Origin: an uncultured bacterium
GTDB taxonomy: Bacteria; T1Sed10-126
Direction of reading: 5' to 3'
DNA length: 56,582 nucleotides
Assembly (NCBI GenBank): GCA_964566495.1
Contig: CAZMIT010000001.1
Span: 1 to 56,582 of the forward strand
In this document: positions 1-56,582 of the stretch, piece after piece
How the letters are laid out: the number at the start of each line of letters is the position of its first letter
How positions within the stretch are numbered: position 1 is the stretch's first letter
Made by a program: the position numbers and the translations under genes
Notes under the pieces: model-generated
Database searches by the model: none
The model's input: only the letters and a program-made list of their open reading frames with translations
What the model was told of the DNA's origin: nothing

Positions 1-16
1 AGATTTATAGACTTTA

Positions 17-1030
17 TCAGGCAATAATTTCCTCGTCTCCTCCGCGGGCCACCACTACCTCGCCTTCTTCTTCCAGCCGGCGGATAACATTAACAATCTG
101 TTGTTGAGCCTCTTCAACGTCGCGCACCCGCACGGGCCCCATGTATTCCAGCTCTTCTTTTATCATACCGGCAGCACGTTTACTCATGTTGTCAAATATT
201 TTCTGTTTGACGTTCTGATCGACCGCCTTTAAAGCGAGGGCCAGTTCGTCCTGGTCAACTTCACGCAAAACACGCTGGACGGAGGAGTCGTCAAGCTGGG
301 TTATATCTTCGAAGACAAACAGCTTTCGTCGAATTTCTTCCGCAAGCTCAGGGTCTTCGTCCTCCAATTTTTCAAGTATACTTTTTTCGGTGGAACGGTC
401 GGCATCGTTAAGCATCTGAACTATAGCCTCGATCCCCCCGGTAGAGGCGTATTCCTCGTTAACCAGGGAGGATAGTTTACGTTCCAGAACTCGCTCAACC
501 TCACGAATCATCTCCGGAGAGGTCCGGTCCATGAGAGCAATTCGTTTGGAAACATCAGCCTGCAAATCCTGAGGAAGTTCCTGGACTATTTCAGAAGCGG
601 TCTCGCTGTCAAGGTAGGCAAGCACGAGGGCAATGGTCTGCGGGTGTTCCCCCTGGATAAAATTCAGTATATGATCCGGATCAGCGTTACGGATAAATTC
701 AAAGGGACGAACTTCGTGAGCCGAGGTAAGACGGTCAAGAATGTCGCTTGCCTTATCTTCACCAAGAGCTTTGTTAAGAATGTTTTTAGCAGCATCCATC
801 CCCCCCTGGCTAATGTATTCCTGGGCGCGCAGCATCTCACTATATTCTTCCAGAACAGACTGACGTACCTCCGGCTCGACGGTATCCAGACGCGCAATTT
901 CAAGACTTATTTTTTCTACTTCCTGGTCACTGAGGTGTTTAAAAATTTCAGCCGATGCCTCCGAGCCCAGACTAACAAGCAGTATCGCAGTCTTGCGCAG
1001 ACCACTCATTGACTCTGTATTAGCCGCCAT
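17..1030 (-). CDS. fliG: Flagellar motor switch protein FliG
   Basis: 337-aa ORF. The N-terminal 'LRKTAILLVSLGSEASAEIFKHL' and C-terminal 'MSKRAAGMIKEELEYMGPVRVRDVEEAQQQIV' are classic FliG signatures. It lies downstream of fliF in the conserved flgB-flgC-fliE-fliF-fliG order. Confidence 0.92.
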   Translation of the reverse strand: MAANTESMSGLRKTAILLVSLGSEASAEIFKHLSDQEVEKISLEIARLDTVEPEVRQSVLEEYSEMLRAQEYISQGGMDAAKNILNKALGEDKASDILDRLTSAHEVRPFEFIRNADPDHILNFIQGEHPQTIALVLAYLDSETASEIVQELPQDLQADVSKRIALMDRTSPEMIREVERVLERKLSSLVNEEYASTGGIEAIVQMLNDADRSTEKSILEKLEDEDPELAEEIRRKLFVFEDITQLDDSSVQRVLREVDQDELALALKAVDQNVKQKIFDNMSKRAAGMIKEELEYMGPVRVRDVEEAQQQIVNVIRRLEEEGEVVVARGGDEEIIA

Positions 1031-1132
1031 ATATGATCCTCCTAATCAAAATCCGGTCCCAACAATGCCGTCCTGAACAGATAATAGTCCCTGTTAATAA
1101 TATCCCAAAATACGACGTAATTTTCAAGTCAA

Positions 1133-2752
1133 CTACATCTCTTCAGCAAACCAGCTGCGCAGCACCTGGGCGGCAGTTTCAGGATTGTCATCTACTGTTT
1201 CCTTAACCTGTTGAGCCATCTGTTCTTTTTCTTGTTGTTCAACCGAGACTTCAGCCATGAGATCACGCGCCGGCAGTTCGGGTTCCTCCTCGGGAGGCGC
1301 GGCCATTTCTTCCTCAGTCATTTGTTTTCGCCGCCGCTGCCAGAGCAACAGCAGCCCGGAGATAAAAAATGTTATTCCGAGAGCGATAGCGGCAAAATAA
1401 ATCACGCGACGACGGAAAGCCTCCTGACGCTCTTCTTCCAGCTGACGACGCATTTCATCCTCACGATCAAAACGCAAGTAGGAGACTTCTATCTGATCGC
1501 CGCGCTCCTCGTCATAACCAATCGCCGCTCGAGCCATACTTTGAATCGTTTCAATTTCCTCATCGGACGGCTCTTCATACTCCTGCACTATTTCTCCTGT
1601 CTCTTCGTCAACTTCTGTACTGTAGCGACCGTCAACACTTACAAGTGCCGACATCCGGGTGACCGCCGGGTCTTTCACAATCCGTTCCAGATTTTCATCG
1701 GCGTAATACTCAACCATACGTCGGTCTTCATCGTATCGGGTAAGATAATCGTCTTCCATCTCGTAACCGGGTATATTGGATTCGGTCCCCGCCGGTCCAC
1801 CGGGCTGTAAATCTCGCCCCTCCAACTCTCGACTTTCTTCCTGTTCCCGTCTGCGTAGCTGTTCAAAAGCTCCCTCGGGCATTCGATATTCCTTTATCTG
1901 CCGTTCAATTTCATCAAAATCCATGTCTACCGTTACCGCAACTGCCATCCGGTCACGGGTTAGCACCCGTCCGAGCGAGGACTGTAGTTTCCTCTCCAGC
2001 CGGTTCTCTATCTGACGCTTGACTTCCAGCTGCTGGGCCTGTTTCGTCGCTTCAGTATCCTCCGCATCAAAATCAGTTAAAACCCGGTTGTGCTGGTCCA
2101 TAATCGTGACGTTATTTCGATCCAACCCCACAACTCCGTAAGAGACAAGGTTAACAATCCCGTCAACCGTGGCGTCTTCAATATCAGTATAGGGGGCAAG
2201 CCGAAGCTGAACGGAAGCAGTAACCGGTTCCTCATCCTCTTTAAATAGAGCTTCCTCCTGGGGAAGAGCTATATTGACCGTAGCGTCTCGAATGTCGGGG
2301 TTAGAAACAATTGAACGTTCCAGACTGCCCTGCAGTGCCCGTTTATAGCGCATCTGACGTTCAAAGTTGGTTATCCCGATACCACCCTTTTCAAATATCT
2401 CAAAACCAACAGCGGTTTCAGGAAGCACATCGGCCTCGGCCAGTTCCAGGCGAAGCTCATCTACACGGGCCAGGGGAACTTTTACTACCTCCCGGTCGAC
2501 CCGGTGGGGAACTCCCATATCTTCAAGTTGTGCTGCTATCTGGGCGGCTTCCTGGGGGGCGAGATCACGGTTATAGAGTGGAACCCACTGGGGCTGAAAG
2601 GACCAGTACATGAGCACTGCCACAATAGCAACTGTTATTGAGACTATAACGATCAGTACTATTTGATTTTTTTGCGAAAGTCCAGCCCAAAAATCCGTTA
2701 ACTTTTCCCAAATTTGTTCCAAGATAGGCGGCATAACGATTCCCACTCCCAT
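1133..2752 (-). CDS. fliF: Flagellar M-ring protein FliF
   Basis: 539-aa ORF with an N-terminal TM segment, a large periplasmic region and a C-terminal TM segment followed by an acidic tail, which is the FliF architecture. It is positioned between fliE and fliG. The ATG at 2734 (M7, preceded by GGGAG) is a plausible alternative start. Confidence 0.88.
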   Translation of the reverse strand: MGVGIVMPPILEQIWEKLTDFWAGLSQKNQIVLIVIVSITVAIVAVLMYWSFQPQWVPLYNRDLAPQEAAQIAAQLEDMGVPHRVDREVVKVPLARVDELRLELAEADVLPETAVGFEIFEKGGIGITNFERQMRYKRALQGSLERSIVSNPDIRDATVNIALPQEEALFKEDEEPVTASVQLRLAPYTDIEDATVDGIVNLVSYGVVGLDRNNVTIMDQHNRVLTDFDAEDTEATKQAQQLEVKRQIENRLERKLQSSLGRVLTRDRMAVAVTVDMDFDEIERQIKEYRMPEGAFEQLRRREQEESRELEGRDLQPGGPAGTESNIPGYEMEDDYLTRYDEDRRMVEYYADENLERIVKDPAVTRMSALVSVDGRYSTEVDEETGEIVQEYEEPSDEEIETIQSMARAAIGYDEERGDQIEVSYLRFDREDEMRRQLEEERQEAFRRRVIYFAAIALGITFFISGLLLLWQRRRKQMTEEEMAAPPEEEPELPARDLMAEVSVEQQEKEQMAQQVKETVDDNPETAAQVLRSWFAEEM

Positions 2753-2912
2753 TCAAAATGTTAAGCTATCCAGTATTTATCAAGTTAAAAAAGTCTGTAA
2801 AGCCTTCACAGTGCAAAACACTTTCCGATTATTAAATTGTATTTGTGGGGCGCTAAACATGCACCTTGAATTTACAGATCAGCTAAGCCTTAAAAAGAAC
2901 AAGACCAAAAAT

Positions 2913-3251
2913 TTACTGCATCTGGGATAAGCGCTGGTAGGCATCCAGCAACTTCTGTCGCACCAGAGCAACGAGACGTATCGACATCTGAGCCTTCTGC
3001 TGGGCCACGGTTACATCATGAACATTATCAATTTCACCAGCGGCAAAAAGACGCATTTTTTCCTGCGCTTCTTCCTGTTTTCCTTCTACTTCGTTCAGTT
3101 TTTCTCCCAGAAAAGAAGTAAAATCCTCGGTAAGTTCTTTTGTGGTTGAGGTGGAGGGCTCCTCTGGGTCAGACAAAAGTGACATCTGACTCTGAGGGTT
3201 AATCGAGGTTATGTCGCTTGCTTCCTGCAATTTGCTTCCCTCCCATTCCAT
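2913..3251 (-). CDS. fliE: Flagellar hook-basal body complex protein FliE
   Basis: 112-aa ORF. The C-terminal 'VHDVTVAQQKAQMSIRLVALVRQKLLDAYQRLSQMQ' matches the conserved FliE C-terminus. It follows flgC as in canonical operons. Confidence 0.8.
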   Translation of the reverse strand: MEWEGSKLQEASDITSINPQSQMSLLSDPEEPSTSTTKELTEDFTSFLGEKLNEVEGKQEEAQEKMRLFAAGEIDNVHDVTVAQQKAQMSIRLVALVRQKLLDAYQRLSQMQ

Positions 3252-3348
3252 TCACTTAACTTCCATTCAGATCATAAATCTAAATTCCCCTGATCGATTG
3301 CGCTAAATGTAAGTATAAAGGGAAAAGAAAAAAATTGCAAAGATTTTT

Positions 3349-3798
3349 TTAATGAGCTATCTGTAAGGCTCTATTAAACATTTGTTTTGCTGATTCAACA
3401 GCGGTAGTATTTGCCTGGAAAGCGCGACTGGCCGTAATCATATCAACCATCTCCTTGACCGGTTCGACGTTCGGCTTCTCCACATAACCATCCTCCCCGG
3501 CATCGGGGTGGCTGGGGTCATGTACCCGTTTTGGCTCTCCTTCAGCTTCCGTTATTTCTGTAGCCCTGACACCACGTCCGCTATCCCGGGCGCTTAAACC
3601 CTGGCGGGGCAAAGAGATGAGTCCGGGGATCCCTCGTTCCTTCTTCTCTCGCGGCTCCAACCGTACCACTTTGCGCATGTAAGGTCCGCCATCCTCGGTA
3701 CGAGTCGTGTTGGAATTGGCAAGATTATCTGCAATCGTGTCCATACGCAGTCGTTCAGCAGTCATTCCTGTAGCCGATGTATCAATAGCTCCAAACAA
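3349..3798 (-). CDS. flgC: Flagellar basal-body rod protein FlgC
   Basis: The N-terminus 'MFGAIDTSATGMTAERLRMDTIADNLANSNTTRT' is the flagellar rod-protein signature. The C-terminal 'ASRAFQANTTAVESAKQMFNRAL' is also typical. Confidence 0.9.
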   Translation of the reverse strand: MFGAIDTSATGMTAERLRMDTIADNLANSNTTRTEDGGPYMRKVVRLEPREKKERGIPGLISLPRQGLSARDSGRGVRATEITEAEGEPKRVHDPSHPDAGEDGYVEKPNVEPVKEMVDMITASRAFQANTTAVESAKQMFNRALQIAH

Positions 3799-3811
3799 TT
3801 TTTATACCTCC

Positions 3812-4219
3812 CTAACGTTCAAGTGTACCCAGCAGTTGAGTCAGGTTGTTAAATTGCTTACGAGTCATCGTGGCAAGCCCGTTGTAATATAGAGTATTTT
3901 TGCTTAACTCAGCGGCTTCCTTGTCAGGATCAATATTGTTTTTGTCGTTGCGCATTGAGGTGTCGTCAACTTCGATAACTTCCGGCTGGACTTCGTCCCA
4001 GTCAGAATCAAACTCCCAGTCTCTGAAGGGCGAGGACCTGTCAAACTCATCCGGTATATATTTTTCCTTTAGCTGATCCTTGAAGGAAACATCACGACGT
4101 TTATAGCCCGGTGTGTTGGCGTTGGCAAGATTGTTAGAGAAAGCCTCGTGACGCTTGGTGGCTCCCCCCATGGCATCACGAAACATGTCAATTGTTCCCA
4201 TTTCCAATGATTGAGTCAT
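3812..4219 (-). CDS. flgB: Flagellar basal-body rod protein FlgB
   Basis: 'SNNLANANTPGYKRRDVSF' is the rod-protein N-terminal motif. At 135 aa it is the first gene of the flgB-flgC-fliE block. Confidence 0.85.
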   Translation of the reverse strand: MTQSLEMGTIDMFRDAMGGATKRHEAFSNNLANANTPGYKRRDVSFKDQLKEKYIPDEFDRSSPFRDWEFDSDWDEVQPEVIEVDDTSMRNDKNNIDPDKEAAELSKNTLYYNGLATMTRKQFNNLTQLLGTLER

Positions 4220-4316
4220 AATTGATTCTCCTTCCCATTCAATTCTTTTATAGTTCTTATTTATATTCGACAGATTCTCCTGGGAAGTTAAATTTTTTTA
4301 TCTTTGCTTAGCCGGG

Positions 4317-5219
4317 TTAAAAAGCTCGGGGATGGGCCTGATCGTAGATTTCCTTTAAGCGATCGGTGGATACATGCGTATAAATCTGTGTTGTTGAAAT
4401 AGTGGAATGCCCCAGAAGCTCCTGTACAGCCCTTAAATCGGCACCACGGTTAAGCATGTGGGTCGCACAGCTATGGCGAAAAACGTGAGGACTGATTGGT
4501 TTTTGGACGTCACAGCGGGCCTGGTATTTGTCAACAATATAACGGATGCCTCGCGAACTAAGAGAACCGCCTCTATTGTTCTGAAAAAGTGGGGCCTCAG
4601 AATCGGCGGTGACTTCCTTCCGATAATCTTCCAGCGCCTCGACCGCCGGCGGGCCAAGAGGCACTACACGCAACTTCCCCCCCTTGCCTGTCACTTCCAG
4701 TTGAGCTCTATCCGGGTCGTAGTCCCCCCACTTCAGGTTGCTAAGCTCCGAGACTCGGGCCCCGGTGGAATACAAAACTTCAAAGAGAGCCCGGTCACGT
4801 TTCTGGTTGTTGTCGTCCGACGAGGGAAGCTCAATAAACTGTGACATCTCTTTTTCGCTCCAAACGGTGGGAAGAGCTCGACTTGAATCCGTAAAAGAAA
4901 GGTCGGCGGCCGGATTGTCTTCCCTATCATTTCTGCGGGTTAAAAAGCCATAGAAAGCCTTTACAGCAGCCACTCGTCTTTCGACAGTGCTGTCGGCAAG
5001 CCCCCGTTCTCGCAGCCAGACTAAAAAGCTGCTCAACTGCTCCTCAGATGCTTCAAGTGGGGGAGTATCCTCAGAAATAGTATTTAGATACTGCTGAAGA
5101 ATCAATAAATCTTTTCGGTATGCACGTAGCGTATCGTCGGAATAGTTCTTTTCGTTGCGACAGTACTGGAGAAACCTTTCCACCGCCGGCGACGGCTCAA
5201 GCTCTATCTTTGAACTCAT
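4317..5219 (-). CDS. xerC: Tyrosine site-specific recombinase, XerC/XerD (CodV-like) family
   Basis: 300 aa. The N-terminal SAM-like domain reads 'YSDDTLRAYRKDLLIL'. Catalytic residues are visible in 'GARVSELSNL' (R), 'HVFRHSCATHML' (HxxR) and 'LGHSTISTTQIYTHV' (H and Y). Confidence 0.85.
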   Translation of the reverse strand: MSSKIELEPSPAVERFLQYCRNEKNYSDDTLRAYRKDLLILQQYLNTISEDTPPLEASEEQLSSFLVWLRERGLADSTVERRVAAVKAFYGFLTRRNDREDNPAADLSFTDSSRALPTVWSEKEMSQFIELPSSDDNNQKRDRALFEVLYSTGARVSELSNLKWGDYDPDRAQLEVTGKGGKLRVVPLGPPAVEALEDYRKEVTADSEAPLFQNNRGGSLSSRGIRYIVDKYQARCDVQKPISPHVFRHSCATHMLNRGADLRAVQELLGHSTISTTQIYTHVSTDRLKEIYDQAHPRAF

Positions 5220-5228
5220 TTGTACCGA

Positions 5229-6362
5229 CTATTTTACTCGAACTTCAAGATGGCGCAGGTCCTGGCTCTTTTGATAACGCTGACCGGGCAGCGCATGAAT
5301 AATATTTTCAGCTTCCAGGTCGAGCAACAAGCGCGAACACTCGCCTATGCTCAACCCGGTAGCTACGACGAGCTCATCAATATGAGAGGGTTTAAAACTT
5401 AGCTTCTGCAGCAATTCATTTGCCTCGCCAGAAATCTCCACCTTTTGTTCTTGCGGCGAAAATTGTCCCTCAAGCTGTAGAAAATCGACAACGTCTTCCA
5501 CGGATTCGACGAGCGCTGCCCCCCTCTTGATTAGCATATGGCAGCCACTGTGTTTGCCGTCCCCCACTGCACCGGGAACAGCATATACCTCCCGACCCTG
5601 CTCTAACGCAAAATCAGCCGTAATCAGCGCACCACTGCGCTGCGGTGCCTGAACTACTATCACCGCCCGGCTGAGACCGCTGATAATCCGGTTGCGAGCC
5701 GGAAAATGAGTCGGATGGGGCTTAGTGCCGGGCGGATATTCAGAAATCAATAGATGATCTTGGGCTAGCCGGTCGTAAAGTTTACGATTGCGTGCCGGGT
5801 AAACTCGATCAACGCCGGTGCCCAGGACAGCAACAGTATTTCCTTTCTCGAGCGCCCCTTTGTGGGCGGCGGTATCAATGCCGGCAGCCATTCCACTAAC
5901 AATTGTCAACCCCAATTCGGCAAGACCGCCACTCAGCTCGGTCGCTATTTCACGCCCCCCCTCACTGCAGCGGCGGGTCCCAACAATGGCGACAGAGGGT
6001 TCCGTAAGTAACTCCGGATGGCCCCGATAATAGAGAACGGGTGGCGGAGAATAAGTTTCCTTTAAAAAACGAGGATAGTGGGGGTCAACTTCGCTCAGCA
6101 ATCCTACATTTTTTTGCCTCAGACGCTCGGCGGCCTCCTCAATTTCCCACTGCTTCAACTTATCATGCAGCGAATCAAGGCTTAACCCCTGCAACTCTCG
6201 CAAATCTGCCTCATACAGGGTTTGCGGCGACTGAAATAACAGTTGGGCGGATTCTACTTGTTCCAGTATTTTGTGCAATATTTTTTCACCAACGCCGTCA
6301 ACACTACAAAGCAGCGCCCGTGCCACCGACTCTGGATTGGGCCGTTCAGGCTCGACTGTCAA
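5229..6362 (-). CDS. dprA: DNA-processing protein DprA (Smf)
   Basis: 377 aa. The Rossmann core motifs 'VAIVGTRRCS' and 'IVSGMAAGIDTAAHKGAL' are present, with a C-terminal winged-helix-like extension. Confidence 0.9.
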   Translation of the reverse strand: MTVEPERPNPESVARALLCSVDGVGEKILHKILEQVESAQLLFQSPQTLYEADLRELQGLSLDSLHDKLKQWEIEEAAERLRQKNVGLLSEVDPHYPRFLKETYSPPPVLYYRGHPELLTEPSVAIVGTRRCSEGGREIATELSGGLAELGLTIVSGMAAGIDTAAHKGALEKGNTVAVLGTGVDRVYPARNRKLYDRLAQDHLLISEYPPGTKPHPTHFPARNRIISGLSRAVIVVQAPQRSGALITADFALEQGREVYAVPGAVGDGKHSGCHMLIKRGAALVESVEDVVDFLQLEGQFSPQEQKVEISGEANELLQKLSFKPSHIDELVVATGLSIGECSRLLLDLEAENIIHALPGQRYQKSQDLRHLEVRVK

Positions 6363-7192
6363 TCGATGCCCAGCTCCTTCATCTGTCGCTGTAGACGTGG
6401 ATCATCGGGATATATCGAGGCCGCATGCCGCAGCTGATTAGCGGCCAACTGATGAGCTCCCATTGTTCGATAAACCTGGCTCAATAATCGATGCGTCCGG
6501 AACTTATCAGCCCGGGGTAGACGCTCCATTTCCAAAATCGAGTGGTAGATGTCACGAGCCGCCGAAACGTTGTTAATTTCAAATTCAAGTTTTCCAAGCG
6601 TGAACCGGGCACGCCGGACAAGCGGCCGGTTTTGAGCGGTCAGCGGCAGGTCATAAGCAACCTCCTCCAGGTGCTGGCGCCCCCGGGCCACCTCCCCCTG
6701 CCGAAAAGCTTTCAAAAGACCAAGATAATACTTTGCCTCGTAAAGTTCAGGTTCCAGGTCAAGAGCAACCCTCAGAGCATCAATCGCCAGCTCAACTTTT
6801 TCCGGATCAACTTGACTCCACTCCCCGTATATCTGGCCCTTCAAATAATACCAGCGAGCATGAGTCGGTTGAATCTGAATTAGCTTCTCCGCCTGCTCAA
6901 CTGCTTTGGGCCACATCTCCTGCCGCCGGTAGTAGTCCATCAGCTTCCGAGTCACGTGCAGGTTCCACTCGGCGGCACTCATCTGAATTTCAACAAGTCG
7001 ATCCAACAAGCGCTGCGAGTGTTCTAAACTTTCAATTGCTTCAGTATCAGACAGATCAGCCGTACGGGCCAACCGCTTGGCGGTTTGCAGAGCTTCTTCC
7101 TGGGGGGTCTGACCACAAGCGGAAAGCAAGGGGGACAAAATTAAAAGGATGAAAAAAATACCGGTGAGAAAATTACTCCGTTCAGAAATCAG
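6359..7192 (-). CDS. TPR-repeat lipoprotein (function unknown)
   Basis: The ORF track starts at TTG 7138 ('MSPLLSAC'). The in-frame upstream codons read 'LISERSNFLTGIFFILLILSPLLSAC', a complete lipoprotein signal peptide plus lipobox. I therefore extend the CDS to CTG 7192 (or ATT 7189), with GAGGGAG 6 nt upstream. The body contains TPR-like helical repeats. Confidence 0.6.
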   Translation of the reverse strand: MISERSNFLTGIFFILLILSPLLSACGQTPQEEALQTAKRLARTADLSDTEAIESLEHSQRLLDRLVEIQMSAAEWNLHVTRKLMDYYRRQEMWPKAVEQAEKLIQIQPTHARWYYLKGQIYGEWSQVDPEKVELAIDALRVALDLEPELYEAKYYLGLLKAFRQGEVARGRQHLEEVAYDLPLTAQNRPLVRRARFTLGKLEFEINNVSAARDIYHSILEMERLPRADKFRTHRLLSQVYRTMGAHQLAANQLRHAASIYPDDPRLQRQMKELGID

Positions 7193-8276
7193 GAGTGGCT
7201 CCCTCGGGGTCTTGCATTAACTGCAGCAATCGGTTGCCGTCCGAGAGCAGGAAAGCCGTACTCGCGTCAAAACCTTCTTCGTATGCTTCCAGGGAACGCA
7301 TGAAGCGGAAGAACTCGGGATCGCGCTGGTAAGCTTCGGCCCAGATGGAAATCGCCCGCCGTTCGGCACGGCCGCGTATTTCCTCGGCCCGACGGCGGCC
7401 CTCAGAAATAAGTTCGTCCTTCCTTTCTGATATTTCCCCTTCAACTTCGATTATAATTTCCTCGCCCTCACTCTCATACTGCTGGGCAACTCGATTCCTT
7501 TCGGCTTTCATTCGATCAAAAACATTTTCTCGAACATTGCCCGGATAATTCACCCGGGTAAACAGAACATCTACGAGCTGAATGCCGTATTCATCCAATA
7601 GGTGCTGAGCCTTATCTTTTTCAATTCGCCGCAGCAGCTCTCCCCGCCCGTAACGGATTTCATCAACCGCCACCTCATCAACCTCCTCGGTTTCCTCGTC
7701 AACGGCTTCCAGCAGTTCCTCGACCTCTTCGTCGAGACCTGTGTCCTCATCGCGAATCACTTCGATGAGTAACGTCTCCGAAATCAAATCCTCAACGCTG
7801 GAGTTTATCTCCGAGGCAAGCTGCAACAGGGCCTGACGCCGGTCACCCAGTGATTCGTAGAAATTTATGGGATCAACGATGCGCCAGCGGGCGTTGGCTT
7901 CAATCAACAGGGAACGCAGATCCTTGGTTGAAATTTCGTGCTCAGCGCCATCCCAGACAAGAACGCGGGCGTCGAAATAATGGGCTTGATCGACAAACGG
8001 GAGTTTGAAATAGAGGCCGGCTCCCCGTTGTAGCATTCCCTGGTTATATTTTTCCTGGATGTCCTCAAAGCTGAAGTCAATCACAGGATCAACCTCATCT
8101 GCAACCGCTCGGTCCTCGCGGAAAGCAGGCAAAACAGCGTATTGAACCTCTCCAAAACGAGTTACGACAACATTCTGATACTCGGGTACAAAATAAATTA
8201 AACCACTGCCATAAGCAAGCAATGGCAGGCCAATGACAATCAGCAGCAGAGCAACTATTACTTTAAGAAATTTCAA
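7182..8276 (-). CDS. hflC: SPFH/band-7 protease modulator HflC
   Basis: 364 aa with an N-terminal TM segment and an SPFH domain ('VVVTRFGEV'). It is paired immediately downstream of hflK. It carries an acidic insert, 'DEEVEELLEAVDEETEEVDE'. Confidence 0.8.
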   Translation of the reverse strand: MKFLKVIVALLLIVIGLPLLAYGSGLIYFVPEYQNVVVTRFGEVQYAVLPAFREDRAVADEVDPVIDFSFEDIQEKYNQGMLQRGAGLYFKLPFVDQAHYFDARVLVWDGAEHEISTKDLRSLLIEANARWRIVDPINFYESLGDRRQALLQLASEINSSVEDLISETLLIEVIRDEDTGLDEEVEELLEAVDEETEEVDEVAVDEIRYGRGELLRRIEKDKAQHLLDEYGIQLVDVLFTRVNYPGNVRENVFDRMKAERNRVAQQYESEGEEIIIEVEGEISERKDELISEGRRRAEEIRGRAERRAISIWAEAYQRDPEFFRFMRSLEAYEEGFDASTAFLLSDGNRLLQLMQDPEGATPDF

Positions 8277-8279
8277 TAT

Positions 8280-9272
8280 TTAGTCCTCCCGACCGAGGTT
8301 GAGGTGGGGCAAAAGTCCCGGAATTTGGCTGTCAATCACACGCACATCCTCGCTTTCTTTGATAACCGTCTCCATTGTCTCCAGAAACATTCGTTCCCGG
8401 GTCACTTCAGGGGCAAGCTGATATTCTTCAAGCATTTCTTCAAAACGCGTCGCCTGGCCGAGAGCCAGGTTAATTCGAGCAGCACTATCTCCACGGGCTT
8501 CAGCAATCATTTGCTGGCGGCGACCGCGGGCCGGCGGTATTTCACGCTCCCACTTTTCTTGCGCCTGGTGCCGTTTCTCTTCGCGAATCTGACGAGCACT
8601 ATTAACCCGGTGAAAAGCTGGCACAACCAGCTCTGGCGGTTCACTCTGTTGGATGTTAACCTCGCTGACAGTAATCCCGGAGTTATAGTTGTCAAGCAAT
8701 TGCTGTAATTTGTTACGGGATTTACGAGCAATTTCGCGGCGCGCTGCTGTTATGGCGTCAACCACATCATAATCGCCGGTCACCTGCCGCAGTGCCGATT
8801 GACTGGCCTGGCGAATCAGGGGAACCTCGTCCTGAACGTTCAAGACATAAAGGACAGGGTCGGACCGCCGGTAGAGAACATCCCACTCAATTCGAGCCAC
8901 GCCCAGGTCGCCGGAGAGAATTAGCGCCTCCGCGTCGAGATCTGAGATTTGTCTCTCGTCGGGGCGGTGGCCAAAGGATTGGCGATTCATTCGTTGAGTG
9001 TTAACAACGTGAAGTCTTTCCAGTGGATAAGGCAACTTCCATCCCAGGCCGGGCGGAATCTGACGAGAAAAACGACCAAATCGGAGCAGAATACCCCGTT
9101 CATCGCGATCAATTTGATAAATCATCGTCGGTAATAGCAGCAGCGCAAGCACAAGCAGTACGGCCAGCACAGTTACCGGCCAGTATCTGAGCCAGTCCGC
9201 CGCCTCTGCAAAAAAATCACTAAAATCATTTTCCGGTTTTTCAAAACCGGGTCCACCAAAATCCTCAGACAA
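8280..9272 (-). CDS. hflK: SPFH/band-7 protease modulator HflK
   Basis: 330 aa with an N-terminal TM segment, an SPFH domain ('ERGILLRFGRFSRQIPPGLGWKLPYPLE') and a coiled-coil C-terminus. There is a 3-nt gap to hflC. Confidence 0.8.
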   Translation of the reverse strand: MSEDFGGPGFEKPENDFSDFFAEAADWLRYWPVTVLAVLLVLALLLLPTMIYQIDRDERGILLRFGRFSRQIPPGLGWKLPYPLERLHVVNTQRMNRQSFGHRPDERQISDLDAEALILSGDLGVARIEWDVLYRRSDPVLYVLNVQDEVPLIRQASQSALRQVTGDYDVVDAITAARREIARKSRNKLQQLLDNYNSGITVSEVNIQQSEPPELVVPAFHRVNSARQIREEKRHQAQEKWEREIPPARGRRQQMIAEARGDSAARINLALGQATRFEEMLEEYQLAPEVTRERMFLETMETVIKESEDVRVIDSQIPGLLPHLNLGRED

Positions 9273-9326
9273 TTTTAATCACTCCGTAGTGCTCAGTCAC
9301 AACTGAATTTTCGGGTTGCTCCTTGT

Positions 9327-9431
9327 CGTCATTGCCAACAGGTCATCATGACCGGACTTGATCCGGGGAACAACCGAACAATCAGCACTACCGATTGTCA
9401 TTGCCCAACTTGATTGGACAATCCAGTGACG
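9327..9431 (+). repeat. Composite REP-like palindromic element, copy 1 (GTCATTGCC...hairpin...ATCCAGTGAC family)
   Basis: About 105 nt, alignable over most of its length by eye with 29422-29527 (many mismatches; copy 1 looks degraded). It contains the hairpins 'accggacttgatccgggg' and 'attgcccaacttgattggacaat'. Confidence 0.75.
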
Positions 9432-9460
9432 TTGATTTTAGACCATCAGAAATTCAACGC

Positions 9461-9489
9461 CACTGGATTCCCGCTTCCGCGAGAATGAC
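9461..9489 (-). repeat. REP-like hairpin element (inverted orientation)
   Basis: The reverse complement reads 'gtcattctcgcggaagcgggaatccagtg'. This has the same GTCAT-stem-loop-stem-ATCCAG layout. Confidence 0.7.
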
Positions 9490-9652
9490 AACCAGAAGCA
9501 GTCACATTTTCAACTATGACTAAGCAGTAGTAAAAACGAACGAATATAATTCCAGTAACTGGTTTTTTCCACTAAACTGCAAGGTCTCAAGTCTCCCGGC
9601 CCCTCTTTTTTTACTTCACCCCTGCGAGGGGGGCAAGTTTTTCAAAAAGAGG

Positions 9653-11170
9653 CTATATATCGCGCAGCGATAGCTGCAGCCGCAGCAAGCTGGCGTTTGA
9701 AATAAAAATTGAACTATAGGTGCCAGCAATTATGCCAATTAACAGTGTAATTGAAAAGGCCCGCAGCGCAATACCACCGTAAAGAAATAGTATTAACACA
9801 GCTATAAAGGTTGTTACAGAAGTTACCAGAGTTCGATTGAGAACCTCAAAAACACTGCGATTTATAACCTCATACCATTTGGCTTTATAGCCCATCAACA
9901 CCTTGTTCTCGCGGATACGATCAAAGTTAACTATAGTATCGTTTAAAGAATAACCAATAACGGTTAAAACAGCCGCTACAACCGGAACATCAAACTCAAC
10001 ACCAAACAGGGTGAGAAGCCCTACCGTTAAAATGACGTCATGCAAAATTGCGGCAATCGCAGCAAGTGAGTAGGTCAATTCAAAACGCACGTAAAGATAG
10101 GCCAGAACACCACCAAAGGAGATAAGGATGGCCATTAGAGCTAAAGTTATAAGATCGGCTCCCACGGCTGGACTGACCATATCGCTACTCAGAAGTACGA
10201 AAGGGGACAAGCCGGCCTTTTCCTGCAGGGCTTCGGAATGGAAGTCCGCCAGTGCTGACAGTTCAAAAACTTCTGAGATATCTGAGAAAAGATTACGCTC
10301 ATTGCGCTCATCTACAATTGTAGATGCCACATCACCATAACGTCCGTAAAAAAACTCTTCCTCGACTATCTCTGCCAGCGATTCCAATTCTATTTCATTT
10401 AGATTAATAAGTCCTGGAGCATCTATTTCTGTTGTAAATATGCTTTGAAACTCGTCCTGCGGCAGGTTAAATTCTTCCAGCAGGGCGGGAAGCTGGTCCA
10501 GTTCACCGGCTTCCCGAAGCTTCTCAAATTCAACGGTAAACCCCCTCACCTGTGATTCAACAAGCCATTCCTGGATTTCGCCCGCGCCGGCCCAATTCAG
10601 ATCCACCTCTACCCCGGGCGGCGTAAACTCGGCACGCAGTAGCTGCACAACCTGGCCGGAGACCGTTTCGTTTACAATAGTCTGGACGCGAGAGCGAATA
10701 TCTGAACGACTTGCCTGCTCAAGATTTAACTCCACCGGCGGTCCCTCGCCCAGCCGAAAATTCTCCTGCAGTGACTCAACGTCAACTATATACTGCTCAC
10801 CAATTCTTTCCAGGTCCTCTTCACTATCAACCGCAGCCAGTTCCGTAGTCAGCGCCTCGACCAGCTCTATACCGCTGACAGTTAACATCAAACCGCGGCT
10901 CTCACGCTCTCCAGCGACGTCAAACGTATTTATACGTGCGTTCTCGAGTTGCTCCTGTATAGTATTTCGAACCTCGCTCAATTCAGCAGAAGAAATGGGT
11001 CGTGAAAACTCAAACATAACCTGGAAACCACCGGTAAAATCAATCCCGTAAAGCAGGCCCCCCTGCCAGATAACACCAAGCAATCCCAGGATGATTATAA
11101 AGGCGGAGAAAACGTAGGCGAATTTACGATATTTCAACAGCTCACGCCAGTCAACTATAAACTCAGACAT
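9653..11170 (-). CDS. secF: Protein translocase subunit SecF (with enlarged periplasmic loop)
   Basis: The C-terminal six-TM SecDF core is present ('GYSLNDTIVNFDRIREN'). It overlaps the end of secD by 8 nt. At 505 aa it is larger than the roughly 300 aa that is usual. Confidence 0.85.
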   Translation of the reverse strand: MSEFIVDWRELLKYRKFAYVFSAFIIILGLLGVIWQGGLLYGIDFTGGFQVMFEFSRPISSAELSEVRNTIQEQLENARINTFDVAGERESRGLMLTVSGIELVEALTTELAAVDSEEDLERIGEQYIVDVESLQENFRLGEGPPVELNLEQASRSDIRSRVQTIVNETVSGQVVQLLRAEFTPPGVEVDLNWAGAGEIQEWLVESQVRGFTVEFEKLREAGELDQLPALLEEFNLPQDEFQSIFTTEIDAPGLINLNEIELESLAEIVEEEFFYGRYGDVASTIVDERNERNLFSDISEVFELSALADFHSEALQEKAGLSPFVLLSSDMVSPAVGADLITLALMAILISFGGVLAYLYVRFELTYSLAAIAAILHDVILTVGLLTLFGVEFDVPVVAAVLTVIGYSLNDTIVNFDRIRENKVLMGYKAKWYEVINRSVFEVLNRTLVTSVTTFIAVLILFLYGGIALRAFSITLLIGIIAGTYSSIFISNASLLRLQLSLRDI

Positions 11171-12482
11171 TTCTACCCCATCCTATGTGCAGACGATCTA
11201 CTCGCCTACGTAATGTCACAATACCAAAGAGAAATTTCCCAATAAAGAGTGCCGCAAAAAGGCTTGATAAAATACCGAGAATAAGTGTTACGGCAAAACC
11301 GCGCACAGGGCCGGTGCCAAACCAGTAAAGAGCAATTGCAGTTATAATGGTAGTAACCTGGGCGTCAACAATCGCCGAAAAAGCATTGTCAAAACCGTCG
11401 TTAATCGAAGTGCGCAGCGGTTTCCCCTCGGCAAGTTCTTCTTTGATACGTTCAAAGACAATAACATTAGCATCGACGGACATACCAATCGTGAGGATAA
11501 TACCGGCAATACCGGGCAGTGTGAGTGTGGCCCCGAAACCGGCTAACCCGCCCATGAGAAATAGTAGACAGAGCATAAGAGTGACATTGGCAATCAGGCC
11601 GGCCAGTTTGTAATAGACGGCCATGAAGACCATTACGGCTGTGAGCGCAACCAGGGAAGCGAGCAGTCCGGCGCGAATTGAGTCTTCCCCCAGTGAAGGA
11701 CCAACGCTGCGCTGTTCGATCTGTTCGAGCGGCGCCGGCAGAGCACCGGCTCTTAACATCAGAGCAAGATCGGCAGCCTCCTGGTCAGTAAAGCGGCCAG
11801 TGATCTGTGCCTCACCACCATAAATTGGTTCGTTAACATTTGGTGCTGAAATAATTTGATCATCGATTACTATGGCCAGACGCTCACCGACACTTGCAGC
11901 AGTTATATCACCAAAAATCTCGCCCCCCTCGGAGTCAAACGTAATACCAACGGAAGGTCCCCGATCACCAAACTGAACCCGAGCGTCAGTTAAATGTTCC
12001 CCGGTTAGCTCCGCTTCAGTTTCAACCACCAGCTCTTGCTCACGGGCCGCTTCCGGGTCCTGAAACCCTAATATTTCATAACCGGGGGCAACGCCGGCTT
12101 CGACCTGCTGACGGTCAACGTCAACAGCCACACGCCTGAACTCAAGCATAGCGGTGCGGCCAATAACCTCCTGGGCCCGCTGAGTGTCAGTTACACCGGG
12201 AAGTGAGATTATGATGCGGTTCTGCCCGGTCAGTTGAATTTCCGGTTCCCGGACACCAAACTCGTCAATCCGGGTGCGGATAATTTCCATCGCTCGTTCT
12301 GCAGCATCAGTAACACTGACATCATCGTCAAGTCGGGTCTCGTCTATCTGGTAGACCAGGTAGGCACCACCCTGTAAGTCAAGTCCAAGGTGCAAGTTTT
12401 CTGTTACCGGATAGAGAGCCAGAACGGCGACTCCACAGGCCACGATTATGAGTAAAAACTTCCAGCGCAATCCTTGTTCCAT
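11163..12482 (-). CDS. secD: Protein translocase subunit SecD
   Basis: It contains 'LDLQGGAYLVYQ', 'SLGEDSIRAG' and the TM core 'GMSVDANVIVFERIKEE'. The ORF opens at TTG 12518, but ATG 12482 ('MEQGLRWKF...') gives the usual signal-anchor N-terminus. Confidence 0.85.
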   Translation of the reverse strand: MEQGLRWKFLLIIVACGVAVLALYPVTENLHLGLDLQGGAYLVYQIDETRLDDDVSVTDAAERAMEIIRTRIDEFGVREPEIQLTGQNRIIISLPGVTDTQRAQEVIGRTAMLEFRRVAVDVDRQQVEAGVAPGYEILGFQDPEAAREQELVVETEAELTGEHLTDARVQFGDRGPSVGITFDSEGGEIFGDITAASVGERLAIVIDDQIISAPNVNEPIYGGEAQITGRFTDQEAADLALMLRAGALPAPLEQIEQRSVGPSLGEDSIRAGLLASLVALTAVMVFMAVYYKLAGLIANVTLMLCLLFLMGGLAGFGATLTLPGIAGIILTIGMSVDANVIVFERIKEELAEGKPLRTSINDGFDNAFSAIVDAQVTTIITAIALYWFGTGPVRGFAVTLILGILSSLFAALFIGKFLFGIVTLRRRVDRLHIGWGRNV

Positions 12483-12563
12483 ATTAACCCCATTAAATAA
12501 AATAATTACTTCAGACAACTAATATTAAATCAAATAAGTAGATGAAAAGTCAACAACTGCGTG

Positions 12564-14693
12564 TTATTTTTCGGCAAGTGGCCGGTAAGCGGATTCTTCA
12601 TACTCGCCGACCATGCGGTTGGTGTTGAAAAAACCGAGTGTCGATTTTATTGCCTCCCGCATACGGCTGATCCAGGCCGACGGCAGGCCCGACTCGTTGC
12701 GTTCGTAATAATCAGGCACAACCTCGTTTTCCAACGTCTCATAGAGAGAAACAGCGTCAACGTGATCCCCTTCTTCTGGTGGCCGCTCCTTTTCGTCACC
12801 GATTGTCCAGCCGTTTTCACCGTTATAGCCTTCAGCCCACCAGCCGTCAATTATGCTGAGATTCAAAACACCGTTAAAAGCTGCTTTCATACCACTGGTG
12901 CCGCTTGCCTCGTTGGGGCGGCGTGGTGTGTTAAGCCAAACGTCAACCCCCTGGACAAGCCGGGTGGCCAAACCAAGGTTATAATTTTCAAGGAAAATTA
13001 TTGAATTGCTTAGCTCTTCACGAGATTGATGCGCAAAAATATCCCGTATTAGCTGTTGACCAGGCTTATCAGCCGGATGGGCCTTACCGGCAAAAATTAT
13101 CTGGACCGGCCGTGACGAATCGGTTAACAACGCCTTTAAGCGCTCATAATCACGGAAAATCAGATCGGCTCGCTTATAGGTGGCGAACCGGCGAGCAAAC
13201 CCAATTTGCAGCGTATCAGTATCAAATAAACGGTCAATTTTAGCCAGCTCCGGAGGTGATTCACCGTGGCGTGATTTTTGTTCGTGCAAATTCTGCCGGG
13301 CAATACGTAAAAACCTCTCCTTCTGAAAACAATGCGCCTCCCATATCTCCTGGTCGGATAATGATTCCAGTCGAGCGATTATTTTTTCGAGATCGCTCTG
13401 CGACCAGGGCGATGGCGGAACTCGCAGCAGGTCACGAAAGTTTGTCCCCAGCCAGGTGGGGGCATGGACACCGTTAGTTATGGAAAAGAGTTTTTCGGAG
13501 TCCAACAACCCCCCCCACATTTCACCGGTTACCCGCTCATGAAGCTTGCTCACGCCATTCGTCCGTTCAGCCGAACGAATCGCAAAAGCTGTTAGATTAA
13601 ACTCCGTTGATGAATCCGACTCCGATCGCCCAAGTGCTACAAAATCTTCCAGGTTAAGATCTGTTTTTTCACAGAAATCTTCAAAATACTCTTCAATCAG
13701 GTCAACATCGTAGCGTTCGTGCCCGGCGACCACCGGCGTGTGGGTGGTGAAAAGTGTGCTTGAACTTATCTGTTTTAACGCCGAATCCAGGTCCTGACTT
13801 CCTGAAACTTCACTCTGCAACCGCTCAGTAACCTGGAAGACACTATGCCCCTCATTCATGTGCCAGACAGCAGGATCGATGTCAAGCGCCCGCAGCGCCT
13901 TGACCCCTCCTACCCCAAGAACAATCTCCTGACAGAGTCTCATCTCTCGTTTTCTTACGTAAAGCTGGCCGGTTACAGGCCGCAGCTCCGGTGGATTTTC
14001 GGGGAAATCAGAGTCAAGTAAAATAATGGGTATCTTACCCACCTGAACTTTCCAGACTCTTAAGTTGACGGTCTCGTCCTTGAGAGGACAGTTGATAACC
14101 AACGGATGTCCCTGGTCATTAAGTACTTCCTGAACTGGAAGTCTTGTGAAATCAATTCGGGGTAAAACATGATGCTGTGAGCCGTCGGCATCAACACACT
14201 GCTCGAAGTAACCATTACGGTAGAGCAACCCAATAGCGACGAGCGGCAGGTCACGGTCACTGGCAGATTTTACATGTTCGCCACTTAATACGCCCAGACC
14301 ACCGCTGAATATGGGAATACAGTCGTGAATACCGTATTCAGTTGAAAAATAGGCTACAGGACCGGGATAATCGTAACTGTCGCCGTTACCGCTATTGTTC
14401 ATATAGTTTTCAAACTCACGCACAACCTCGGAATAGAGGGATAAAAATTGCTCGTTATTCTGCAGGGGATACCAGTGTGGCGGGTCCATCTCCATAAGCA
14501 GCTCGACCGGATTCCGGTAGTGTGTCCAGCGATCAGGGCCAAGGAAACTGAACATGCGCATCGCTTTTGGCGACCAACTCCACCAGAGATTATAGGCCAG
14601 CTCAGGCAATTGACTGAATTCATCGGGAACATCAATTTCTATCGGCCGTCGAGACGTAAAATTTAAATCTTCTGTTTTTACCATCTTCATCAC
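12564..14693 (-). CDS. glgP: Alpha-glucan (glycogen/maltodextrin) phosphorylase, GT35
   Basis: 709 aa. The pyridoxal-phosphate lysine motif 'EASGTSGMKAAFNGVLNLSIIDGWW' is present, together with 'FTTHTPV' and 'GGLGVLSGEH'. Confidence 0.9.
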   Translation of the reverse strand: MMKMVKTEDLNFTSRRPIEIDVPDEFSQLPELAYNLWWSWSPKAMRMFSFLGPDRWTHYRNPVELLMEMDPPHWYPLQNNEQFLSLYSEVVREFENYMNNSGNGDSYDYPGPVAYFSTEYGIHDCIPIFSGGLGVLSGEHVKSASDRDLPLVAIGLLYRNGYFEQCVDADGSQHHVLPRIDFTRLPVQEVLNDQGHPLVINCPLKDETVNLRVWKVQVGKIPIILLDSDFPENPPELRPVTGQLYVRKREMRLCQEIVLGVGGVKALRALDIDPAVWHMNEGHSVFQVTERLQSEVSGSQDLDSALKQISSSTLFTTHTPVVAGHERYDVDLIEEYFEDFCEKTDLNLEDFVALGRSESDSSTEFNLTAFAIRSAERTNGVSKLHERVTGEMWGGLLDSEKLFSITNGVHAPTWLGTNFRDLLRVPPSPWSQSDLEKIIARLESLSDQEIWEAHCFQKERFLRIARQNLHEQKSRHGESPPELAKIDRLFDTDTLQIGFARRFATYKRADLIFRDYERLKALLTDSSRPVQIIFAGKAHPADKPGQQLIRDIFAHQSREELSNSIIFLENYNLGLATRLVQGVDVWLNTPRRPNEASGTSGMKAAFNGVLNLSIIDGWWAEGYNGENGWTIGDEKERPPEEGDHVDAVSLYETLENEVVPDYYERNESGLPSAWISRMREAIKSTLGFFNTNRMVGEYEESAYRPLAEK

Positions 14694-14746
14694 CTTTTCA
14701 AAAAAATCAATAAATTTTGTTCAGGGTTCAAAACCTACCGAAGCCC

Positions 14747-14857
14747 TGTCATTGCCGGGAACGAATAACGTCCCAAGGCTTGACCCGGCAATCCAGCTTA
14801 CTGGGCTCCATAGATTCCGGGTCTACGGTCGCTTCGCTCACTTCGCCCGGAATGACG
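14747..14857. repeat. Two REP-like hairpin elements in opposite orientation
   Basis: The first is 'tgtcattgccggga...cccggcaatccagc' (14747-14797). The second is 'attccggg...cccggaatgacg' (14813-14857, inverted). Confidence 0.7.
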
Positions 14858-15087
14858 TCGGTAGATTGTGTTCTGGGTTCTGCCGCCCTCCCCGACCTAA
14901 CAACTCAAATTATGAAAGATATAGTTTAAATATTTTCCTGAAAATTACAACTGATTTGACCACCTTTTTAGACAAGCTCGTGATAACTACTGCCGGGCCG
15001 GGATTGCAAAGACGATCGATAGAGCAAGCAACCTCATGTCGAACTTGATCCGGCCTCAATAATAACAAGACCGTTGAGAAGTTCTGG

Positions 15088-15930
15088 TTAAGCGTTTGGA
15101 TTATACCGTCTAAAAACATCCGACACCAGCTCTTGAAAGTAATCCATTATCCTGCGACAGTCTTCGGGAAGCGAGTCGGAGTTAGGAACTTTTATCACTT
15201 CTAAAAACCAATCGTCCACGTAGGCGTTTTTTACTAGTAGTTTAAGCACTTCACGAAAATCTATCCGGCCTTCACCGGGAGGCAGATGATCGTCCTTCGT
15301 GCCACGGTTATCACTGAGATGAGTGTGGCGGATTCGCCGACCGAATTCCTCAATATAATCGGCAATTGTTGACTTACTGAGGAAGGCATGACTGGTATCC
15401 AGAGTGAGATAAAACTCACCGTCAGTATGTTGGTCCAGCCACTTAAGCTCCGGAAGAGTGCCACCCAGGTGGTGAGGAAGCGTATTTTCCATACATATTT
15501 TAAGCGGACGATCGGCCAGGTAATTCAGCAAACGGTTGGTAAAGCTGGCCGAAGCCTCCAGCGCCCGCCGCGCCTTATTTTCATCCTCCGGCCGGCGCGT
15601 CCCCGGGTGCAAAACCATCCTTCTTATACCAAGCTGAAGACTGTGTTCAATAAGACGCCGGTAAATGTCAAAGGCCCTGTTGGCGTGAGTCGGGTCGGGA
15701 TTATCTATCGCCCAGCCGTCACGTGAAGGGGGATGGACTGCAACGTAATTCATATTATGGTTGATTTTAAATTTGCGCAGTGCATTTATCAATCGCGCAT
15801 CAAGCAGATTAGCATGCGATTTCTCGGCCCACAGCTCAACATTACTTATGCCCTCGGCGGAAAATACTTTTAGAACATCAAGCACGTGCCAGGAGTAACG
15901 TATACCAGTGGTCAAACCTATATTGTACAA
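15088..15930 (-). CDS. AP-endonuclease-2 / xylose-isomerase-like TIM-barrel protein (endonuclease IV-like metal site)
   Basis: 280 aa. The motifs 'VAVHPP', 'VLHPG', 'CMENT', 'LDTSHAF', 'HTHLSDN..DDHLPPGEGRIDF' and 'FLEV' can be aligned by eye with the nine metal ligands of endonuclease IV. Membership of the superfamily is firm. Whether it is a nuclease or a sugar isomerase is not resolved. Confidence 0.7.
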   Translation of the reverse strand: MYNIGLTTGIRYSWHVLDVLKVFSAEGISNVELWAEKSHANLLDARLINALRKFKINHNMNYVAVHPPSRDGWAIDNPDPTHANRAFDIYRRLIEHSLQLGIRRMVLHPGTRRPEDENKARRALEASASFTNRLLNYLADRPLKICMENTLPHHLGGTLPELKWLDQHTDGEFYLTLDTSHAFLSKSTIADYIEEFGRRIRHTHLSDNRGTKDDHLPPGEGRIDFREVLKLLVKNAYVDDWFLEVIKVPNSDSLPEDCRRIMDYFQELVSDVFRRYNPNA

Positions 15931-15949
15931 ATTTTATCCTCCGCCCCGG

Positions 15950-17332
15950 TCAGGGACGTTCTCCTACGTTATAACCACAGAAGGGTTTGGTACATATCCC
16001 ACGTTCCTGAAAGGAGACGCAGTTCATATCCGTATATTCGTCCCTGCCGGTTTGAATTAATGTGTAGAAAAAGCGAACCCAGACGTCGGCCCGGGTGGCA
16101 GCATCGTAGTGATACCAGTCTTCCGACCAGTTGTAATCACGTTCAAACTTACTGCGAATTAATCCTGCTACGTCCTTGGGATGCCAGCCACGATCGCTAA
16201 ACCAACGCACAAACGACTGAATGTGCGTTGGTTCTAACAACCGCGGATTGGGACGGCGAAGCGATTCACCCAGACAGTGGGGAAGCTCGTTCGGACTGAC
16301 CCGGTCGTAAGTTTTATGCCAGTCATAATGTGGATCCTGGTAGCCACTGTCAAACTCGTCATGAGCAGACCCGACAGAGGAACTATTATACTCATCAATC
16401 ATTTTCTTGACCGCCGCCGACATCTCAGGAATACTGGTACTCTCAATTTTTCGAGCATATTTTTGCACTGCTTCCGGCCGCCGACGAAGGTCCAGTAGTT
16501 CCCCCAACGATTTATCAGCCACGGGGAGAGTATATTGAGGTGGAATTGTCCGCCGGATGTAATCGCCTACCTTGTGCACGTAAACCCGGTGCTTCTGATG
16601 CGAACTGAAAGGAACCCGCACATCGCGCATGTAGAGCGGGTCGGCAAACATACTGAGGTCTAAATTAATCTGTTCTCGACCTCTGTAGGAAGGTCCGGGT
16701 ACCCCGTCGCCAATCGTCAGGGGAAGTTCACACTGGTTGCCCACCCGCTCGACCAACTCACCGGCCATCCATTCAAAAAGCCGTCCCAGCCCATCATAGG
16801 CCTCTCCTTCGGCAAGTGGCAGCTCCGGCTCCTGAACGTCATACTTCGCTGCCAGCGTCCAATTAATCGAACCAATTTGAGCGAGGTCTTTATAAGCCTT
16901 ACTTTTTTTGGAGACACGAAACGAAAAATGATACCCCTGGCCGGTCATCAGGATTAACGGCTCAATATCGTATTCTGCAAAAAATTTCCGCGCTACCTCA
17001 AGGAAAGGCTGCAAACGCCCGTAGCCATACTCCGGCTGTCGATAGACGAGCGCCGGGTCGTCATGATTTACATATTCAACGTCAAAGACACATACCATGT
17101 CCTCACTGTCCCAGGTGGAACGAAACAGGTCCAGCCCCTCATCAACAAACCAGCTAAACCCCCACTCGGGTGGCGCCGACTCGTAATTCCCCTCCCGATG
17201 CAAAAACGCAGGACCAAAGCCAACTAAATAAATGGCCGAGATGTCCTCTGGCTTGCCAGTTTCAGCACCGCAGTATTCAAGCATCCGCTTCTGAACGACC
17301 GGGTCCTTATAATAATCCTTAACTGTTAACAT
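15950..17332 (-). CDS. PriS-like archaeo-eukaryotic primase (AEP) superfamily protein with Cys-rich PriL-CTD-like C-terminal domain
   Basis: 460 aa. AEP motif I is 'CVFDVEYVNHDD', motif II is 'TGQGYHFSF' and motif III is 'INLDLS' plus 'RDVRVPFSSHQKH'. The C-terminal region has 'LPHCLGESL...FVRWFSDRGW' and 'NCVSFQERGICTKPFC', giving four Cys. The call rests on motif recognition only. Confidence 0.5.
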   Translation of the reverse strand: MLTVKDYYKDPVVQKRMLEYCGAETGKPEDISAIYLVGFGPAFLHREGNYESAPPEWGFSWFVDEGLDLFRSTWDSEDMVCVFDVEYVNHDDPALVYRQPEYGYGRLQPFLEVARKFFAEYDIEPLILMTGQGYHFSFRVSKKSKAYKDLAQIGSINWTLAAKYDVQEPELPLAEGEAYDGLGRLFEWMAGELVERVGNQCELPLTIGDGVPGPSYRGREQINLDLSMFADPLYMRDVRVPFSSHQKHRVYVHKVGDYIRRTIPPQYTLPVADKSLGELLDLRRRPEAVQKYARKIESTSIPEMSAAVKKMIDEYNSSSVGSAHDEFDSGYQDPHYDWHKTYDRVSPNELPHCLGESLRRPNPRLLEPTHIQSFVRWFSDRGWHPKDVAGLIRSKFERDYNWSEDWYHYDAATRADVWVRFFYTLIQTGRDEYTDMNCVSFQERGICTKPFCGYNVGERP

Positions 17333-17342
17333 AGCCTGCTCC

Positions 17343-18560
17343 TCATAATAAAGTTAGCGGTTTTTCAAGATTGTTCTTAATATCGGTTAGAAAACTGGCT
17401 GCGTCGGTGCCGTTTACCGCCCGGTGATCGCTGCCCAGCGAGAGGCTAAGAAGCTGCCCGGGCAGGCACTTTCCGTCTTTCACAACTGGTTGCTGGCGCA
17501 CCCTTCCGGCGGCAAGTATACCCACCTGGGGAGGGTTTATTATGGCAGAAAAACGGTCAATGCCACGGCGACCGAGGTTATAAACCGTAAAGGTCGCTTT
17601 TCGAAAACTTTCTGGTCCTAATTTGCCGGCCTGCAACTTGTCCTGTAACTCTTTCTTCCGGCTGTGAATTTCAAAGATAGATCGACGATCTGCCCGCTCA
17701 ATTACGGGTGTAAACAGGTCTGATTCGACGGCGACCACAAAGGCCAGGTCTACACGATCATATACCTGCAGATGATCCCCCTCGTAGGAGGAGTTATAGA
17801 CGGGATTGTCACATAGAGCCCGAGCAACTGCAGCTAAAATAAAGTCATTATTGTCGAGTTCATAGCCCAATTCGCTTAACTGCTCTTTAACTTTTGACGT
17901 CGGTTGAGCGTCAACTTCGACGCTAAGATCAAGCTGGGGAATCTCTCGCCTGGATTTGCTCATGTTCTTCCCCACCGCGGCTTGATTTTTTGAAATTTGA
18001 TGTTTTTCGGCACGCAGGCGGCGGGGAGAAAAGATAGTGTGAGGAGTTCTTGACTCGCCATTTTTCTCTGGTTTATCACCAAAACCTTGCTCCACCGCCT
18101 TTTCAATATCCGCTTTAACCACCCTCCCCTCGGCTCCAGAGCCTTCTATCCTGGAGGGATCAATATCATACTTGTCCGCCAGACGCCGAGCTGCTGGCGC
18201 AATCCGCTCCTCGGGGTCAGCTATCTTGGAAGTTTCCTTGACAGTCTCGCGGCCGCTCTTTTCAGTCTTTCGCTGCGATTTTTTTGGCTCCTCCCCTTCT
18301 ACCGCTGACGGTTCAGAGGCGGGCGCGTCAGCAATTATTGCTATCGTCCCATCCACGGGTACCTCCGTCCCGGCCACCACTTTTTTCTCGCGCAAAATAC
18401 CGTCCTCGGGAGCCTCGAGGTCCAGAGCGGCCTTGTCAGTTTCAACCTCTGCTATTACTTCGCCTGTTTCCACTTCCTGGTCCTCTTCCACGAGCCAGTT
18501 GACAAGTAAACCGCTCTCCATATCTTCGGTTAGCTTTGGCATCTTCATTTCAACAGCCAT
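17343..18560 (-). CDS. 2-oxoacid dehydrogenase E2 component (dihydrolipoamide acyltransferase)
   Basis: It has a lipoyl domain ('EVETDKAALDLEAPEDG'), a subunit-binding domain ('APAARRLADKYDIDPSRIEGSGAEGRVVKADI') and a catalytic domain with 'DHRAVNG'. Confidence 0.85.
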   Translation of the reverse strand: MAVEMKMPKLTEDMESGLLVNWLVEEDQEVETGEVIAEVETDKAALDLEAPEDGILREKKVVAGTEVPVDGTIAIIADAPASEPSAVEGEEPKKSQRKTEKSGRETVKETSKIADPEERIAPAARRLADKYDIDPSRIEGSGAEGRVVKADIEKAVEQGFGDKPEKNGESRTPHTIFSPRRLRAEKHQISKNQAAVGKNMSKSRREIPQLDLSVEVDAQPTSKVKEQLSELGYELDNNDFILAAVARALCDNPVYNSSYEGDHLQVYDRVDLAFVVAVESDLFTPVIERADRRSIFEIHSRKKELQDKLQAGKLGPESFRKATFTVYNLGRRGIDRFSAIINPPQVGILAAGRVRQQPVVKDGKCLPGQLLSLSLGSDHRAVNGTDAASFLTDIKNNLEKPLTLL

Positions 18561-18605
18561 CGGTTTTCTCCTTTCCAGGCTTTTTACCCTGCCAGTTGAA
18601 CGGTA

Positions 18606-19469
18606 CTATTGCTCCAGTTTTGCCACATCCTCGACGTGGAGAGGCAAATTATCCTTGAGCCTCACATCACCGGCATAGCCGGCCAGAATAACCACAGCAT
18701 CTCGATCCCCCGGCCAGGCTGGGTCGTAGTGAGGAAAACGTACAACGTCCAGATATTGCAGGTCAAAACCCGCTTCCTCCAGCCGGGGAACATAACGACT
18801 GAAGAGTTTTTGCCGACTCAGCTCAGCCGCCTCTTCTTTGATTGAACGCATGATCTCGTAAACTTCTTGAGCAGTTTCCCAGCCGCTCTCGTCCAGTCCC
18901 TGGTTACGCGAGCTGTAGGCGATACCGTTTTCATCCCGAATTACCTGCACGGGAACAATTTCCTGCTGGAAAAGCAGATCTTCAACCATGCGACTGACAA
19001 CTATGTATTGTTGCAGATCTTTCTGGCCAAAATAAACGCGATCAGCGGGTACAGCGTTAAGCAGTTTACTCACCACGGTTATAACCCCGGCAAAAAAATT
19101 CGGGCGAATTGCACCCTCGTAGCAGCGAGTTACGGAACTATTGCTCACCACCTGGGTAGCATTACCGGGTGGATACATCTCAGCGTCGTCCGGGTGGAAG
19201 ATAACGTTAACCCCGGACTCGGCGGCCAGCTTTTTGTCACGCTCAAAATCCCGAGGATAGGCTTCGGCGTCCGTCTCAGAATCAAACTGCTGGGCGTTCA
19301 CGTATATGCTGGCCACTGTTACATCGTTTTCCTTCGCGGCACGTCGAAACAGGGCACAGTGCCCCTCGTGAAGGGCACCCAGGGTAGGAACAAATCCAAC
19401 GCTTTTGTCCTCTTTCCTTAGCTGTAACACTTCCCGGTTTATTTCTTCTGCCGTAGATAATACTTTCAT
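18606..19469 (-). CDS. panC: Pantoate--beta-alanine ligase
   Basis: 'VPTLGALHEGH' is the HIGH-type motif. The ORF is 287 aa and overlaps panB by 4 nt. Confidence 0.9.
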   Translation of the reverse strand: MKVLSTAEEINREVLQLRKEDKSVGFVPTLGALHEGHCALFRRAAKENDVTVASIYVNAQQFDSETDAEAYPRDFERDKKLAAESGVNVIFHPDDAEMYPPGNATQVVSNSSVTRCYEGAIRPNFFAGVITVVSKLLNAVPADRVYFGQKDLQQYIVVSRMVEDLLFQQEIVPVQVIRDENGIAYSSRNQGLDESGWETAQEVYEIMRSIKEEAAELSRQKLFSRYVPRLEEAGFDLQYLDVVRFPHYDPAWPGDRDAVVILAGYAGDVRLKDNLPLHVEDVAKLEQ

Positions 19470-20311
19470 CTTGCTTCGAGGAGCAGCTCACGAACCTGTT
19501 CGGAGGAAAGTTTCTCACCGACAGAAAAACTCTCTTCCGAAGCGGGAAATTCTTCCTTTTTTACTGCCTCACAGAAAGAATTAACGCCGTCGGAAAGCCA
19601 CTCTCTCATTTCACCCCACTTTCTAACAAAAGTTGGTATTTGATCAGTTAAACCCATCATATCCTGCCAGACCAGCACCTGGCCGCTGCATTCCAGGCCG
19701 GCGCCGATTCCAATCGTTGGCAGATCAATTAACTCAGTCAATTCAGCCCCCACTTCCTCCGGCACGCACTCTAAAACAAGAGCCGAAATACCGGCCCGCT
19801 CGAGCGCAAATGCTTCCCTACCAAGTTCCTCTATGTTCTCCCTGGTTTTGGCCTGAACTCCGTAGCCACCGAGAGCTTCAATTGACTGGGGAGTTAGTCC
19901 CAGATGCCCGATAACCGGGACATCGTGAGCAACCAGGTGCTCTATCAGATCAAGATTTCTCTCCCCGCCTTCGAGTTTAATCGCCTGCGCCCCTCCCTCT
20001 TGCATTAACCGACGAGCTGCACGCACCCCACTCTCAAGCTCCAGGGCTGCCTCCAGGAAGGGAAAGTCCGTCACAAGAAAAGTATTTTTGACGGCGCGAC
20101 TGACTGCGGCCGTGTGATGAACCATGTCCTCAATAGTAACCGGAATTGTCGAGTCATAACCAAGCATAACCCCGCCCAGACTATCACCAACCAGGATCAT
20201 GTCCAGCCCGTCAACTTCGTCCATCACCCGCGCAGTCAGATAATCATAACAGGTCAAACAGGTCAAAGGCTCACGGGCTCCGCGTATATCAACTATTGAC
20301 GGTCTACTCAT
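19466..20311 (-). CDS. panB: 3-methyl-2-oxobutanoate hydroxymethyltransferase
   Basis: It contains 'LTCYDYLTA', 'ILVGDSLGGVMLGY' and 'AIKLEGG'. The ORF is 281 aa. Confidence 0.9.
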   Translation of the reverse strand: MSRPSIVDIRGAREPLTCLTCYDYLTARVMDEVDGLDMILVGDSLGGVMLGYDSTIPVTIEDMVHHTAAVSRAVKNTFLVTDFPFLEAALELESGVRAARRLMQEGGAQAIKLEGGERNLDLIEHLVAHDVPVIGHLGLTPQSIEALGGYGVQAKTRENIEELGREAFALERAGISALVLECVPEEVGAELTELIDLPTIGIGAGLECSGQVLVWQDMMGLTDQIPTFVRKWGEMREWLSDGVNSFCEAVKKEEFPASEESFSVGEKLSSEQVRELLLEAR

Positions 20312-20625
20312 CTACGCTTGTCCTCCCAACGTTTGAAAGCCCGTTCGAACTCTTTCTCTGAAGGCTCCTCTCCACTGCTCGTTTCTTCCAGTATTTCTTC
20401 AAATTTTCTGTAGCGATCAGAATTTTTCAGAAGGGGAAGTTTGAAGACCATAATATAGAGCAAGATGGCATCCGCCATAATTAAAAAACCGGCAGTCAGT
20501 GCCAATACCTGGCGGTGAAAATCCTGCACTGCCGGCAGTGAGTGAGCCAGAACCAGGGCCAGCACATTAAAACTTCCAACCACAAATAAAAAGGAAATCA
20601 GGCGTAAATAAAACACCACAAACAC
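20308..20625 (-). CDS. Small membrane protein (unknown function)
   Basis: 105 aa with two to three hydrophobic helices and a charged tail. Its stop overlaps the panB start (ATGA-type coupling). Confidence 0.5.
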   Translation of the reverse strand: MFVVFYLRLISFLFVVGSFNVLALVLAHSLPAVQDFHRQVLALTAGFLIMADAILLYIMVFKLPLLKNSDRYRKFEEILEETSSGEEPSEKEFERAFKRWEDKRR

Positions 20626-20690
20626 TCCCTTCGCTCAAACAAAAATTCCCCACGTCACTCCAGACGCGCCTCGCAGCGACTAACCCTGAT

Positions 20691-20840
20691 AATTCACGAC
20701 AGCACAACTGTCGTGAATTACCCGTCCGCAGGACACCCAGCCCTTTCCCAGTAAAGAGCTGGGGGGCTGGGTGGGTTAACCCCGCCCATTTGACGAATGG
20801 GCGGCCCATTGGGCGGCCTATGCATAGGGTTCATGCATAG
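20691..20840 (-). promoter_or_regulatory. Highly structured leader region upstream of the panB/panC operon (four consecutive hairpins)
   Basis: There is a perfect 12-bp inverted repeat at 20691-20702/20708-20719. An 8-bp stem pairs 20736-20743 with 20764-20771. A 9-bp stem pairs 20782-20790 with 20796-20804. An 8-bp stem pairs 20818-20825 with 20833-20840. Strand and function are inferred. Confidence 0.3.
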
Positions 20841-20958
20841 ACCGGGCTAAATCACCGGACGGTTCTGTTGTTCAATTAACTCTTTCGCAGGATAGTATAC
20901 CGTGTTGGCTTTAAATATTAAAGTGTATTCGCTCAAAATCAGAACCTCCCAACAGTTT

Positions 20959-20989
20959 CGTCATCACCGGGCTTGACCCGGCAATCCAT
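20959..20989 (+). repeat. REP-like hairpin element
   Basis: The sequence is 'cgtcatcaccgggcttgacccggcaatccat'. Confidence 0.7.
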
Positions 20990-21090
20990 CCCCCCCCCTT
21001 TCGTCTTTCCCCCTTTCAAGGGGGAAAAAGGAAAGGGGGATGACGTTGGAAGGTTTCGCTTGAAAGTTACCGGTTTTCCACAAAAAAAAC

Positions 21091-21119
21091 TTGACAATTA
21101 ATGAATATTAGCTTATTTT
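21091..21119 (+). promoter_or_regulatory. Sigma-70-like promoter candidate for the 21179 ORF
   Basis: TTGACA (21091-21096) is followed by a 17-nt spacer and then TATTTT (21114-21119). A GAGGGA ribosome-binding site lies about 6 nt before ATG 21179. Confidence 0.4.
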
Positions 21120-21178
21120 TTATGTGAGGCTATTGAAGGGAGTCTTTACACATCAACCTCAGGGCTGAGGGACGAGAG

Positions 21179-22243
21179 ATGACTTATTTATCATCAATCC
21201 AGGCTACTGCAAATCTGACCGGACGAGACTATTTTTCCTTCCCCACCAGAACTGAAGATGAAGACCGCCCCTTCGCCGCTGATAGAAGGGAGAGGCATGA
21301 TTTTCCTCGCCAGAGACAACTACAGCAATTTGAAAGAGAACGGCCGTTAGCCAACCTTGTTACCCGGGCAAATGGATTCTCTCTTGAGGATGCTATTGAA
21401 CGGCAAAAAACTGTAAACATTCCCGGCGGAACCAGGCTGGATATAACCGGCGAAGTGACAATTGAGACCAGCGAGGGAGACTCCCTGGAGCTGGACGAAG
21501 ACTCACAAGCTCGTATTTTTCAAAGAGATCGGCGACACGCAATAATTCAGGACCGTGAAACTGAAGAGGAAATCAGGCTGCGGCGCGGTGATAATTTCAC
21601 AGTCAACGGAGAAGGCGAAGCACGCCTGGAGGGACGCTTCGACAGCCTTGAGCTGCCCGATACGGAGACTTTTGAGTTACGAAGCGACGCAAACGGAGGG
21701 CTGGAAGTTAGAAGGCCGGCGACAGAAAGACAGCTCTCGATTGAAAATGGCCAGCCGATTGAAATAGAGGTTGAAGAGGACCAGTATCTCTCCTTTCTGG
21801 ACGGTGGCGAGGCAATACGTTTTGAGAGCGGCGACGAGGGCTGGCTGGAAGCAGCCGGCGATGATATGGTCGCACTGCTGAACATAGATACGGGACGACG
21901 TATGGAATTTCCCGCTGAACGCTCCATCTCAATTGTTGGCGAGGGCGAGGCGACAATTGGCGGGCAGATAGAGGTTAATGACAACCGGCGCCTGCGCTTT
22001 GAAGATTTAGACGGCGAACTATTTGTTTTTGAACCGTCAAGCGCCGAGCAGACAGAAGTCGCTCCGTTAATGCGCGAACCGGGCCATTACGACAGGATAA
22101 CCTTTCACCAGCCACCTAACGGTCGGTTAAACCAGTTAGAACACATGTTGGAAGCATTTCTTGCTCCGCAAGAAGAAGACCCGTTTGACGGCCGCGACGG
22201 TGCTTTTCAACCGCCCGGCGGACAGATCGACATATTTGCCTGA
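21179..22243 (+). CDS. Hypothetical acidic protein with internal repeats
   Basis: 354-aa ORF with a good RBS. No signal peptide or TM segment is visible. 'GEGEA(R/T)(L/I)(E/G)G' segments are repeated. I recognise no family. Confidence 0.6.
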   Translation: MTYLSSIQATANLTGRDYFSFPTRTEDEDRPFAADRRERHDFPRQRQLQQFERERPLANLVTRANGFSLEDAIERQKTVNIPGGTRLDITGEVTIETSEGDSLELDEDSQARIFQRDRRHAIIQDRETEEEIRLRRGDNFTVNGEGEARLEGRFDSLELPDTETFELRSDANGGLEVRRPATERQLSIENGQPIEIEVEEDQYLSFLDGGEAIRFESGDEGWLEAAGDDMVALLNIDTGRRMEFPAERSISIVGEGEATIGGQIEVNDNRRLRFEDLDGELFVFEPSSAEQTEVAPLMREPGHYDRITFHQPPNGRLNQLEHMLEAFLAPQEEDPFDGRDGAFQPPGGQIDIFA

Positions 22244-22253
22244 CCCGCTTCTT

Positions 22254-23516
22254 TCAAATCCAACCGCGTAGCTTCATCGCCTTGCTTACCTTCTTGACCG
22301 CAACCAGGTAAGCCGCGGTTCTCGGGTCAACCTCATACTCCTCGGTCATGTCCATTACCCGCTCCAGGGCCGAACACATCTTGCGATCAAGAAGTTTCAG
22401 CACACGCTCCTTCTGCCAGTAGTAGTTGGAAGCGTTTTGAACCTGCTCGAAGTAACTTACCGTTACTCCCCCGGCATTAGCAAGCATATCAGGTAGAACG
22501 AAAACACCGTTTTCATTCAAAATTTCATCCGCTTCCCTGGTTGTCGGTCCGTTTGCCAGCTCCAGCATCAGATCGGCACAAACCTCGGAAGCGTTATCTT
22601 TGTTAATAACATCCCCCAGGGCCGCCGGGACCAGCACGTCCACATCAAGTTCCAGAAGCTCCGCATTGGTTATTTTGTCGGCAGCTTCAAAATTCACCAC
22701 TGTGCCCGACTCTTCCTTACAGGAACTAACTGCTTCATAATCCAATCCTCTGGAGGAGTATATGCCACCGGAACTATCACTGACCGCTACCACATTCAGT
22801 CCCAGAATTTCCTCAGCCAATCGATGAAAATTAGCACCGGCATTTCCATAACCCTGGATAGCGGCGGTTTTATCCTCAAGCGACTCGTCCATCCTACGAG
22901 CCGCTGCTCGTAAGACGTAGACTCCACCGCGGGCAGTCGCTTCGTAGCGTCCGACACTCCCACCAAGTGCGAGCGGTTTACCGGTAATTACTCCCGGTTC
23001 TTTGGAACCCTTTTTAAGTTCATACTCATCAAGCATCCAACCAATCATCTGTGAGTCCACGTAAACATCAGGAGCGGGAACATCCAGCCGCGGCCCCAGT
23101 ATGTCAAAAAATTCTCGCACATACTGCCGGCACAGTCGTTCTTTTTCCGGGGGGGACAGACTTTTGACGTCACACCGGACTCCCCCCTTCGCACCGCCCA
23201 GGGGTAGATCCATTACCGCCGTCTTCCAACTCATCAAAGCGGCCAGTTTCCTGATCATTTCCGCCGTTTCATCGGGGTGAAACCTCAATCCCCCTTTGGC
23301 CGGCCCGCAGGCCGAGTTCCAAACTATCCTGTAGGCTGGAAAAACAGCCGTGTGGCCGTCATCCATGCGCACGGTTAATCGGGTTCTAACTTCACGCTCC
23401 GATGTACTCAGTAACTCGTAGGTAACCTCCGGTAGGTTTAGCAGCTCAACTGCCCTGTGCAGCTGCTTTTTGATAAATTCTACGTCCTCTTGACTCTCTT
23501 CCCGGGAAATTCCCAT
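22254..23516 (-). CDS. gdhA: Glutamate dehydrogenase (Glu/Leu/Phe/Val dehydrogenase family)
   Basis: It contains 'GPAKGGLRFHP' and 'PLGGAKGGV', plus the Rossmann motif 'IQGYGNAGAN'. The ORF is 420 aa. Confidence 0.9.
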   Translation of the reverse strand: MGISREESQEDVEFIKKQLHRAVELLNLPEVTYELLSTSEREVRTRLTVRMDDGHTAVFPAYRIVWNSACGPAKGGLRFHPDETAEMIRKLAALMSWKTAVMDLPLGGAKGGVRCDVKSLSPPEKERLCRQYVREFFDILGPRLDVPAPDVYVDSQMIGWMLDEYELKKGSKEPGVITGKPLALGGSVGRYEATARGGVYVLRAAARRMDESLEDKTAAIQGYGNAGANFHRLAEEILGLNVVAVSDSSGGIYSSRGLDYEAVSSCKEESGTVVNFEAADKITNAELLELDVDVLVPAALGDVINKDNASEVCADLMLELANGPTTREADEILNENGVFVLPDMLANAGGVTVSYFEQVQNASNYYWQKERVLKLLDRKMCSALERVMDMTEEYEVDPRTAAYLVAVKKVSKAMKLRGWI

Positions 23517-23932
23517 TCTTTTGACCTCCTCAGCCTCTGAATTTTAAAAAAATTTTACCAACCCTATTTTTAGAGGGCGGATAATGATAATTTTTGTTAA
23601 GCTTAATGTAAAGAGAGTTTAGCTACTGAATACCGTATCTTTCCCTGCCATCTACTGTCTCCCCCTTATGGGGGTGAAATTAAGGCTGGAGGATAAAACG
23701 ACTAAGTTAATTATTAGAATTTACTTATTAAGTTTGACTATTATTCGCCGATAATTAAACATGCGTATGTATTAGGTTCCTTAATCTTTCTAATCTCTTT
23801 GTGAGGATAAGCAGAATGATATTTTTTGAAATTATTTTTAACCTTAACCAAATAGTAACCGCCTGGTTCCCAAACCCCGGCATGAATTCGGAGCAGTCCT
23901 CCGCCTTGCGTCAAATTGGCGAAGGTTTTCAA

Positions 23933-24880
23933 ATGGGACGCACCGATCCCCGTCATGTTTTGTTAGGGATTGTAACAATGCTCCTTATCCTCGGGGGAAT
24001 AGCCGGAATCATCTGGCTGCTTAACCAGTATAGGAAAAAGAAGGAGAAGAAGCTCACTATCCTTGAAGCCTACCAGAACAACTACCGCCTCAGTGACGGC
24101 CAGCAGCAGTATCTTGAGGCTCTGATTGAACGTTTCAAAAACAACTACGTTCACAACCCCGAGGTAGCTACGAGCTACCTAAAACAATTTCTTGAATATA
24201 GCGTCAAGAATCTTACCCACGCCCCCAGCCAGACACTGCGCCGACAGGTTCACAAGATACCCAATATTGAACCAGACGAAGAAATCCTTGTAATCTTAGG
24301 CGACAACGAAAAATTTGAAACCCTGACCACCACGGTGCTCCGGCAAAAAGACCGTTACTTAACTATCCCCACTTCGCCGGAGGTGGAAAACCTGGATCTA
24401 AACGAAGGACAGAGCGTTGAAATCAGCTCCCAGCAGGGCCATCTTCACTATCGCGGACGGGGGAAAATTCAAGCAGTGACAGAAGAAGAGACAATATTTC
24501 ACGTGCCCGATGGCATGCATTTTGATCAGCAGCGAGTCTATACCCGGGTTAGCGTCGACGATGACGATATAGAAGCTAAGTTATGTGTTCAATGTCCCGA
24601 TGACGAAACAATAGCCATATCAGCTGAACTCAAGGATATAAGTGTTGAAGGAGCCCGGCTTTTAGCCGACAAATCTGCCGCTGAAATAAGCAAGCATAAC
24701 CAGGGTACACTTGAATTTGAACTGCCGGACAGCGACATAATTAGCGTACGGATAGAAGTTGTCCGGGCACAAAAAGAAAATGGGAAGATTGATCTCGGGC
24801 TGAAATTTACAAATCTTAGCCTCGATACACGCGAGCATATTTCCCGATTTGTTAAGCAAAAAACTGAAGAAGAATCCTGA
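23933..24880 (+). CDS. Membrane-anchored PilZ-domain protein (putative c-di-GMP receptor)
   Basis: The C-terminal PilZ pattern is 'QQRVYTRV...' followed by 'DISVEGARLLAD...GLKFTNLS'. There is an N-terminal TM segment ('VLLGIVTMLLILGGIAGIIWLL'). The start was chosen at ATG 23933, with GAAGG 7 nt upstream; the ORF opens at 23801. Confidence 0.7.
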   Translation: MGRTDPRHVLLGIVTMLLILGGIAGIIWLLNQYRKKKEKKLTILEAYQNNYRLSDGQQQYLEALIERFKNNYVHNPEVATSYLKQFLEYSVKNLTHAPSQTLRRQVHKIPNIEPDEEILVILGDNEKFETLTTTVLRQKDRYLTIPTSPEVENLDLNEGQSVEISSQQGHLHYRGRGKIQAVTEEETIFHVPDGMHFDQQRVYTRVSVDDDDIEAKLCVQCPDDETIAISAELKDISVEGARLLADKSAAEISKHNQGTLEFELPDSDIISVRIEVVRAQKENGKIDLGLKFTNLSLDTREHISRFVKQKTEEES

Positions 24881-25061
24881 AGGAATACCACTTTCCCCTA
24901 AAGCAACAACACTTACCTGCCGTTAATACTTATGAACAGGAAAAAATACGGGGTTGGGAGGTCCGATTCCGGACTTGCAGTTTAGCCCACTGCTTTCTCC
25001 CTTCCTAATCTCGTCCCTGACTCCCTGAACAGCCTTGTGGCTGTTTAAATCCCGGTCGGGC

Positions 25062-25946
25062 TCATTCCAACCCCGTTTTCTCTTCTCCTAAAAATTTTTC
25101 CTCAATGTATTGATGAGCTCGCTTCTCCAACAACCCAAGTTTATCTTTGTTCTCCTTTATTAAGCCTTTTTTCTCCTTCCCATTTTTAATCAGCCGGTCT
25201 ACAACTTCTACCCCAAACAGCGGTTCCCCGGCTGGATAAAGTAATTCTTTATTTTGCTCGCCCAGCAGCTCGTCCCAGGGAGCTGACCGGGCCGCTATCA
25301 ATGCTGAGTGCTGTAGCTGATCCAGGGCCCGGAGGACGTTAGCACCCCGGCTGTCAAGTAACCAGGTTAATTCGGTAGCTTTAACCTTTTCCGGCTGACA
25401 ATATTCGACCTCCAGTTGCTCAGAACAATGAAATTTATCATCGCTTTTATTAGCCGCCACCTGTACCCCTGAAACTTCCGATAGCTCGGCAAGCTCACTC
25501 AGAATACTATTAATTAACCGTTCCGGCTGAGTTTCGCTCCCTAACAGGGTCAACCAGCCCGGCTCTGGCTCTCCGCGCGGTGGCTCAATCCACCACAGAA
25601 GTGGCGAGTCCGGCTTAATTTTATATGTTGATTCTTTCGCCGCCGGTTCGTTCAGTCGACTCAGCCTCGGTCCTTCAAGTACGGTCCCCGTTAAATTACA
25701 GAAACAATCGAAAAACCGTTTCTCACGCAACCTCCAATATAAAACATCTTCCCTAAAATTGTTAAAAAGATAAAAGAAAAAGTTTTTGTATTTTTCCTCG
25801 TCAAGAGAGCTAATGTCTGAAACGCCAATCGCTACCAGGTCCAGATCAAACTTTGCTAAAAAATCAGCTGTCCTGGAAAGCCAACGTTCCACTAACGGTC
25901 CCCGGATTAGACTGTCAAGCAGAAGCGCCAACTGTTTTCTCTCCAC
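25062..25946 (-). CDS. Hypothetical protein
   Basis: 294-aa ORF. Its start codon abuts the purB stop at 25946. I see no recognisable motifs. Confidence 0.55.
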   Translation of the reverse strand: MERKQLALLLDSLIRGPLVERWLSRTADFLAKFDLDLVAIGVSDISSLDEEKYKNFFFYLFNNFREDVLYWRLREKRFFDCFCNLTGTVLEGPRLSRLNEPAAKESTYKIKPDSPLLWWIEPPRGEPEPGWLTLLGSETQPERLINSILSELAELSEVSGVQVAANKSDDKFHCSEQLEVEYCQPEKVKATELTWLLDSRGANVLRALDQLQHSALIAARSAPWDELLGEQNKELLYPAGEPLFGVEVVDRLIKNGKEKKGLIKENKDKLGLLEKRAHQYIEEKFLGEEKTGLE

Positions 25947-27247
25947 TACTCGTCCTCCTCCAGTACCCGCTCATATATTGCATCAAGATTTTTCAAAAAG
26001 ACTTCCGGTCGAAAACAGTCTTCCAGCTCATCGGAACTCAAAGCCGCCTGGATTTCCGCGTCTGACTTTACCAATTCCCGAAAATCCTCCCCTTCGTCCC
26101 AGGTTCGACTCGCAAACCCCTGCACTTTTTCATAAGCTCTTTTACGATTCCAGCCGGCTCGCGCAAGGGCCACCATTACACGCTGACTGAAGACAAGGCC
26201 GCGGGTCTGGAAGATGTTCTCCTGCATCCGCTCTTCGTTTACTCTTAGTCGAGCAAATAAACGACACAGGTTTCTAACCATGTAATGGGCAAGATTGAAA
26301 GCGTCGGGAAAAGTAATTCGCTCGGTCGAAGAGTTGGTCAGGTCCCGTTCGTGCCAGAGCGCCTGAGTTTCAAAACCGTTGGAGGCGTAGCCACGCAGAC
26401 ACCGAGCTTGACCGCAGAGCCGTTCAGCGACTATCGGATTCCGTTTGTGGGGCATTGCCGACGAACCTTTCTGCTTATCACCAAAACTCTCCTCCAACTC
26501 CAGGATTTCGGTGCGTTGCAGGTTGCGAACTTCCAGCGCCATCCGCTCAACACTGCCCCCCAGGTTGGCCAGCACGCTCAACAGTTGTGCGTGCCGGTCG
26601 CGCTGCAGTATTTGCGTGCTGGCCGGGGCCGGCTTCAAATTAAGCTCCTCGAGAGCGATCGCCTCAATCTTGGGCGAAACCTGGGCATAAGTCCCAACAG
26701 CTCCGCTAATCTTGCCCACGGAAATAGTTTTTCTGGCTGCCTGCAGCCGCTCGGTCTGGCGACGCCACTCGGATAACCAGTTGAGACAACGCAGACCGAA
26801 AGTGGTTGGTTCGGCGTGAACACCGTGCGTGCGCCCGATCATCACCGTTTCTCGATGCTGCCTGGCGAGTCTAGTTAAAACCGCTTTGACTTCCTCAACC
26901 GCCGTCAGGATTAAATTAAGCGCTTTACGAAGACGCAGTGATAAGGCTGTGTCCTTGACGTCCGAGGAAGTTAAGCCCCTGTGCAAAGGAGCGGAAAGCT
27001 CACCTAAACCTTCTTGAAGAACATCCAGGAAGGCCAGTAAATCGTGTTTTAGCTTCTTCTCTTTTTCTTCTACCTCTTCTGCCGTCCAACTTACCCGCTC
27101 AACAATGTTTTCAAACTGTTCGGTCGATATCTCACCTTCAGCGGCAAAGGCCCTCAAGACAGCTTTTTCAACCTGCCACCAGCAGCTATATTTTTTCGTT
27201 TCCGACCAAAGGTCATTCATTTTTTCAGTCGTATATTTCTGATGCAC
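25946..27247 (-). CDS. purB: Adenylosuccinate lyase
   Basis: The fumarate-lyase signature 'GSSAMPHKRNP' is present. The N-terminus 'HQKYTTEKMNDLWSE' matches the usual PurB start. GTG 27247 is preceded by GGAGG at 8 nt. The ORF-track ATG at 27307 would overlap purH. Confidence 0.9.
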   Translation of the reverse strand: MHQKYTTEKMNDLWSETKKYSCWWQVEKAVLRAFAAEGEISTEQFENIVERVSWTAEEVEEKEKKLKHDLLAFLDVLQEGLGELSAPLHRGLTSSDVKDTALSLRLRKALNLILTAVEEVKAVLTRLARQHRETVMIGRTHGVHAEPTTFGLRCLNWLSEWRRQTERLQAARKTISVGKISGAVGTYAQVSPKIEAIALEELNLKPAPASTQILQRDRHAQLLSVLANLGGSVERMALEVRNLQRTEILELEESFGDKQKGSSAMPHKRNPIVAERLCGQARCLRGYASNGFETQALWHERDLTNSSTERITFPDAFNLAHYMVRNLCRLFARLRVNEERMQENIFQTRGLVFSQRVMVALARAGWNRKRAYEKVQGFASRTWDEGEDFRELVKSDAEIQAALSSDELEDCFRPEVFLKNLDAIYERVLEEDE

Positions 27248-27267
27248 ATAAATTACCTCCTCTGGAA

Positions 27268-28743
27268 TTAATGACTGAACAGGCGCCTGCCGGCAAAAAC
27301 AAGGCAAATTCCGTGCTGGTTGGCCGCCGCGATTACCTCCTCATCGCGAATTGAACCACCTGGAACAACGATAGCATCAATGCCGGCTTCTGCCGCCATC
27401 TCCACGTTATCAGGGAAAGGAAAAAAACCGTCGGAGGCAAGAACAAGCGGCCGTCCTTTGAACTCGGGATGATGCTCTCGCAGTTTTTGCGTCGCAAGCT
27501 TTACCGCATCCACCCGGCTCTGCTGGCCGGCGCCCACCCCCAGCGCCATGTCCCGCGTTCCTACTACCGCGGCATTGCTGGTCACGAACCGGACCAGCCG
27601 CCACATCTGTTTAAGCGCCTGCTCCCCGTCTTCTGTCGGAGAACGTTCACTCACCGGCTTCCAGTCCTTATAAATATCATCCCTTGCTTCAACTGACTGG
27701 TAAAGGAAAAGGTTGGCAAAACTTTTAAAATCTTCCCCTGTCTCAAAAATCTCCGGCGGCGCTTCGATGAGTCGCGGCCGCGTCTGATTTGCCAGCGCTT
27801 CAACCACTTCGTTCTCAAACCCGGGAGCGACAACCACTTCAATAAAATAATCCTCAATCTGCTCCAAGCATTCGGCGGTAAAGGTTCTGTTAAGGCCAAG
27901 CACCCCCCCATAGGCACTTTTAGGATCTCCGGCCCAGGCGGAATTAATTACCTCCTCAAGCCGTTCACCGGCCGCCCACCCGGTCGGATTGGTGTGTTTT
28001 ATCATGGTTGCCTCCGTCCGTTGATCTCCCAAGAGCCTAAAAGCAGCTCGCAGGTCGAGACAGTTGGTGTAAGAGAGCGCCTCGCCGGCAACTTGGTTGA
28101 ACGGTAATTTTGTCTCCGACTTACCGTAAAACGCCGCCGCCTGGTGGGGATTTTCCCCATAGCGCAGGTTGTCCAGACGGCGCGGCGCTACCGGCACCGC
28201 CGGTGAGTCGGAAGCGTCGAGACAGCCGGCAAATTCAGCGTCATAAGATAAGCACCGTCCAATAGCTTTTCTGGCCAGCCGCCGTCGTATTTCTTCGGAC
28301 GGCGGATAGTTTTCAATCAACAGTTCCGCCCCCGCCCGGTCGACTACCGGCAGAACCTGGCGATAATTCTTGGCCGCGGCTCGTAACATGCTCACACCGC
28401 CAATATCCACCTTCTTTAAGTTTACCTCCCCATCCTCGCAGTGAAACGGGGTTAAATCAACAGCCACCCCTTTTATGTTTAGTCGCTCCTCACCCTCCCC
28501 AAGCAGAGCCGTGTACAGGTCCGGATGCAGGGTCTTAACCTGGCCCTGCAGACGGGGGCTGAGCTTAAAGATATCTTCGATTGTTTCGCACTTAACCCCC
28601 CGCTTTCTGCACCAGTCGGCCGTTCCAGCCGTGGCAAGTAAATTAAACTCGCCCAGCCTGCTCAGGGCTTTTACAAAATCAGCGTAAGACTCTTTGTCAT
28701 ACAGGGATAGCAAAAAATAATCTTTTTTAGTCATAGCATCCAT
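27268..28743 (-). CDS. purH: Bifunctional AICAR formyltransferase / IMP cyclohydrolase
   Basis: The MGS-like N-domain reads 'LSLYDKE...LLATAGTA...GQVKTLHP'. The C-terminus 'GRRLFSH' is typical of PurH. The ORF is 491 aa. Confidence 0.85.
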
Positions 28744-29279
28744 TCTTCCTTTTCATTATAAATTGGTCCAGAATCAGTTAATTCGCTCTCGTATAAAATT
28801 AACCGGTCAAGACTAAACTCCGGCCTCTTCTCCGGCTCCTCACGCAGCCAGGCGTTAACCGCTTCCCGACAGCGTTTTGGTTCTTTCAAACGCATCAATG
28901 TCACGTGCGGAACGTAGTCGTGGTTCTCAGGCTCAAGTCCAACGTATTCTCCCACTGCCTCAGACGCTTCAAAAATTTTTTCCAGCGGCTTCCGGGGCTT
29001 TATCCCCGCCCAGATAACACGCGGAAAAGATGGATTGGGGAAGGCACCATATCCGCCTATTTTTGCCTCAAGCGGCCCCGGTGTCGGCAGACGTCTCTGC
29101 AAGCCGGAAGTAAGCTGCCGCCGCTGCTCTTGCGTGATATCGCCAAGGAACTTAACGGTGACGTGAAAATTTTCCGGTGCTACCGGCTTGGTCTCCGGCA
29201 AATCCAGCAATTCAGACTGCCTGGCCGCCAAAAAATCACGCACCGGCTCTGCTATCGGAAAACCTAAAAAAGCTCGCAT
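28731..29279 (-). CDS. thpR: RNA 2',3'-cyclic phosphodiesterase (2H phosphoesterase, ThpR/LigT family)
   Basis: Two HxT motifs are present, 'HVTVKFLG' and 'HVTLMRL'. The ORF is 182 aa. Confidence 0.8.
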   Translation of the reverse strand: MRAFLGFPIAEPVRDFLAARQSELLDLPETKPVAPENFHVTVKFLGDITQEQRRQLTSGLQRRLPTPGPLEAKIGGYGAFPNPSFPRVIWAGIKPRKPLEKIFEASEAVGEYVGLEPENHDYVPHVTLMRLKEPKRCREAVNAWLREEPEKRPEFSLDRLILYESELTDSGPIYNEKEEWML

Positions 29280-29300
29280 AAATTAAAACTCCTTGTACCT

Positions 29301-29362
29301 GTTTAGCGTCTCCCTTAATCCCCTCTCCCCCACTGGGGGAGAAAAAATGGAAGACGCTAAAC
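29301..29362. repeat. CCCCC-N-GGGGG family hairpin element with 11-bp outer stem
   Basis: The outer arms are 'gtttagcgtct' (29301-29311) and 'agacgctaaac' (29352-29362). The inner hairpin is 'tcccccactggggga'. Related cores occur at 9612-9634, 21008-21045, 23657-23692 and 35601-35632. Confidence 0.65.
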
Positions 29363-29421
29363 AAGTAAAACTCCTTTTAGTTTTGCTATGTTTGAAAGGA
29401 TTGTTGTCATGCTTCAAATGC

Positions 29422-29527
29422 CGTCATTGCCAATAGGCCACCGTGTCCGAACTTGATCCGGGGATCAAGCCGGCAATATAACACCACCGATCGTCATTGC
29501 CCGGCTTGACCGGGCAATCCAGTGACC
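29422..29527 (+). repeat. Composite REP-like palindromic element, copy 2
   Basis: It is alignable with 9327-9431. It contains a nested hairpin 'cttgatcc gg ggatcaag' and the perfect hairpin 'attgcccgg cttga ccgggcaat'. Confidence 0.75.
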
Positions 29528-29727
29528 TTAATTTTGACTTTCGACTCGCTCCTCGCGCACTAAAACCAGCGCCAAGCGCTTCGTCCCTTGCGCTCGAGCG
29601 CCGGGGATATCAACAAATTAACAACACTTCAGTTGTCGTCTGACCGATAACCGGGTAAAATAGTGTGCAATTATTGAACTTAATTAAAATCTCTTCCAGC
29701 AATAATTTTAATAAAGGAGATGTCATT

Positions 29728-30288
29728 ATGTTAGAGTTTCTCAAGAAAAAAAAGAAATATCTAAAAGAACCGTGGCGCTTGCGAGTTCACCTCGCTTACC
29801 TGCTAATTATCAGTTTTGCGCTCTCCGCGACTGATCCTCGCTCCCCTTACTACTGGATTGGCACCGGCTTGATTTTTGTTGGTGTGGCTATCCGCGCCTG
29901 GGCCTCGGGTATAATAAAGAAGGACAATGAGCTTGCCACCGACGGACCTTATTCCCTCTGTCGCAACCCGCTTTACGTGGGGAATTTTCTGATCGGTTAC
30001 GGTTTTTGTTTCATTAATTCCCATCCACTAAGCTACCTGGCAATTACTGCTTACTTTTTACTTATCTATCCCTTCACTATTAAAAAAGAAGAACAAAAAT
30101 TACAAAGATTCTTTGGCCAGAGCTTCACCAATTATCGAGCCAGCGTTCGCCGGTTTATACCCCGGCTTACCCCATACTCGCGTCTTGGTGGCTGGAGTCT
30201 GAGACAGTACCTGATCGACAACAAGGATTTTCTTAACGAGGGCGCCGTCCTGCTGCTCTGGATTTACACAGCCTACCATTTCTTTTAA
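29728..30288 (+). CDS. Isoprenylcysteine carboxyl / phospholipid methyltransferase-family membrane protein
   Basis: 'GPYSLCRNPLYVGNFL' is the family motif. The protein is polytopic. ATG 29728 is preceded by AAAGGAGA; the ORF track opens at 29665. Confidence 0.75.
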   Translation: MLEFLKKKKKYLKEPWRLRVHLAYLLIISFALSATDPRSPYYWIGTGLIFVGVAIRAWASGIIKKDNELATDGPYSLCRNPLYVGNFLIGYGFCFINSHPLSYLAITAYFLLIYPFTIKKEEQKLQRFFGQSFTNYRASVRRFIPRLTPYSRLGGWSLRQYLIDNKDFLNEGAVLLLWIYTAYHFF

Positions 30289-30297
30289 TTCGGCGAG

Positions 30298-30774
30298 TTA
30301 TTGAGCTAATTTAGTGGCCAGCTCAACGACTCGTTCGCCCAGCTGTTCACACTGCTGTCGCACCCGGCTGTCAGGTTCGCCAACGGAGACGGGGCCGTAG
30401 TGGTCACCGTCGTAAATTCCCGGCACAACCATCCCATGAATCAAAAAGGCGTGGATTAAATCAAGTGCGGTTGTTTCGTTACCGCCGCCGACATGAGCCG
30501 AAGAGGCGAAAGCGGCTCCTACACGTCCGCTTAGCTGACCGTGTAATTGAACGCTTTCATCAATCAGCTCCTTGACTTCGGCAGCCATAGAACCGTAGTA
30601 AGTGGGGGAACCTACGATTATCGCGTCGTAATCAGTCAGTTCAGAAGCGTCAATTTTATCAACGCTCGCCAGTCTTACTTGCCCCCCCGCTTCCTCACCA
30701 CCCTCTGCAACATGTTCTGCCATTCTTTCTGTGTTGCCTGTGCGCGAGTAATAGGTAACTAACACGGAACTCAT
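30298..30774 (-). CDS. Flavodoxin-like fold FMN protein (WrbA/flavodoxin family)
   Basis: 'VLVTYYSRTGNTERMAE' is the FMN phosphate-binding loop. The ORF is 158 aa. Confidence 0.75.
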   Translation of the reverse strand: MSSVLVTYYSRTGNTERMAEHVAEGGEEAGGQVRLASVDKIDASELTDYDAIIVGSPTYYGSMAAEVKELIDESVQLHGQLSGRVGAAFASSAHVGGGNETTALDLIHAFLIHGMVVPGIYDGDHYGPVSVGEPDSRVRQQCEQLGERVVELATKLAQ

Positions 30775-31364
30775 TAATAATCACCCGGTTTTAAAATTAT
30801 TTCATCAAGTGATCGCTTTGGCACATGATGCACATCGTCTTGATCTCGATAATATTTTACTTTTTCCTCACCCCCCTCGTCAATCACGACTTCTTCCGCC
30901 GGCTTCCCCAGAGCAATAACAAATTGAATCTCATAACGTTCGCTCAACGCCAGTTGTGAGCGCAGCGACTCTTTGTCCAGAGCTCCAATAATACAGCCGC
31001 CAAGTCCTCTTTCTGTGGCTCCAAGCAGAATCGATTGCGCGGCTATACCAGCGTCGTACTCAAAACTTTCGGCAATTTCGTTGTCTCCAAGCACCACTAT
31101 ATAAGCCGTTGGTCGCTCGGCCGGGGCCGGTTCCGTCCACTGTTCAATATAACCGGCCCAGGCAAGAGTTGGAAAAATTTTCTGGTTCTCCTCCTCGGTA
31201 GAAGAAAGGATATATTTTAATGGCTGTCGGTTGGCAGCGCTTGGAGAAAGCCGGGCCAGGTCGACTAATTCCTCCAGAGTGGGTAGAGAAACTTTATGAC
31301 CAGAGTCAAAACGACGATAGCTGCGCGTCTTCCGAACAAGTTCATTAACCTCCATTGGAACCAC
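30774..31364 (-). CDS. Nitroreductase-family protein
   Basis: It has the 'TRSYRRF' N-terminal motif, 'SPSAANRQP' and 'GGCIIGA'. The ORF is 196 aa. Confidence 0.8.
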   Translation of the reverse strand: MVPMEVNELVRKTRSYRRFDSGHKVSLPTLEELVDLARLSPSAANRQPLKYILSSTEEENQKIFPTLAWAGYIEQWTEPAPAERPTAYIVVLGDNEIAESFEYDAGIAAQSILLGATERGLGGCIIGALDKESLRSQLALSERYEIQFVIALGKPAEEVVIDEGGEEKVKYYRDQDDVHHVPKRSLDEIILKPGDY

Positions 31365-31373
31365 CTCAGATAA

Positions 31374-33515
31374 TTATACCGGTATTTTTGAAACTTTCGA
31401 GCAAAAACGATGCAGCCGACTGAGCCCGCCCAGCTTCACCTCACGGCGGTCAACATATTCTCCGGCAGGGCAGTCAAGAAACTGGCTGGGCTGGCGCCAC
31501 TTCCAACTTCCCATAATTTTGCGGCGCCAGGCGAAGGTTAAAACTACCTCCTTCCGGGCGCGACTGTAAGCCAGATAGAATAGCCGTTTTTCAATCTCAA
31601 GCTTGTTCGAATCAGGACGTTTGCCGAACGGATAAAGGGGCCAGGTCCCTTCTTCAAGCATGGCAATAATGACCACGTCAAACTCTCGTCCGCAGAGCAA
31701 TCGAGGTGTAGCAACAACTACTGCCTCTTCCTTGTCGACATTAGCCTCCCCAACCTCGCGAGCTCGAATTGAGTCCAGTAACTCTTTCAGAGCCGTAAAG
31801 CTTATAACATCTTTCACTCCAGGTAAAGCCTCCAACCGCTGGTGCATTTTACGTGCCTGGCGTAATAGACTTTTGTCTCGCGCCAGATTCATCTTTTCTT
31901 TTATCAATTCCAGTAATTTTAGCAGGGAAATATTCTCCCCTGAACTAATCAAGTTCTCCACAAATTCTCTCAAGTTATGTAAAAATTGCTTGCCGGTCGC
32001 GCTCTTAACGGGAAATCTCCCCGCCTGGAAAACTTCTTCAACCAAACGACCGGCGGCAGCAAAATTTCTGAGCCCCTCAGAAATTTCCGTCGGATGAAAT
32101 ATACGCAACAGTCGTAAAATATAAAAATCCGCCGAATTCCCCCGCTGCTGACCGGATTGGCTGAGTGCTACTGTCAAGCGAATTATCGACTCAACTATTC
32201 TCGGGACCTCCCGCGACCAAAAATTCATATTTTGTAATATAACCGAGCGACAGGACTTCCTGGCCAGTTGTTCCTTAATTACCATCTGCCGGTTATTCAA
32301 GCGGCTTACAACAGCTATGTCGGCGGGTTCTACCCCTTCATCTAAATACTTTATAACCTTGTGAGCTATGAACTTTTGCTCCTCATCGGCATTGATAGCT
32401 TCAAAAACTGCCGGCGCGGAGCCATATGCCAGGCCAGATTTGTCGCTCAAATTTGCCGGTTTTAACTCGGGATATTGATCTTTTTTAGTGTTCCCTTTAG
32501 CTTCCAGAACATCCATCAGGGCCGCCCAGAGCAGAGTTTTTAAGCGGTAATTTTTAGTCAGTGTCATTACACGCGATTCTGGAAAATAGAGCCGGAATTG
32601 TTCTCGACCATTAAAATCAACAGATTCCTCGTTGCCCCGGATCGTCAGCGGATCACCTGAAGCAAATATACGCTTGTCCGCTGACTCAAACTGGGTGAGT
32701 AAATTAAACTGCAGGGGCGTTAAACTTTGAAAGTCATCAACAAAGACTATCGAATAATCGGTCAAAAACTGCTTGCCTAACTGTGGGTGCCGCCGGAACA
32801 GGTCGATAGAAACAAACAAAAGATCGGCGTAATCAAGGGCGTTACGTTTTCTTTTTAAGCGCCAGTATTTCCTATAAAAAGTAACAACGTCCTGTTCTTT
32901 TCCGGCCGCATTTTTTTGTAACGACTCGGAGGGAATCATCAGCTGACGACGATATTTGCCAGCCTGTCTGTAATAATATTCCGCTTTTTCTGACTTTAGC
33001 CCGCCCGCTGATGTTTCACAGACTAATCGCCACAAGTCGCGGGCCTCGCTACCGCTCAGCAGGTAGAAGTTGTCATCATACGACGAATCAAACTGTTTTA
33101 GAAGTATCTCACCCCGGTAAGTCTCCGTTAATAATTGCAAGCAAAAAGCGTGAAAACTGTAAATTTTATGCGTCGGCGGACTAAAATTAAATTTACGAGC
33201 AACCGATTGACTAAATTTTTGGCGGCGCCGGCGAAGGTTGGCCGCCGTCTCCGCGGACGGTGCCAAAATAAGTAACTCTTCTCCAGGCGCTTGCAACAGT
33301 TCGGAGAGAAAAATGGCTCGTATGAGCAATTCCGTCTTCCCCACACCTGCCATACCCTGCAGGTAAATTGAGTTGTCATCTTTGAAATAGTTTTGGAGTA
33401 TTAAGCGCTGCCGATTATTTAACTCCGGGGGGGTATCAAGGTAAGCTTTCGCTTGAGCACGCTTGGCTGGCCGTAAATGCTGAAAATTTTTCTCGACAGG
33501 GGAATTCCCTGGCAA
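31374..33515 (-). CDS. UvrD/Rep/PcrA-like superfamily-1 helicase (divergent)
   Basis: The Walker A motif is 'GMAGVGKTE'. The Walker B-like motif is 'IVFVDDFQSL' (canonical DEFQD). It also has 'LTKNYRL' and the C-terminal 'GREFDVVII...EKRLFYLAYSRARKEVVL...PSQFL'. Confidence 0.7.
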   Translation of the reverse strand: MPGNSPVEKNFQHLRPAKRAQAKAYLDTPPELNNRQRLILQNYFKDDNSIYLQGMAGVGKTELLIRAIFLSELLQAPGEELLILAPSAETAANLRRRRQKFSQSVARKFNFSPPTHKIYSFHAFCLQLLTETYRGEILLKQFDSSYDDNFYLLSGSEARDLWRLVCETSAGGLKSEKAEYYYRQAGKYRRQLMIPSESLQKNAAGKEQDVVTFYRKYWRLKRKRNALDYADLLFVSIDLFRRHPQLGKQFLTDYSIVFVDDFQSLTPLQFNLLTQFESADKRIFASGDPLTIRGNEESVDFNGREQFRLYFPESRVMTLTKNYRLKTLLWAALMDVLEAKGNTKKDQYPELKPANLSDKSGLAYGSAPAVFEAINADEEQKFIAHKVIKYLDEGVEPADIAVVSRLNNRQMVIKEQLARKSCRSVILQNMNFWSREVPRIVESIIRLTVALSQSGQQRGNSADFYILRLLRIFHPTEISEGLRNFAAAGRLVEEVFQAGRFPVKSATGKQFLHNLREFVENLISSGENISLLKLLELIKEKMNLARDKSLLRQARKMHQRLEALPGVKDVISFTALKELLDSIRAREVGEANVDKEEAVVVATPRLLCGREFDVVIIAMLEEGTWPLYPFGKRPDSNKLEIEKRLFYLAYSRARKEVVLTFAWRRKIMGSWKWRQPSQFLDCPAGEYVDRREVKLGGLSRLHRFCSKVSKIPV

Positions 33516-33611
33516 GATTAACTTCCCGTGTAAACCATGGTTAAAAGCCGGGGAGCTGCCGGTATAAAAAGTACATAACTGTTCAAGCGGATATAATCTC
33601 TTCCTCGAACT

Positions 33612-33656
33612 TTAAAAAAGGCGCCCTTACCCCGCCAGAACCAGCGGAGTAAGGGC
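33612..33656 (-). terminator. Rho-independent terminator after the 212-aa comEA-like gene
   Basis: On the minus strand, GCCCTTACTCCGC-TGGTTCTG-GCGGGGTAAGGGC forms a 13-bp stem with one G-U pair. It is followed by GCC TTTTTT. Confidence 0.55.
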
Positions 33657-33720
33657 ATTTTCATCAAACTTTTCCCATCAACTACCGCATCTCAGCGACA
33701 AGATGGATTCTTACCAACGG

Positions 33721-34359
33721 TTACTCGACAGTAGCCTCAGGACGAATGTTGTCCAACGTGGCCGGACCAATACCGCTCACGTTAGCAAGGTCGTCGACAG
33801 ACTCAAAATCACCGTGTTCTTCCCGGTAACTTATGATGTCATCCGCTGTGGCGGGACCAACGCGATGTAATTCCGTTAACTCGTCAGCGGAAGCAGTGTT
33901 GATGTTGATAAGATCTGCTTCGTCAACATCGACTTCTTCCTCTTCTTCCTCAACGCCGCGAATTGTATCAAGCGTCGCCGGTCCAATCCCACTAACATCT
34001 GTCAACTCATCAACACTGGAAAAAGGCCCGTGCTGGTCACGATAAGCAATAATGTTTCCGGCTGTCGCGGGACCCACACCGTCGAGAGCGGTCAACTCAG
34101 ACTCTGTCGCAGTGTTTAAATCAATTCCCTGGACGAGAACTTCCTCGGCCTCTACCTCGGGTTCCGGTTCGGGAGCTTCCACCGGGTCAGGTTCCGGGGC
34201 CGGTTCCGGTTCTTCTGGCACTTCCGGAGCCTCCGGGGCTACCGGTTCTTCCGCCGGTGCGGGCGGTTCTGCCGGGTCAGGTTCTTCCGGTTCCTCGGGT
34301 CCACAACCCAGCGTAAACACCAGGGCCAGGGCAGTTAAACAAACAACAAAATACTTCAC
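33721..34359 (-). CDS. comEA: ComEA-like lipoprotein with two tandem helix-hairpin-helix DNA-binding domains
   Basis: It has a lipobox ('FTLGCG') and a Pro/Glu-rich linker. Two ComEA units are present, 'IDLNTATESELTALDGVGPATAGNIIAYRDQHGPFSSVDELTDVSGIGPATL' and 'ININTASADELTELHRVGPATADDIISYREEHGDFESVDDLANVSGIGPATL'. Confidence 0.8.
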   Translation of the reverse strand: MKYFVVCLTALALVFTLGCGPEEPEEPDPAEPPAPAEEPVAPEAPEVPEEPEPAPEPDPVEAPEPEPEVEAEEVLVQGIDLNTATESELTALDGVGPATAGNIIAYRDQHGPFSSVDELTDVSGIGPATLDTIRGVEEEEEEVDVDEADLININTASADELTELHRVGPATADDIISYREEHGDFESVDDLANVSGIGPATLDNIRPEATVE

Positions 34360-34502
34360 TACTATCCCTCCTTAAAAATTAATTAAACTTAAAGTTTTAA
34401 AAATTCACTGCATGCCTCTAAAAGCTACAAGTTCACTACCATTAATACTATATAATCATTTTAGACGGCGCAAGTCAAGGCAAATTTCAGACATATCAAA
34501 AA

Positions 34503-35552
34503 TTATGGACCCAGGAAAGGAAAAGGGTCCGTCTCAACTCTTATTGATTCCCCGTCAGTAAATAAGATTACATGACCGAGCTGATCAGTGCGGAAAATTT
34601 CTCGCACTCCCCTGTTTTCAAGATTTGAAACTACTTCAGGGGACGGAAGCTCGTCGTCCGGGCCTGCTTCTGAGGTAGAAATCAAGGCATAGTCCGGCTG
34701 AACATATTCCAAAAAGGCCTCCGCCGTCGAATCTTCTGAACCGTGATCAGCCACCTTCAGAACATCGGCCGATAACCTATTGCCCCATCGATATGTTAGT
34801 GATTCCTCCTTATCTTCTGGTAGATCACCGGGAAAAAGAAAACTAACCTCGCCAAATTTAACGTAAAGTACGTGGCTGGCCGCCTCCGGGTGACGCTGTT
34901 CGGGATCACCATAAATTACCTCCGCTTTCACAGAAGCACCAAAGTCCAGCTCTGCACGATCTTGCAGCTCACGCCTGGTAACTCCCTGTTGTTCAGCAAG
35001 CTCAACAAGCCTCTGGTAAGCGTTAAAATGTGGTTCGTAACCAGTTAAATAAATTTTCCCGACATCTACTCCACCTGCCTCCAGCAGATCCGGCTGAACA
35101 CCCAGGTGGTGACTGTAAGGTACAAGATTCAACATTTTATCAATTTTTTTCAGACCTATCCGGGAAAAGAAAGGTAGATATAAACGCGGTGCCCAGTTAT
35201 AGGCTCGAACTCCACGTTCAGCCGGGTCGGCTCCCTCCCCCCCGTCAATCAGGACTGTTTTGTTGTCGGGGGCCTGGAGTAAAAATCCATCACCATAGCC
35301 AACGTCAAACATTACCACTGCAAATTCTTCCGGTTCGCGGCCGGGGATAGTGCCGTCCCCCAGAATTTTTACTCCATCGGCAAACTGATCCACTCCAAGC
35401 AGAAAATCAACATAAGCAGGGGCGGCGTAATACCAGAGTCCCGCTGCCAGAGCCAGCAGAACAAATATTATGACCCAGCCTAACAGAGAGGGCTCCTCAA
35501 CTACTTCTTCTGGATCAACTTCCTCTTCAAAATCTGAAAATCTCCGGCCCAT
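34503..35552 (-). CDS. Membrane-anchored ComEC-type metallo-beta-lactamase-fold protein (stand-alone)
   Basis: There is an N-terminal TM segment. 'VVMFDVGYGDGFLLQAPDNKTVLIDGGEG', 'FLFPGDL' and 'LKVADHGSEDS' parallel the ComEC C-terminal domain, but the HxHxDH position reads 'PYSHHLG'. Confidence 0.7.
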   Translation of the reverse strand: MGRRFSDFEEEVDPEEVVEEPSLLGWVIIFVLLALAAGLWYYAAPAYVDFLLGVDQFADGVKILGDGTIPGREPEEFAVVMFDVGYGDGFLLQAPDNKTVLIDGGEGADPAERGVRAYNWAPRLYLPFFSRIGLKKIDKMLNLVPYSHHLGVQPDLLEAGGVDVGKIYLTGYEPHFNAYQRLVELAEQQGVTRRELQDRAELDFGASVKAEVIYGDPEQRHPEAASHVLYVKFGEVSFLFPGDLPEDKEESLTYRWGNRLSADVLKVADHGSEDSTAEAFLEYVQPDYALISTSEAGPDDELPSPEVVSNLENRGVREIFRTDQLGHVILFTDGESIRVETDPFPFLGP

Positions 35553-35584
35553 CTTTTCGCCTGCCTTCCCTGATAGAAAAATTG

Positions 35585-35721
35585 TAACTACTCACCTTAT
35601 CCCCCCCTTAACGGGGGGAAAACAAAGGGGGGTGAAAAACGGTTTTTAAGACCTTTTTGCCCCTCACCCCCGAATCAAGTCCGGGGCAGGCTCTGACCGA
35701 GAGGGGATAGATGAGTAGTTA
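35585..35721. repeat. MITE-like element of about 137 nt with imperfect terminal inverted repeats
   Basis: The termini are 'taactactcaccttatcccc' (35585-35604) and 'ggggatagatgagtagtta' (35703-35721). Internally there is a 'ccccccc ttaac gggggg' hairpin and a 'cccctcacccc' motif. Confidence 0.55.
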
Positions 35722-35728
35722 TGAAAAA

Positions 35729-36607
35729 TTAATGAACAACAGCCATTTCACGTATTTCCTCCAGCGTAACCGGCCCGATACCGGAAATATTTTTCAATTC
35801 CTCCAGGTTATCAAATCCACCACGTTCCTCCCTGTATTCAACAATTTCAGCAGCACGCACGGGGCCCACCCGGGGTAATTTTACTAAATCCTGCTGACTG
35901 GCCGAATTAATATTAATTCGGTCGGGCTCGCTGACCGCCGGCGCAGCGGGAGCTGTCGCTTCGTCGAGGCGGACGTAATCTTCCATTTGCTGAATAGTTG
36001 CCGGCCCCAGGCCGTCAATATTTTGTAACTCTTCCAGGCTTGCAATCCCCCCCTGTCGCTCCCGGTAGCTAATTATCTCCTGCGCCGTCACCTCTCCAAC
36101 CCGGGGCAATTCCTTCAATTTATCAATATCCGCTTCATTTATATCTATCTCCGGCCCTGCCTCCTCCTGCGGTAAATCTGCGACAACCACGTCAGGTCCG
36201 ACGGTTGCTTCCGGTCGAATGTTTTCAACCGTCGAGGGTCCGATACCGCTTATTTCCTTCAAATCATCGATAGTCCTGAACTGGTTACCGGCCTCCCTGT
36301 ATTCCAGTATACTCTTTGCCGTCGCCGGACCTACCTGGGGGAGCTGCTGTAGTTCCTCAAAAGAAGCAGCGTTGACGTCAATCTTCCAGTCGAGTTCAAT
36401 CCGCTGTTTCTCGGACTCTGAAGTGACATAAAGATTTAGTTCTGTTTCGGGAAGTTTGTTCAGTTTGGGGGAAGGCAACTCTCGATCTTCTTCGCCGCTT
36501 ACTTCATCCGCGTGGTAAGTCTCATAGCGCATCGACACACCCGGTAGGGCAATAATACACAAAAAAACCAGCGCTAAGACAAAAAACAGCTGATCCTTAT
36601 TCACCAC
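35729..36607 (-). CDS. comEA: ComEA-like membrane-anchored protein with three tandem helix-hairpin-helix domains
   Basis: There is an N-terminal TM segment. Three units of the form 'N.A...(E/D)L..LP.VGP..A..I..YRE..G.F....(E/D)L..I.G(I/L)GP.T' are present. Confidence 0.8.
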   Translation of the reverse strand: MVNKDQLFFVLALVFLCIIALPGVSMRYETYHADEVSGEEDRELPSPKLNKLPETELNLYVTSESEKQRIELDWKIDVNAASFEELQQLPQVGPATAKSILEYREAGNQFRTIDDLKEISGIGPSTVENIRPEATVGPDVVVADLPQEEAGPEIDINEADIDKLKELPRVGEVTAQEIISYRERQGGIASLEELQNIDGLGPATIQQMEDYVRLDEATAPAAPAVSEPDRININSASQQDLVKLPRVGPVRAAEIVEYREERGGFDNLEELKNISGIGPVTLEEIREMAVVH

Positions 36608-36641
36608 AAACTCCTCCCCTGCTATAGGTTAGAGCCGCGGT

Positions 36642-44600: not shown

Positions 44601-46457
44601 CATTTCACCTTCGACTTCTGGTGGGATTACAATGTTCCAATCAGCGATTTCTGCAAGAGTATATAAAACGTTCTCCAGGGGTTCATCATACAGTTCCAGC
44701 TCCAATATCTTTGAGCGGGCGCACAACTCAAATTCAACAATTAAATCCTCTTTTGCTTGCGCTGTTACCCGAGCTGTTCTCTCGTCACCAGGAACTCGAT
44801 AAGAATCAACCACCGCCCGGCCATCCGGGCCGCTGCTTATTTTCACTTCAACACCTTCCGGCGTTAAATCGTCTTGTGAACGATCAACTTGAAGAACCCC
44901 TTTACCCGACCGGTCAATATAATGCACTCGTACATCAGGCACAGGATTACCATATTGGTCGCGAGCTTCAACGACCAGCGACTCTCGAACTAATTCCCCC
45001 CTCCGGGCCTCCTGCCGGTCGCCGGAAATCTTGACTAATTCAACCGCATCACAGGGTTCCACAACCAGATTGAAATCGACGCTTAAATCCTCAAGTCCCG
45101 GAACCCGAGCTTCAACAACCGTCGGGCCGGCTTGCTCTACAGCGATAAAAGTCAGCTCAGCCCGCCCCTGCTCGTCAGTCTTGATTTCATACTTCCCACT
45201 AAATTCTCCCCCCTCTTCCCCCAACAGCCCTTCACCCTCTACAACTTCAAAAACAACATTTTCTTCCCTGAGCGGTTCCCCCTCCTCATCCCTAACTTCA
45301 ACCACCAGGGGCTCAGCCGCTTCCTCAGTCACTTTAACCTCCTGTTGCTCTCCACTCACAACCTCTATTTGTTCTTGCACTTCTTCCGGCAGTTCCTCGA
45401 TATCCTCAAACGGTGTGTCCGGCTCGACAACCGTTGGCTCTACCTCGGGGGGCAGTTCTTTTTCATAGACATCAACAATAATTTTGTTACCGGGACTCAG
45501 CCGGTAAATCTCATAATTATCAACCCACTGGTCAAGATCGACGACAACCCTGGTTGTTTTTACGGGATCAATTCGATACTGGCTGTGCCGTATACGACGA
45601 ATATTAAACATGCCAACGCTAAGGGGAGACTGGGGAAGATCAGGTATTGTGTTTGGAATGTCAACAACAATCATTGGCGGATTATAAATACGTGAGGTTA
45701 AGTAGCTCAAGCCACCTGTGGCTTCTATGGTTATGCGAATAAACTCATCAAAAGATTCAACTTCAACTCCATGTATGACTTCCATACCAGAAGGCGGAGA
45801 TACCGGCTCCTCTGTATAAAATCGTTTTGTTTCGCCTGACTCCGTCCCTTCTAATTCCTCCGCTTGTCGTTCTTCTCTCTGAACCTCTTCTAATTCTTCC
45901 TCTTCAAGCGGATCAAATTCAGGAACAATGTCAGTATCCAAATCCTCCGCCTCTATTTCCGCCAGGGGCTCACCAACAATCTCAACTTCAGATGTATCAT
46001 AAGCAAACGGTTCCTCACCCTCTGGTTCTATCTCTTCCACCTCTTCAACTGCCACCCCCGGTTCCTCGCTGGCTAAAGTTTCTTCCTCAGAAGCTTCAGC
46101 TTCAGACTCATCGCCCTCTTGAGCAGGATCAGACCCAATCTCTTCGCTTCGGCTTTCTGGAGTTTCCGGCGACAAATCTTCTTCCTTGATTTGGTATTGA
46201 TCCGGATTCCCGCCTAACTCCTGATAAAAATCACGGGCCCTTGGTTCATCTGGATTTTGACGCAGGATCTCCGCAAACATCTCGCGCGCCTGCTGATCAT
46301 TCCCCTGGACGTATTCGTTGATTGCATCCGAAAGCTCCAGCGAAGTAGAAAAGAGGGGGACGCTCAGAAAACTTAAAAAAACTGCAACAAGCAGAAAGGT
46401 TTTCCCTATTTTCTGCCAGCACTTCCTCCATGAAGAACGACTGCGTTTGAAAAGCAT
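41616..46457 (-). CDS. pilQ: Giant type IV pilus / competence secretin PilQ with AMIN, Ig-like, multiple N-domains and ComEA-like C-terminal extension
   Basis: 1613 aa with a signal peptide and a TPR-like helix pair. It has an AMIN domain ('MIVVDIPN...TTRVVVDL'), two Big-like domains, and an STN/N0 domain ('LELYDEPLENVLYTLAEIADWNIVI'). About 8 N1-like beta-alpha-beta-beta-alpha units follow. The secretin core reads 'VLVQDGHTVVLGGLIED...GIPLLREIPVIGNLFK...LIFFITPHVI'. A 204-aa tail follows the core. Confidence 0.85.
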   Translation of the reverse strand: MLFKRSRSSWRKCWQKIGKTFLLVAVFLSFLSVPLFSTSLELSDAINEYVQGNDQQAREMFAEILRQNPDEPRARDFYQELGGNPDQYQIKEEDLSPETPESRSEEIGSDPAQEGDESEAEASEEETLASEEPGVAVEEVEEIEPEGEEPFAYDTSEVEIVGEPLAEIEAEDLDTDIVPEFDPLEEEELEEVQREERQAEELEGTESGETKRFYTEEPVSPPSGMEVIHGVEVESFDEFIRITIEATGGLSYLTSRIYNPPMIVVDIPNTIPDLPQSPLSVGMFNIRRIRHSQYRIDPVKTTRVVVDLDQWVDNYEIYRLSPGNKIIVDVYEKELPPEVEPTVVEPDTPFEDIEELPEEVQEQIEVVSGEQQEVKVTEEAAEPLVVEVRDEEGEPLREENVVFEVVEGEGLLGEEGGEFSGKYEIKTDEQGRAELTFIAVEQAGPTVVEARVPGLEDLSVDFNLVVEPCDAVELVKISGDRQEARRGELVRESLVVEARDQYGNPVPDVRVHYIDRSGKGVLQVDRSQDDLTPEGVEVKISSGPDGRAVVDSYRVPGDERTARVTAQAKEDLIVEFELCARSKILELELYDEPLENVLYTLAEIADWNIVIPPEVEGEMLSDMRVSINLDEVSALRALDTILAMHDLARVSDGNVIRIVSAAQVRREGVPVVEPEEIDLHPGSNMVTVQYSLSFLDEAQRLASDLRGALMSEEGEVFADDRRNAIVVTDYARNQRQLKKVIEGIDQPDERFDVTVIRLQYRDPEQLREEIDQLLPTGRGEIVANIAANSLLIYSDPTLLSRIELLVDKLDAPGVISDHFRFVEMEGYDVEQIADQVTAILGGQAIDLDEIDVDVDIEDPGDLEDLRIEREIEDYLNQVTIVPVETLESILLFAPPEIQEIAIEMMEAMKRRPGEYIDDRHWRWVSVHNIHFEEAASLIDRMGGITIQTTIPAQAAFLLSSTEPAYLDRLEGFLEEVDRDIEVDDGREIITYTPRQVEPDQLGDDLEDYYEDMHEFYDDELEERPRVLYAEEDLLVLVVSQNEARFIRRLLEKLEEMATVDHEVLTYSPRFVDASDLASELDDRNIGRILYEGDHRFSILIPQDNIEYYRKLIEEVDSPQIVTNVYQLRNTRAEEIVETLQEAEGADVSDFAVSFSHDGPTNTIIYSTPQNLVPQVEELIKQLDQWQRQVFIEGIILEYTLDEEEQYGARWIFDPDQSPLEEDVSLVESGGGYLGGEEFHAILNQDQFHAVLRFMEEERETEIMAKPQISAINNRSAVFSKGQTEFYDEMVGPIGERVPEQRERDAVTMLSVTPTITRDRFVRMDLELRKDDFVGDDRRDENRIENSVLVQDGHTVVLGGLIEDEISFSEFGIPLLREIPVIGNLFKTSQETVSKNELIFFITPHVIEDPADAERTTRMISEQLHQITPVPINLNIDGIHQITRLEGLAEEAEEREQIARQIIEYREEVGPFLSLDDVLEVPAVDHEVLSELLAHEIELEVDVNMVTAEELMSIKNIDPDAAQALIEKRQGLEMIRDLEICREILIEHGVDPDFYDEYLEPVFTITSPALEERDFAAPEPDREEVEEELEELDVLDEDEPDNDQREQLPDLEQF

Positions 46458-46480
46458 TTTAGAGTTACCCTTTCCTTTGT

Positions 46481-49400
46481 TTAATGGCCTAATACCTCTT
46501 TGATACGGTCAAGCCTGTGCCTCAATCTGGTTGCGTAAGGATCGTCTGGGTTGTCTTCAAGATAGGAATCCAACTCATCTGCGGCAGCGGAATAATCCTG
46601 CTGTTCAATAAGTTCTTGCACTCGGTTAAGGGTCGGCTCATCGCGAATAACTCTATTCAACTCTAAAACAGCAAGGTTTGATCGTAAACTCTTATCTACC
46701 TGGAGTTCTTCTCGCGGATAAATACGCAGAAGCGCTCGCGGCAGGGGAGGCTGACCTATCTGACGGTGTTCAAATCGTTTGACAAACCAGTTGTTAAACG
46801 AGTAGACGCTGGGATCAGTCGCCAACCGGGCCGGTCTAAAACTAACATCTACCTGGTTGCTGCCCTCTATCTCATTCACAGAGGCTGTCGCCTCCCCAGT
46901 AAAAACCAGGCGTAACTCAGCACTATCCGGACGGCGAGAGATGTAAGCACGTGAAACCCCCGGTATCTCTGGTTCTCTTTCCAATAAATCAGCCTCAATA
47001 TTAATTTCTCCGGTCCGCGAATATATAGCGTAAATTTGAGCTTCCCCATTCTCAAAAAGTTCGGGCAGAGCCTCTGACGGAGCCAGTTGTCTGCGACTGC
47101 TCGTGCGCAGTCGGACGCCGGCAAAATCCGGTGGAAGTCTCTCTATTTTGTTGTCATAAGCATCAAATATTGCCAGCTCCACAGAAAAAGCTCGGCCAGC
47201 TACTACCCGTTCCGGCGCCTGAACGCTAACTCTTTCCGGCTCTGCCGGCGAGACATAAAATCTATCCGAAAGATTTTCCAGTTCACCGGCACGCGCCGCC
47301 AGCTGAAGCTCTCCGGCCTCCTTATATTCGATAGAAGTCTCAACTTTACCCTGGCTAAAATCAGCAGCCGTCAGCCGGGCAAGCTTTTGCTCGGCCGGAA
47401 GCCCCCAAATTTCTATGTCTTCTTCCAGTTCCTCTATTTCTTCTACCGTATTTCCATAAAGATCTTCAGCAATTAAACGCACGGGAAAAGACTGACCGGC
47501 CTTTACTTCACCGGGAGTTTCCAGATACAGGCGCGCCAGTTCAGCCGGTCGCACACTAACCGGAGCCGAGCTCCCAAGAAGCCGCTCACGCCGGTCCTGT
47601 ATTTGAAGTGACATCACTTCAGCAACAAAATATTGCACATCCATAACAAATGCCGGCGCCTGCAGCTGATCAGCACTGATTTGGGCCGGAAACACCTCGC
47701 CATGACCAGTTGACTCGATGGTTAGTGGAGCAATATCTTCCGGCACCTGTTGCAGTGGATTGCCAAACCTGTCCAGCAGTTGAATCGAAACTCGCACTGT
47801 TTCCCCGGCTGTACTCTGTCCCGGTGTTCGGACCGCCACTCGATGAAAGTCTGCCGGTCTTATCTCTACCGGGCTGCTCCACTCTTCTAAATCATACTCG
47901 TAAAATTCCACAAATATTCTTGACCGCTCAGCTTTATCGCTCCTGAATTCAGCCTCATACGTGCCGTCAATAAAACGGGCCGGCGAGATTTCCCGGTCCT
48001 GGACCTCAGTTAAATCTTCCGGGGAAATTAAAACTTCACCGGCCAAATGGGCCGGATCTTCAATACGGTTACCGTAACTATCGTAAAGCGCAAGTTTAAC
48101 TTTGAAGGTTTCACCGGCTTTTGCGGTTTCGGGTGTCTCAACCATTATTTCTCCAGGCGCAGCAGGAACTATTCGTATCCTATCGCTTTCAACTGCTACT
48201 TCCTCGTCAAAAGTTTTTACCCCCAGGCGGGTTGATCTGGCTTCAGTATCACTGAACACAACCTGTGCCCGGCCATCCTCAAAAAGAGCCGGCCCGATTT
48301 CTCGATCTCTTTCCGGTCGATCACTGCTAAAAATTACGAGAGTATCACCCACTTCAGAATATCGTCGAATACGATTGCCGAACTCGTCGTAGGCTGTCAA
48401 ATGTACGTCGAACTCTTCACCGGCTGGAGCTTCGCGAGGTAATCTCACCTCAATATCAGACAGCTCGCCAGCTCTGGCCCGCATCCGCGTGCTGCGTGCC
48501 TCAACAGCTCGTTCTCTATCCTCAACCAGGATCCGGAACGTCTCCGCCCGGTCGTAGACCAATTCAGTAAAAACTACACCATCCTCAAATTCTTGCGGGC
48601 TTAGCCGCTCCGGTTCAATACTTCCCGCCCCGGTGGAATGAAGCTCCACCCCGGTCCCCACTTCGGAATAGTTTTCAATTATATTGCCAAATCGGTCCCG
48701 GGCTTCGATTGCGATTCTAAACTGACGCCCCGCCGCCACCGTTTCTGGCACAGAAACAACAAATTCAGCCAGAAGACCGGGCAAGATACTTATCGGCTCG
48801 CTCGCTTTACTAATTTCTCGCACCTCGTCCTCAACAATTAACTCCACCTCTTCTGCCACCCGGTATTGTATTTCAAATTCGACTTCCCCCTCACTAATCT
48901 CCATCGCCGGTATAAACTCAGGCTCAGGAGTTTCCTGGCCAGTCGTCCGCAGACTTAAACCATTGGTCATTTCGTGATATCTTTTCACCCGGTTGCCGTG
49001 ACGATCAAGTATTTTTATGCGCACCGGAAAGTTTGCCCCTGCTCTAGCTGTATCCGGGGTGTCAACTTCAAAAACCTCCGGTGGCCCCGAAGCTACGCTG
49101 ATTGTCTCCGACCAGCCAGTCGCAACGTTGTCAACTTCACTCGCCTTTATTCTAATTTCTTCAGATTTATCATACTGGAGGGAAAGGGTTAGCCGGCCGT
49201 CCGTAAATTCTTCCGAGTTGACCCTTGCCGGTTGCAACTCACCGGGGCCGTCCGCCGAAAGCTCAATCGTTCGCTCCATCTCATCATAATCCTCAACCGG
49301 ATTACCCTCAGCATCTACCACAGTCAGCCTGAACGAAAAATCAACGCCGGCTCGCGCTGTTGGTGGGGATTCAACTAATATTTCCTCCGGTTCTCCCGGT

Positions 49401-49507
49401 GTTACTACTACCGCGGAAGCGGGGCTGGGAAGAACTCCACCTACCATCACTATTATTAAAGAAACAAGCAAAACTGGTGAAAGAAAAAAGCATTTATTCG
49501 TGTTCAT
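46481..49507 (-). CDS. Secreted protein with eight tandem Ig-like repeats plus C-terminal AMIN-like and TPR-like modules
   Basis: It has a signal peptide. Eight units of about 100 aa share 'V.(T/A)P....AG..F.V.(I/L)...D..GN.(I/V)..Y'. It is located between the pilP-like gene and pilQ. Confidence 0.65.
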   Translation of the reverse strand: MNTNKCFFLSPVLLVSLIIVMVGGVLPSPASAVVVTPGEPEEILVESPPTARAGVDFSFRLTVVDAEGNPVEDYDEMERTIELSADGPGELQPARVNSEEFTDGRLTLSLQYDKSEEIRIKASEVDNVATGWSETISVASGPPEVFEVDTPDTARAGANFPVRIKILDRHGNRVKRYHEMTNGLSLRTTGQETPEPEFIPAMEISEGEVEFEIQYRVAEEVELIVEDEVREISKASEPISILPGLLAEFVVSVPETVAAGRQFRIAIEARDRFGNIIENYSEVGTGVELHSTGAGSIEPERLSPQEFEDGVVFTELVYDRAETFRILVEDRERAVEARSTRMRARAGELSDIEVRLPREAPAGEEFDVHLTAYDEFGNRIRRYSEVGDTLVIFSSDRPERDREIGPALFEDGRAQVVFSDTEARSTRLGVKTFDEEVAVESDRIRIVPAAPGEIMVETPETAKAGETFKVKLALYDSYGNRIEDPAHLAGEVLISPEDLTEVQDREISPARFIDGTYEAEFRSDKAERSRIFVEFYEYDLEEWSSPVEIRPADFHRVAVRTPGQSTAGETVRVSIQLLDRFGNPLQQVPEDIAPLTIESTGHGEVFPAQISADQLQAPAFVMDVQYFVAEVMSLQIQDRRERLLGSSAPVSVRPAELARLYLETPGEVKAGQSFPVRLIAEDLYGNTVEEIEELEEDIEIWGLPAEQKLARLTAADFSQGKVETSIEYKEAGELQLAARAGELENLSDRFYVSPAEPERVSVQAPERVVAGRAFSVELAIFDAYDNKIERLPPDFAGVRLRTSSRRQLAPSEALPELFENGEAQIYAIYSRTGEINIEADLLEREPEIPGVSRAYISRRPDSAELRLVFTGEATASVNEIEGSNQVDVSFRPARLATDPSVYSFNNWFVKRFEHRQIGQPPLPRALLRIYPREELQVDKSLRSNLAVLELNRVIRDEPTLNRVQELIEQQDYSAAADELDSYLEDNPDDPYATRLRHRLDRIKEVLGH

Positions 49508-49732
49508 TCTTCATCTCCCTGGTGTATTCATTATTACAGACGCTACCAAATTTACTGTATTAAACAAGAGAACATCTAAAAATGCAAGCATTATCCGTTT
49601 TCAGGCCAGTTAAAATTACCGACTACTGATTACCGATTACTGCCCTGATCTTGTAATTTCGGAGCTGCGGTCACTACGTTTCCTTGTTTGGAATAAAGTT
49701 GAAAAATCCAGTAATTGACTATCCTCTCTTTT

Positions 49733-50434
49733 TCAATAAAGATTTATATATTCTTTCAAATCTCGCCGGCGAACGGCCGGAAACTCGAGCGCGGTAGTCT
49801 CGTAACCGGGTGCTGTTAACGTAATCGCAGTGTCACTTATATTTTTCACCCTGTAATCTGTCGGACCTATAGTCTCGCCGCGACGAAGAACAAAATCTTC
49901 TTCGTCCGCTATGCTCCTTATAATTGCAACTCGATGCACATCATCAATGAAAATTCTCCCCCTCGCCTCAAATCCTTCGATTTGAGGCAATTCCTCTTCT
50001 TCAGGTTCTTCATCCGGGTCATCGGGATCGTCCGGGTCTTCAGGTTCTTCCTCGTCTTCGTCAACGACAGCTTCCACTAACTCTATGTCTTCCGGGGCAA
50101 CCAGGCCGAGTTCTCTGCGTGTAGCCAGGGGAATAAATAGGTCAGTGCCCACCAGTTCTGCGTATCTCTCCGGAAAATCAGCTTCTTCAATGTCTTCCGC
50201 TGGCTCTATTTCTATCTCATCCTCGATATCTTCAAGCGCCTCCAGCTCCGCCATCTGTTCGGAGTAATCGGCTGTTGGATCGAGGTTGTAACGCTCATAA
50301 AGGTCCTCGTGAGCCGTGTAAATACGAAATAAATAAAACCCGGCAACCAGGTTTAATACTACTAATATACCGGCCCCCGCCATAATAAGGTCAACCTTTT
50401 CATTAACCTGCTGCCAGAGCTTCTCAATATCCAT
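49733..50434 (-). CDS. pilP: PilP-like pilus assembly protein (TM-anchored, acidic linker)
   Basis: It has a TM anchor and an acidic linker. The C-terminal beta-domain pattern is 'GRIFIDDVHRVAIIRS...FVLRRGETIG..YRVKNISDTAITL'. It occupies the position after pilO. Confidence 0.5.
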   Translation of the reverse strand: MDIEKLWQQVNEKVDLIMAGAGILVVLNLVAGFYLFRIYTAHEDLYERYNLDPTADYSEQMAELEALEDIEDEIEIEPAEDIEEADFPERYAELVGTDLFIPLATRRELGLVAPEDIELVEAVVDEDEEEPEDPDDPDDPDEEPEEEELPQIEGFEARGRIFIDDVHRVAIIRSIADEEDFVLRRGETIGPTDYRVKNISDTAITLTAPGYETTALEFPAVRRRDLKEYINLY

Positions 50435-50992
50435 TTAATCCAGCTCCTCCTCGGCCTCTTCCTCCAGCATATAGGCGGCCAGTTCCAGACTAACGTCATA
50501 CTCATCCGGGTCGTCGGTAGGCGTTATATCTATATCAATAATGTCTACAAGCCGCTCCATTTCATTAAAACGCCAGAGCATTCGCGTTAATTCCCCGATT
50601 GTAATGTTATCAAAGGCAGCAATAATGCCCATGCTAACTACTTCGTCTCGCTCTTCAATCGGTCCTTCGTCAAAAGTTCTGATATTTTCTGACGAAATTC
50701 CCGCCGCTTCCGCTTCATTTTCCAATTCCACAATTAATTCCAGAAATTCGCCGCCCTCGGGAAGACGTCGCTCGGCTTCCAGCAACTGCTTCTGAATCTC
50801 CTCGTATTCATCAATTAGCTCCTCCAACCCCCTTGCCCTCGCTTGGGCTTCACGGATCCTTTCGACGTTCTGCTCAATTTCCTCCCCTCGCTCTACATAT
50901 TCCTCCCAGCCCGGTCCAATGACGTAGTAATACCCAACCACAAGAGCGGCTATTATAAGACCAATAAGCATCACTTTTTCTCGTTGTTCCAT
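50435..50992 (-). CDS. pilO: Type IV pilus assembly protein PilO
   Basis: 185 aa, with an N-terminal TM segment, a coiled coil and a ferredoxin-like C-domain. It abuts the pilP-like start (50434/50435) and lies 3 nt after pilMN. Confidence 0.7.
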   Translation of the reverse strand: MEQREKVMLIGLIIAALVVGYYYVIGPGWEEYVERGEEIEQNVERIREAQARARGLEELIDEYEEIQKQLLEAERRLPEGGEFLELIVELENEAEAAGISSENIRTFDEGPIEERDEVVSMGIIAAFDNITIGELTRMLWRFNEMERLVDIIDIDITPTDDPDEYDVSLELAAYMLEEEAEEELD

Positions 50993-50995
50993 CGC

Positions 50996-53599
50996 TTACT
51001 CCTCAAATTTCATCGAAAATTGCAGTACAAAAGGACGCATATCCAATTCATCCTCACCAACCACAAAGCTCTCCCTGTCCCACTCCAGACCAATTTCTTC
51101 CTCTACATAATCCAGCTCTTCTATCCAGTTACGAATTGTTGTTATATCCTCATACTCATCAGTAACCCCTTCAATAGTTAGTTCGCCCCTGGAGTAGCGA
51201 AAAGAATCAAACCAGGTGTGACTGCCCATCTCCAGACCTTCATGCGGGTCAGTCAACATACTTAACTGGAGCAGAAAATCTAAGATCCTTGCCCTTTCCT
51301 GTTCTAATTCCTCAATAACCCTGAGCCGCTGAGCAATACGATCGCGATCGCTTTCCAGTTCGTCTTTGCGGTTAATAATCGGTTCAAGCTCTCCGTATAC
51401 TTCAAGCGACTGTTCATAAACCTGCCGCCGATTTTCATACTGCAAGTATGCAGTCGCCGCTAACATAAGAACAAAAACTGCCGCCAGCGCTCCGAGAACA
51501 GATAGTTTTTTCTTTCTTTCCCGGGCCTGCCGCTGCTGAATAAATTCTTCCGGCACCAGGTTGAAGTCAAGTACCGAAAGCTCCTCAATTGAACGTAGTT
51601 GAAGCCCTGCCACTACTAAATTTTCCAGTTTTTTCTCCTCTTCAACCCCCTCGATTGCTTCAGATACTTTCAGCCGCCGGACGGGATAGTCAAGACTGTT
51701 GGAAATAAATTCCGGTAAGTTCTTTAGTTTCGCCGTGCCACCGGCGAGAATAATTTCCTCTATTTCACCGCCCCCTAACTCAGAACTAAAATAATCAAAA
51801 GTATGTCTTAACTCTCCCACTAACCTGTCTATCTTTGGTTTAATTGCCTCCCCCACTGCTTTTGCCTTTTCTTCGTCTTCCGACTCCCCCGGGGCCTCTT
51901 CGGCGGCCGCCGCCCCCAGACTCAAACCTCCCCCCATCAGCTCATCCTCATCGTCATCATCCTCTTCTTCCTCCTCTTCGTCGCCCCCTAACATTCCTCC
52001 CCCCAGGTCCAGGCCGTCCCCCTCTTCTTTTGCTTCAGCCTCTTCTCCCGGCGCTTCCGTTTCCGCTTCGTCTTCCTCCGATTCCTCCTCTGCTGACGGT
52101 TTCCTGGGTTGTCCCAGTTCCGGAGTTTCTTTGTCCCCCTCGTCTTCTTCCTCGTCCAGTTGCGCCGTATCAAGTTTGAGCTCATCCGCATCCTCGGGCG
52201 GCTTCGGGGGCTCTGTTTCTTCCTCTTGCTCCGCTTCTGATTGTTCGGCCTCTTTCGATTTTGTTTCTTCCTCGTCCGGGGCGGGCGGCTCTACTTCCGC
52301 CTTTTCAGACTCGGTTTCTGTTTCGTCAACCTCACTTTTTGAAGGTTCCCGCGCTGTCCCCAGGCTTAGCCCCTCAAGCCCCCCAGCCTCCTCGTCTTCC
52401 TCCTCTTCTTCCTCTTCTCCCGCCGCAGTTTCTTTTTCTGTAGCCACGTCCTCTTCAGTTGAAGTTTCTGCTTCTTCATCCGTTGGCGGCTCCGGCGGCG
52501 CAGGCGGCGATTCCTCTTTTTCAGCTTCATCCCCTTCGGGTTCTCCTTCAGTGGGGGACGCCGGCGCTCCAAGTTCTAAATCTCCCAGCCCTCCCTCTTC
52601 CTCAGTGGCAGCTTCTTCTTCATCAGCCGGCGCTGGCGGCGGTTCCTCTTCTCCGGATGGAGGCGGTGGCGCTTCTTCTGCCCCTTCTTTCTCTTCTTCT
52701 GCTGCTCCTGGCGGTGGGGGCGGTTCCTCTTCCTCAGGCGGCGCTGGGGCTTCTTCAGACTCTTCTTCTCCTTCTTCTCGCTCGGCGGCCATTTGCTCCA
52801 GAGCGTCCATCCCTGAAGTTCCCGGCGTTTCCTCAGTCGGTTCACCTTCAAGTGGTACGTGACCCAGTTCATGTTTCAGCCGCCGCGCTTCTGCAGCCTC
52901 CACTTCCAGTTTCTTTTCTATCGCCTGGTCAAGGGAACCACCGGCAACTGATGCTGAACGAGCAAAATATAGCGTCTCCCCCTCAAAAACCATTATGTCC
53001 GTATTCCCGTGGCCAATGTCAACAAGCGCCCTCGGCTTGGCATCATCCCCGTTGCCACCACGACCCCACATGTGCGTGTATAAGTTAAATAGCGAAAATA
53101 CAGTAACGTCTACAACTTCAGGAGATAAACCTGAGCGGTGAATTATTTCCAGGTGATTGTTCAAATTGTCCTCTTTTATAGCGGCAAGAATAATCTCATA
53201 ACCGTCTTCAGAGCTGGAAATAACATGGTGGTCCATCACAACCTGGTCGAGTGGAAAAGGAATGTGGCTCTCGGCTTCGTAACCGATCACCTTGGCCATC
53301 CGCTCCTCCGGCATGGAAGGCAGTTCCATCCGCCGAATAATCACGTCGTTGGCAGGCAGGGCAAGCAATACTTTTTGTTTCTCGGATATACTGTTTCTAT
53401 CAATTATTTCTGTTAAGGCTTCGATACACCCGTCCACGTATTCTTCGGAGGGAACGTCAAGGAGAGATTCATCATCTACAAGGGAGAACTGAACGGTCTC
53501 GTCGGAAACCGTCGCCTTACCGGCTTTTAGCGCCGAAGCACCAAAGTCTATGGCAAGGTAGTCACCGCCGCCGCCAAATCCAAACAAACCCATCGTCAC
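50996..53599 (-). CDS. pilM: PilM-PilN fusion protein with a polyacidic insertion of about 330 aa
   Basis: The actin-like ATPase motifs are 'YLAIDFGASALKA', 'ALVDIGHGNTDIMVF' and 'IILAGGTAKLKNLPEFIS'. A PilN module follows ('DFNLVPEEFIQQRQARERKKK' plus a TM segment). An E/P-rich low-complexity block covers aa 248-578. Confidence 0.8.
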   Translation of the reverse strand: MTMGLFGFGGGGDYLAIDFGASALKAGKATVSDETVQFSLVDDESLLDVPSEEYVDGCIEALTEIIDRNSISEKQKVLLALPANDVIIRRMELPSMPEERMAKVIGYEAESHIPFPLDQVVMDHHVISSSEDGYEIILAAIKEDNLNNHLEIIHRSGLSPEVVDVTVFSLFNLYTHMWGRGGNGDDAKPRALVDIGHGNTDIMVFEGETLYFARSASVAGGSLDQAIEKKLEVEAAEARRLKHELGHVPLEGEPTEETPGTSGMDALEQMAAEREEGEEESEEAPAPPEEEEPPPPPGAAEEEKEGAEEAPPPPSGEEEPPPAPADEEEAATEEEGGLGDLELGAPASPTEGEPEGDEAEKEESPPAPPEPPTDEEAETSTEEDVATEKETAAGEEEEEEEDEEAGGLEGLSLGTAREPSKSEVDETETESEKAEVEPPAPDEEETKSKEAEQSEAEQEEETEPPKPPEDADELKLDTAQLDEEEDEGDKETPELGQPRKPSAEEESEEDEAETEAPGEEAEAKEEGDGLDLGGGMLGGDEEEEEEDDDDEDELMGGGLSLGAAAAEEAPGESEDEEKAKAVGEAIKPKIDRLVGELRHTFDYFSSELGGGEIEEIILAGGTAKLKNLPEFISNSLDYPVRRLKVSEAIEGVEEEKKLENLVVAGLQLRSIEELSVLDFNLVPEEFIQQRQARERKKKLSVLGALAAVFVLMLAATAYLQYENRRQVYEQSLEVYGELEPIINRKDELESDRDRIAQRLRVIEELEQERARILDFLLQLSMLTDPHEGLEMGSHTWFDSFRYSRGELTIEGVTDEYEDITTIRNWIEELDYVEEEIGLEWDRESFVVGEDELDMRPFVLQFSMKFEE

Positions 53600-53792
53600 A
53601 ACTCCTGGTTAGTGTCGGGTAAAACGTTATAATAGCTTTTCCTGGTATATCTATTAGTGTATTTGATTGATAGGTTGCTCAATTAATTAGAATAATTACG
53701 CTACAACAGTGATTTTCTTCATCCAGAACAAATAATCTTAAACTTTCATTTATTACTTTCCGATATATTTACAAAAAAGTCAAGAAATTTCT

Positions 53793-55151
53793 CTACTCTG
53801 CAGGATTATTTTCCAGTTTATAGTGTAAACTTTGACGTGATATCCCCAGCCGGCGGGCCGCTTCGGACTTGTTCCCGTCGCACTCTCTAAGCACTGACTC
53901 TATTATCTTTGTCTCCAGATTGTTCAAAATTTGTGGCAACTCATCGCCATACTTTTGCCAGTTGATGCTTTCAACCTCCTCCCCAGCCGGTTCGGGGCCA
54001 GGTGCTTGCAGTTCGGCAGGCAGATCAGACAATTTTATTTCCTCGCCCGTCGTTAAAACTATAACTCGCTCCAGAATGTTTCGCAACTCCCGAACGTTAC
54101 CCGGCCAGCGATAGCTTTTCATTGCCTCCAGTGCCGCCTCGCTAAAATTGTCAGAATTAACATCCCAGGCCTCAACCTGTGCGAAATAATCAATTAACTC
54201 CGGTATATCTTCGCGATGATTGCGTAGCGGAGGGGCCGTAATTTTAATTGTGTTTACCCGGTAGAAAAGATCTCGTCTGAACTCATCCGCCTTAACAAGT
54301 TCGGAAAGCTGCCGGTTAGTCGCCGCTACCAGGCGAACATCTACCTCTTTTTTTACCTCGCCGCCTAACCTGGACAAATTCCCCTGCTCCAGCACCCGCA
54401 ACAGCTTTGGCTGCAGCTCCAATGCCAGCTCACCAATTTCATCAAGAAAAAGCGTCCCACCATCTGCCAGTTCTATTTTACCCTTTTTTGTCTCATCGGC
54501 TCCGGTGAACGCTCCTTTCTCGTGCCCAAACAGCTCGCTTTCTAACAGCTCCGCCGGAATAGCAGCACAATTTATCGCCATAAAAGGAGCACCAAAACGG
54601 GGGCCTCGACTGTGGATGGCGCGGGCAATCAACTCTTTACCTGTCCCTGTTTCTCCTTCGATTAAAACGTTGGAAGACTCCGGCGCCACTTTGTCAATTA
54701 AATCTTGCACTTCCCGCATCGCTTCTGAATCGCCAACAAGTTTCTCCTCCTCGAGCAGTGAACGCTGACTCTCACGCAAACCTTCGAGCTGATTTGCACG
54801 TTTCAATTCCTCGGCAATTCGATCCACTATAATCTGTATTTCATCGCCGCCAACCGGCTTCTCAAGATAATCCCACGCCCCCTGTTTCATTGCCTCCACG
54901 GCAGTATCAATACTGCCGTGACCGGTAATGACAATAACGGGTAGCTCAGCCGATAGTTCGCGGACTCGCTCGAGCAGTTCTAAACCACCCACCTCGGGCA
55001 TCCGCAGATCAGTTATCAGACAGTCTACCCGCGACTGCTCGACCCACTCCAGGGCCATCTCGGGACTGTCGGTAACTTTCGTCTCTTGCTCCACCTTGTC
55101 GGCCAGCAACTCAGCCAGCGATAAGTCGTCATCAACTATTCCCACACGCAC
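53793..55151 (-). CDS. Sigma-54-dependent response regulator (NtrC/PilR family)
   Basis: It has a receiver domain, an AAA+ domain ('GETGTGKELIARAIH', 'ESELFGHEKGAFTGA') and a C-terminal Fis-type HTH ('NKSEAARRLGISRQSLHYKL'). The start codon is GTG. Confidence 0.9.
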   Translation of the reverse strand: MRVGIVDDDLSLAELLADKVEQETKVTDSPEMALEWVEQSRVDCLITDLRMPEVGGLELLERVRELSAELPVIVITGHGSIDTAVEAMKQGAWDYLEKPVGGDEIQIIVDRIAEELKRANQLEGLRESQRSLLEEEKLVGDSEAMREVQDLIDKVAPESSNVLIEGETGTGKELIARAIHSRGPRFGAPFMAINCAAIPAELLESELFGHEKGAFTGADETKKGKIELADGGTLFLDEIGELALELQPKLLRVLEQGNLSRLGGEVKKEVDVRLVAATNRQLSELVKADEFRRDLFYRVNTIKITAPPLRNHREDIPELIDYFAQVEAWDVNSDNFSEAALEAMKSYRWPGNVRELRNILERVIVLTTGEEIKLSDLPAELQAPGPEPAGEEVESINWQKYGDELPQILNNLETKIIESVLRECDGNKSEAARRLGISRQSLHYKLENNPAE

Positions 55152-55292
55152 AACATTTCACCACGCAATCATTTCCAGGTTTGACCTCCCGGTCGGCATT
55201 CCGGCCACCAACCCGCAAAACACCAGCTAAAAGCTCAAAGCCAAAAGCTGAAAGCTAATTCAAATTCATCAAGTGCTCATAATCTTGTTCAT

Positions 55293-55336
55293 GTTCTTGA
55301 ACTTGACGTCATCCCGGCCTTCGAGCCGGGATCCAT
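55293..55336 (+). repeat. REP-like hairpin element (44 nt), copy A, between kinase and regulator genes
   Basis: The sequence is 'gttcttgaacttgacgtcatcccggccttcgagccgggatccat'. Confidence 0.8.
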
Positions 55337-55431
55337 CTTGAACTTGACCTTGATTTTCGGTCTTTCGCCTCTTCGCCTCTTCGCAAGCTCGCCTGCTCGA
55401 GTCTTTGCGCCTCTTCGTCTTTGCGTTTCCC

Positions 55432-55475
55432 GTTCTTGAACTTGACGTCATTCCGGCCTCCGAGCCGGAATCCAT
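55432..55475 (+). repeat. REP-like hairpin element (44 nt), copy B
   Basis: The sequence is 'gttcttgaacttgacgtcattccggcctccgagccggaatccat'. It differs from copy A by a compensatory stem change (c/g to t/a) plus one loop change. Confidence 0.8.
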
Positions 55476-55619
55476 GTTTACGGTCTACGGTTTTCCGCAC
55501 TTGACTTCGCCTCATCTCCTAATCTCCTCATCACGAACTTCTCTCTTGATTCTCACGAATTTTCGCCTCTTCGCCTGCTCGCAGGTTCGCCTCTTCGAGC
55601 ACTCCCGCCCCCCACGCTC

Positions 55620-56474
55620 TCACACACAAGGTATCGTCAGCGTAACACGGGACCCCTCCTCCGGTTCTGACTCGACCATCATCCTTCCCCGGTGGTTACG
55701 ACAGATTTTTTTGGTCAACGCCAAACCAAGCCCCATGCCGTAATGCTCATCCGGTGCTGCTTTCCCGTTTATCACCCGGGCCAGCCCCGGCTCCATGCCA
55801 CCGGCCTGGTCCTCAACACTTATACAGATTTCCGGTCCAAGTTTTCTACAATGCAACAGTATCTTCCCCTCACGACCGCTGCGCTCATAAGCCTCGACGC
55901 TATTATCAATCAAATTCTGTAGAGCAATTTTCAACTGCTGCGTATCGACCTGTAACCAGGAAATTCCAGCTCGCGTGACAATTTTAAAATTACTCTCCTG
56001 GCCCTGGTATAACTCGGAAAGAAAACGTGGCAAAGGTTGCCAGCGACTCTCAAACTGCTGCGCCTGAAATATCTTTTCAACCTTTTTTATCGTCTCGGTA
56101 AGTTGATCCAACTCAGCCGGTATTTCACCAAGTTCTTCTTTATCCCCCTCTTCCTCTAACCGCAAGCGCAGCCGGGAAATAGGCTTGCGCAACTCGTGCA
56201 CGACCATCCCCACCGTCTCACCGGCGGAAAGGACTTTTTCATCTCTTTGTAAGGCAGGTTCCCGCAAGTCAGGTTCTTCTGTTTCTAAACGACCGGTTTT
56301 ACTCCAGAAAATAAAACTAAAAAATACAAGCAGGACAAGTAAAATTCCCTGCAGGATAAACCACAACGGCAAGGCCAGCGGCAGCTCCGGCCGCAGCACC
56401 GGCAACAGCGCTTGTAGCAGAAAAATAAAGTAAACAACTACAAGAAAACCACCCTTAACGTATGCCTCTCCCAC
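55620..56474 (-). CDS. Sensor histidine kinase
   Basis: There are two N-terminal TM segments. The H-box is 'VVHELRKPISRL' and the HATPase G-boxes include 'GMGLGLALTKKI'. Confidence 0.8.
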   Translation of the reverse strand: MGEAYVKGGFLVVVYFIFLLQALLPVLRPELPLALPLWFILQGILLVLLVFFSFIFWSKTGRLETEEPDLREPALQRDEKVLSAGETVGMVVHELRKPISRLRLRLEEEGDKEELGEIPAELDQLTETIKKVEKIFQAQQFESRWQPLPRFLSELYQGQESNFKIVTRAGISWLQVDTQQLKIALQNLIDNSVEAYERSGREGKILLHCRKLGPEICISVEDQAGGMEPGLARVINGKAAPDEHYGMGLGLALTKKICRNHRGRMMVESEPEEGSRVTLTIPCV

Positions 56475-56582
56475 TTCTATCTCGGCCTCCTTTTATCTGC
56501 TATTTCTTCGTAAGTAACCATTTTTAATTTCACTTCTTTTTAACCGAATACTTAGCCCGGATAATGCACGACAGCATACCTG

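What the first reader, a model, noticed from the sequence alone, without database searches (positions are those of the whole stretch)
15088..17332. Adjacent AEP primase-like and endonuclease-IV-like genes: a possible undescribed DNA repair or priming pair
The gene 19 nt downstream of the AEP-like ORF encodes a TIM barrel of the AP-endonuclease-2 / xylose-isomerase-like superfamily.

By eye, all nine positions that ligate the trinuclear metal site of endonuclease IV can be aligned: 'VAVHPP', 'LHPG', 'MENT', 'LDTSH', 'THLSD', 'DDH' and 'LEV'. The sugar isomerases and epimerases of this fold normally keep only about four ligands.

A polymerase/primase next to an AP or 3'-end-cleaning nuclease resembles the modular logic of LigD (polymerase, phosphoesterase and ligase). 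I am not aware that this pairing has been described as a system. Tight spacing suggests co-transcription with the upstream E2, panC and panB genes.
Basis: inference. Interest (0 to 1): 0.6.

Follow-up and report, generated by a model that had tools for sequence, protein, structure and literature searches.

The report
Primase-polymerase paired with three-metal phosphoesterase
Two tightly spaced genes encode an unannotated primase-polymerase-type enzyme and a barrel enzyme carrying the three-metal site of DNA-repair endonuclease IV; the pair is inherited together across many phyla and is probably an undescribed nucleic-acid repair unit, though no activity has been tested.

Summary
The 460-aa ORF at 15950-17332(-) matches no Pfam, NCBIfam or PDB sequence. 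Its AlphaFold model (pLDDT 92) matches LigD-Pol, Prim-PolC, CAPP and PriS, and AEP motifs I-III are invariant. A C-terminal four-cysteine helical domain has no fold match.

The 280-aa ORF at 15088-15930(-) starts 19 nt downstream, behind a GGAGG. It is an AP_endonuc_2 TIM barrel in which all nine endonuclease-IV metal ligands are invariant across the family.

The barrel is not Nfo. A canonical nfo coexists in the lineage, and the closest solved relative is MJ1311, whose function is unknown.

Evidence for linkage:
- In the window's 12-genome phylum, the same 7 genomes carry both genes, always adjacent.
- In 80 loci from many phyla, 37 have the barrel just downstream, 6 have a divergent barrel upstream, and 11 have it elsewhere in the genome.
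- Seven of 7 barrel orthologs sampled independently have the AEP upstream.
- Two rare AEP-barrel fusion proteins exist.
- Fifteen lineages carry a second AEP paralog instead of the barrel.

The lineage has no Ku and no ATP-dependent ligase, and the AEP has no plasmid or phage matches. The best reading is a coupled module that cleans nucleic-acid ends and then extends them. The substrate is unproven.

The parts
15950..17332 (-). Gene for a 460-aa protein of an unannotated AEP (primase-polymerase) family
   Evidence: ORF. No Pfam, NCBIfam or PDB sequence hit. AF2 pLDDT 92. Foldseek top hits are LigD-Pol, Prim-PolC, CAPP and PriS. Relatives are encoded in 385 species genomes, and 678 cluster representatives match.
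16445..17332 (-). AEP catalytic domain (about residues 1-296): motif I D84-x-E86, motif II TGQGYHF (G133, H135), motif III D225 followed by R236, R239, S243 and K247
   Evidence: D84, G133, H135, D225, R236, R239 and S243 are invariant and E86 and K247 nearly so in alignment A1; all are kept in every context group. Fold match.
15953..16444 (-). C-terminal helical domain (residues 297-460) with conserved C353, C438, C447, C452 and the WHP(K/R)xxAGLIRSK motif; a presumed Fe-S or Zn site
   Evidence: Alignment A3. Cysteine conservation. Model of the domain alone, pLDDT 87.6. No significant fold match in PDB (best E 1.8; PriL-CTD 6du0 E 6.8, prob 0.11) or in viral models.
15931..15949 (-). 19-nt spacer between the two genes, with Shine-Dalgarno GGAGG (15942-15938) 7 nt before the TTG start
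   Evidence: Sequence read directly.
15088..15930 (-). Gene for a 280-aa AP_endonuc_2 TIM barrel of the MJ1311-like subfamily, with nine endonuclease-IV-type metal ligands (H66, H108, E148, D178, H181, H204, D213, H215, E244)
   Evidence: PF01261 E 1.2e-30. Best NCBIfam hit CbiR, 64 bits, below its cut-off; nfo 35 bits. MJ1311 3wqo: E 4.6e-11 for the single sequence and 1.4e-39 for the family profile. Invariant ligands. Mapping to Nfo.
17333..17342 (-). 10-nt spacer between the E2 acyltransferase gene and the AEP gene, with GGAG. It suggests co-transcription in this lineage only.
   Evidence: Sequence read directly. The panC-E2-AEP-barrel order is seen only in L001 and L002.

Best explanation
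The two genes form one functional unit, and their products act in sequence on nucleic-acid ends or gaps.

The barrel uses an endonuclease-IV-type trinuclear metal site to hydrolyse a phosphoester. The likely targets are a blocked 3' end (phosphate, phosphoglycolate or a sugar fragment) or the bond 5' of a damaged or abasic residue. The product is a 3'-OH.

The AEP enzyme uses its D84/E86/D225 two-metal centre and H135 to add nucleotides to that 3'-OH, or to start a short chain. Its four-cysteine C-terminal domain would help hold the template or the initiating nucleotide. The housekeeping NAD-dependent ligase LigA would seal the nick.

Shown here: the folds, the conserved catalytic residues, co-inheritance, adjacency, and the existence of rare fused ORFs. 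Inferred: the substrate (DNA rather than RNA or a small molecule), the order of the steps, the metal bound by the cysteines, and any physical complex.
For: **AEP enzyme**
- AEP fold, with the closest structures being the bacterial repair enzymes LigD-Pol and Prim-PolC.
- Catalytic motifs invariant or nearly so.

**Barrel**
- All nine Nfo ligands are invariant in a family that shares only about 25% identity.

**Linkage**
- In the window's phylum, 7 of 12 genomes have the AEP. The same 7 have the strong barrel hit, always adjacent; the other 5 have neither.
- Across phyla, 37 of 80 loci have the barrel downstream on the same strand, 6 have a divergent AP_endonuc_2 barrel upstream, and 11 of 11 Elusimicrobia-type genomes have it elsewhere.
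- Starting from the barrel instead, 7 of 7 strong orthologs on independent contigs have an overlapping upstream AEP gene.
- Two fusion ORFs carry both parts in the same order as the gene pair.
- No other neighbouring gene is conserved.

**Precedent**
- Mycobacterial Prim-PolC fills short gaps after EndoIV removes the 3'-phosphate (PMC5663958).
- DnaG is present, so this AEP is not the replicative primase.
Against:
- The barrel's closest solved relative, MJ1311, has no known activity. From memory, Uechi et al. 2014 (Acta Cryst F70:890) report that it lacks the DNA-binding groove of Nfo; the paper is not held in the library.
- The best-scoring NCBIfam model is CbiR, a small-molecule phosphodiesterase (PMC7733943).
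- A canonical Nfo already exists in the lineage, so ordinary AP-site repair does not need this barrel.
- No repair gene is a conserved neighbour.
- Fifteen lineages replace the barrel with a second, apparently active AEP paralog. A simple clean-then-fill scheme does not predict this.
- Both fusions are singletons on contigs of about 3 kb and could be assembly errors.
Confidence: 0.5

Rival explanations
1. Repriming or restart primase. The AEP with its four-cysteine domain is a true de novo primase, comparable to PrimPol with its zinc finger or PriS with PriL-CTD. It restarts synthesis past lesions, and the barrel trims or removes the blocked end or the primer.
For: A conserved Cys4 C-terminal domain is attached to the AEP, and such accessory modules are what make AEPs prime (general knowledge of PrimPol and PriL). 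PriS and PrimPol appear among the fold hits. The tandem AEP1-AEP2 lineages recall two-subunit primases.
Against: The C-terminal domain has no significant fold similarity to PriL-CTD or to any solved or viral model. The best fold matches are gap-filling repair AEPs, not PriS. AEP2 keeps its catalytic residues, so it is not a PriL-like non-catalytic subunit. DnaG is present.
Confidence: 0.15
2. The module does not act on DNA. The pair makes and cleaves a phosphodiester in RNA ends or in a nucleotide-containing small molecule or polymer. The AEP acts as a nucleotidyltransferase and the barrel as a CbiR-like phosphodiesterase.
For: The best NCBIfam hit of the barrel is CbiR (64 bits). CbiR shows that this superfamily includes small-molecule phosphodiesterases (PMC7733943). 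MJ1311 reportedly lacks a DNA groove (from memory). A canonical Nfo coexists. Neighbours are housekeeping or envelope genes rather than repair genes. One family member carries an N-terminal CBS pair, a domain that binds adenosine-containing ligands.
Against: The CbiR score is below that model's cut-off (105), and no cobamide genes are nearby. All characterised AEPs act on nucleic acids. The closest structures are DNA-repair AEPs. Neighbouring genes vary and point to no pathway.
Confidence: 0.2
3. Conflict or defence cassette. A horizontally spread two-gene unit acts on invading nucleic acid.
For: The distribution is rare and patchy. Relatives occur in 385 of 185,579 species genomes, in 0 of 150 randomly drawn Planctomycetota, and in one family of the window's phylum only. 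The unit is compact and moves between bacteria and archaea.
Against: There are no significant PADLOC matches and no AEP homolog in 72,556 plasmids or 50,697 phage records. The surrounding genes are housekeeping genes, not defence islands or mobile-element genes.
Confidence: 0.07
4. LigD-like end-joining set, in the first reader's sense: polymerase plus end-cleaner working with Ku and a dedicated ligase on double-strand breaks.
For: LigD-Pol is the best fold match. The barrel could play the part of the LigD phosphoesterase domain.
Against: No ATP-dependent ligase in 5 of 5 genomes of the window's phylum, nor in Elusimicrobia and Thermodesulfobacteriota carriers. No Ku in 7 of 8 carriers tested. 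No ligase or Ku among the neighbours.
Confidence: 0.03

Closest known systems
Mycobacterial Prim-PolC (with LigC) working with endonuclease IV in base excision repair (PMC5663958; PDB 5op0, 6sa1)
   Same: An AEP-fold repair polymerase. It is among the top fold matches. In that pathway EndoIV removes the 3'-phosphate and the AEP fills a 1-3 nt gap, which is the same two chemistries as proposed here.
   Different: - There is no detectable sequence similarity.
- Here the AEP carries a Cys4 C-terminal domain.
- The partner is a dedicated MJ1311-like barrel encoded next to the AEP, not the housekeeping Nfo.
- There is no LigC or other ATP-dependent ligase.
LigD polymerase domain (M. tuberculosis, PDB 2r9l, 3pky)
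   Same: The best structural match (E 7e-4, TM 0.53 on the target), with a DxD/E, H, D catalytic layout.
   Different: It is a domain of a Pol-PE-Lig fusion that works with Ku. The lineage here has no Ku and no ATP-dependent ligase. The end-cleaning partner is a TIM barrel, not the LigD phosphoesterase fold.
MJ1311 of Methanocaldococcus jannaschii (PDB 3wqo, 'uncharacterized protein')
   Same: The closest solved relative of the barrel: a full-length profile match of 139 bits, E 1.4e-39, sharing the HxxDNxGxxDxHLxxGEG motif and all ligand positions.
   Different: The score is well below that of true orthologs, which reach 200-390 bits against the same alignment-derived profile. Its function is unknown, and I did not test whether it is paired with an AEP.
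Endonuclease IV (Nfo, TIGR00587; PDB 1qtw)
   Same: The TIM barrel fold and all nine trinuclear-site ligands.
   Different: It scores 35 bits against a cut-off of 129.65. A canonical nfo is present separately in the lineage. DNA-binding loops were not assessed.
CbiR cobamide-remodelling phosphodiesterase (NF041277; PMC7733943)
   Same: The best-scoring NCBIfam model (64 bits). It belongs to the same superfamily and keeps conserved metal-ligand residues.
   Different: The score is below the model cut-off of 105. There is no cobamide gene context, and the partner gene is an AEP.
PriS/PriL primase and PolpTN2-type PriS-PriL fusions (PMC3973330)
   Same: An AEP catalytic domain followed by a helical cysteine-bearing C-terminal domain in one chain.
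   Different: The C-terminal domain shows no significant fold match to PriL-CTD. The gene is chromosomal and has no mobile-element context.

Membership tests
AEP (archaeo-eukaryotic primase / primase-polymerase) superfamily | AEP catalytic fold | tested here: met
   The AF2 model (pLDDT 92) has only AEP structures as its top Foldseek PDB hits: 2r9l, 6sa1, 5op0, 3pky, 7p9j, 4bpu.
AEP (archaeo-eukaryotic primase / primase-polymerase) superfamily | Motif I DxD/DxE, motif II (s)GxGxH, motif III D, followed by R..R.P.S.H.K | tested here: met
   D84, G133, H135, D225, R236, R239 and S243 are invariant and E86 and K247 are conserved in at least 90% of 34 homologs. All are kept in every context group.
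NHEJ/BER-type bacterial AEPs (LigD-Pol, Prim-PolC) | Sequence-level membership (Pfam or NCBIfam model, or PDB sequence hit) | tested here: not met
   No family hit at E <= 0.1. No PDB sequence hit with the single sequence or the profile.
NHEJ/BER-type bacterial AEPs (LigD-Pol, Prim-PolC) | Genomic partnership with an ATP-dependent ligase (LigD or LigC) and, for LigD, with Ku | tested here: not met
   PF01068 is absent from 5 of 5 genomes of the window's phylum and from two other carriers. Ku is absent from 7 of 8 carriers.
NHEJ/BER-type bacterial AEPs (LigD-Pol, Prim-PolC) | 5'-phosphate binding pocket and preference for short gaps | not testable with these tools
   This needs structural superposition with ligands, or biochemistry.
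PriS-PriL type primase (Fe-S PriL-CTD) | C-terminal domain with the PriL-CTD fold | tested here: not met
   The model of the domain alone has no PDB match with E < 1. PriL-CTD 6du0 gives E 6.8, prob 0.11, TM 0.25.
PriS-PriL type primase (Fe-S PriL-CTD) | Four conserved cysteines able to bind a cluster | tested here: met
   C353, C438, C447 and C452 are conserved in nearly all AEP1-type sequences. The identity of the metal is not testable here.
Endonuclease IV (Nfo) | Nine ligands of the trinuclear metal site | tested here: met
   H66, H108, E148, D178, H181, H204, D213, H215 and E244 are invariant.
Endonuclease IV (Nfo) | Score above the curated family cut-off, and being the lineage's nfo ortholog | tested here: not met
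   TIGR00587 gives 35.4 bits against a cut-off of 129.65. A separate nfo above the cut-off (168-285 bits) is present in 9 of 12 genomes of the phylum.
Endonuclease IV (Nfo) | DNA-binding and nucleotide-flipping loops; AP-endonuclease activity | not testable with these tools
   This needs a structure comparison at loop level and an enzyme assay.
MJ1311-like subfamily of AP_endonuc_2 | Full-length profile similarity and the shared HxxDNxGxxDxH...GEG motif | tested here: met
   Profile A2 against 3wqo: 139 bits, E 1.4e-39, covering residues 16-279 of 293.
CbiR | Score above the NF041277 cut-off and a cobamide-gene context | tested here: not met
   64 bits against a cut-off of 105. No cobamide genes among 120 neighbours.
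Ketose 3-epimerases / sugar isomerases of the xylose-isomerase-like fold | The smaller E-D-H-E metal site, and best profile similarity to these enzymes | tested here: not met
   Epimerases score 66 bits or less against 139 for MJ1311. In the alignment they lack the equivalents of H66, H108, D213 and H215.

The most novel reading that the evidence does not exclude
The pair is a self-contained cellular nucleic-acid repair or restart machine that has not been recognised before. It is found in about 0.2% of prokaryotic species across many bacterial and archaeal phyla. It consists of a new AEP family with its own metal-cluster domain and a dedicated three-metal phosphoesterase. In some lineages a second catalytic AEP paralog stands in for the phosphoesterase, which implies a mechanism that goes beyond known BER or NHEJ schemes.
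Probability: 0.4. Interest if true: 0.8.

Novelty: new variant of a known kind. Interest (0 to 1): 0.65.

Why it matters
Bacterial AEPs are known mainly from two settings: LigD/LigC repair complexes and mobile elements.

This AEP family is chromosomal and has no Pfam or NCBIfam model. Public records call it 'hypothetical', and they call its partner 'sugar phosphate isomerase/epimerase'. If the pair works on nucleic-acid ends, three things follow:
- A new repair or restart route would be defined for many uncultured anaerobes, Planctomycetota, Verrucomicrobiota, Elusimicrobiota and DPANN or methanogen archaea.
- The first functional lead would exist for the MJ1311-type 'endonuclease-IV-site without endonuclease-IV function' barrels.
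- A widespread mis-annotation would be corrected.

The compact two-enzyme unit, an end-cleaner plus a primer-independent polymerase, could also be useful as a reagent.

Tried and rejected
- **Sequence-level assignment of the 460-aa protein.** Pfam, NCBIfam, PHROGs, PADLOC and PDB sequence and profile searches all gave nothing.
- **PriL-CTD-like reading of the C-terminal domain.** The domain modelled alone has no significant match in PDB or BFVD, so this reading is rejected as unsupported.
- **Mobile-element origin.** The AEP has no tblastn hit in plasmids or phages.
- **N-terminal 'fusions' in L067, L036, L040 and L008.** These are stop-free upstream stretches of junk sequence, not domains.
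- **Fusion search with an artificial AEP+barrel query in the word-indexed database.** It found none. The exhaustive profile search then found two, both singletons.
- **Conserved third gene.** The 120 neighbours hit 214 Pfam families, and none is present in more than 4 neighbours. A first attempt with 150 neighbours exceeded the residue limit.
- **Promoter and terminator scan.** Counts were near chance and uninformative.
- **Anticorrelation with canonical nfo or xth.** nfo coexists with the pair, and xth is absent everywhere in the phylum.
- **The MJ1311 structure paper.** It could not be fetched and is cited from memory only.
Full report
**What is in the sequence**

All genes in this stretch lie on the minus strand (families):

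| Gene | Coordinates |
|---|---|
| panB | 19466-20311 |
| panC | 18606-19469 |
| complete E2 acyltransferase | 17343-18560 |
| 460-aa ORF | 15950-17332 |
| 280-aa ORF | 15088-15930 |
| alpha-glucan phosphorylase (after a 394-nt gap) | 12564-14693 |

- The 460-aa ORF starts 10 nt after the E2 stop, behind a GGAG.
- The 280-aa ORF starts at a TTG 19 nt after the TGA of the 460-aa ORF, 7 nt behind a GGAGG.
- The TTG start gives the N-terminus 'MYNIGLTTG', which matches the family consensus 'M..IGLSTG'.

**The 460-aa protein is a real AEP of an unannotated family**

It has no hit in Pfam, NCBIfam, PHROGs or PADLOC. It also has no hit among PDB sequences, either as a single sequence or as a 34-sequence profile.

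The family is nonetheless large:
- 186 relatives were found in the word-indexed search.
- Relatives are encoded in 385 of 185,579 species genomes.
- An exhaustive profile search of 1.84 billion representatives gave 678 with E <= 1e-3 and 312 with E <= 1e-30.
- Wherever a source gives a name, it is 'hypothetical protein'.

The alignment shows:
- invariant D84 with E86 in at least 90% of sequences ('LDVEYVN');
- invariant G133 and H135 ('TGQGYHF');
- invariant D225, followed by invariant R236, R239 and S243 and near-invariant K247 ('DLS....DP.YMRD.R.PFS.HQKHK').

These are AEP motifs I, II and III.

An AlphaFold2 model built with that alignment has pLDDT 92 and pTM 0.92. Its best PDB matches are all AEPs:
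- LigD polymerase domain 2r9l (E 7.4e-4, probability 1.0);
- Prim-PolC 6sa1 and 5op0;
- the CRISPR-associated Prim-Pol 7p9j;
- more weakly, human PriS, PrimPol and poxvirus primase domains.

**The C-terminal domain**

Residues about 297-460 form a helical domain. C353, C438, C447 and C452 are conserved in almost every member, and there is an invariant 'WHP' motif.

Modelled on its own, the domain has pLDDT 87.6. It has no significant fold match in PDB. The best E-value is 1.8, and the primase large-subunit Fe-S domain 6du0 gives only E 6.8 with probability 0.11. It also has no match among viral models.

I therefore treat it as a cysteine-cluster domain of unknown fold. The 'PriL-CTD-like' label used in another note of this scan is not supported by my test.

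**The 280-aa protein has the endonuclease-IV metal site but is not endonuclease IV**

- It is an AP_endonuc_2 / xylose-isomerase-like TIM barrel (PF01261, E 1.2e-30).
- In 18 orthologs that share only about 25% identity with it, H66, H108, E148, D178, H181, H204, D213, H215 and E244 are invariant. So are H153, D207 and N208.
- I aligned E. coli Nfo to the family profile. Its length of 285 aa matches PDB 1qtw, and all nine published ligand positions fall on H, D or E.
- That alignment puts Nfo H109, E145, D179, H182, H216, D229, H231 and E261 exactly on eight of the invariant residues. H69 corresponds to H66 by position only.
- D-tagatose 3-epimerase, aligned to the same profile, lacks the equivalents of H66, H108, D213 and H215.

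Family membership is a different matter:
- The nfo model gives 35 bits against a cut-off of 129.65. The best NCBIfam model is the cobamide phosphodiesterase CbiR, at 64 bits, below its cut-off of 105.
- The family profile matches MJ1311 (PDB 3wqo) over its full length at 139 bits. Sugar epimerases reach 66 bits or less and Nfo structures 52 or less.
- A canonical nfo above the cut-off (168-285 bits) is present in 9 of the 12 genomes of the window's phylum, including genomes that carry the pair. No xth is present in any of them.

The barrel is therefore a specialised paralog, not the housekeeping AP endonuclease.

MJ1311 is listed as a predicted EndoIV homolog in PMC2770678. From memory, its structure paper (Uechi et al. 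2014) reports that the nine zinc ligands are conserved but the DNA groove is absent. I could not retrieve that paper.

**The two genes are a conserved unit**

*Within the window's own phylum.* Only 12 species genomes are held. Seven have the AEP. Exactly those seven have a strong barrel hit of 240-313 bits, each directly next to the AEP. The other five have neither.

*Across phyla.* In the 80 loci fetched with the AEP, the pattern is:

| Pattern | Loci | Evidence |
|---|---|---|
| Orthologous barrel (236-388 bits) downstream on the same strand; 36 abut the AEP and one is 1.3 kb away | 37 | |
| Larger, divergent AP_endonuc_2 barrel immediately upstream (Thermodesulfobacteriota, Methanosarcinales, Woesearchaeota) | 6 | |
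| No barrel at the locus, but an orthologous barrel (203-267 bits) elsewhere in the genome (Elusimicrobia-type) | 11 of 11 | |

*Starting from the barrel.* Seven of 7 strong barrel orthologs on independent long contigs have an upstream gene of 467-504 aa that overlaps the barrel gene by 4-19 nt. Each of these is the AEP (E 1e-126 to 1e-146). A weak barrel relative of 93 bits has no such neighbour.

*Fusions.* Two proteins, P0168 (747 aa) and P0183 (724 aa), carry the AEP followed by the barrel in one chain. The barrel parts match the family profile at E 2e-54 and 4e-70. Each is a singleton on a metagenome contig of about 3 kb, so an assembly artefact cannot be excluded.

*No other conserved neighbour.* The 120 flanking proteins hit 214 Pfam families, and none occurs in more than four of them. 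Flanking genes include hisS, aspS, phoH, glycosyltransferases and lpoB. The panC-E2-AEP-barrel arrangement is seen only in the two closest relatives.

**A variant without the barrel**

Fifteen loci carry two tandem AEP paralogs instead. These come from Auribacterota and other PVC-group MAGs, from UBP18, and from some archaea.
- None of their genomes has an orthologous-level barrel. Fourteen have no hit at E <= 1e-15, and one has only hits of 92 bits or less.
- In a tree, the second copies form separate basal clades, and the context labels are strongly clustered (17 changes against 55 when shuffled).
- The second copies keep every catalytic residue.

This is unexplained. It is also a caution against a simple two-step 'clean then fill' scheme.

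**Genome context that bears on function**

| Feature | Result |
|---|---|
| DnaG | present, so the AEP is not the replicative primase |
| ATP-dependent DNA ligase | none in 5 of 5 genomes of the window's phylum, none in two other carriers |
| Ku | absent from 7 of 8 carriers |
| LigA | present |
| AEP homolog in 72,556 plasmid records | none |
| AEP homolog in 50,697 phage records | none |
| Significant defence-system model hit | none |

The family is rare and patchy. None of 150 randomly drawn Planctomycetota genomes has it, although several Planctomycetota do. This points to horizontal spread of an accessory unit.

**Interpretation**

*What is shown:*
- an AEP nucleotidyltransferase with intact catalytic residues;
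- a barrel with a complete three-metal phosphoesterase site;
- co-inheritance, adjacency with tight or overlapping junctions, and occasional fused ORFs.

*What is inferred:* the two enzymes act one after the other on nucleic-acid ends or gaps.

The closest worked-out case is mycobacterial BER. There EndoIV removes the 3'-phosphate left by a glycosylase-lyase, Prim-PolC fills the 1-3 nt gap, and a ligase seals it (PMC5663958). Here sealing would fall to LigA.

I give this reading about 0.5. The main rivals are:
- a repriming primase role for the AEP with its Cys4 domain (0.15);
- a target that is not DNA, either RNA ends or a small-molecule phosphodiester in the manner of CbiR (0.2; PMC7733943);
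- a conflict or defence cassette (0.07);

**Novelty**

I found no paper in the held library that links an AEP or primase-polymerase with a xylose-isomerase-like or endonuclease-IV-like partner as a gene pair.

Other agents of this scan have flagged the same pair in other genomes. Those are unchecked AI notes and I do not count them as evidence. Their claim of fusions prompted, which confirmed that fused ORFs exist but are rare.

Both components belong to known superfamilies, and the proposed logic resembles known BER. I therefore class this as a new variant of a known kind. The AEP family, the dedicated barrel subfamily and the AEP1-AEP2 alternative all appear to be undescribed.

**Limits**

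- Most carriers are MAGs, so an absence may reflect an incomplete genome.
- The metal bound by the four cysteines, any physical complex, and the substrate are all untested.

Noticed in passing
L004, L010, L018, L020, L022, L030, L031, L033, L036, L037, L042, L052, L053, L055, L063 (second AEP gene directly after the first, e.g. L030:7320-8924): Fifteen loci carry two tandem AEP paralogs and no orthologous barrel anywhere in the genome. The second copies form separate basal clades but keep all catalytic residues. The archaeal second copies have lost the cysteine cluster.
   Followed up: partly
L064:4414-5598, L068:4680-5876, L072:4708-5913, L074:3093-4235, L076:4914-5981, L079:147-1325: A larger (356-402 aa), divergent AP_endonuc_2 barrel lies immediately upstream of the AEP in Thermodesulfobacteriota, one MAG labelled Pseudomonadota, and archaeal loci. 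It keeps at least 7 of the 9 ligand positions. In 4 of 5 of these AEPs the motif II histidine (H135) is replaced by asparagine.
   Followed up: partly
P0232 (612 aa; AEP match at residues 162-598): One family member has an N-terminal pair of CBS domains fused to the AEP, which hints at regulation by an adenosine-containing ligand.
   Followed up: no
Own genome G000:C62:962-1507 beside a LigA fragment at C62:204-722; the same arrangement in G011:C101 and G009:C1: A second, 326-aa AP_endonuc_2-like ORF (about 54 bits to the barrel profile, about 23 bits to nfo) lies directly next to ligA in several genomes of the window's family.
   Followed up: no
G009:C1:24012-26243, G011:C101:25141-27372 (ligA in relatives of the window's genome): The LigA match comes in two pieces that repeat model positions about 476-558 within one open frame of 784-796 aa. 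This suggests an insertion or partial duplication in LigA of this lineage.
   Followed up: no
window 14694-15087: The 394-nt gap after the barrel gene holds GC-rich hairpin-like repeats, the REP-like family flagged by another note of this scan. It separates the barrel gene from the alpha-glucan phosphorylase gene and is the likely end of the transcription unit.
   Followed up: no
P0168 residues about 615-625: In the 747-aa fusion protein the otherwise invariant 'LPH' histidine of the barrel (H153 in the window protein) is replaced ('ENMQPQLL'), while the nine ligand positions are kept.
   Followed up: no

Follow-up and report, generated by a model that had tools for sequence, protein, structure and literature searches.

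Enzymes of the AEP (primase-polymerase) superfamily are known in bacteria mainly as NHEJ or BER polymerases (LigD, Prim-PolC) or as mobile-element replicases, and the question raised by this locus is what an AEP-like protein is doing among housekeeping genes, which make up its flanks here. The window (the whole stretch of 56,582 nucleotides analysed, from an uncultured bacterium) carries the gene, hereafter AEPX, at positions 15950-17332 of the minus strand. An earlier note on this DNA had read it as a single-chain PriS-like primase with a PriL-CTD-like four-cysteine domain, set in a metabolic operon. The ORF is real and runs from ATG to stop (460 aa plus the stop codon), and the strand, which was absent from that note, is minus. 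From the translation and an AlphaFold2 model, the product is predicted to be a single-chain enzyme of AEP fold, whose helical C-terminal domain has four cysteines. All of the motif strings and residue numbers quoted previously were reproduced by residue count on the translation, and the spacings were exact, with AEPX located 10 nt past the stop of an E2 acyltransferase gene and 19 nt ahead of a TIM-barrel ORF. A GGAGG-type ribosome-binding site is found ~7 nt upstream of the starts of both AEPX and the TIM-barrel gene. Neither scans of the operon for promoters and terminators nor the isoelectric points of the domains were informative.

Conservation percentages were determined for 318 unique near-full-length AEPX homologues, the full-length members being ~460-500 aa, and a second alignment, which also served as a profile, contained 55 sequences. 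The N-terminal region (aa 1-59; 17156-17332, minus strand, as are all features of the gene below), delimited using the conservation list and the secondary structure of the model, has conserved Y8, V13, R16 and G22, and is followed by the AEP catalytic domain at approximately aa 60-270 (16523-17155). Motif I, CVFDVEYVNHDD (aa 81-92; 17057-17092), is on model strand 78-89 and includes D84, present in 97% of the 318 homologues, and E86, a position at which 98% have either E or D. Motif II, TGQGYHFSF (aa 130-138; 16919-16945), is at the start of model strand 133-141, with G133 conserved in 99.7% and H135 in 94%. Motif III (16589-16669) consists of INLDLS, in which D225 (99%) is at the end of strand 220-225, and of RDVRVPFSSHQKH at aa 236-248, with R236 (98%), R239 (97%), S243 and K247 (94%). 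The motif residues are also invariant or nearly so in the 55-sequence alignment. Such conservation across 318 homologues indicates that the motifs are not due to chance, and the earlier assignment of three catalytic motifs is borne out, as they occur in the correct order, on the expected strands of the model and are near-invariant.

The model of full-length AEPX has a pLDDT of 93 and a pTM of 0.93, and when it was compared to the PDB with Foldseek, the check that had been proposed for an AEP-type fold, ranks 1-12 were AEP enzymes throughout. Prim-PolC (6sa0, 6sa1 and 5op0) and the LigD PolDom (2r9l) matched with E-values of 1e-3 to 1e-2, prob 1.00 and TM-scores of 0.48-0.52 on target, and CAPP (7p9j among the matches) with TM-scores of 0.38-0.57 on target; for 11 of the 12 best neighbours the TM-score normalised on target was 0.48-0.57. 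After CAPP, the ranking continues with the AEP domains of poxvirus D5/E5, and then human PriS. Matches of the model in BFVD were enriched in phage and viral primases. The Foldseek E-values of AEPX to AEPs are marginal (1e-3).

Sequence profiles do not tie the AEPX family to any known AEP. The protein has no match in Pfam or NCBIfam, nothing usable was found with the protein and the 55-sequence profile in Pfam, NCBIfam, PHROGs, PADLOC or the PDB sequences, and none of the 55 members matched any Pfam AEP family, including DNA_primase_S, at E<=1. No description of the family was found in the literature. The model does however show an AEP fold with an intact predicted metal- and NTP-binding active site (D84/E86, H135, D225 and R236/R239/K247), and AEPX is very probably a member of the AEP superfamily.

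The type of AEP is a separate matter, as the motif III element had been taken to indicate PriS rather than a LigD- or PrimPol-type enzyme. An R-x-P-F-S-x-H/Y-x-K element is typical of AEP polymerases. In the Foldseek search of the PDB, human PriS (4bpu/4bpw) was found at ranks 21-22 only (E 1.6, prob 0.13), behind Prim-PolC, LigD and CAPP, and this outranking of PriS by bacterial repair AEPs, along with the absence of any Pfam AEP match, does not support the assignment to PriS. In PriS structures the catalytic subunit typically has a Cys/His motif that binds zinc. Such a motif is not evident in AEPX, as the 55-sequence alignment has no Cys conserved at >=90% within aa 1-270.

The remainder of the protein (aa 271-460; 15953-16522) is an all-helical domain with the family signature WHP[KR][HD][IV]AGLIRSK[FY]ERD and without a detectable relative of known structure. 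It carries the four cysteines C353 (in an LPPC motif), C438, C447 and C452 (15977-16276), which may form an Fe-S or zinc site. The full set is found in 258 of the 318 homologues (81%) and three of the four in 24, and the 30 homologues (9%) with none indicate that the loss is concerted. That they are kept or lost together suggests that the four cysteines bind one putative metal centre, and agrees with the earlier proposal that they could ligate a cluster together.

Whether this domain is a counterpart of PriL-CTD bears on the possibility that AEPX is a true single-chain primase, equivalent in function or very remotely homologous to PriS plus PriL-CTD, in which the putative 4Fe-4S cysteine domain would position the initiating nucleotide and permit DnaG-independent de novo priming for lesion repriming or replication restart. 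PriS-PriL fusions in one chain are known from archaea and archaeal plasmids (PMC3973330, PMC10250227), and de novo AEP primases bear a helical accessory domain (PriL-CTD, PriX or PriCT-1/2; PMC5862659). The AEPX family is always found with its conserved helical domain and four co-varying cysteines, and PriL has a PPC motif that the LPPC motif matches. The repair AEPs LigD PolDom and Prim-PolC are not known to have a helical accessory domain. Furthermore, PF04104 is the sole recurrent Pfam match, although sub-threshold, in 8 of 55 members (E>=0.012, ~12 bits against a gathering cut-off of 22.4, profile positions 44-157), and in the two of these that were examined the profile positions are similar.

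Direct comparisons of the domain argue against such a primase. When modelled alone with AlphaFold2 the domain has a pLDDT of 88, and its best Foldseek match in the PDB has an E-value of 2.6, with PriL chains absent from the matches; pRN1 primase is among these only at E 9.4. The domain profile found nothing in a copy of the PDB sequences that contains PriL-CTD. Aligned by hhalign to a profile of 30 eukaryotic PriL-CTD sequences, the domain had a probability of 1%, over 16 columns at the PPC motif, and with human p58C alone the probability was 2.5%, again at the PPC motif only. A search with the eukaryotic PriL profile toward archaeal PriL produced only eukaryotic PriL among the best 120. The AEPX protein of the window itself has no PF04104 match, and the sub-threshold matches of other members are ~10 bits short of the cut-off. 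The ligands of human PriL are C287, C367, C384 and C424, and the AEPX spacing, C-x84-C-x8-C-x4-C, is unlike theirs. The resemblance to PriL-CTD that had been suggested is therefore not upheld, and the 190-aa four-cysteine helical domain is novel and specific to this family. As the catalytic domain is also structurally closer to repair polymerases than to PriS, and as a single-chain primase leaves the conserved partner described below unexplained, this explanation appears unlikely.

AEPX relatives were detected in 401 species-representative genomes from many phyla, with a range that includes the PVC group, Elusimicrobiota, Hydrogenedentota and others. Searches of 50,697 phage records, 72,556 plasmid records and the IMG/VR viral contigs turned up none, consistent with the earlier view that the gene is chromosomal and not borne by a mobile element. 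The observation that no integrase, phage or plasmid genes flank it also holds in substance, the nearest integrase-family gene being 11 kb away. This is a Xer-type recombinase of 300 aa (4317-5219) beside dprA, and is the only integrase-family gene in the window.

Most bacterial AEPs so far described belong to mobile elements (PMC5862659), from which it could be supposed that AEPX derives from a mobile element or defence system, as a remnant or a domesticated replication protein, and came to be in a metabolic operon by chance. This is largely refuted and extremely improbable, as in addition to the lack of relatives in the phage, plasmid and viral-contig collections, the protein has no PADLOC match, the GC content is flat along the window, no helicase, integrase or capsid neighbour was found in 84 loci, and the synteny between AEPX and its partner holds across phyla. 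An origin in a mobile element or defence system was consequently rejected. The AEPX family is a previously undescribed group of chromosomally inherited AEP-superfamily nucleotidyl transferases (primase-polymerases), with predicted activity, and is neither an NHEJ/BER polymerase nor a mobile-element replicase.

The neighbouring genes were examined for conservation, and here the downstream TIM barrel recurs but the panB-panC-E2 arrangement does not extend beyond the lineage of the window. The E2 acyltransferase gene (17343-18560, minus strand), upstream of and co-directional with AEPX, encodes Pfam 2-oxoacid_dh, lipoyl and E3-binding domains; its linkage to AEPX was seen only in loci L010 and L011, which are the window's own lineage, and it is context and not a conserved partner. 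The 'metabolic operon' is thus a local feature. A link to pantothenate/phosphopantetheine metabolism (panBC in the window, ACPS in Methylacidimicrobium) was rejected as each linkage is confined to one lineage. A link to glycogen/glucan metabolism (glucan phosphorylase, GlgE, PGM and a GlgA-like gene are near AEPX in some lineages) was downgraded, as the recurrent upstream 'GlgA' cluster is mostly GT4 glycosyltransferase and the seed searches match few lineages. One AEPX homologue carries an N-terminal CBS pair, and such pairs are more typical of metabolic enzymes.

The TIM-barrel gene, which had been treated as an unrelated neighbour, is instead the sole conserved partner of AEPX and is endonuclease-IV-like. 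It is located at 15088-15930 on the minus strand, beginning 19 nt downstream of AEPX, and encodes an AP_endonuc_2 TIM barrel of 280 aa (Pfam PF01261, E 1.2e-30). In 36 of 84 loci, AEPX is directly followed on the same strand by an AP_endonuc_2 gene, and this adjacency spans several deep clades or phyla (Planctomycetota, Verrucomicrobiota, Elusimicrobiota, Ignavibacteria, Dehalococcoidales, Chitinispirillales and the lineage of the window). There are also two natural AEPX-TIM fusions (P0145 and P0158). Loci L080 and L084 have a different AP_endonuc_2 gene directly upstream, in 21 loci a tandem paralogue stands in place of the TIM barrel, and many others lack both.

The partner has a predicted endonuclease-IV-type metal site consisting of H66, H108, E148, D178, H181, H204, D213, H215 and E244. 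The trinuclear-site ligands of Nfo (PDB 1qtw) are H69, H109, E145, D179, H182, H216, D229, H231 and E261. The invariant partner residues from H108 to E244 align, in the order given, with Nfo H109, E145, D179, H182, H216, D229, H231 and E261, and the invariant H66 aligns with Nfo H60 and not H69, so that the ninth ligand is without a clean alignment. Judged by this alignment, no fewer than eight of the nine metal ligands of endonuclease IV are retained in the partner. Its closest solved relative is MJ1311 (PDB 3wqo, E 3.5e-42), a predicted EndoIV homologue of M. jannaschii (PMC2770678), and no reported function was found in the literature for MJ1311/3WQO. Sugar epimerases score equal to Nfo against the partner profile, and the partner reaches 35.4 bits with the nfo model TIGR00587, whose cut-off is 129.65. 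Among the NCBIfam models CbiR scores best (64 bits against a cut-off of 105, E 1.5e-17); the AP_endonuc_2 superfamily includes sugar isomerases as well as this cobamide phosphodiesterase (PMC7733943).

Of the earlier interpretation as a whole, the AEP fold, the motifs, the four cysteines and the chromosomal location stand, and the PriS type, the PriL-CTD likeness and the metabolic operon do not. What the pairing, and sometimes fusion, of AEPX with an endonuclease-IV-like enzyme suggests is an unrecognised DNA repair module. From this we infer with moderate confidence that the two proteins form such an undescribed module, and its most likely role would be DNA end-cleaning together with gap-filling or repriming. 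The partner would incise abasic sites or clear 3'-blocking groups (phosphate, phosphoglycolate), after which AEPX would bind the processed gap or end and extend or re-prime it with NTPs or dNTPs. The cysteine domain may serve to bind DNA or the initiating nucleotide, as the accessory module that is required by other primases. There would be a parallel in the pairing of the LigD polymerase with a 3'-phosphoesterase, and in the reconstituted mycobacterial gap repair in which Prim-PolC fills gaps that were 3'-dephosphorylated by EndoIV, an enzyme that co-purifies with LigC, the ligase bound by Prim-PolC (PMC5663958).

Several observations count against a repair module. No recurrent ligase, Ku, glycosylase or helicase neighbour was detected in the 84 loci (~4 kb each side), the superfamily of the partner also holds sugar isomerases and CbiR, which is its best model, its nfo score is far under the cut-off and its ninth ligand lacks a clean alignment, and there are the loci with a tandem paralogue or with neither gene, the one homologue with a CBS pair, the marginal Foldseek E-values and the missing profile link to known AEPs.

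Some of these would fit a substrate other than DNA. The AEP-like palm would then produce a nucleotide-containing small molecule, a signalling oligonucleotide or a modified RNA end, to be degraded or processed by the TIM-barrel phosphodiesterase, in the manner of a GGDEF-EAL pair or of the cofactor remodelling by CbiR. The activity of CbiR (PMC7733943), the closest named model of the partner albeit below its cut-off, indicates that the AP_endonuc_2 superfamily hydrolyses non-DNA phosphodiesters. Fusions of synthase and hydrolase, and in one member with a CBS pair, occur in the AEPX family, the flanks of AEPX are housekeeping or metabolic genes without DNA-repair genes, and there are weak Foldseek matches to nucleotide cyclases and Thg1, the palm fold being common to such enzymes. 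However, the better-scoring structural neighbours are all DNA- or RNA-polymerising AEPs, with cyclases found only at E>1 and prob<0.2, and no recurrent cobamide, signalling-effector or other pathway genes are nearby. AEPX also has the motif III element of AEP polymerases, and its partner retains additional His and Asp ligands that are found in endonuclease IV and are not known from sugar epimerases. A non-DNA substrate is therefore considered doubtful.

The repair module could also be taken further, such that widespread bacteria (the PVC group, Elusimicrobiota, Hydrogenedentota and others) would carry a second, DnaG-independent priming system, based on a single-chain AEP primase with a four-cysteine Fe-S domain as a convergent or very remotely homologous counterpart of PriL-CTD, and wired to an endonuclease-IV-type nuclease in a pathway of lesion processing and repriming as yet undescribed for bacteria. 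This is rather improbable. Irrespective of mechanism, AEPX is a chromosomal family in ~400 species-level genomes of many poorly studied phyla and escapes both Pfam and NCBIfam. Should the repair or repriming role be true, it would define a DNA-damage pathway new to bacteria and a new form of accessory domain for AEP enzymes, and would bear on the frequency of independent recruitment of primase-type helper domains and Fe-S clusters. AEPX and its partner are a cleanly testable protein pair, and cultured hosts exist (Roseiconus nitratireducens and Methylacidimicrobium).

Among known systems, the architecture matches that of the PriS-PriL fusions PolpTN2, from the Thermococcus plasmid pTN2, and the primase of Nanoarchaeum equitans, where within a single chain an N-terminal AEP catalytic domain precedes a helical one that contains cysteines. 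These are recognisable PriS and PriL homologues and are archaeal or plasmid-borne, whereas neither half of AEPX matches PriS or PriL profiles or structures, and AEPX is a chromosomal gene of bacteria with an endonuclease-IV-like partner. The PrimPol-PriCT families (Kazlauskas et al. 2018, PMC5862659) similarly join an AEP domain to a helical accessory domain, regarded as a counterpart of PriL-CTD, but they are encoded by mobile elements and are usually helicase-linked; AEPX has no relatives in the phage, plasmid or viral collections, no helicase neighbour and no PriCT Pfam match. The partner differs from endonuclease IV (Nfo) in scoring below the curated nfo cut-off and in the ambiguous equivalent of H69, and resembles both Nfo (1qtw) and MJ1311 (3wqo) as an AP_endonuc_2 TIM barrel with eight of nine Nfo ligands aligned.

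Prim-PolC and LigD PolDom (6sa0, 5op0 and 2r9l) differ from AEPX in that they have no detectable sequence-profile similarity to it, and AEPX is without ligase or Ku neighbours (84 loci, ~4 kb each side), has the extra 190-aa four-cysteine helical domain and has its own phyletic range (the PVC group, Elusimicrobiota, Hydrogenedentota and others). They are nevertheless its best structural neighbours (E 1e-3, prob 1.00, TM ~0.5 on target), and are bacterial and chromosomal, as is AEPX. Furthermore, they work with a 3'-end-healing phosphoesterase, either the PE domain of LigD or EndoIV in the Prim-PolC/LigC pathway (PMC5663958), and AEPX is alike in having an endonuclease-IV-like partner.

The AEPX gene (15950-17332, minus strand) is an open reading frame of 460 aa running from ATG to stop, and all of the motif strings and residue numbers proposed for it in the earlier note were correct when checked against the translation. 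Motif I is CVFDVEYVNHDD, with D84/E86, motif II is TGQGYHFSF (aa 130-138), and motif III is INLDLS, with D225, followed by RDVRVPFSSHQKH (aa 236-248). The protein was modelled in AlphaFold2 using a 55-sequence alignment as input (pLDDT 93, pTM 0.93). In this model strand 78-89 carries D84/E86, strand 133-141 has G133/H135 at its start and strand 220-225 has D225 at its end, the placement found in archaeo-eukaryotic primase (AEP) enzymes. A Foldseek search of the PDB placed only AEP enzymes in its top 12. Highest among them were Prim-PolC of mycobacteria and the polymerase domain of LigD (E 1e-3 to 1e-2, probability 1.00, TM 0.48-0.52 on target), followed by CRISPR-associated Prim-Pol; the poxvirus D5/E5 AEP domains and human PriS appeared at later ranks with far weaker scores. 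Predicted viral structures gave weak matches to the model, again primase-enriched. The protein had been described as PriS-like, which was not upheld: bacterial repair AEPs are far better structural matches than PriS, and no Cys is conserved at >=90% in the catalytic half; that AEPX is a true de novo primase is considered unlikely.

Conservation was counted over 318 unique full-length homologues, and was high for D84 (97%), E/D86 (98%), G133 (99.7%), H135 (94%), D225 (99%), R236 (98%), R239 (97%) and K247 (94%). Fold and active site give good support for membership of the AEP superfamily, and AEPX is shown to be an AEP-fold enzyme with its active site intact. At the level of sequence profiles the family is not tied to any of the curated AEP families: the Pfam AEP models matched none of the 55 members at E<=1, and AEPX had no match to Pfam, NCBIfam, PHROG or PADLOC models or to PDB sequences.

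AEPX also carries a conserved helical domain (aa 271-460) bearing C353, C438, C447 and C452. These cysteines are real: 258 of the 318 homologues have all four, 24 have three and 30 have none. From these counts cysteine loss is concerted, as expected for one metal site, and the cysteines form a putative site for which 4Fe-4S or zinc are the candidates. The suggested resemblance to the C-terminal domain of PriL (PriL-CTD) was not upheld by the PDB structures and eukaryotic profiles compared. Modelled alone (pLDDT 88), the region gave a best E of 2.6 against the PDB in Foldseek, with no PriL-CTD chain among the matches; PriL-CTD sequences are present in the PDB sequence copy, as confirmed using the human p58C sequence. 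With hhalign, the domain alignment scored 2.5% probability against human p58C and 1% against a 30-sequence eukaryotic PriL-CTD alignment, where only 16 columns align, around a common '(F/L)PPC' motif. The sole Pfam family matched repeatedly was PF04104 (8 of 55 members, ~12 bits where the cut-off is 22.4). Its matches cover a similar stretch of the profile (44-157), and AEPX itself has none. The region is therefore best described as a novel helical domain, which may be very remotely related to the PriL/PriCT/PriX class.

A search of 5.8 billion proteins returned 186 relatives, nearly all of 440-510 aa and aligning end to end, and all either unnamed or annotated as 'hypothetical'. Searching 1.84 billion cluster representatives with a profile gave 682 relatives (316 below E 1e-30), and when GTDB was scanned at one genome per species, 401 genomes had a relative. 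Among the carriers are Elusimicrobiota, Lindowbacteria, Hydrogenedentota, Planctomycetota (including the cultured Roseiconus nitratireducens), Verrucomicrobiota (Methylacidimicrobium), Chlamydiota, Ignavibacteria, Thermodesulfobacteriota, Dehalococcoidales, Chitinispirillales and Clostridia-labelled MAGs, together with a few MAGs labelled DPANN or Methanosarcinales. A description of the family was not found in the literature searched.

An origin in a mobile element or defence system is very improbable. Searches of 50,697 phage records, of 72,556 plasmid records and of the IMG/VR viral contigs found no relatives. GC content is flat along the window, which has the gene content of ordinary chromosomal DNA, with fliF/fliG, a Xer-type recombinase, dprA, secDF, panBC, gdh, purB/purH, a UvrD-like helicase, and genes for competence and pili. 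A LigT-type 2H phosphoesterase of the 2'-5' RNA ligase family (28731-29279, minus) overlaps the purH start by 13 nt. A 1613-aa secretin (41616-46457, minus) has a ComEA-like helix-hairpin-helix (HHH_3) segment near its C-terminus; its gene clusters with those for ComEC and for ComEA-like and PilM-like proteins (also 35729-36607, 36642-39653 and 50996-53599), which probably makes this a competence-pilus locus whose secretin is fused, unusually, to a DNA-binding segment. Four ORFs of 105, 354, 294 and 398 aa (20308-20625 minus, 21179-22243 plus, 25062-25946 minus and 40383-41579 minus) have no Pfam match; the first two also lack an NCBIfam match and the first three a PADLOC match, and the 354-aa and 105-aa ORFs have same-position counterparts in the locus of a related MAG (L001).

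Upstream of AEPX, the E2 acyltransferase gene (17343-18560, minus) stops 10 nt before the AEPX start. The 'metabolic operon' setting proposed earlier does not extend to the family, as the panB-panC-E2 linkage was seen only in the window's own lineage. This E2 dihydrolipoamide acyltransferase (with 18606-20311, minus) has lipoyl, E3-binding and catalytic domains and is a lone gene downstream of panB-panC; the ORFs scanned around it include neither E1 nor E3. Alpha-glucan metabolism genes (glucan phosphorylase, GlgE/Mak/GlgB, phosphoglucomutase-like and one GlgA-like) are within a few kb of the AEPX-family gene in several unrelated lineages (window 12564-14693, minus; L007/L008 13.1-17.4 kb; L009 10303-11658; L014 1640-3121; L022 2-1882). 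This association was judged weak, and the recurrent upstream cluster is a GT4 glycosyltransferase.

The conserved neighbour is a TIM barrel. In the window its 280-aa ORF (15088-15930, minus) begins 19 nt past the AEPX end, and both genes have a GGAGG-type ribosome-binding site ~7 nt 5' of the start. In 36 of 84 loci the gene directly downstream, in the same orientation, is an AP_endonuc_2 gene; these loci span several deep clades and at least 7 phylum-level groups. Two database proteins, P0145 (747 aa) and P0158 (724 aa), are AEPX fusions with this TIM barrel at the C-terminus. A different, longer and more divergent AP_endonuc_2 gene of ~400 aa is directly upstream in a Pseudomonadota MAG (L080, 2414-3598) and a Thermodesulfobacteriota MAG (L084, 2680-3876); L088 has an ORF of similar size (2708-3913).

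Invariant residues of the partner are H66, H108, E148, D178, H181, H204, D213, H215 and E244. E. coli Nfo has nine metal ligands in PDB 1qtw; aligned with the partner family, eight of them fell on invariant columns (H109, E145, D179, H182, H216, D229, H231 and E261), the ninth, H69, being ambiguous. The Nfo sequence used exactly reproduced the 1qtw score and coordinates. Sugar epimerases of the superfamily are not known to use more than four of these positions, so the predicted metal site is of the endonuclease IV type. The partner is thus taken to be a genetically coupled metallo-phosphodiesterase of that type. The partner scores below the curated nfo cut-off, as it does for its best NCBIfam model, CbiR (cobamide phosphodiesterase). 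Its closest solved relative is the uncharacterised MJ1311 (PDB 3wqo, E 3.5e-42), listed as a predicted EndoIV homologue of M. jannaschii (PMC2770678).

In 21 loci a tandem AEPX paralogue follows the gene in place of the TIM barrel (L004 4268-7151, L014, L021, L022, L030, L032, L034, L038, L042, L044, L045, L047, L048, L051-L053, L058, L068, L069, L071 and L079), and the two arrangements are mutually exclusive among the loci compared. Both copies retain D84, E86, H135 and D225, and 17 of the 21 second copies also retain the four cysteines; second copies from bacteria group in a separate clade. L058, L068, L071 and L079, a small clade from MAGs labelled Methanosarcinales or Woesearchaeota, have second copies that have lost all four cysteines and keep the catalytic residues.

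AEPX and the TIM barrel may constitute a DNA repair module, a mechanism to which, as a whole, we give about an even chance. In such a module the TIM barrel would cut at abasic sites or clear blocking groups from 3' ends, and the AEP enzyme would fill or re-prime. Against this, no ligase, Ku or glycosylase is recurrent near the gene in the loci compared, the tandem loci dispense with the TIM barrel, and one homologue (P0206, 612 aa) has a CBS-domain pair at its N-terminus. Action on a non-DNA substrate is another reading, and is considered unlikely. The repair module would mirror the polymerase and 3'-phosphoesterase combination of LigD, and also the mycobacterial pathway in which EndoIV removes a 3'-phosphate and Prim-PolC fills the gap (PMC5663958).

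For work on replication and repair the family is a good lead, its function resting on inference. When membership of PriS, PriL-CTD and the LigD/LigC-associated group was tested, it fell outside each, and we rate it as a new AEP family, in which the accessory domain and the partner are also new. By structure, the closest known enzymes are Prim-PolC and the LigD polymerase domain; by architecture, they are the PrimPol-PriCT proteins of mobile elements and the single-chain PriS-PriL fusions (PolpTN2 and the N. equitans primase).

What the first reader, a model, noticed from the sequence alone, without database searches (positions are those of the whole stretch)
31374..53599. A 22-kb supercluster joining a complete ComEA/ComEC uptake module to a pilMN-O-P-Q outer-membrane module
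On one strand and with short gaps, the following genes are encoded (in the order transcribed):
- pilM-pilN fusion, pilO and a pilP-like gene
- a 1008-aa Ig-repeat protein and a 1613-aa pilQ
- a GAF membrane protein, ndk and a small membrane protein
- comEC, a triple-HhH comEA, a stand-alone ComEC-type beta-lactamase protein and a double-HhH comEA lipoprotein
- after a terminator, a UvrD-like helicase

The NtrC-type regulator and its kinase sit just upstream. In model organisms the secretin/alignment operon and comEA/comEC are usually at separate loci.

Nearly every component here is architecturally atypical, as the separate findings describe. This suggests a specialised DNA-uptake or DNA-handling machine rather than a generic type IV pilus locus. 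No pilin, PilB/T ATPase or PilC platform gene is present in the window.
Basis: partly seen in the sequence, partly recalled or inferred. Interest (0 to 1): 0.72.

Follow-up and report, generated by a model that had tools for sequence, protein, structure and literature searches.

The report
Pilus-secretin and DNA-import genes in one cluster
An uncultured salt-loving bacterial phylum keeps the outer-membrane pilus gate and the inner-membrane DNA-import channel in one conserved gene cluster, and the gate protein carries DNA-uptake-type domains, which points to a hard-wired DNA-uptake route that has not been tested experimentally.

Summary
All listed genes lie on the minus strand at the stated coordinates. 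There is one strong terminator, after the last comEA, and no pilin, PilB/T or PilC gene in the window.

The window belongs to candidate phylum T1Sed10-126 ('Ca. Salsurabacteriota'). The order PilMN-PilO-PilP'-Ig-secretin-(GAF-like)-ndk-small TM protein-ComEC-ComEA-MBL is kept wherever contigs are long enough. This holds down to 30-35% secretin identity, while the flanks change.

The cluster is a junction of two older modules:
- The secretin module exists without ComEC in a distant lineage.
- The ComEC-ComEA-MBL trio exists without a secretin in Ca. Ozemobacteraceae.

Corrections and additions:
- In two relatives, pilB-pilB'-pilT-pilC-pilin sit directly upstream. This is therefore the lineage's type IVa pilus cluster extended by competence genes, not a pilus-free machine.
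- The secretin ends in two ComEA-like HhH modules whose hairpins are degenerate.
- ComEC's own nuclease domain has lost its metal ligands. The stand-alone membrane-anchored MBL paralogue probably supplies that activity in trans.
- UvrD is not a conserved member.

I found no description of this in the searched literature. It is a new variant of a known kind. Function is inferred only.

The parts
55620..56474 (-). Small membrane histidine kinase (284 aa), the PilS-position partner of the NtrC-type regulator
   Evidence: HATPase_c/HisKA hits. Conserved upstream of the cluster in L003, L011, L019, L022, L026 and L043. Absent in L004 and L025.
53793..55151 (-). NtrC-type sigma-54 activator (REC + AAA+ + HTH_8)
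   Evidence: Sigma54_activat 236 bits. No sigma-54 promoter consensus in the 193-bp gap before PilMN.
50996..53599 (-). PilM fused to a PilN/GspL-C-like segment. It has a roughly 320-aa acidic low-complexity insert (residues 255-575) and one TM (699-717).
   Evidence: PilM_2 121 bits, GspL_C and TIGR01709 weak, best NCBIfam hit Amuc_1101 family. The distant orthologue in L044 also has a weak PilN hit.
50435..50992 (-). PilO/GspM-like bitopic protein
   Evidence: PilO 35.7 bits, above the Pfam cut-off of 22. 3-nt gap after PilMN and 0-nt gap to the next gene.
49733..50434 (-). TM-anchored protein with a PilP/GspC HR-domain fold
   Evidence: No Pfam or NCBIfam hit. hhalign against a true PilP is not significant. 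In the AF2 model, residues about 150-220 have pLDDT about 88. Best Foldseek hits are GspC HR 3oss_C (TMt 0.83, rmsd 1.8 A), PilP 2y4y/2lc4 and PulC HR 6hcg.
46481..49507 (-). Secreted or anchored protein with 8 tandem Ig-like repeats of about 103 aa and a helical C-terminus
   Evidence: Weak Big_1/Filamin/Ig hits. Repeat register at residues 53, 156, 259, 362, 464, 567, 670 and 770. Orthologue in every long locus except L009.
41616..46457 (-). Giant secretin: TPR-like N-terminus, AMIN, Big_1, N0, 3 Secretin_N, Secretin, then 2 ComEA-like HHH_3 modules (about residues 1430-1560) and an acidic tail
   Evidence: HhH homology from Pfam (45 bits), PDB ComEA 8dss (E 0.002) and the window's own ComEA (E 7e-7). 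The Gly-hydrophobic-Gly hairpins are replaced by NID/AVD/GVD.
40383..41579 (-). Two-TM protein: periplasmic PAS/Cache-like domain plus cytoplasmic GAF-like domain, with no output domain
   Evidence: GAF_2 18.7 bits, below the cut-off. Low-confidence AF2 model (pLDDT 61) with Foldseek hits to the WalK extracellular domain and to GAF domains. A homologue follows the secretin even in L044, which lacks ComEC nearby.
39863..40276 (-). Nucleoside diphosphate kinase
   Evidence: NDK 181 bits; NF001908 189 bits, above cut-off. Sits in this position in L001, L003, L004, L009, L030 and L043.
39700..39870 (-). 56-aa single-TM protein. It overlaps the end of ndk by 8 nt and lies just upstream of comEC.
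   Evidence: Equivalent 51-64-aa genes in L001, L003, L004, L009 and L043, overlapping comEC by 4 nt in L004, L009 and L043.
36642..39653 (-). ComEC: OB fold (DUF4131) + competence channel + degenerate MBL-like C-terminal domain (residues 654-973)
   Evidence: Of the metal ligands H598/D600/D602/H603/H724/H725 of Moorella ComEC, only H598 remains in the window, and none is conserved across the lineage.
35729..36607 (-). ComEA with an N-terminal hydrophobic anchor and 3 canonical HhH modules
   Evidence: HHH_3 204 bits; TIGR01259 181 bits, above the cut-off of 152. TM at residues 7-25.
34503..35552 (-). Stand-alone, TM-anchored paralogue of the ComEC MBL nuclease domain
   Evidence: PDB ComEC hits with E 6.5e-18 to 4.5e-15. 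Conserved VPxSHH, GD/D and xHG motifs in all four orthologues. The Ozemobacteraceae counterpart has the fully canonical HHHNDH and HHGS motifs.
33721..34359 (-). ComEA lipoprotein (lipobox LGC, acidic linker, 2 canonical HhH modules)
   Evidence: HHH_3 153 bits; TIGR01259 152.9 bits against a cut-off of 152.35. Sequence.
33622..33657 (-). Intrinsic terminator closing the cluster
   Evidence: 16-bp stem, 9 GC pairs, T tract. The surrounding gap is 85% conserved in L001. Other terminator-like hits are weak, lie inside genes, and are no more frequent than in shuffles.
31374..33515 (-). Divergent UvrD/PcrA-family SF1 helicase; a peripheral neighbour, not a conserved member
   Evidence: UvrD-helicase/UvrD_C hits. 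The pcrA model scores 144 bits against a cut-off of 911. Absent in L003. L009 has a PD-(D/E)XK nuclease plus a UvrD-like gene that is only 26% identical.

Best explanation
The region is the envelope-spanning part of a type IVa-pilus-dependent DNA-uptake apparatus, encoded as one conserved co-directional cluster in candidate phylum T1Sed10-126.

Shown:
- Two older gene modules have been joined. They are (a) PilMN-PilO-PilP'-Ig-secretin(HhH)-GAF-like and (b) ndk-small TM-ComEC-ComEA-MBL(-ComEA).
- The junction is kept throughout the lineage.

Inferred mechanism:
- A pilus is built by PilB/PilB'/PilT/PilC and a pilin. These genes are adjacent to the cluster in relatives and lie elsewhere in this genome.
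- The pilus works through the giant secretin, which the GspL/GspM/GspC-like alignment proteins hold in register.
- Retraction brings dsDNA through the secretin.
- HhH modules tethered at three levels then hand the DNA across the periplasm. The levels are the secretin C-terminus, a lipoprotein ComEA, and a ComEA with a hydrophobic N-terminal anchor.
- The ComEC OB fold and channel import one strand.
- ComEC's own MBL domain has lost its metal ligands, so the membrane-anchored MBL paralogue encoded two genes downstream probably degrades the other strand in trans.
- The HK/NtrC pair and the GAF-like sensor protein probably regulate the system.
- The role of ndk is unknown.
For: - Gene identities.
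- Same strand, gaps of 0-225 nt, one overlap (ndk and the small ORF), and a single strong terminator at the end.
- Conserved order at 73%, 41%, 35%, 32% and 30% secretin identity (ndk 92% down to 53%), with different flanks (toxin-antitoxin modules, a sulfatase, pilus motor genes).
- Pilus motor, platform and pilin directly upstream in L025 and L026; PilT scores 474 bits, above cut-off.
- Secretin-HHH_3 fusions recur in other lineages, some with strong canonical HhH scores (173-179 bits).
- ComEC-ComEA-MBL trio in Ca. Ozemobacteraceae, with a degenerate cis MBL and a fully canonical stand-alone MBL.
- Published mutagenesis shows that H598, D602, H603 and D700 are needed for ComEC nuclease activity: PMC12455585.
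- dprA is present in the window.
Against: - No experiment or transcript data exist for any member.
- The secretin's HhH hairpins lack the Gly-hydrophobic-Gly signature and often carry Asp, so DNA binding by them is doubtful.
- MBL349 itself lacks H598 and D600 and has His in place of D602, so its activity is uncertain.
- ndk, a housekeeping gene, sits at the junction.
- At 41% secretin identity the housekeeping flank is also syntenic (L003). Part of the conservation may therefore be inertia.
- The two modules are unlinked in L044 and in Ozemobacteraceae, so linkage is not obligatory.
- No sigma-54 promoter was found.
- comF, comM and the prepilin peptidase were not located.
Confidence: 0.6

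Rival explanations
1. This is an ordinary type IVa pilus cluster used for motility or adhesion. It lies next to competence genes through neutral, inherited gene order, and the two halves have no joint function.
For: - The layout pilB-pilT-pilC-pilin-HK-NtrC-pilM..Q in L025 and L026 resembles known complete pil clusters (the comparison with Myxococcus/Geobacter is from my own knowledge).
- ndk lies between the halves.
- Housekeeping synteny also persists in L003.
- The halves are unlinked in L044 and in Ozemobacteraceae.
Against: - The secretin carries ComEA-type modules.
- The junction persists down to 30% secretin identity while the flanks vary.
- Genes are tightly spaced and there is a single terminal terminator.
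- ndk, the small ORF and comEC overlap one another in several lineages.
Confidence: 0.2
2. The same machine serves mainly to import DNA as food (nucleotides, phosphate, carbon) rather than for genetic transformation. ndk is co-encoded to re-phosphorylate the salvaged nucleotides.
For: - ndk is translationally coupled to the small ORF-comEC unit throughout the lineage.
Against: - dprA, the recombination mediator for incoming ssDNA, is present in the window.
- Ndk is cytoplasmic and ubiquitous, so its position may carry no meaning.
- No data separate the two uses, and they are not mutually exclusive.
Confidence: 0.15
3. The apparatus exports rather than imports: a T2SS-like secretion system or a DNA/nucleoprotein release system.
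For: - The alignment proteins have T2SS-like architecture: fused GspL-like PilMN, and a TM-anchored HR-domain protein like GspC.
- The secretin scores higher on the GspD model than on the PilQ model (269 against 214 bits).
Against: - A PilT-family retraction ATPase (474 bits) and an AMIN-domain secretin are T4aP features.
- ComEC and ComEA are known only from import.
- No T2SS pseudopilin set or substrate genes are present in the cluster.
Confidence: 0.05

Closest known systems
T4aP-dependent DNA translocator of Thermus thermophilus (pilMNOWQ; comEA-comEC) and the Vibrio cholerae/Neisseria competence pilus with periplasmic ComEA
   Same: It combines a secretin, a PilM/N/O alignment complex, a retractile pilus motor, an HhH ComEA and a ComEC channel. 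The ComEA-as-ratchet idea comes from PMC3879209.
   Different: - In those models the pil and com genes are at separate loci (my own knowledge; the Thermus papers are only listed). Here they form one cluster.
- ComEA-like modules are fused to the secretin.
- Both ComEA proteins are tethered (lipobox; N-terminal anchor) rather than soluble.
- PilM and PilN are fused.
- The PilP equivalent is TM-anchored.
Canonical three-domain ComEC (OB, channel, MBL nuclease), e.g. Moorella and Bacillus ComEC
   Same: The OB fold (DUF4131), the competence domain and a C-terminal MBL-fold domain are all present and align to solved ComEC structures.
   Different: - The cis MBL domain lacks the HxDxDH and HH ligands in every lineage member.
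- A separate TM-anchored MBL paralogue is encoded downstream. It is canonical in Ozemobacteraceae and modified (VPxSHH) here.
- TIGR00361 scores 132 bits, below its cut-off of 190.
T2SS assembly platform GspL/GspM/GspC with secretin GspD
   Same: There is a fused cytoplasmic actin-like + TM + periplasmic protein, a PilO/GspM-like partner, and a TM-anchored HR-domain protein whose model superposes on GspC-HR bound to GspD (3oss_C, TMt 0.83).
   Different: - Sequence is closer to PilM (121 bits) than to T2SSL (27 bits).
- The secretin has an AMIN domain.
- A PilT ATPase and a single pilin gene accompany the cluster in relatives.
Amuc_1101/Amuc_1098 pilus-complex families of Akkermansia (NCBIfam)
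   Same: Amuc_1101 is the best NCBIfam hit for PilMN (190 bits), and the secretin gives a weak Amuc_1098 hit.
   Different: Both scores are far below the family cut-offs (650 and 750). This is not a member of those families.

Membership tests
T4aP alignment subcomplex (PilM/PilN/PilO/PilP) | PilM actin-like cytoplasmic domain | tested here: met
   PilM_2 121 bits (cut-off 27). TIGR01175 scores 130 bits against a cut-off of 133, so it falls just below the subfamily cut-off.
T4aP alignment subcomplex (PilM/PilN/PilO/PilP) | PilN: bitopic protein with a periplasmic ferredoxin-like domain | tested here: inconclusive
   TM at residues 699-717 followed by a tail of about 150 aa. No Pfam PilN hit. 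GspL_C E 0.0066 and TIGR01709 E 1.3e-6, both below cut-off. The L044 orthologue has a weak PilN hit.
T4aP alignment subcomplex (PilM/PilN/PilO/PilP) | PilO family domain | tested here: met
   PF04350 35.7 bits against a cut-off of 22.
T4aP alignment subcomplex (PilM/PilN/PilO/PilP) | PilP: lipoprotein with a C-terminal HR beta-domain, detectable by sequence | tested here: not met
   No Pfam PilP hit. hhalign against a genuine PilP gives probability 0.3%. The protein has a TM anchor, not a lipobox. Only the fold matches PilP/GspC HR.
T4aP secretin PilQ | Secretin C-domain, N0/N1-type domains and an AMIN domain | tested here: met
   Secretin 123 bits, Secretin_N 128 bits, AMIN 41.6 bits, all above cut-offs.
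T4aP secretin PilQ | Score above the curated PilQ (TIGR02515) or GspD (TIGR02517) cut-off | tested here: not met
   214 bits against 284 for PilQ; 269 bits against 351 for GspD.
T4aP system as a whole | PilB extension ATPase, PilT retraction ATPase, PilC platform and a pilin in the same genome | tested here: inconclusive
   Absent from the window. Present next to the cluster in L025 and L026. pilB, pilB', pilT and pilC lie on another contig of the same metagenome assembly as the window. No pilin was located for this lineage.
ComEC/Rec2 | Competence channel domain and OB fold | tested here: met
   PF03772 124 bits and DUF4131 61 bits. Aligns to solved ComEC 30bt, E 6e-32.
ComEC/Rec2 | Catalytic MBL nuclease domain with H-x-D-x-D-H, D700 and H725 | tested here: not met
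   The fold is present, but only H598 and D700 are retained in the window. The positions vary across orthologues. TIGR00361 scores 132 bits against a cut-off of 190.
ComEA | HHH_3 DNA-binding repeat with G-hydrophobic-G hairpins, and a score above the TIGR01259 cut-off | tested here: met
   ComEA3 181 bits and ComEA2 152.9 bits against a cut-off of 152.35. VGP/GIGP hairpins are visible in the sequence. For the secretin tail this is NOT met: 28 bits, and the hairpins read NID/AVD/GVD.
GAF-domain sensor | GAF domain above the Pfam gathering score | tested here: not met
   GAF_2 18.7 bits against 28.6. The fold match is weak and rests on a low-confidence model.
PilS/PilR-type control of pilus genes | Sigma-54 promoter (TGGCAC-N5-TTGCW) upstream of the regulated genes | tested here: not met
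   No match in the NtrC-PilMN gap. The number of hits across the whole window is no higher than in shuffles.
Natural competence (function) | DNA uptake or transformation demonstrated | not testable with these tools
   The lineage is uncultured. The two papers that describe it mention neither pili nor competence.

The most novel reading that the evidence does not exclude
The proposal is a fixed, tethered DNA conduit. A ring of ComEA-derived modules on the secretin subunits, a lipoprotein ComEA and an anchored ComEA would together form a stationary relay from the outer to the inner membrane. Degradation of the non-imported strand would be carried out by a separate membrane-anchored MBL nuclease, because ComEC's own domain has become a non-catalytic scaffold. 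Secretin-ComEA fusions in several uncultured phyla would then be natural 'Rosetta-stone' evidence that ComEA acts at the secretin exit.
Probability: 0.3. Interest if true: 0.75.

Novelty: new variant of a known kind. Interest (0 to 1): 0.55.

Why it matters
How DNA is handed from the secretin to ComEA and then to ComEC in two-membrane bacteria is still inferred mostly from imaging and genetics in a few model species. Three features here bear on that question.

- A lineage, and scattered others, in which ComEA-type modules are covalently attached to the secretin gives independent genomic evidence for a physical secretin-ComEA hand-over.
- Because all envelope parts are co-encoded, there is a compact gene set to clone for reconstitution.
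- The ComEC(dead MBL)-ComEA-MBL trio suggests that the nuclease step can be supplied in trans. This bears on current ComEC mechanism models.

The cluster also provides a marker for predicting competence in an extreme-halophile candidate phylum. In such habitats high salt should weaken protein-DNA binding, so multivalent tethered HhH arrays would make sense. That last point is my inference.

Tried and rejected
- Sigma-54 promoter search: nothing above chance.
- Rfam and tRNA scans of the window: no hits.
- Profile of the PilP-like family against PDB sequences: nothing. hhalign against a genuine PilP: not significant. Only the fold search worked.
- My eyeballed idea that the Ig protein's C-terminus is an AMIN domain: BLASTP shows no similarity to the secretin's AMIN domain, so I dropped it.
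- The idea that the pilus motor genes lie just beyond the window's end: the sequence upstream of HK in relatives is toxin-antitoxin modules. The motor contig of the same assembly does not overlap the window end, and pilC there is followed by a lipoprotein, not a pilin.
- UvrD as a core member: rejected. It is absent in L003, only 26% identical in L009, and separated from the cluster by the terminator.
I repeated it with the same sequences as cluster-member ids.
- Literature searches for secretin-HhH fusions or a pil-com supercluster found no description.
Full report
**What is there**

The ORF list shows an unbroken run of minus-strand genes from 56474 down to 31374.

| Coordinates | Gene | Key evidence |
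|---|---|---|
| 55620-56474 | histidine kinase | HATPase_c |
| 53793-55151 | NtrC-type sigma-54 activator | Sigma54_activat |
| 50996-53599 | 867-aa PilM fusion | PilM_2 121 bits |
| 50435-50992 | PilO | PF04350 above cut-off |
| 49733-50434 | 233-aa protein | no family hit |
| 46481-49507 | 1008-aa Ig-repeat protein | weak Ig hits |
| 41616-46457 | 1613-aa secretin | Secretin, Secretin_N, AMIN |
| 40383-41579 | 398-aa membrane protein | sub-threshold GAF hit |
| 39863-40276 | ndk | NDK 181 bits |
| 36642-39653 | ComEC | DUF4131 + Competence |
| 35729-36607 | ComEA, three HhH | HHH_3 204 bits |
| 34503-35552 | 349-aa MBL protein | ComEC-type MBL |
| 33721-34359 | ComEA, two HhH | HHH_3 153 bits |
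| 31374-33515 | UvrD-family helicase | UvrD-helicase, UvrD_C |

A 56-aa single-TM ORF (39700-39870) overlaps the end of ndk by 8 nt.

Gaps between the genes are 0-225 nt. The only convincing intrinsic terminator has a 16-bp stem and lies at 33657-33622, after the last comEA. All other terminator-like hits are weak, lie inside genes, and are no more frequent than in shuffles.

The rest of the window is housekeeping, plus flagellar genes and dprA. No ORF of at least 100 aa matches a pilin, PilB/T or PilC. A six-frame scan for the prepilin motif finds nothing.

**Whose genome**

The secretin's relatives come from MAGs T1Sed10_126, CSSed10_354m, DAL-3Gt_29_1_96C5R, DAL-3Gt_29_2 and Y23_60dBSd3.bin.64. 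Two papers place these in candidate phylum T1Sed10-126, proposed as 'Ca. Salsurabacteriota'. It is an extreme-halophile lineage with very acidic proteomes.

The window's proteins fit this description. Asp+Glu make up 24-28% of the periplasmic components. PilMN carries a roughly 320-aa acidic low-complexity insert.

**Is the linkage conserved?**

Yes. tblastn of the window's proteins against every fetched locus shows the same order wherever contigs are long enough: PilMN-PilO-PilP'-Ig-secretin-GAF-ndk-small ORF-ComEC-ComEA-MBL(-ComEA).

| Locus | Secretin identity | Note |
|---|---|---|
| L001/L005 | 73% | same order |
| L003/L006 | 41% | same order |
| L004 | 35% | two unknown proteins (1409 and 312 aa) replace the GAF-like gene |
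| L043 | 32% | two unknown proteins (1448 and 313 aa) replace the GAF-like gene |
| L009 | 30% | no separate Ig gene |

The flanks differ between loci:
- Toxin-antitoxin modules lie upstream of the kinase in L017 and L020.
- A sulfatase lies upstream in L004.
- UvrD is absent in L003.
- A PD-(D/E)XK nuclease plus a UvrD-like gene that is only 26% identical lie downstream in L009.

One caveat applies. At 41% secretin identity the housekeeping genes downstream are also syntenic. Part of the conservation could therefore be inertia. The argument for selection rests on the deeper lineages and on the overlapping ndk-small ORF-comEC genes.

**Two modules joined**

A filter-free search with the secretin's last 369 residues finds only seven representatives at E<=1e-30. 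It also finds further giant secretins that end in HHH_3 modules: P0201, P0204, P0205, P0242 and a partial Hydrogenedentota protein, P0208. Some of these have strong canonical HhH scores of 173-179 bits.

The locus of P0205 (L044) has PilMN-PilO-239 aa-Ig-like-secretin(HhH)-GAF398 homologue, followed by ribosomal protein genes. It has no ComEC and no ndk nearby.

Conversely, a metagenome scan with a ComEC alignment finds outgroup loci at 28-33% identity. One of them, L038, is Ca. Ozemobacteraceae. These loci keep ComEC (about 1006 aa)-ComEA-stand-alone MBL as overlapping genes, with no secretin, PilMN or ndk within 10 kb. The supercluster is therefore a junction, conserved across this phylum, of two pre-existing modules.

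**The pilus motor**

In L025 (CSSed10_354m) and L026 (the type MAG of Ca. Salsurabacterium abyssinicum), the genes directly upstream are two PilB-type ATPases, a PilT-family ATPase, PilC and a pilin. One PilB has an MshE-type N-domain. PilT scores 474 bits against a cut-off of 319.

The window's kinase occurs identically in ENA assembly ERZ27266011. A different contig of that assembly carries pilB-pilB'-pilT-pilC, 73% identical to L025's PilC. That contig does not abut the window.

This locus is therefore the lineage's type IVa pilus cluster extended with competence genes. It is not a pilus-independent device.

**Component anatomy**

*PilP-like protein.* It gives no sequence match. Its AF2 model has a confident C-terminal beta-domain whose best PDB matches are GspC-HR bound to GspD (3oss_C, TMt 0.83), PilP and PulC-HR. 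The fused PilM-N, the PilO/GspM-like protein and the TM anchor together give the alignment complex a T2SS-like architecture.

*Ig protein.* It has eight tandem repeats.

*GAF-like protein.* The model is poor (pLDDT 61). It resembles a WalK-type extracellular PAS/Cache domain joined to a GAF domain. Its cytoplasmic part is the best-conserved sequence in the cluster.

*Secretin tail.* It is homologous to ComEA: Pfam 45 bits, PDB 8dss E 0.002, and the window's own ComEA E 7e-7. However, the Gly-hydrophobic-Gly hairpins read NID, AVD and GVD in this lineage and G-x-D/S/T in more distant members. DNA binding by these modules is therefore uncertain. They could instead dock ComEA.

**ComEC and the extra MBL**

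ComEC retains a C-terminal MBL-fold domain (residues 654-973). When aligned to the Moorella domain, whose ligands H598, D602, H603 and D700 are required for nuclease activity (PMC12455585), it keeps only H598 and D700. The ligand positions vary among orthologues.

The stand-alone, TM-anchored MBL349 keeps a conserved VPxSHH, the Asp and the xHG motif in all four orthologues. These correspond to the second-metal-site ligands. Its Ozemobacteraceae counterpart is fully canonical (HHHNDH, HHGS), while that organism's ComEC cis domain is again degenerate.

The most economical reading is an old duplication in which the nuclease function moved to the separate protein. Whether MBL349, with its altered motif, is still active is not known.

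**Mechanism, with shown and inferred steps separated**

Shown:
- gene content and order;
- conservation of that order;
- the domain fusions;
- the ligand loss in ComEC's MBL domain.

Inferred:
- pilus retraction through the secretin;
- relay of dsDNA by HhH modules tethered at the secretin, on a lipoprotein (lipobox LGC) and on an anchored ComEA;
- import through ComEC, with strand degradation by MBL349 in trans;
- regulation by HK/NtrC and the GAF-like protein.

No sigma-54 promoter was found. The role of ndk is unexplained. A nutritional use of imported DNA is a reasonable variant, given the report that this phylum transcribes nucleoside transporters but lacks extracellular nucleases.

**Novelty and score**

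Full-text searches found no description of a secretin-ComEA fusion, of this supercluster, or of the split-nuclease ComEC trio. The two papers on the phylum do not mention pili or competence.

Every part belongs to a known family or fold, and the inferred function is the known one. I therefore rate it a new variant of a known kind, with interest 0.55. It is a coherent, conserved and testable architecture in an uncultured phylum, but there is no functional evidence.

Noticed in passing
window 35570-35710 (gap between comEA3 and the MBL gene); L003 15054-15131: The 176-bp gap holds an insert of about 140 bp. It has terminal inverted repeats (AACTACTCA...TGAGTAGTT) and internal G/C-rich hairpins. 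The insert is absent from the 30-bp gap in L001. An 81%-identical 78-nt copy lies between the secretin and the GAF-like gene in L003. It looks like a small mobile inverted-repeat element.
   Followed up: partly
window 55152-55619 (HK-NtrC gap), repeats at 55293-55336 and 55432-55475: The unusually long 468-bp gap contains two copies, 93% identical, of a 44-nt hairpin-containing motif (GGATyCCGGCTCGrAGGCCGGrATGACGTCAAGTTCAAGAAC), plus short 8-nt tandem repeats. The gap is 76% conserved in T1Sed10_126. A 68-aa basic ORF is called there in L028. Other lineages have HK and NtrC only 3 nt apart.
   Followed up: partly
window 5229-6362 (dprA), 4317-5219 (XerC/D-type recombinase), 6359-7138 (TPR protein): dprA, the recombination mediator for incoming ssDNA, lies about 25 kb from the cluster in the same contig.
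   Followed up: no
window 17-4219: Flagellar basal-body genes fliG, fliF, fliE, flgC and flgB are present. The organism is therefore a flagellated bacterium; the secretin and the lipoprotein point to two membranes.
   Followed up: no
window 23801-24880 (+): A 359-aa protein has a C-terminal PilZ (c-di-GMP-binding) domain. In relatives, one of the two PilB paralogues carries an MshE-type c-di-GMP-binding N-domain. This hints at c-di-GMP control of the pilus.
   Followed up: no
L038 9782-14397 (Ca. Ozemobacteraceae) and L032-L042: The outgroup operon is ComEC (1006 aa, degenerate cis MBL)-ComEA (2 HhH)-stand-alone MBL (318 aa, fully canonical HHHNDH/HHGS), with overlapping genes. The split-nuclease ComEC arrangement is therefore wider than this phylum.
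   Followed up: partly
P0208 (Hydrogenedentota, partial), P0242, P0201, P0205/L044: Secretins ending in two or three HHH_3 modules occur in other uncultured lineages. Several have much stronger, canonical HhH scores than the window's secretin.
   Followed up: partly
L004 15158-20325; L043 15197-20484: In one sub-lineage the GAF-like gene is replaced by two proteins of about 1409-1448 aa and 312-313 aa with no Pfam hit.
   Followed up: no
L009 13884-15612: Downstream of the com genes in the most divergent lineage lie a PD-(D/E)XK (Cas4-like) nuclease and a UvrD-family helicase only 26% identical to the window's. The window's helicase is itself a divergent SF1 helicase, far below the PcrA/UvrD cut-offs. 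The recurrent helicase neighbourhood is unexplained.
   Followed up: partly
L011 9950-16160: The secretin of MAG DAL-3Gt_29_2 is split into several ORFs. These are frameshifts, from either assembly error or pseudogenisation.
   Followed up: no
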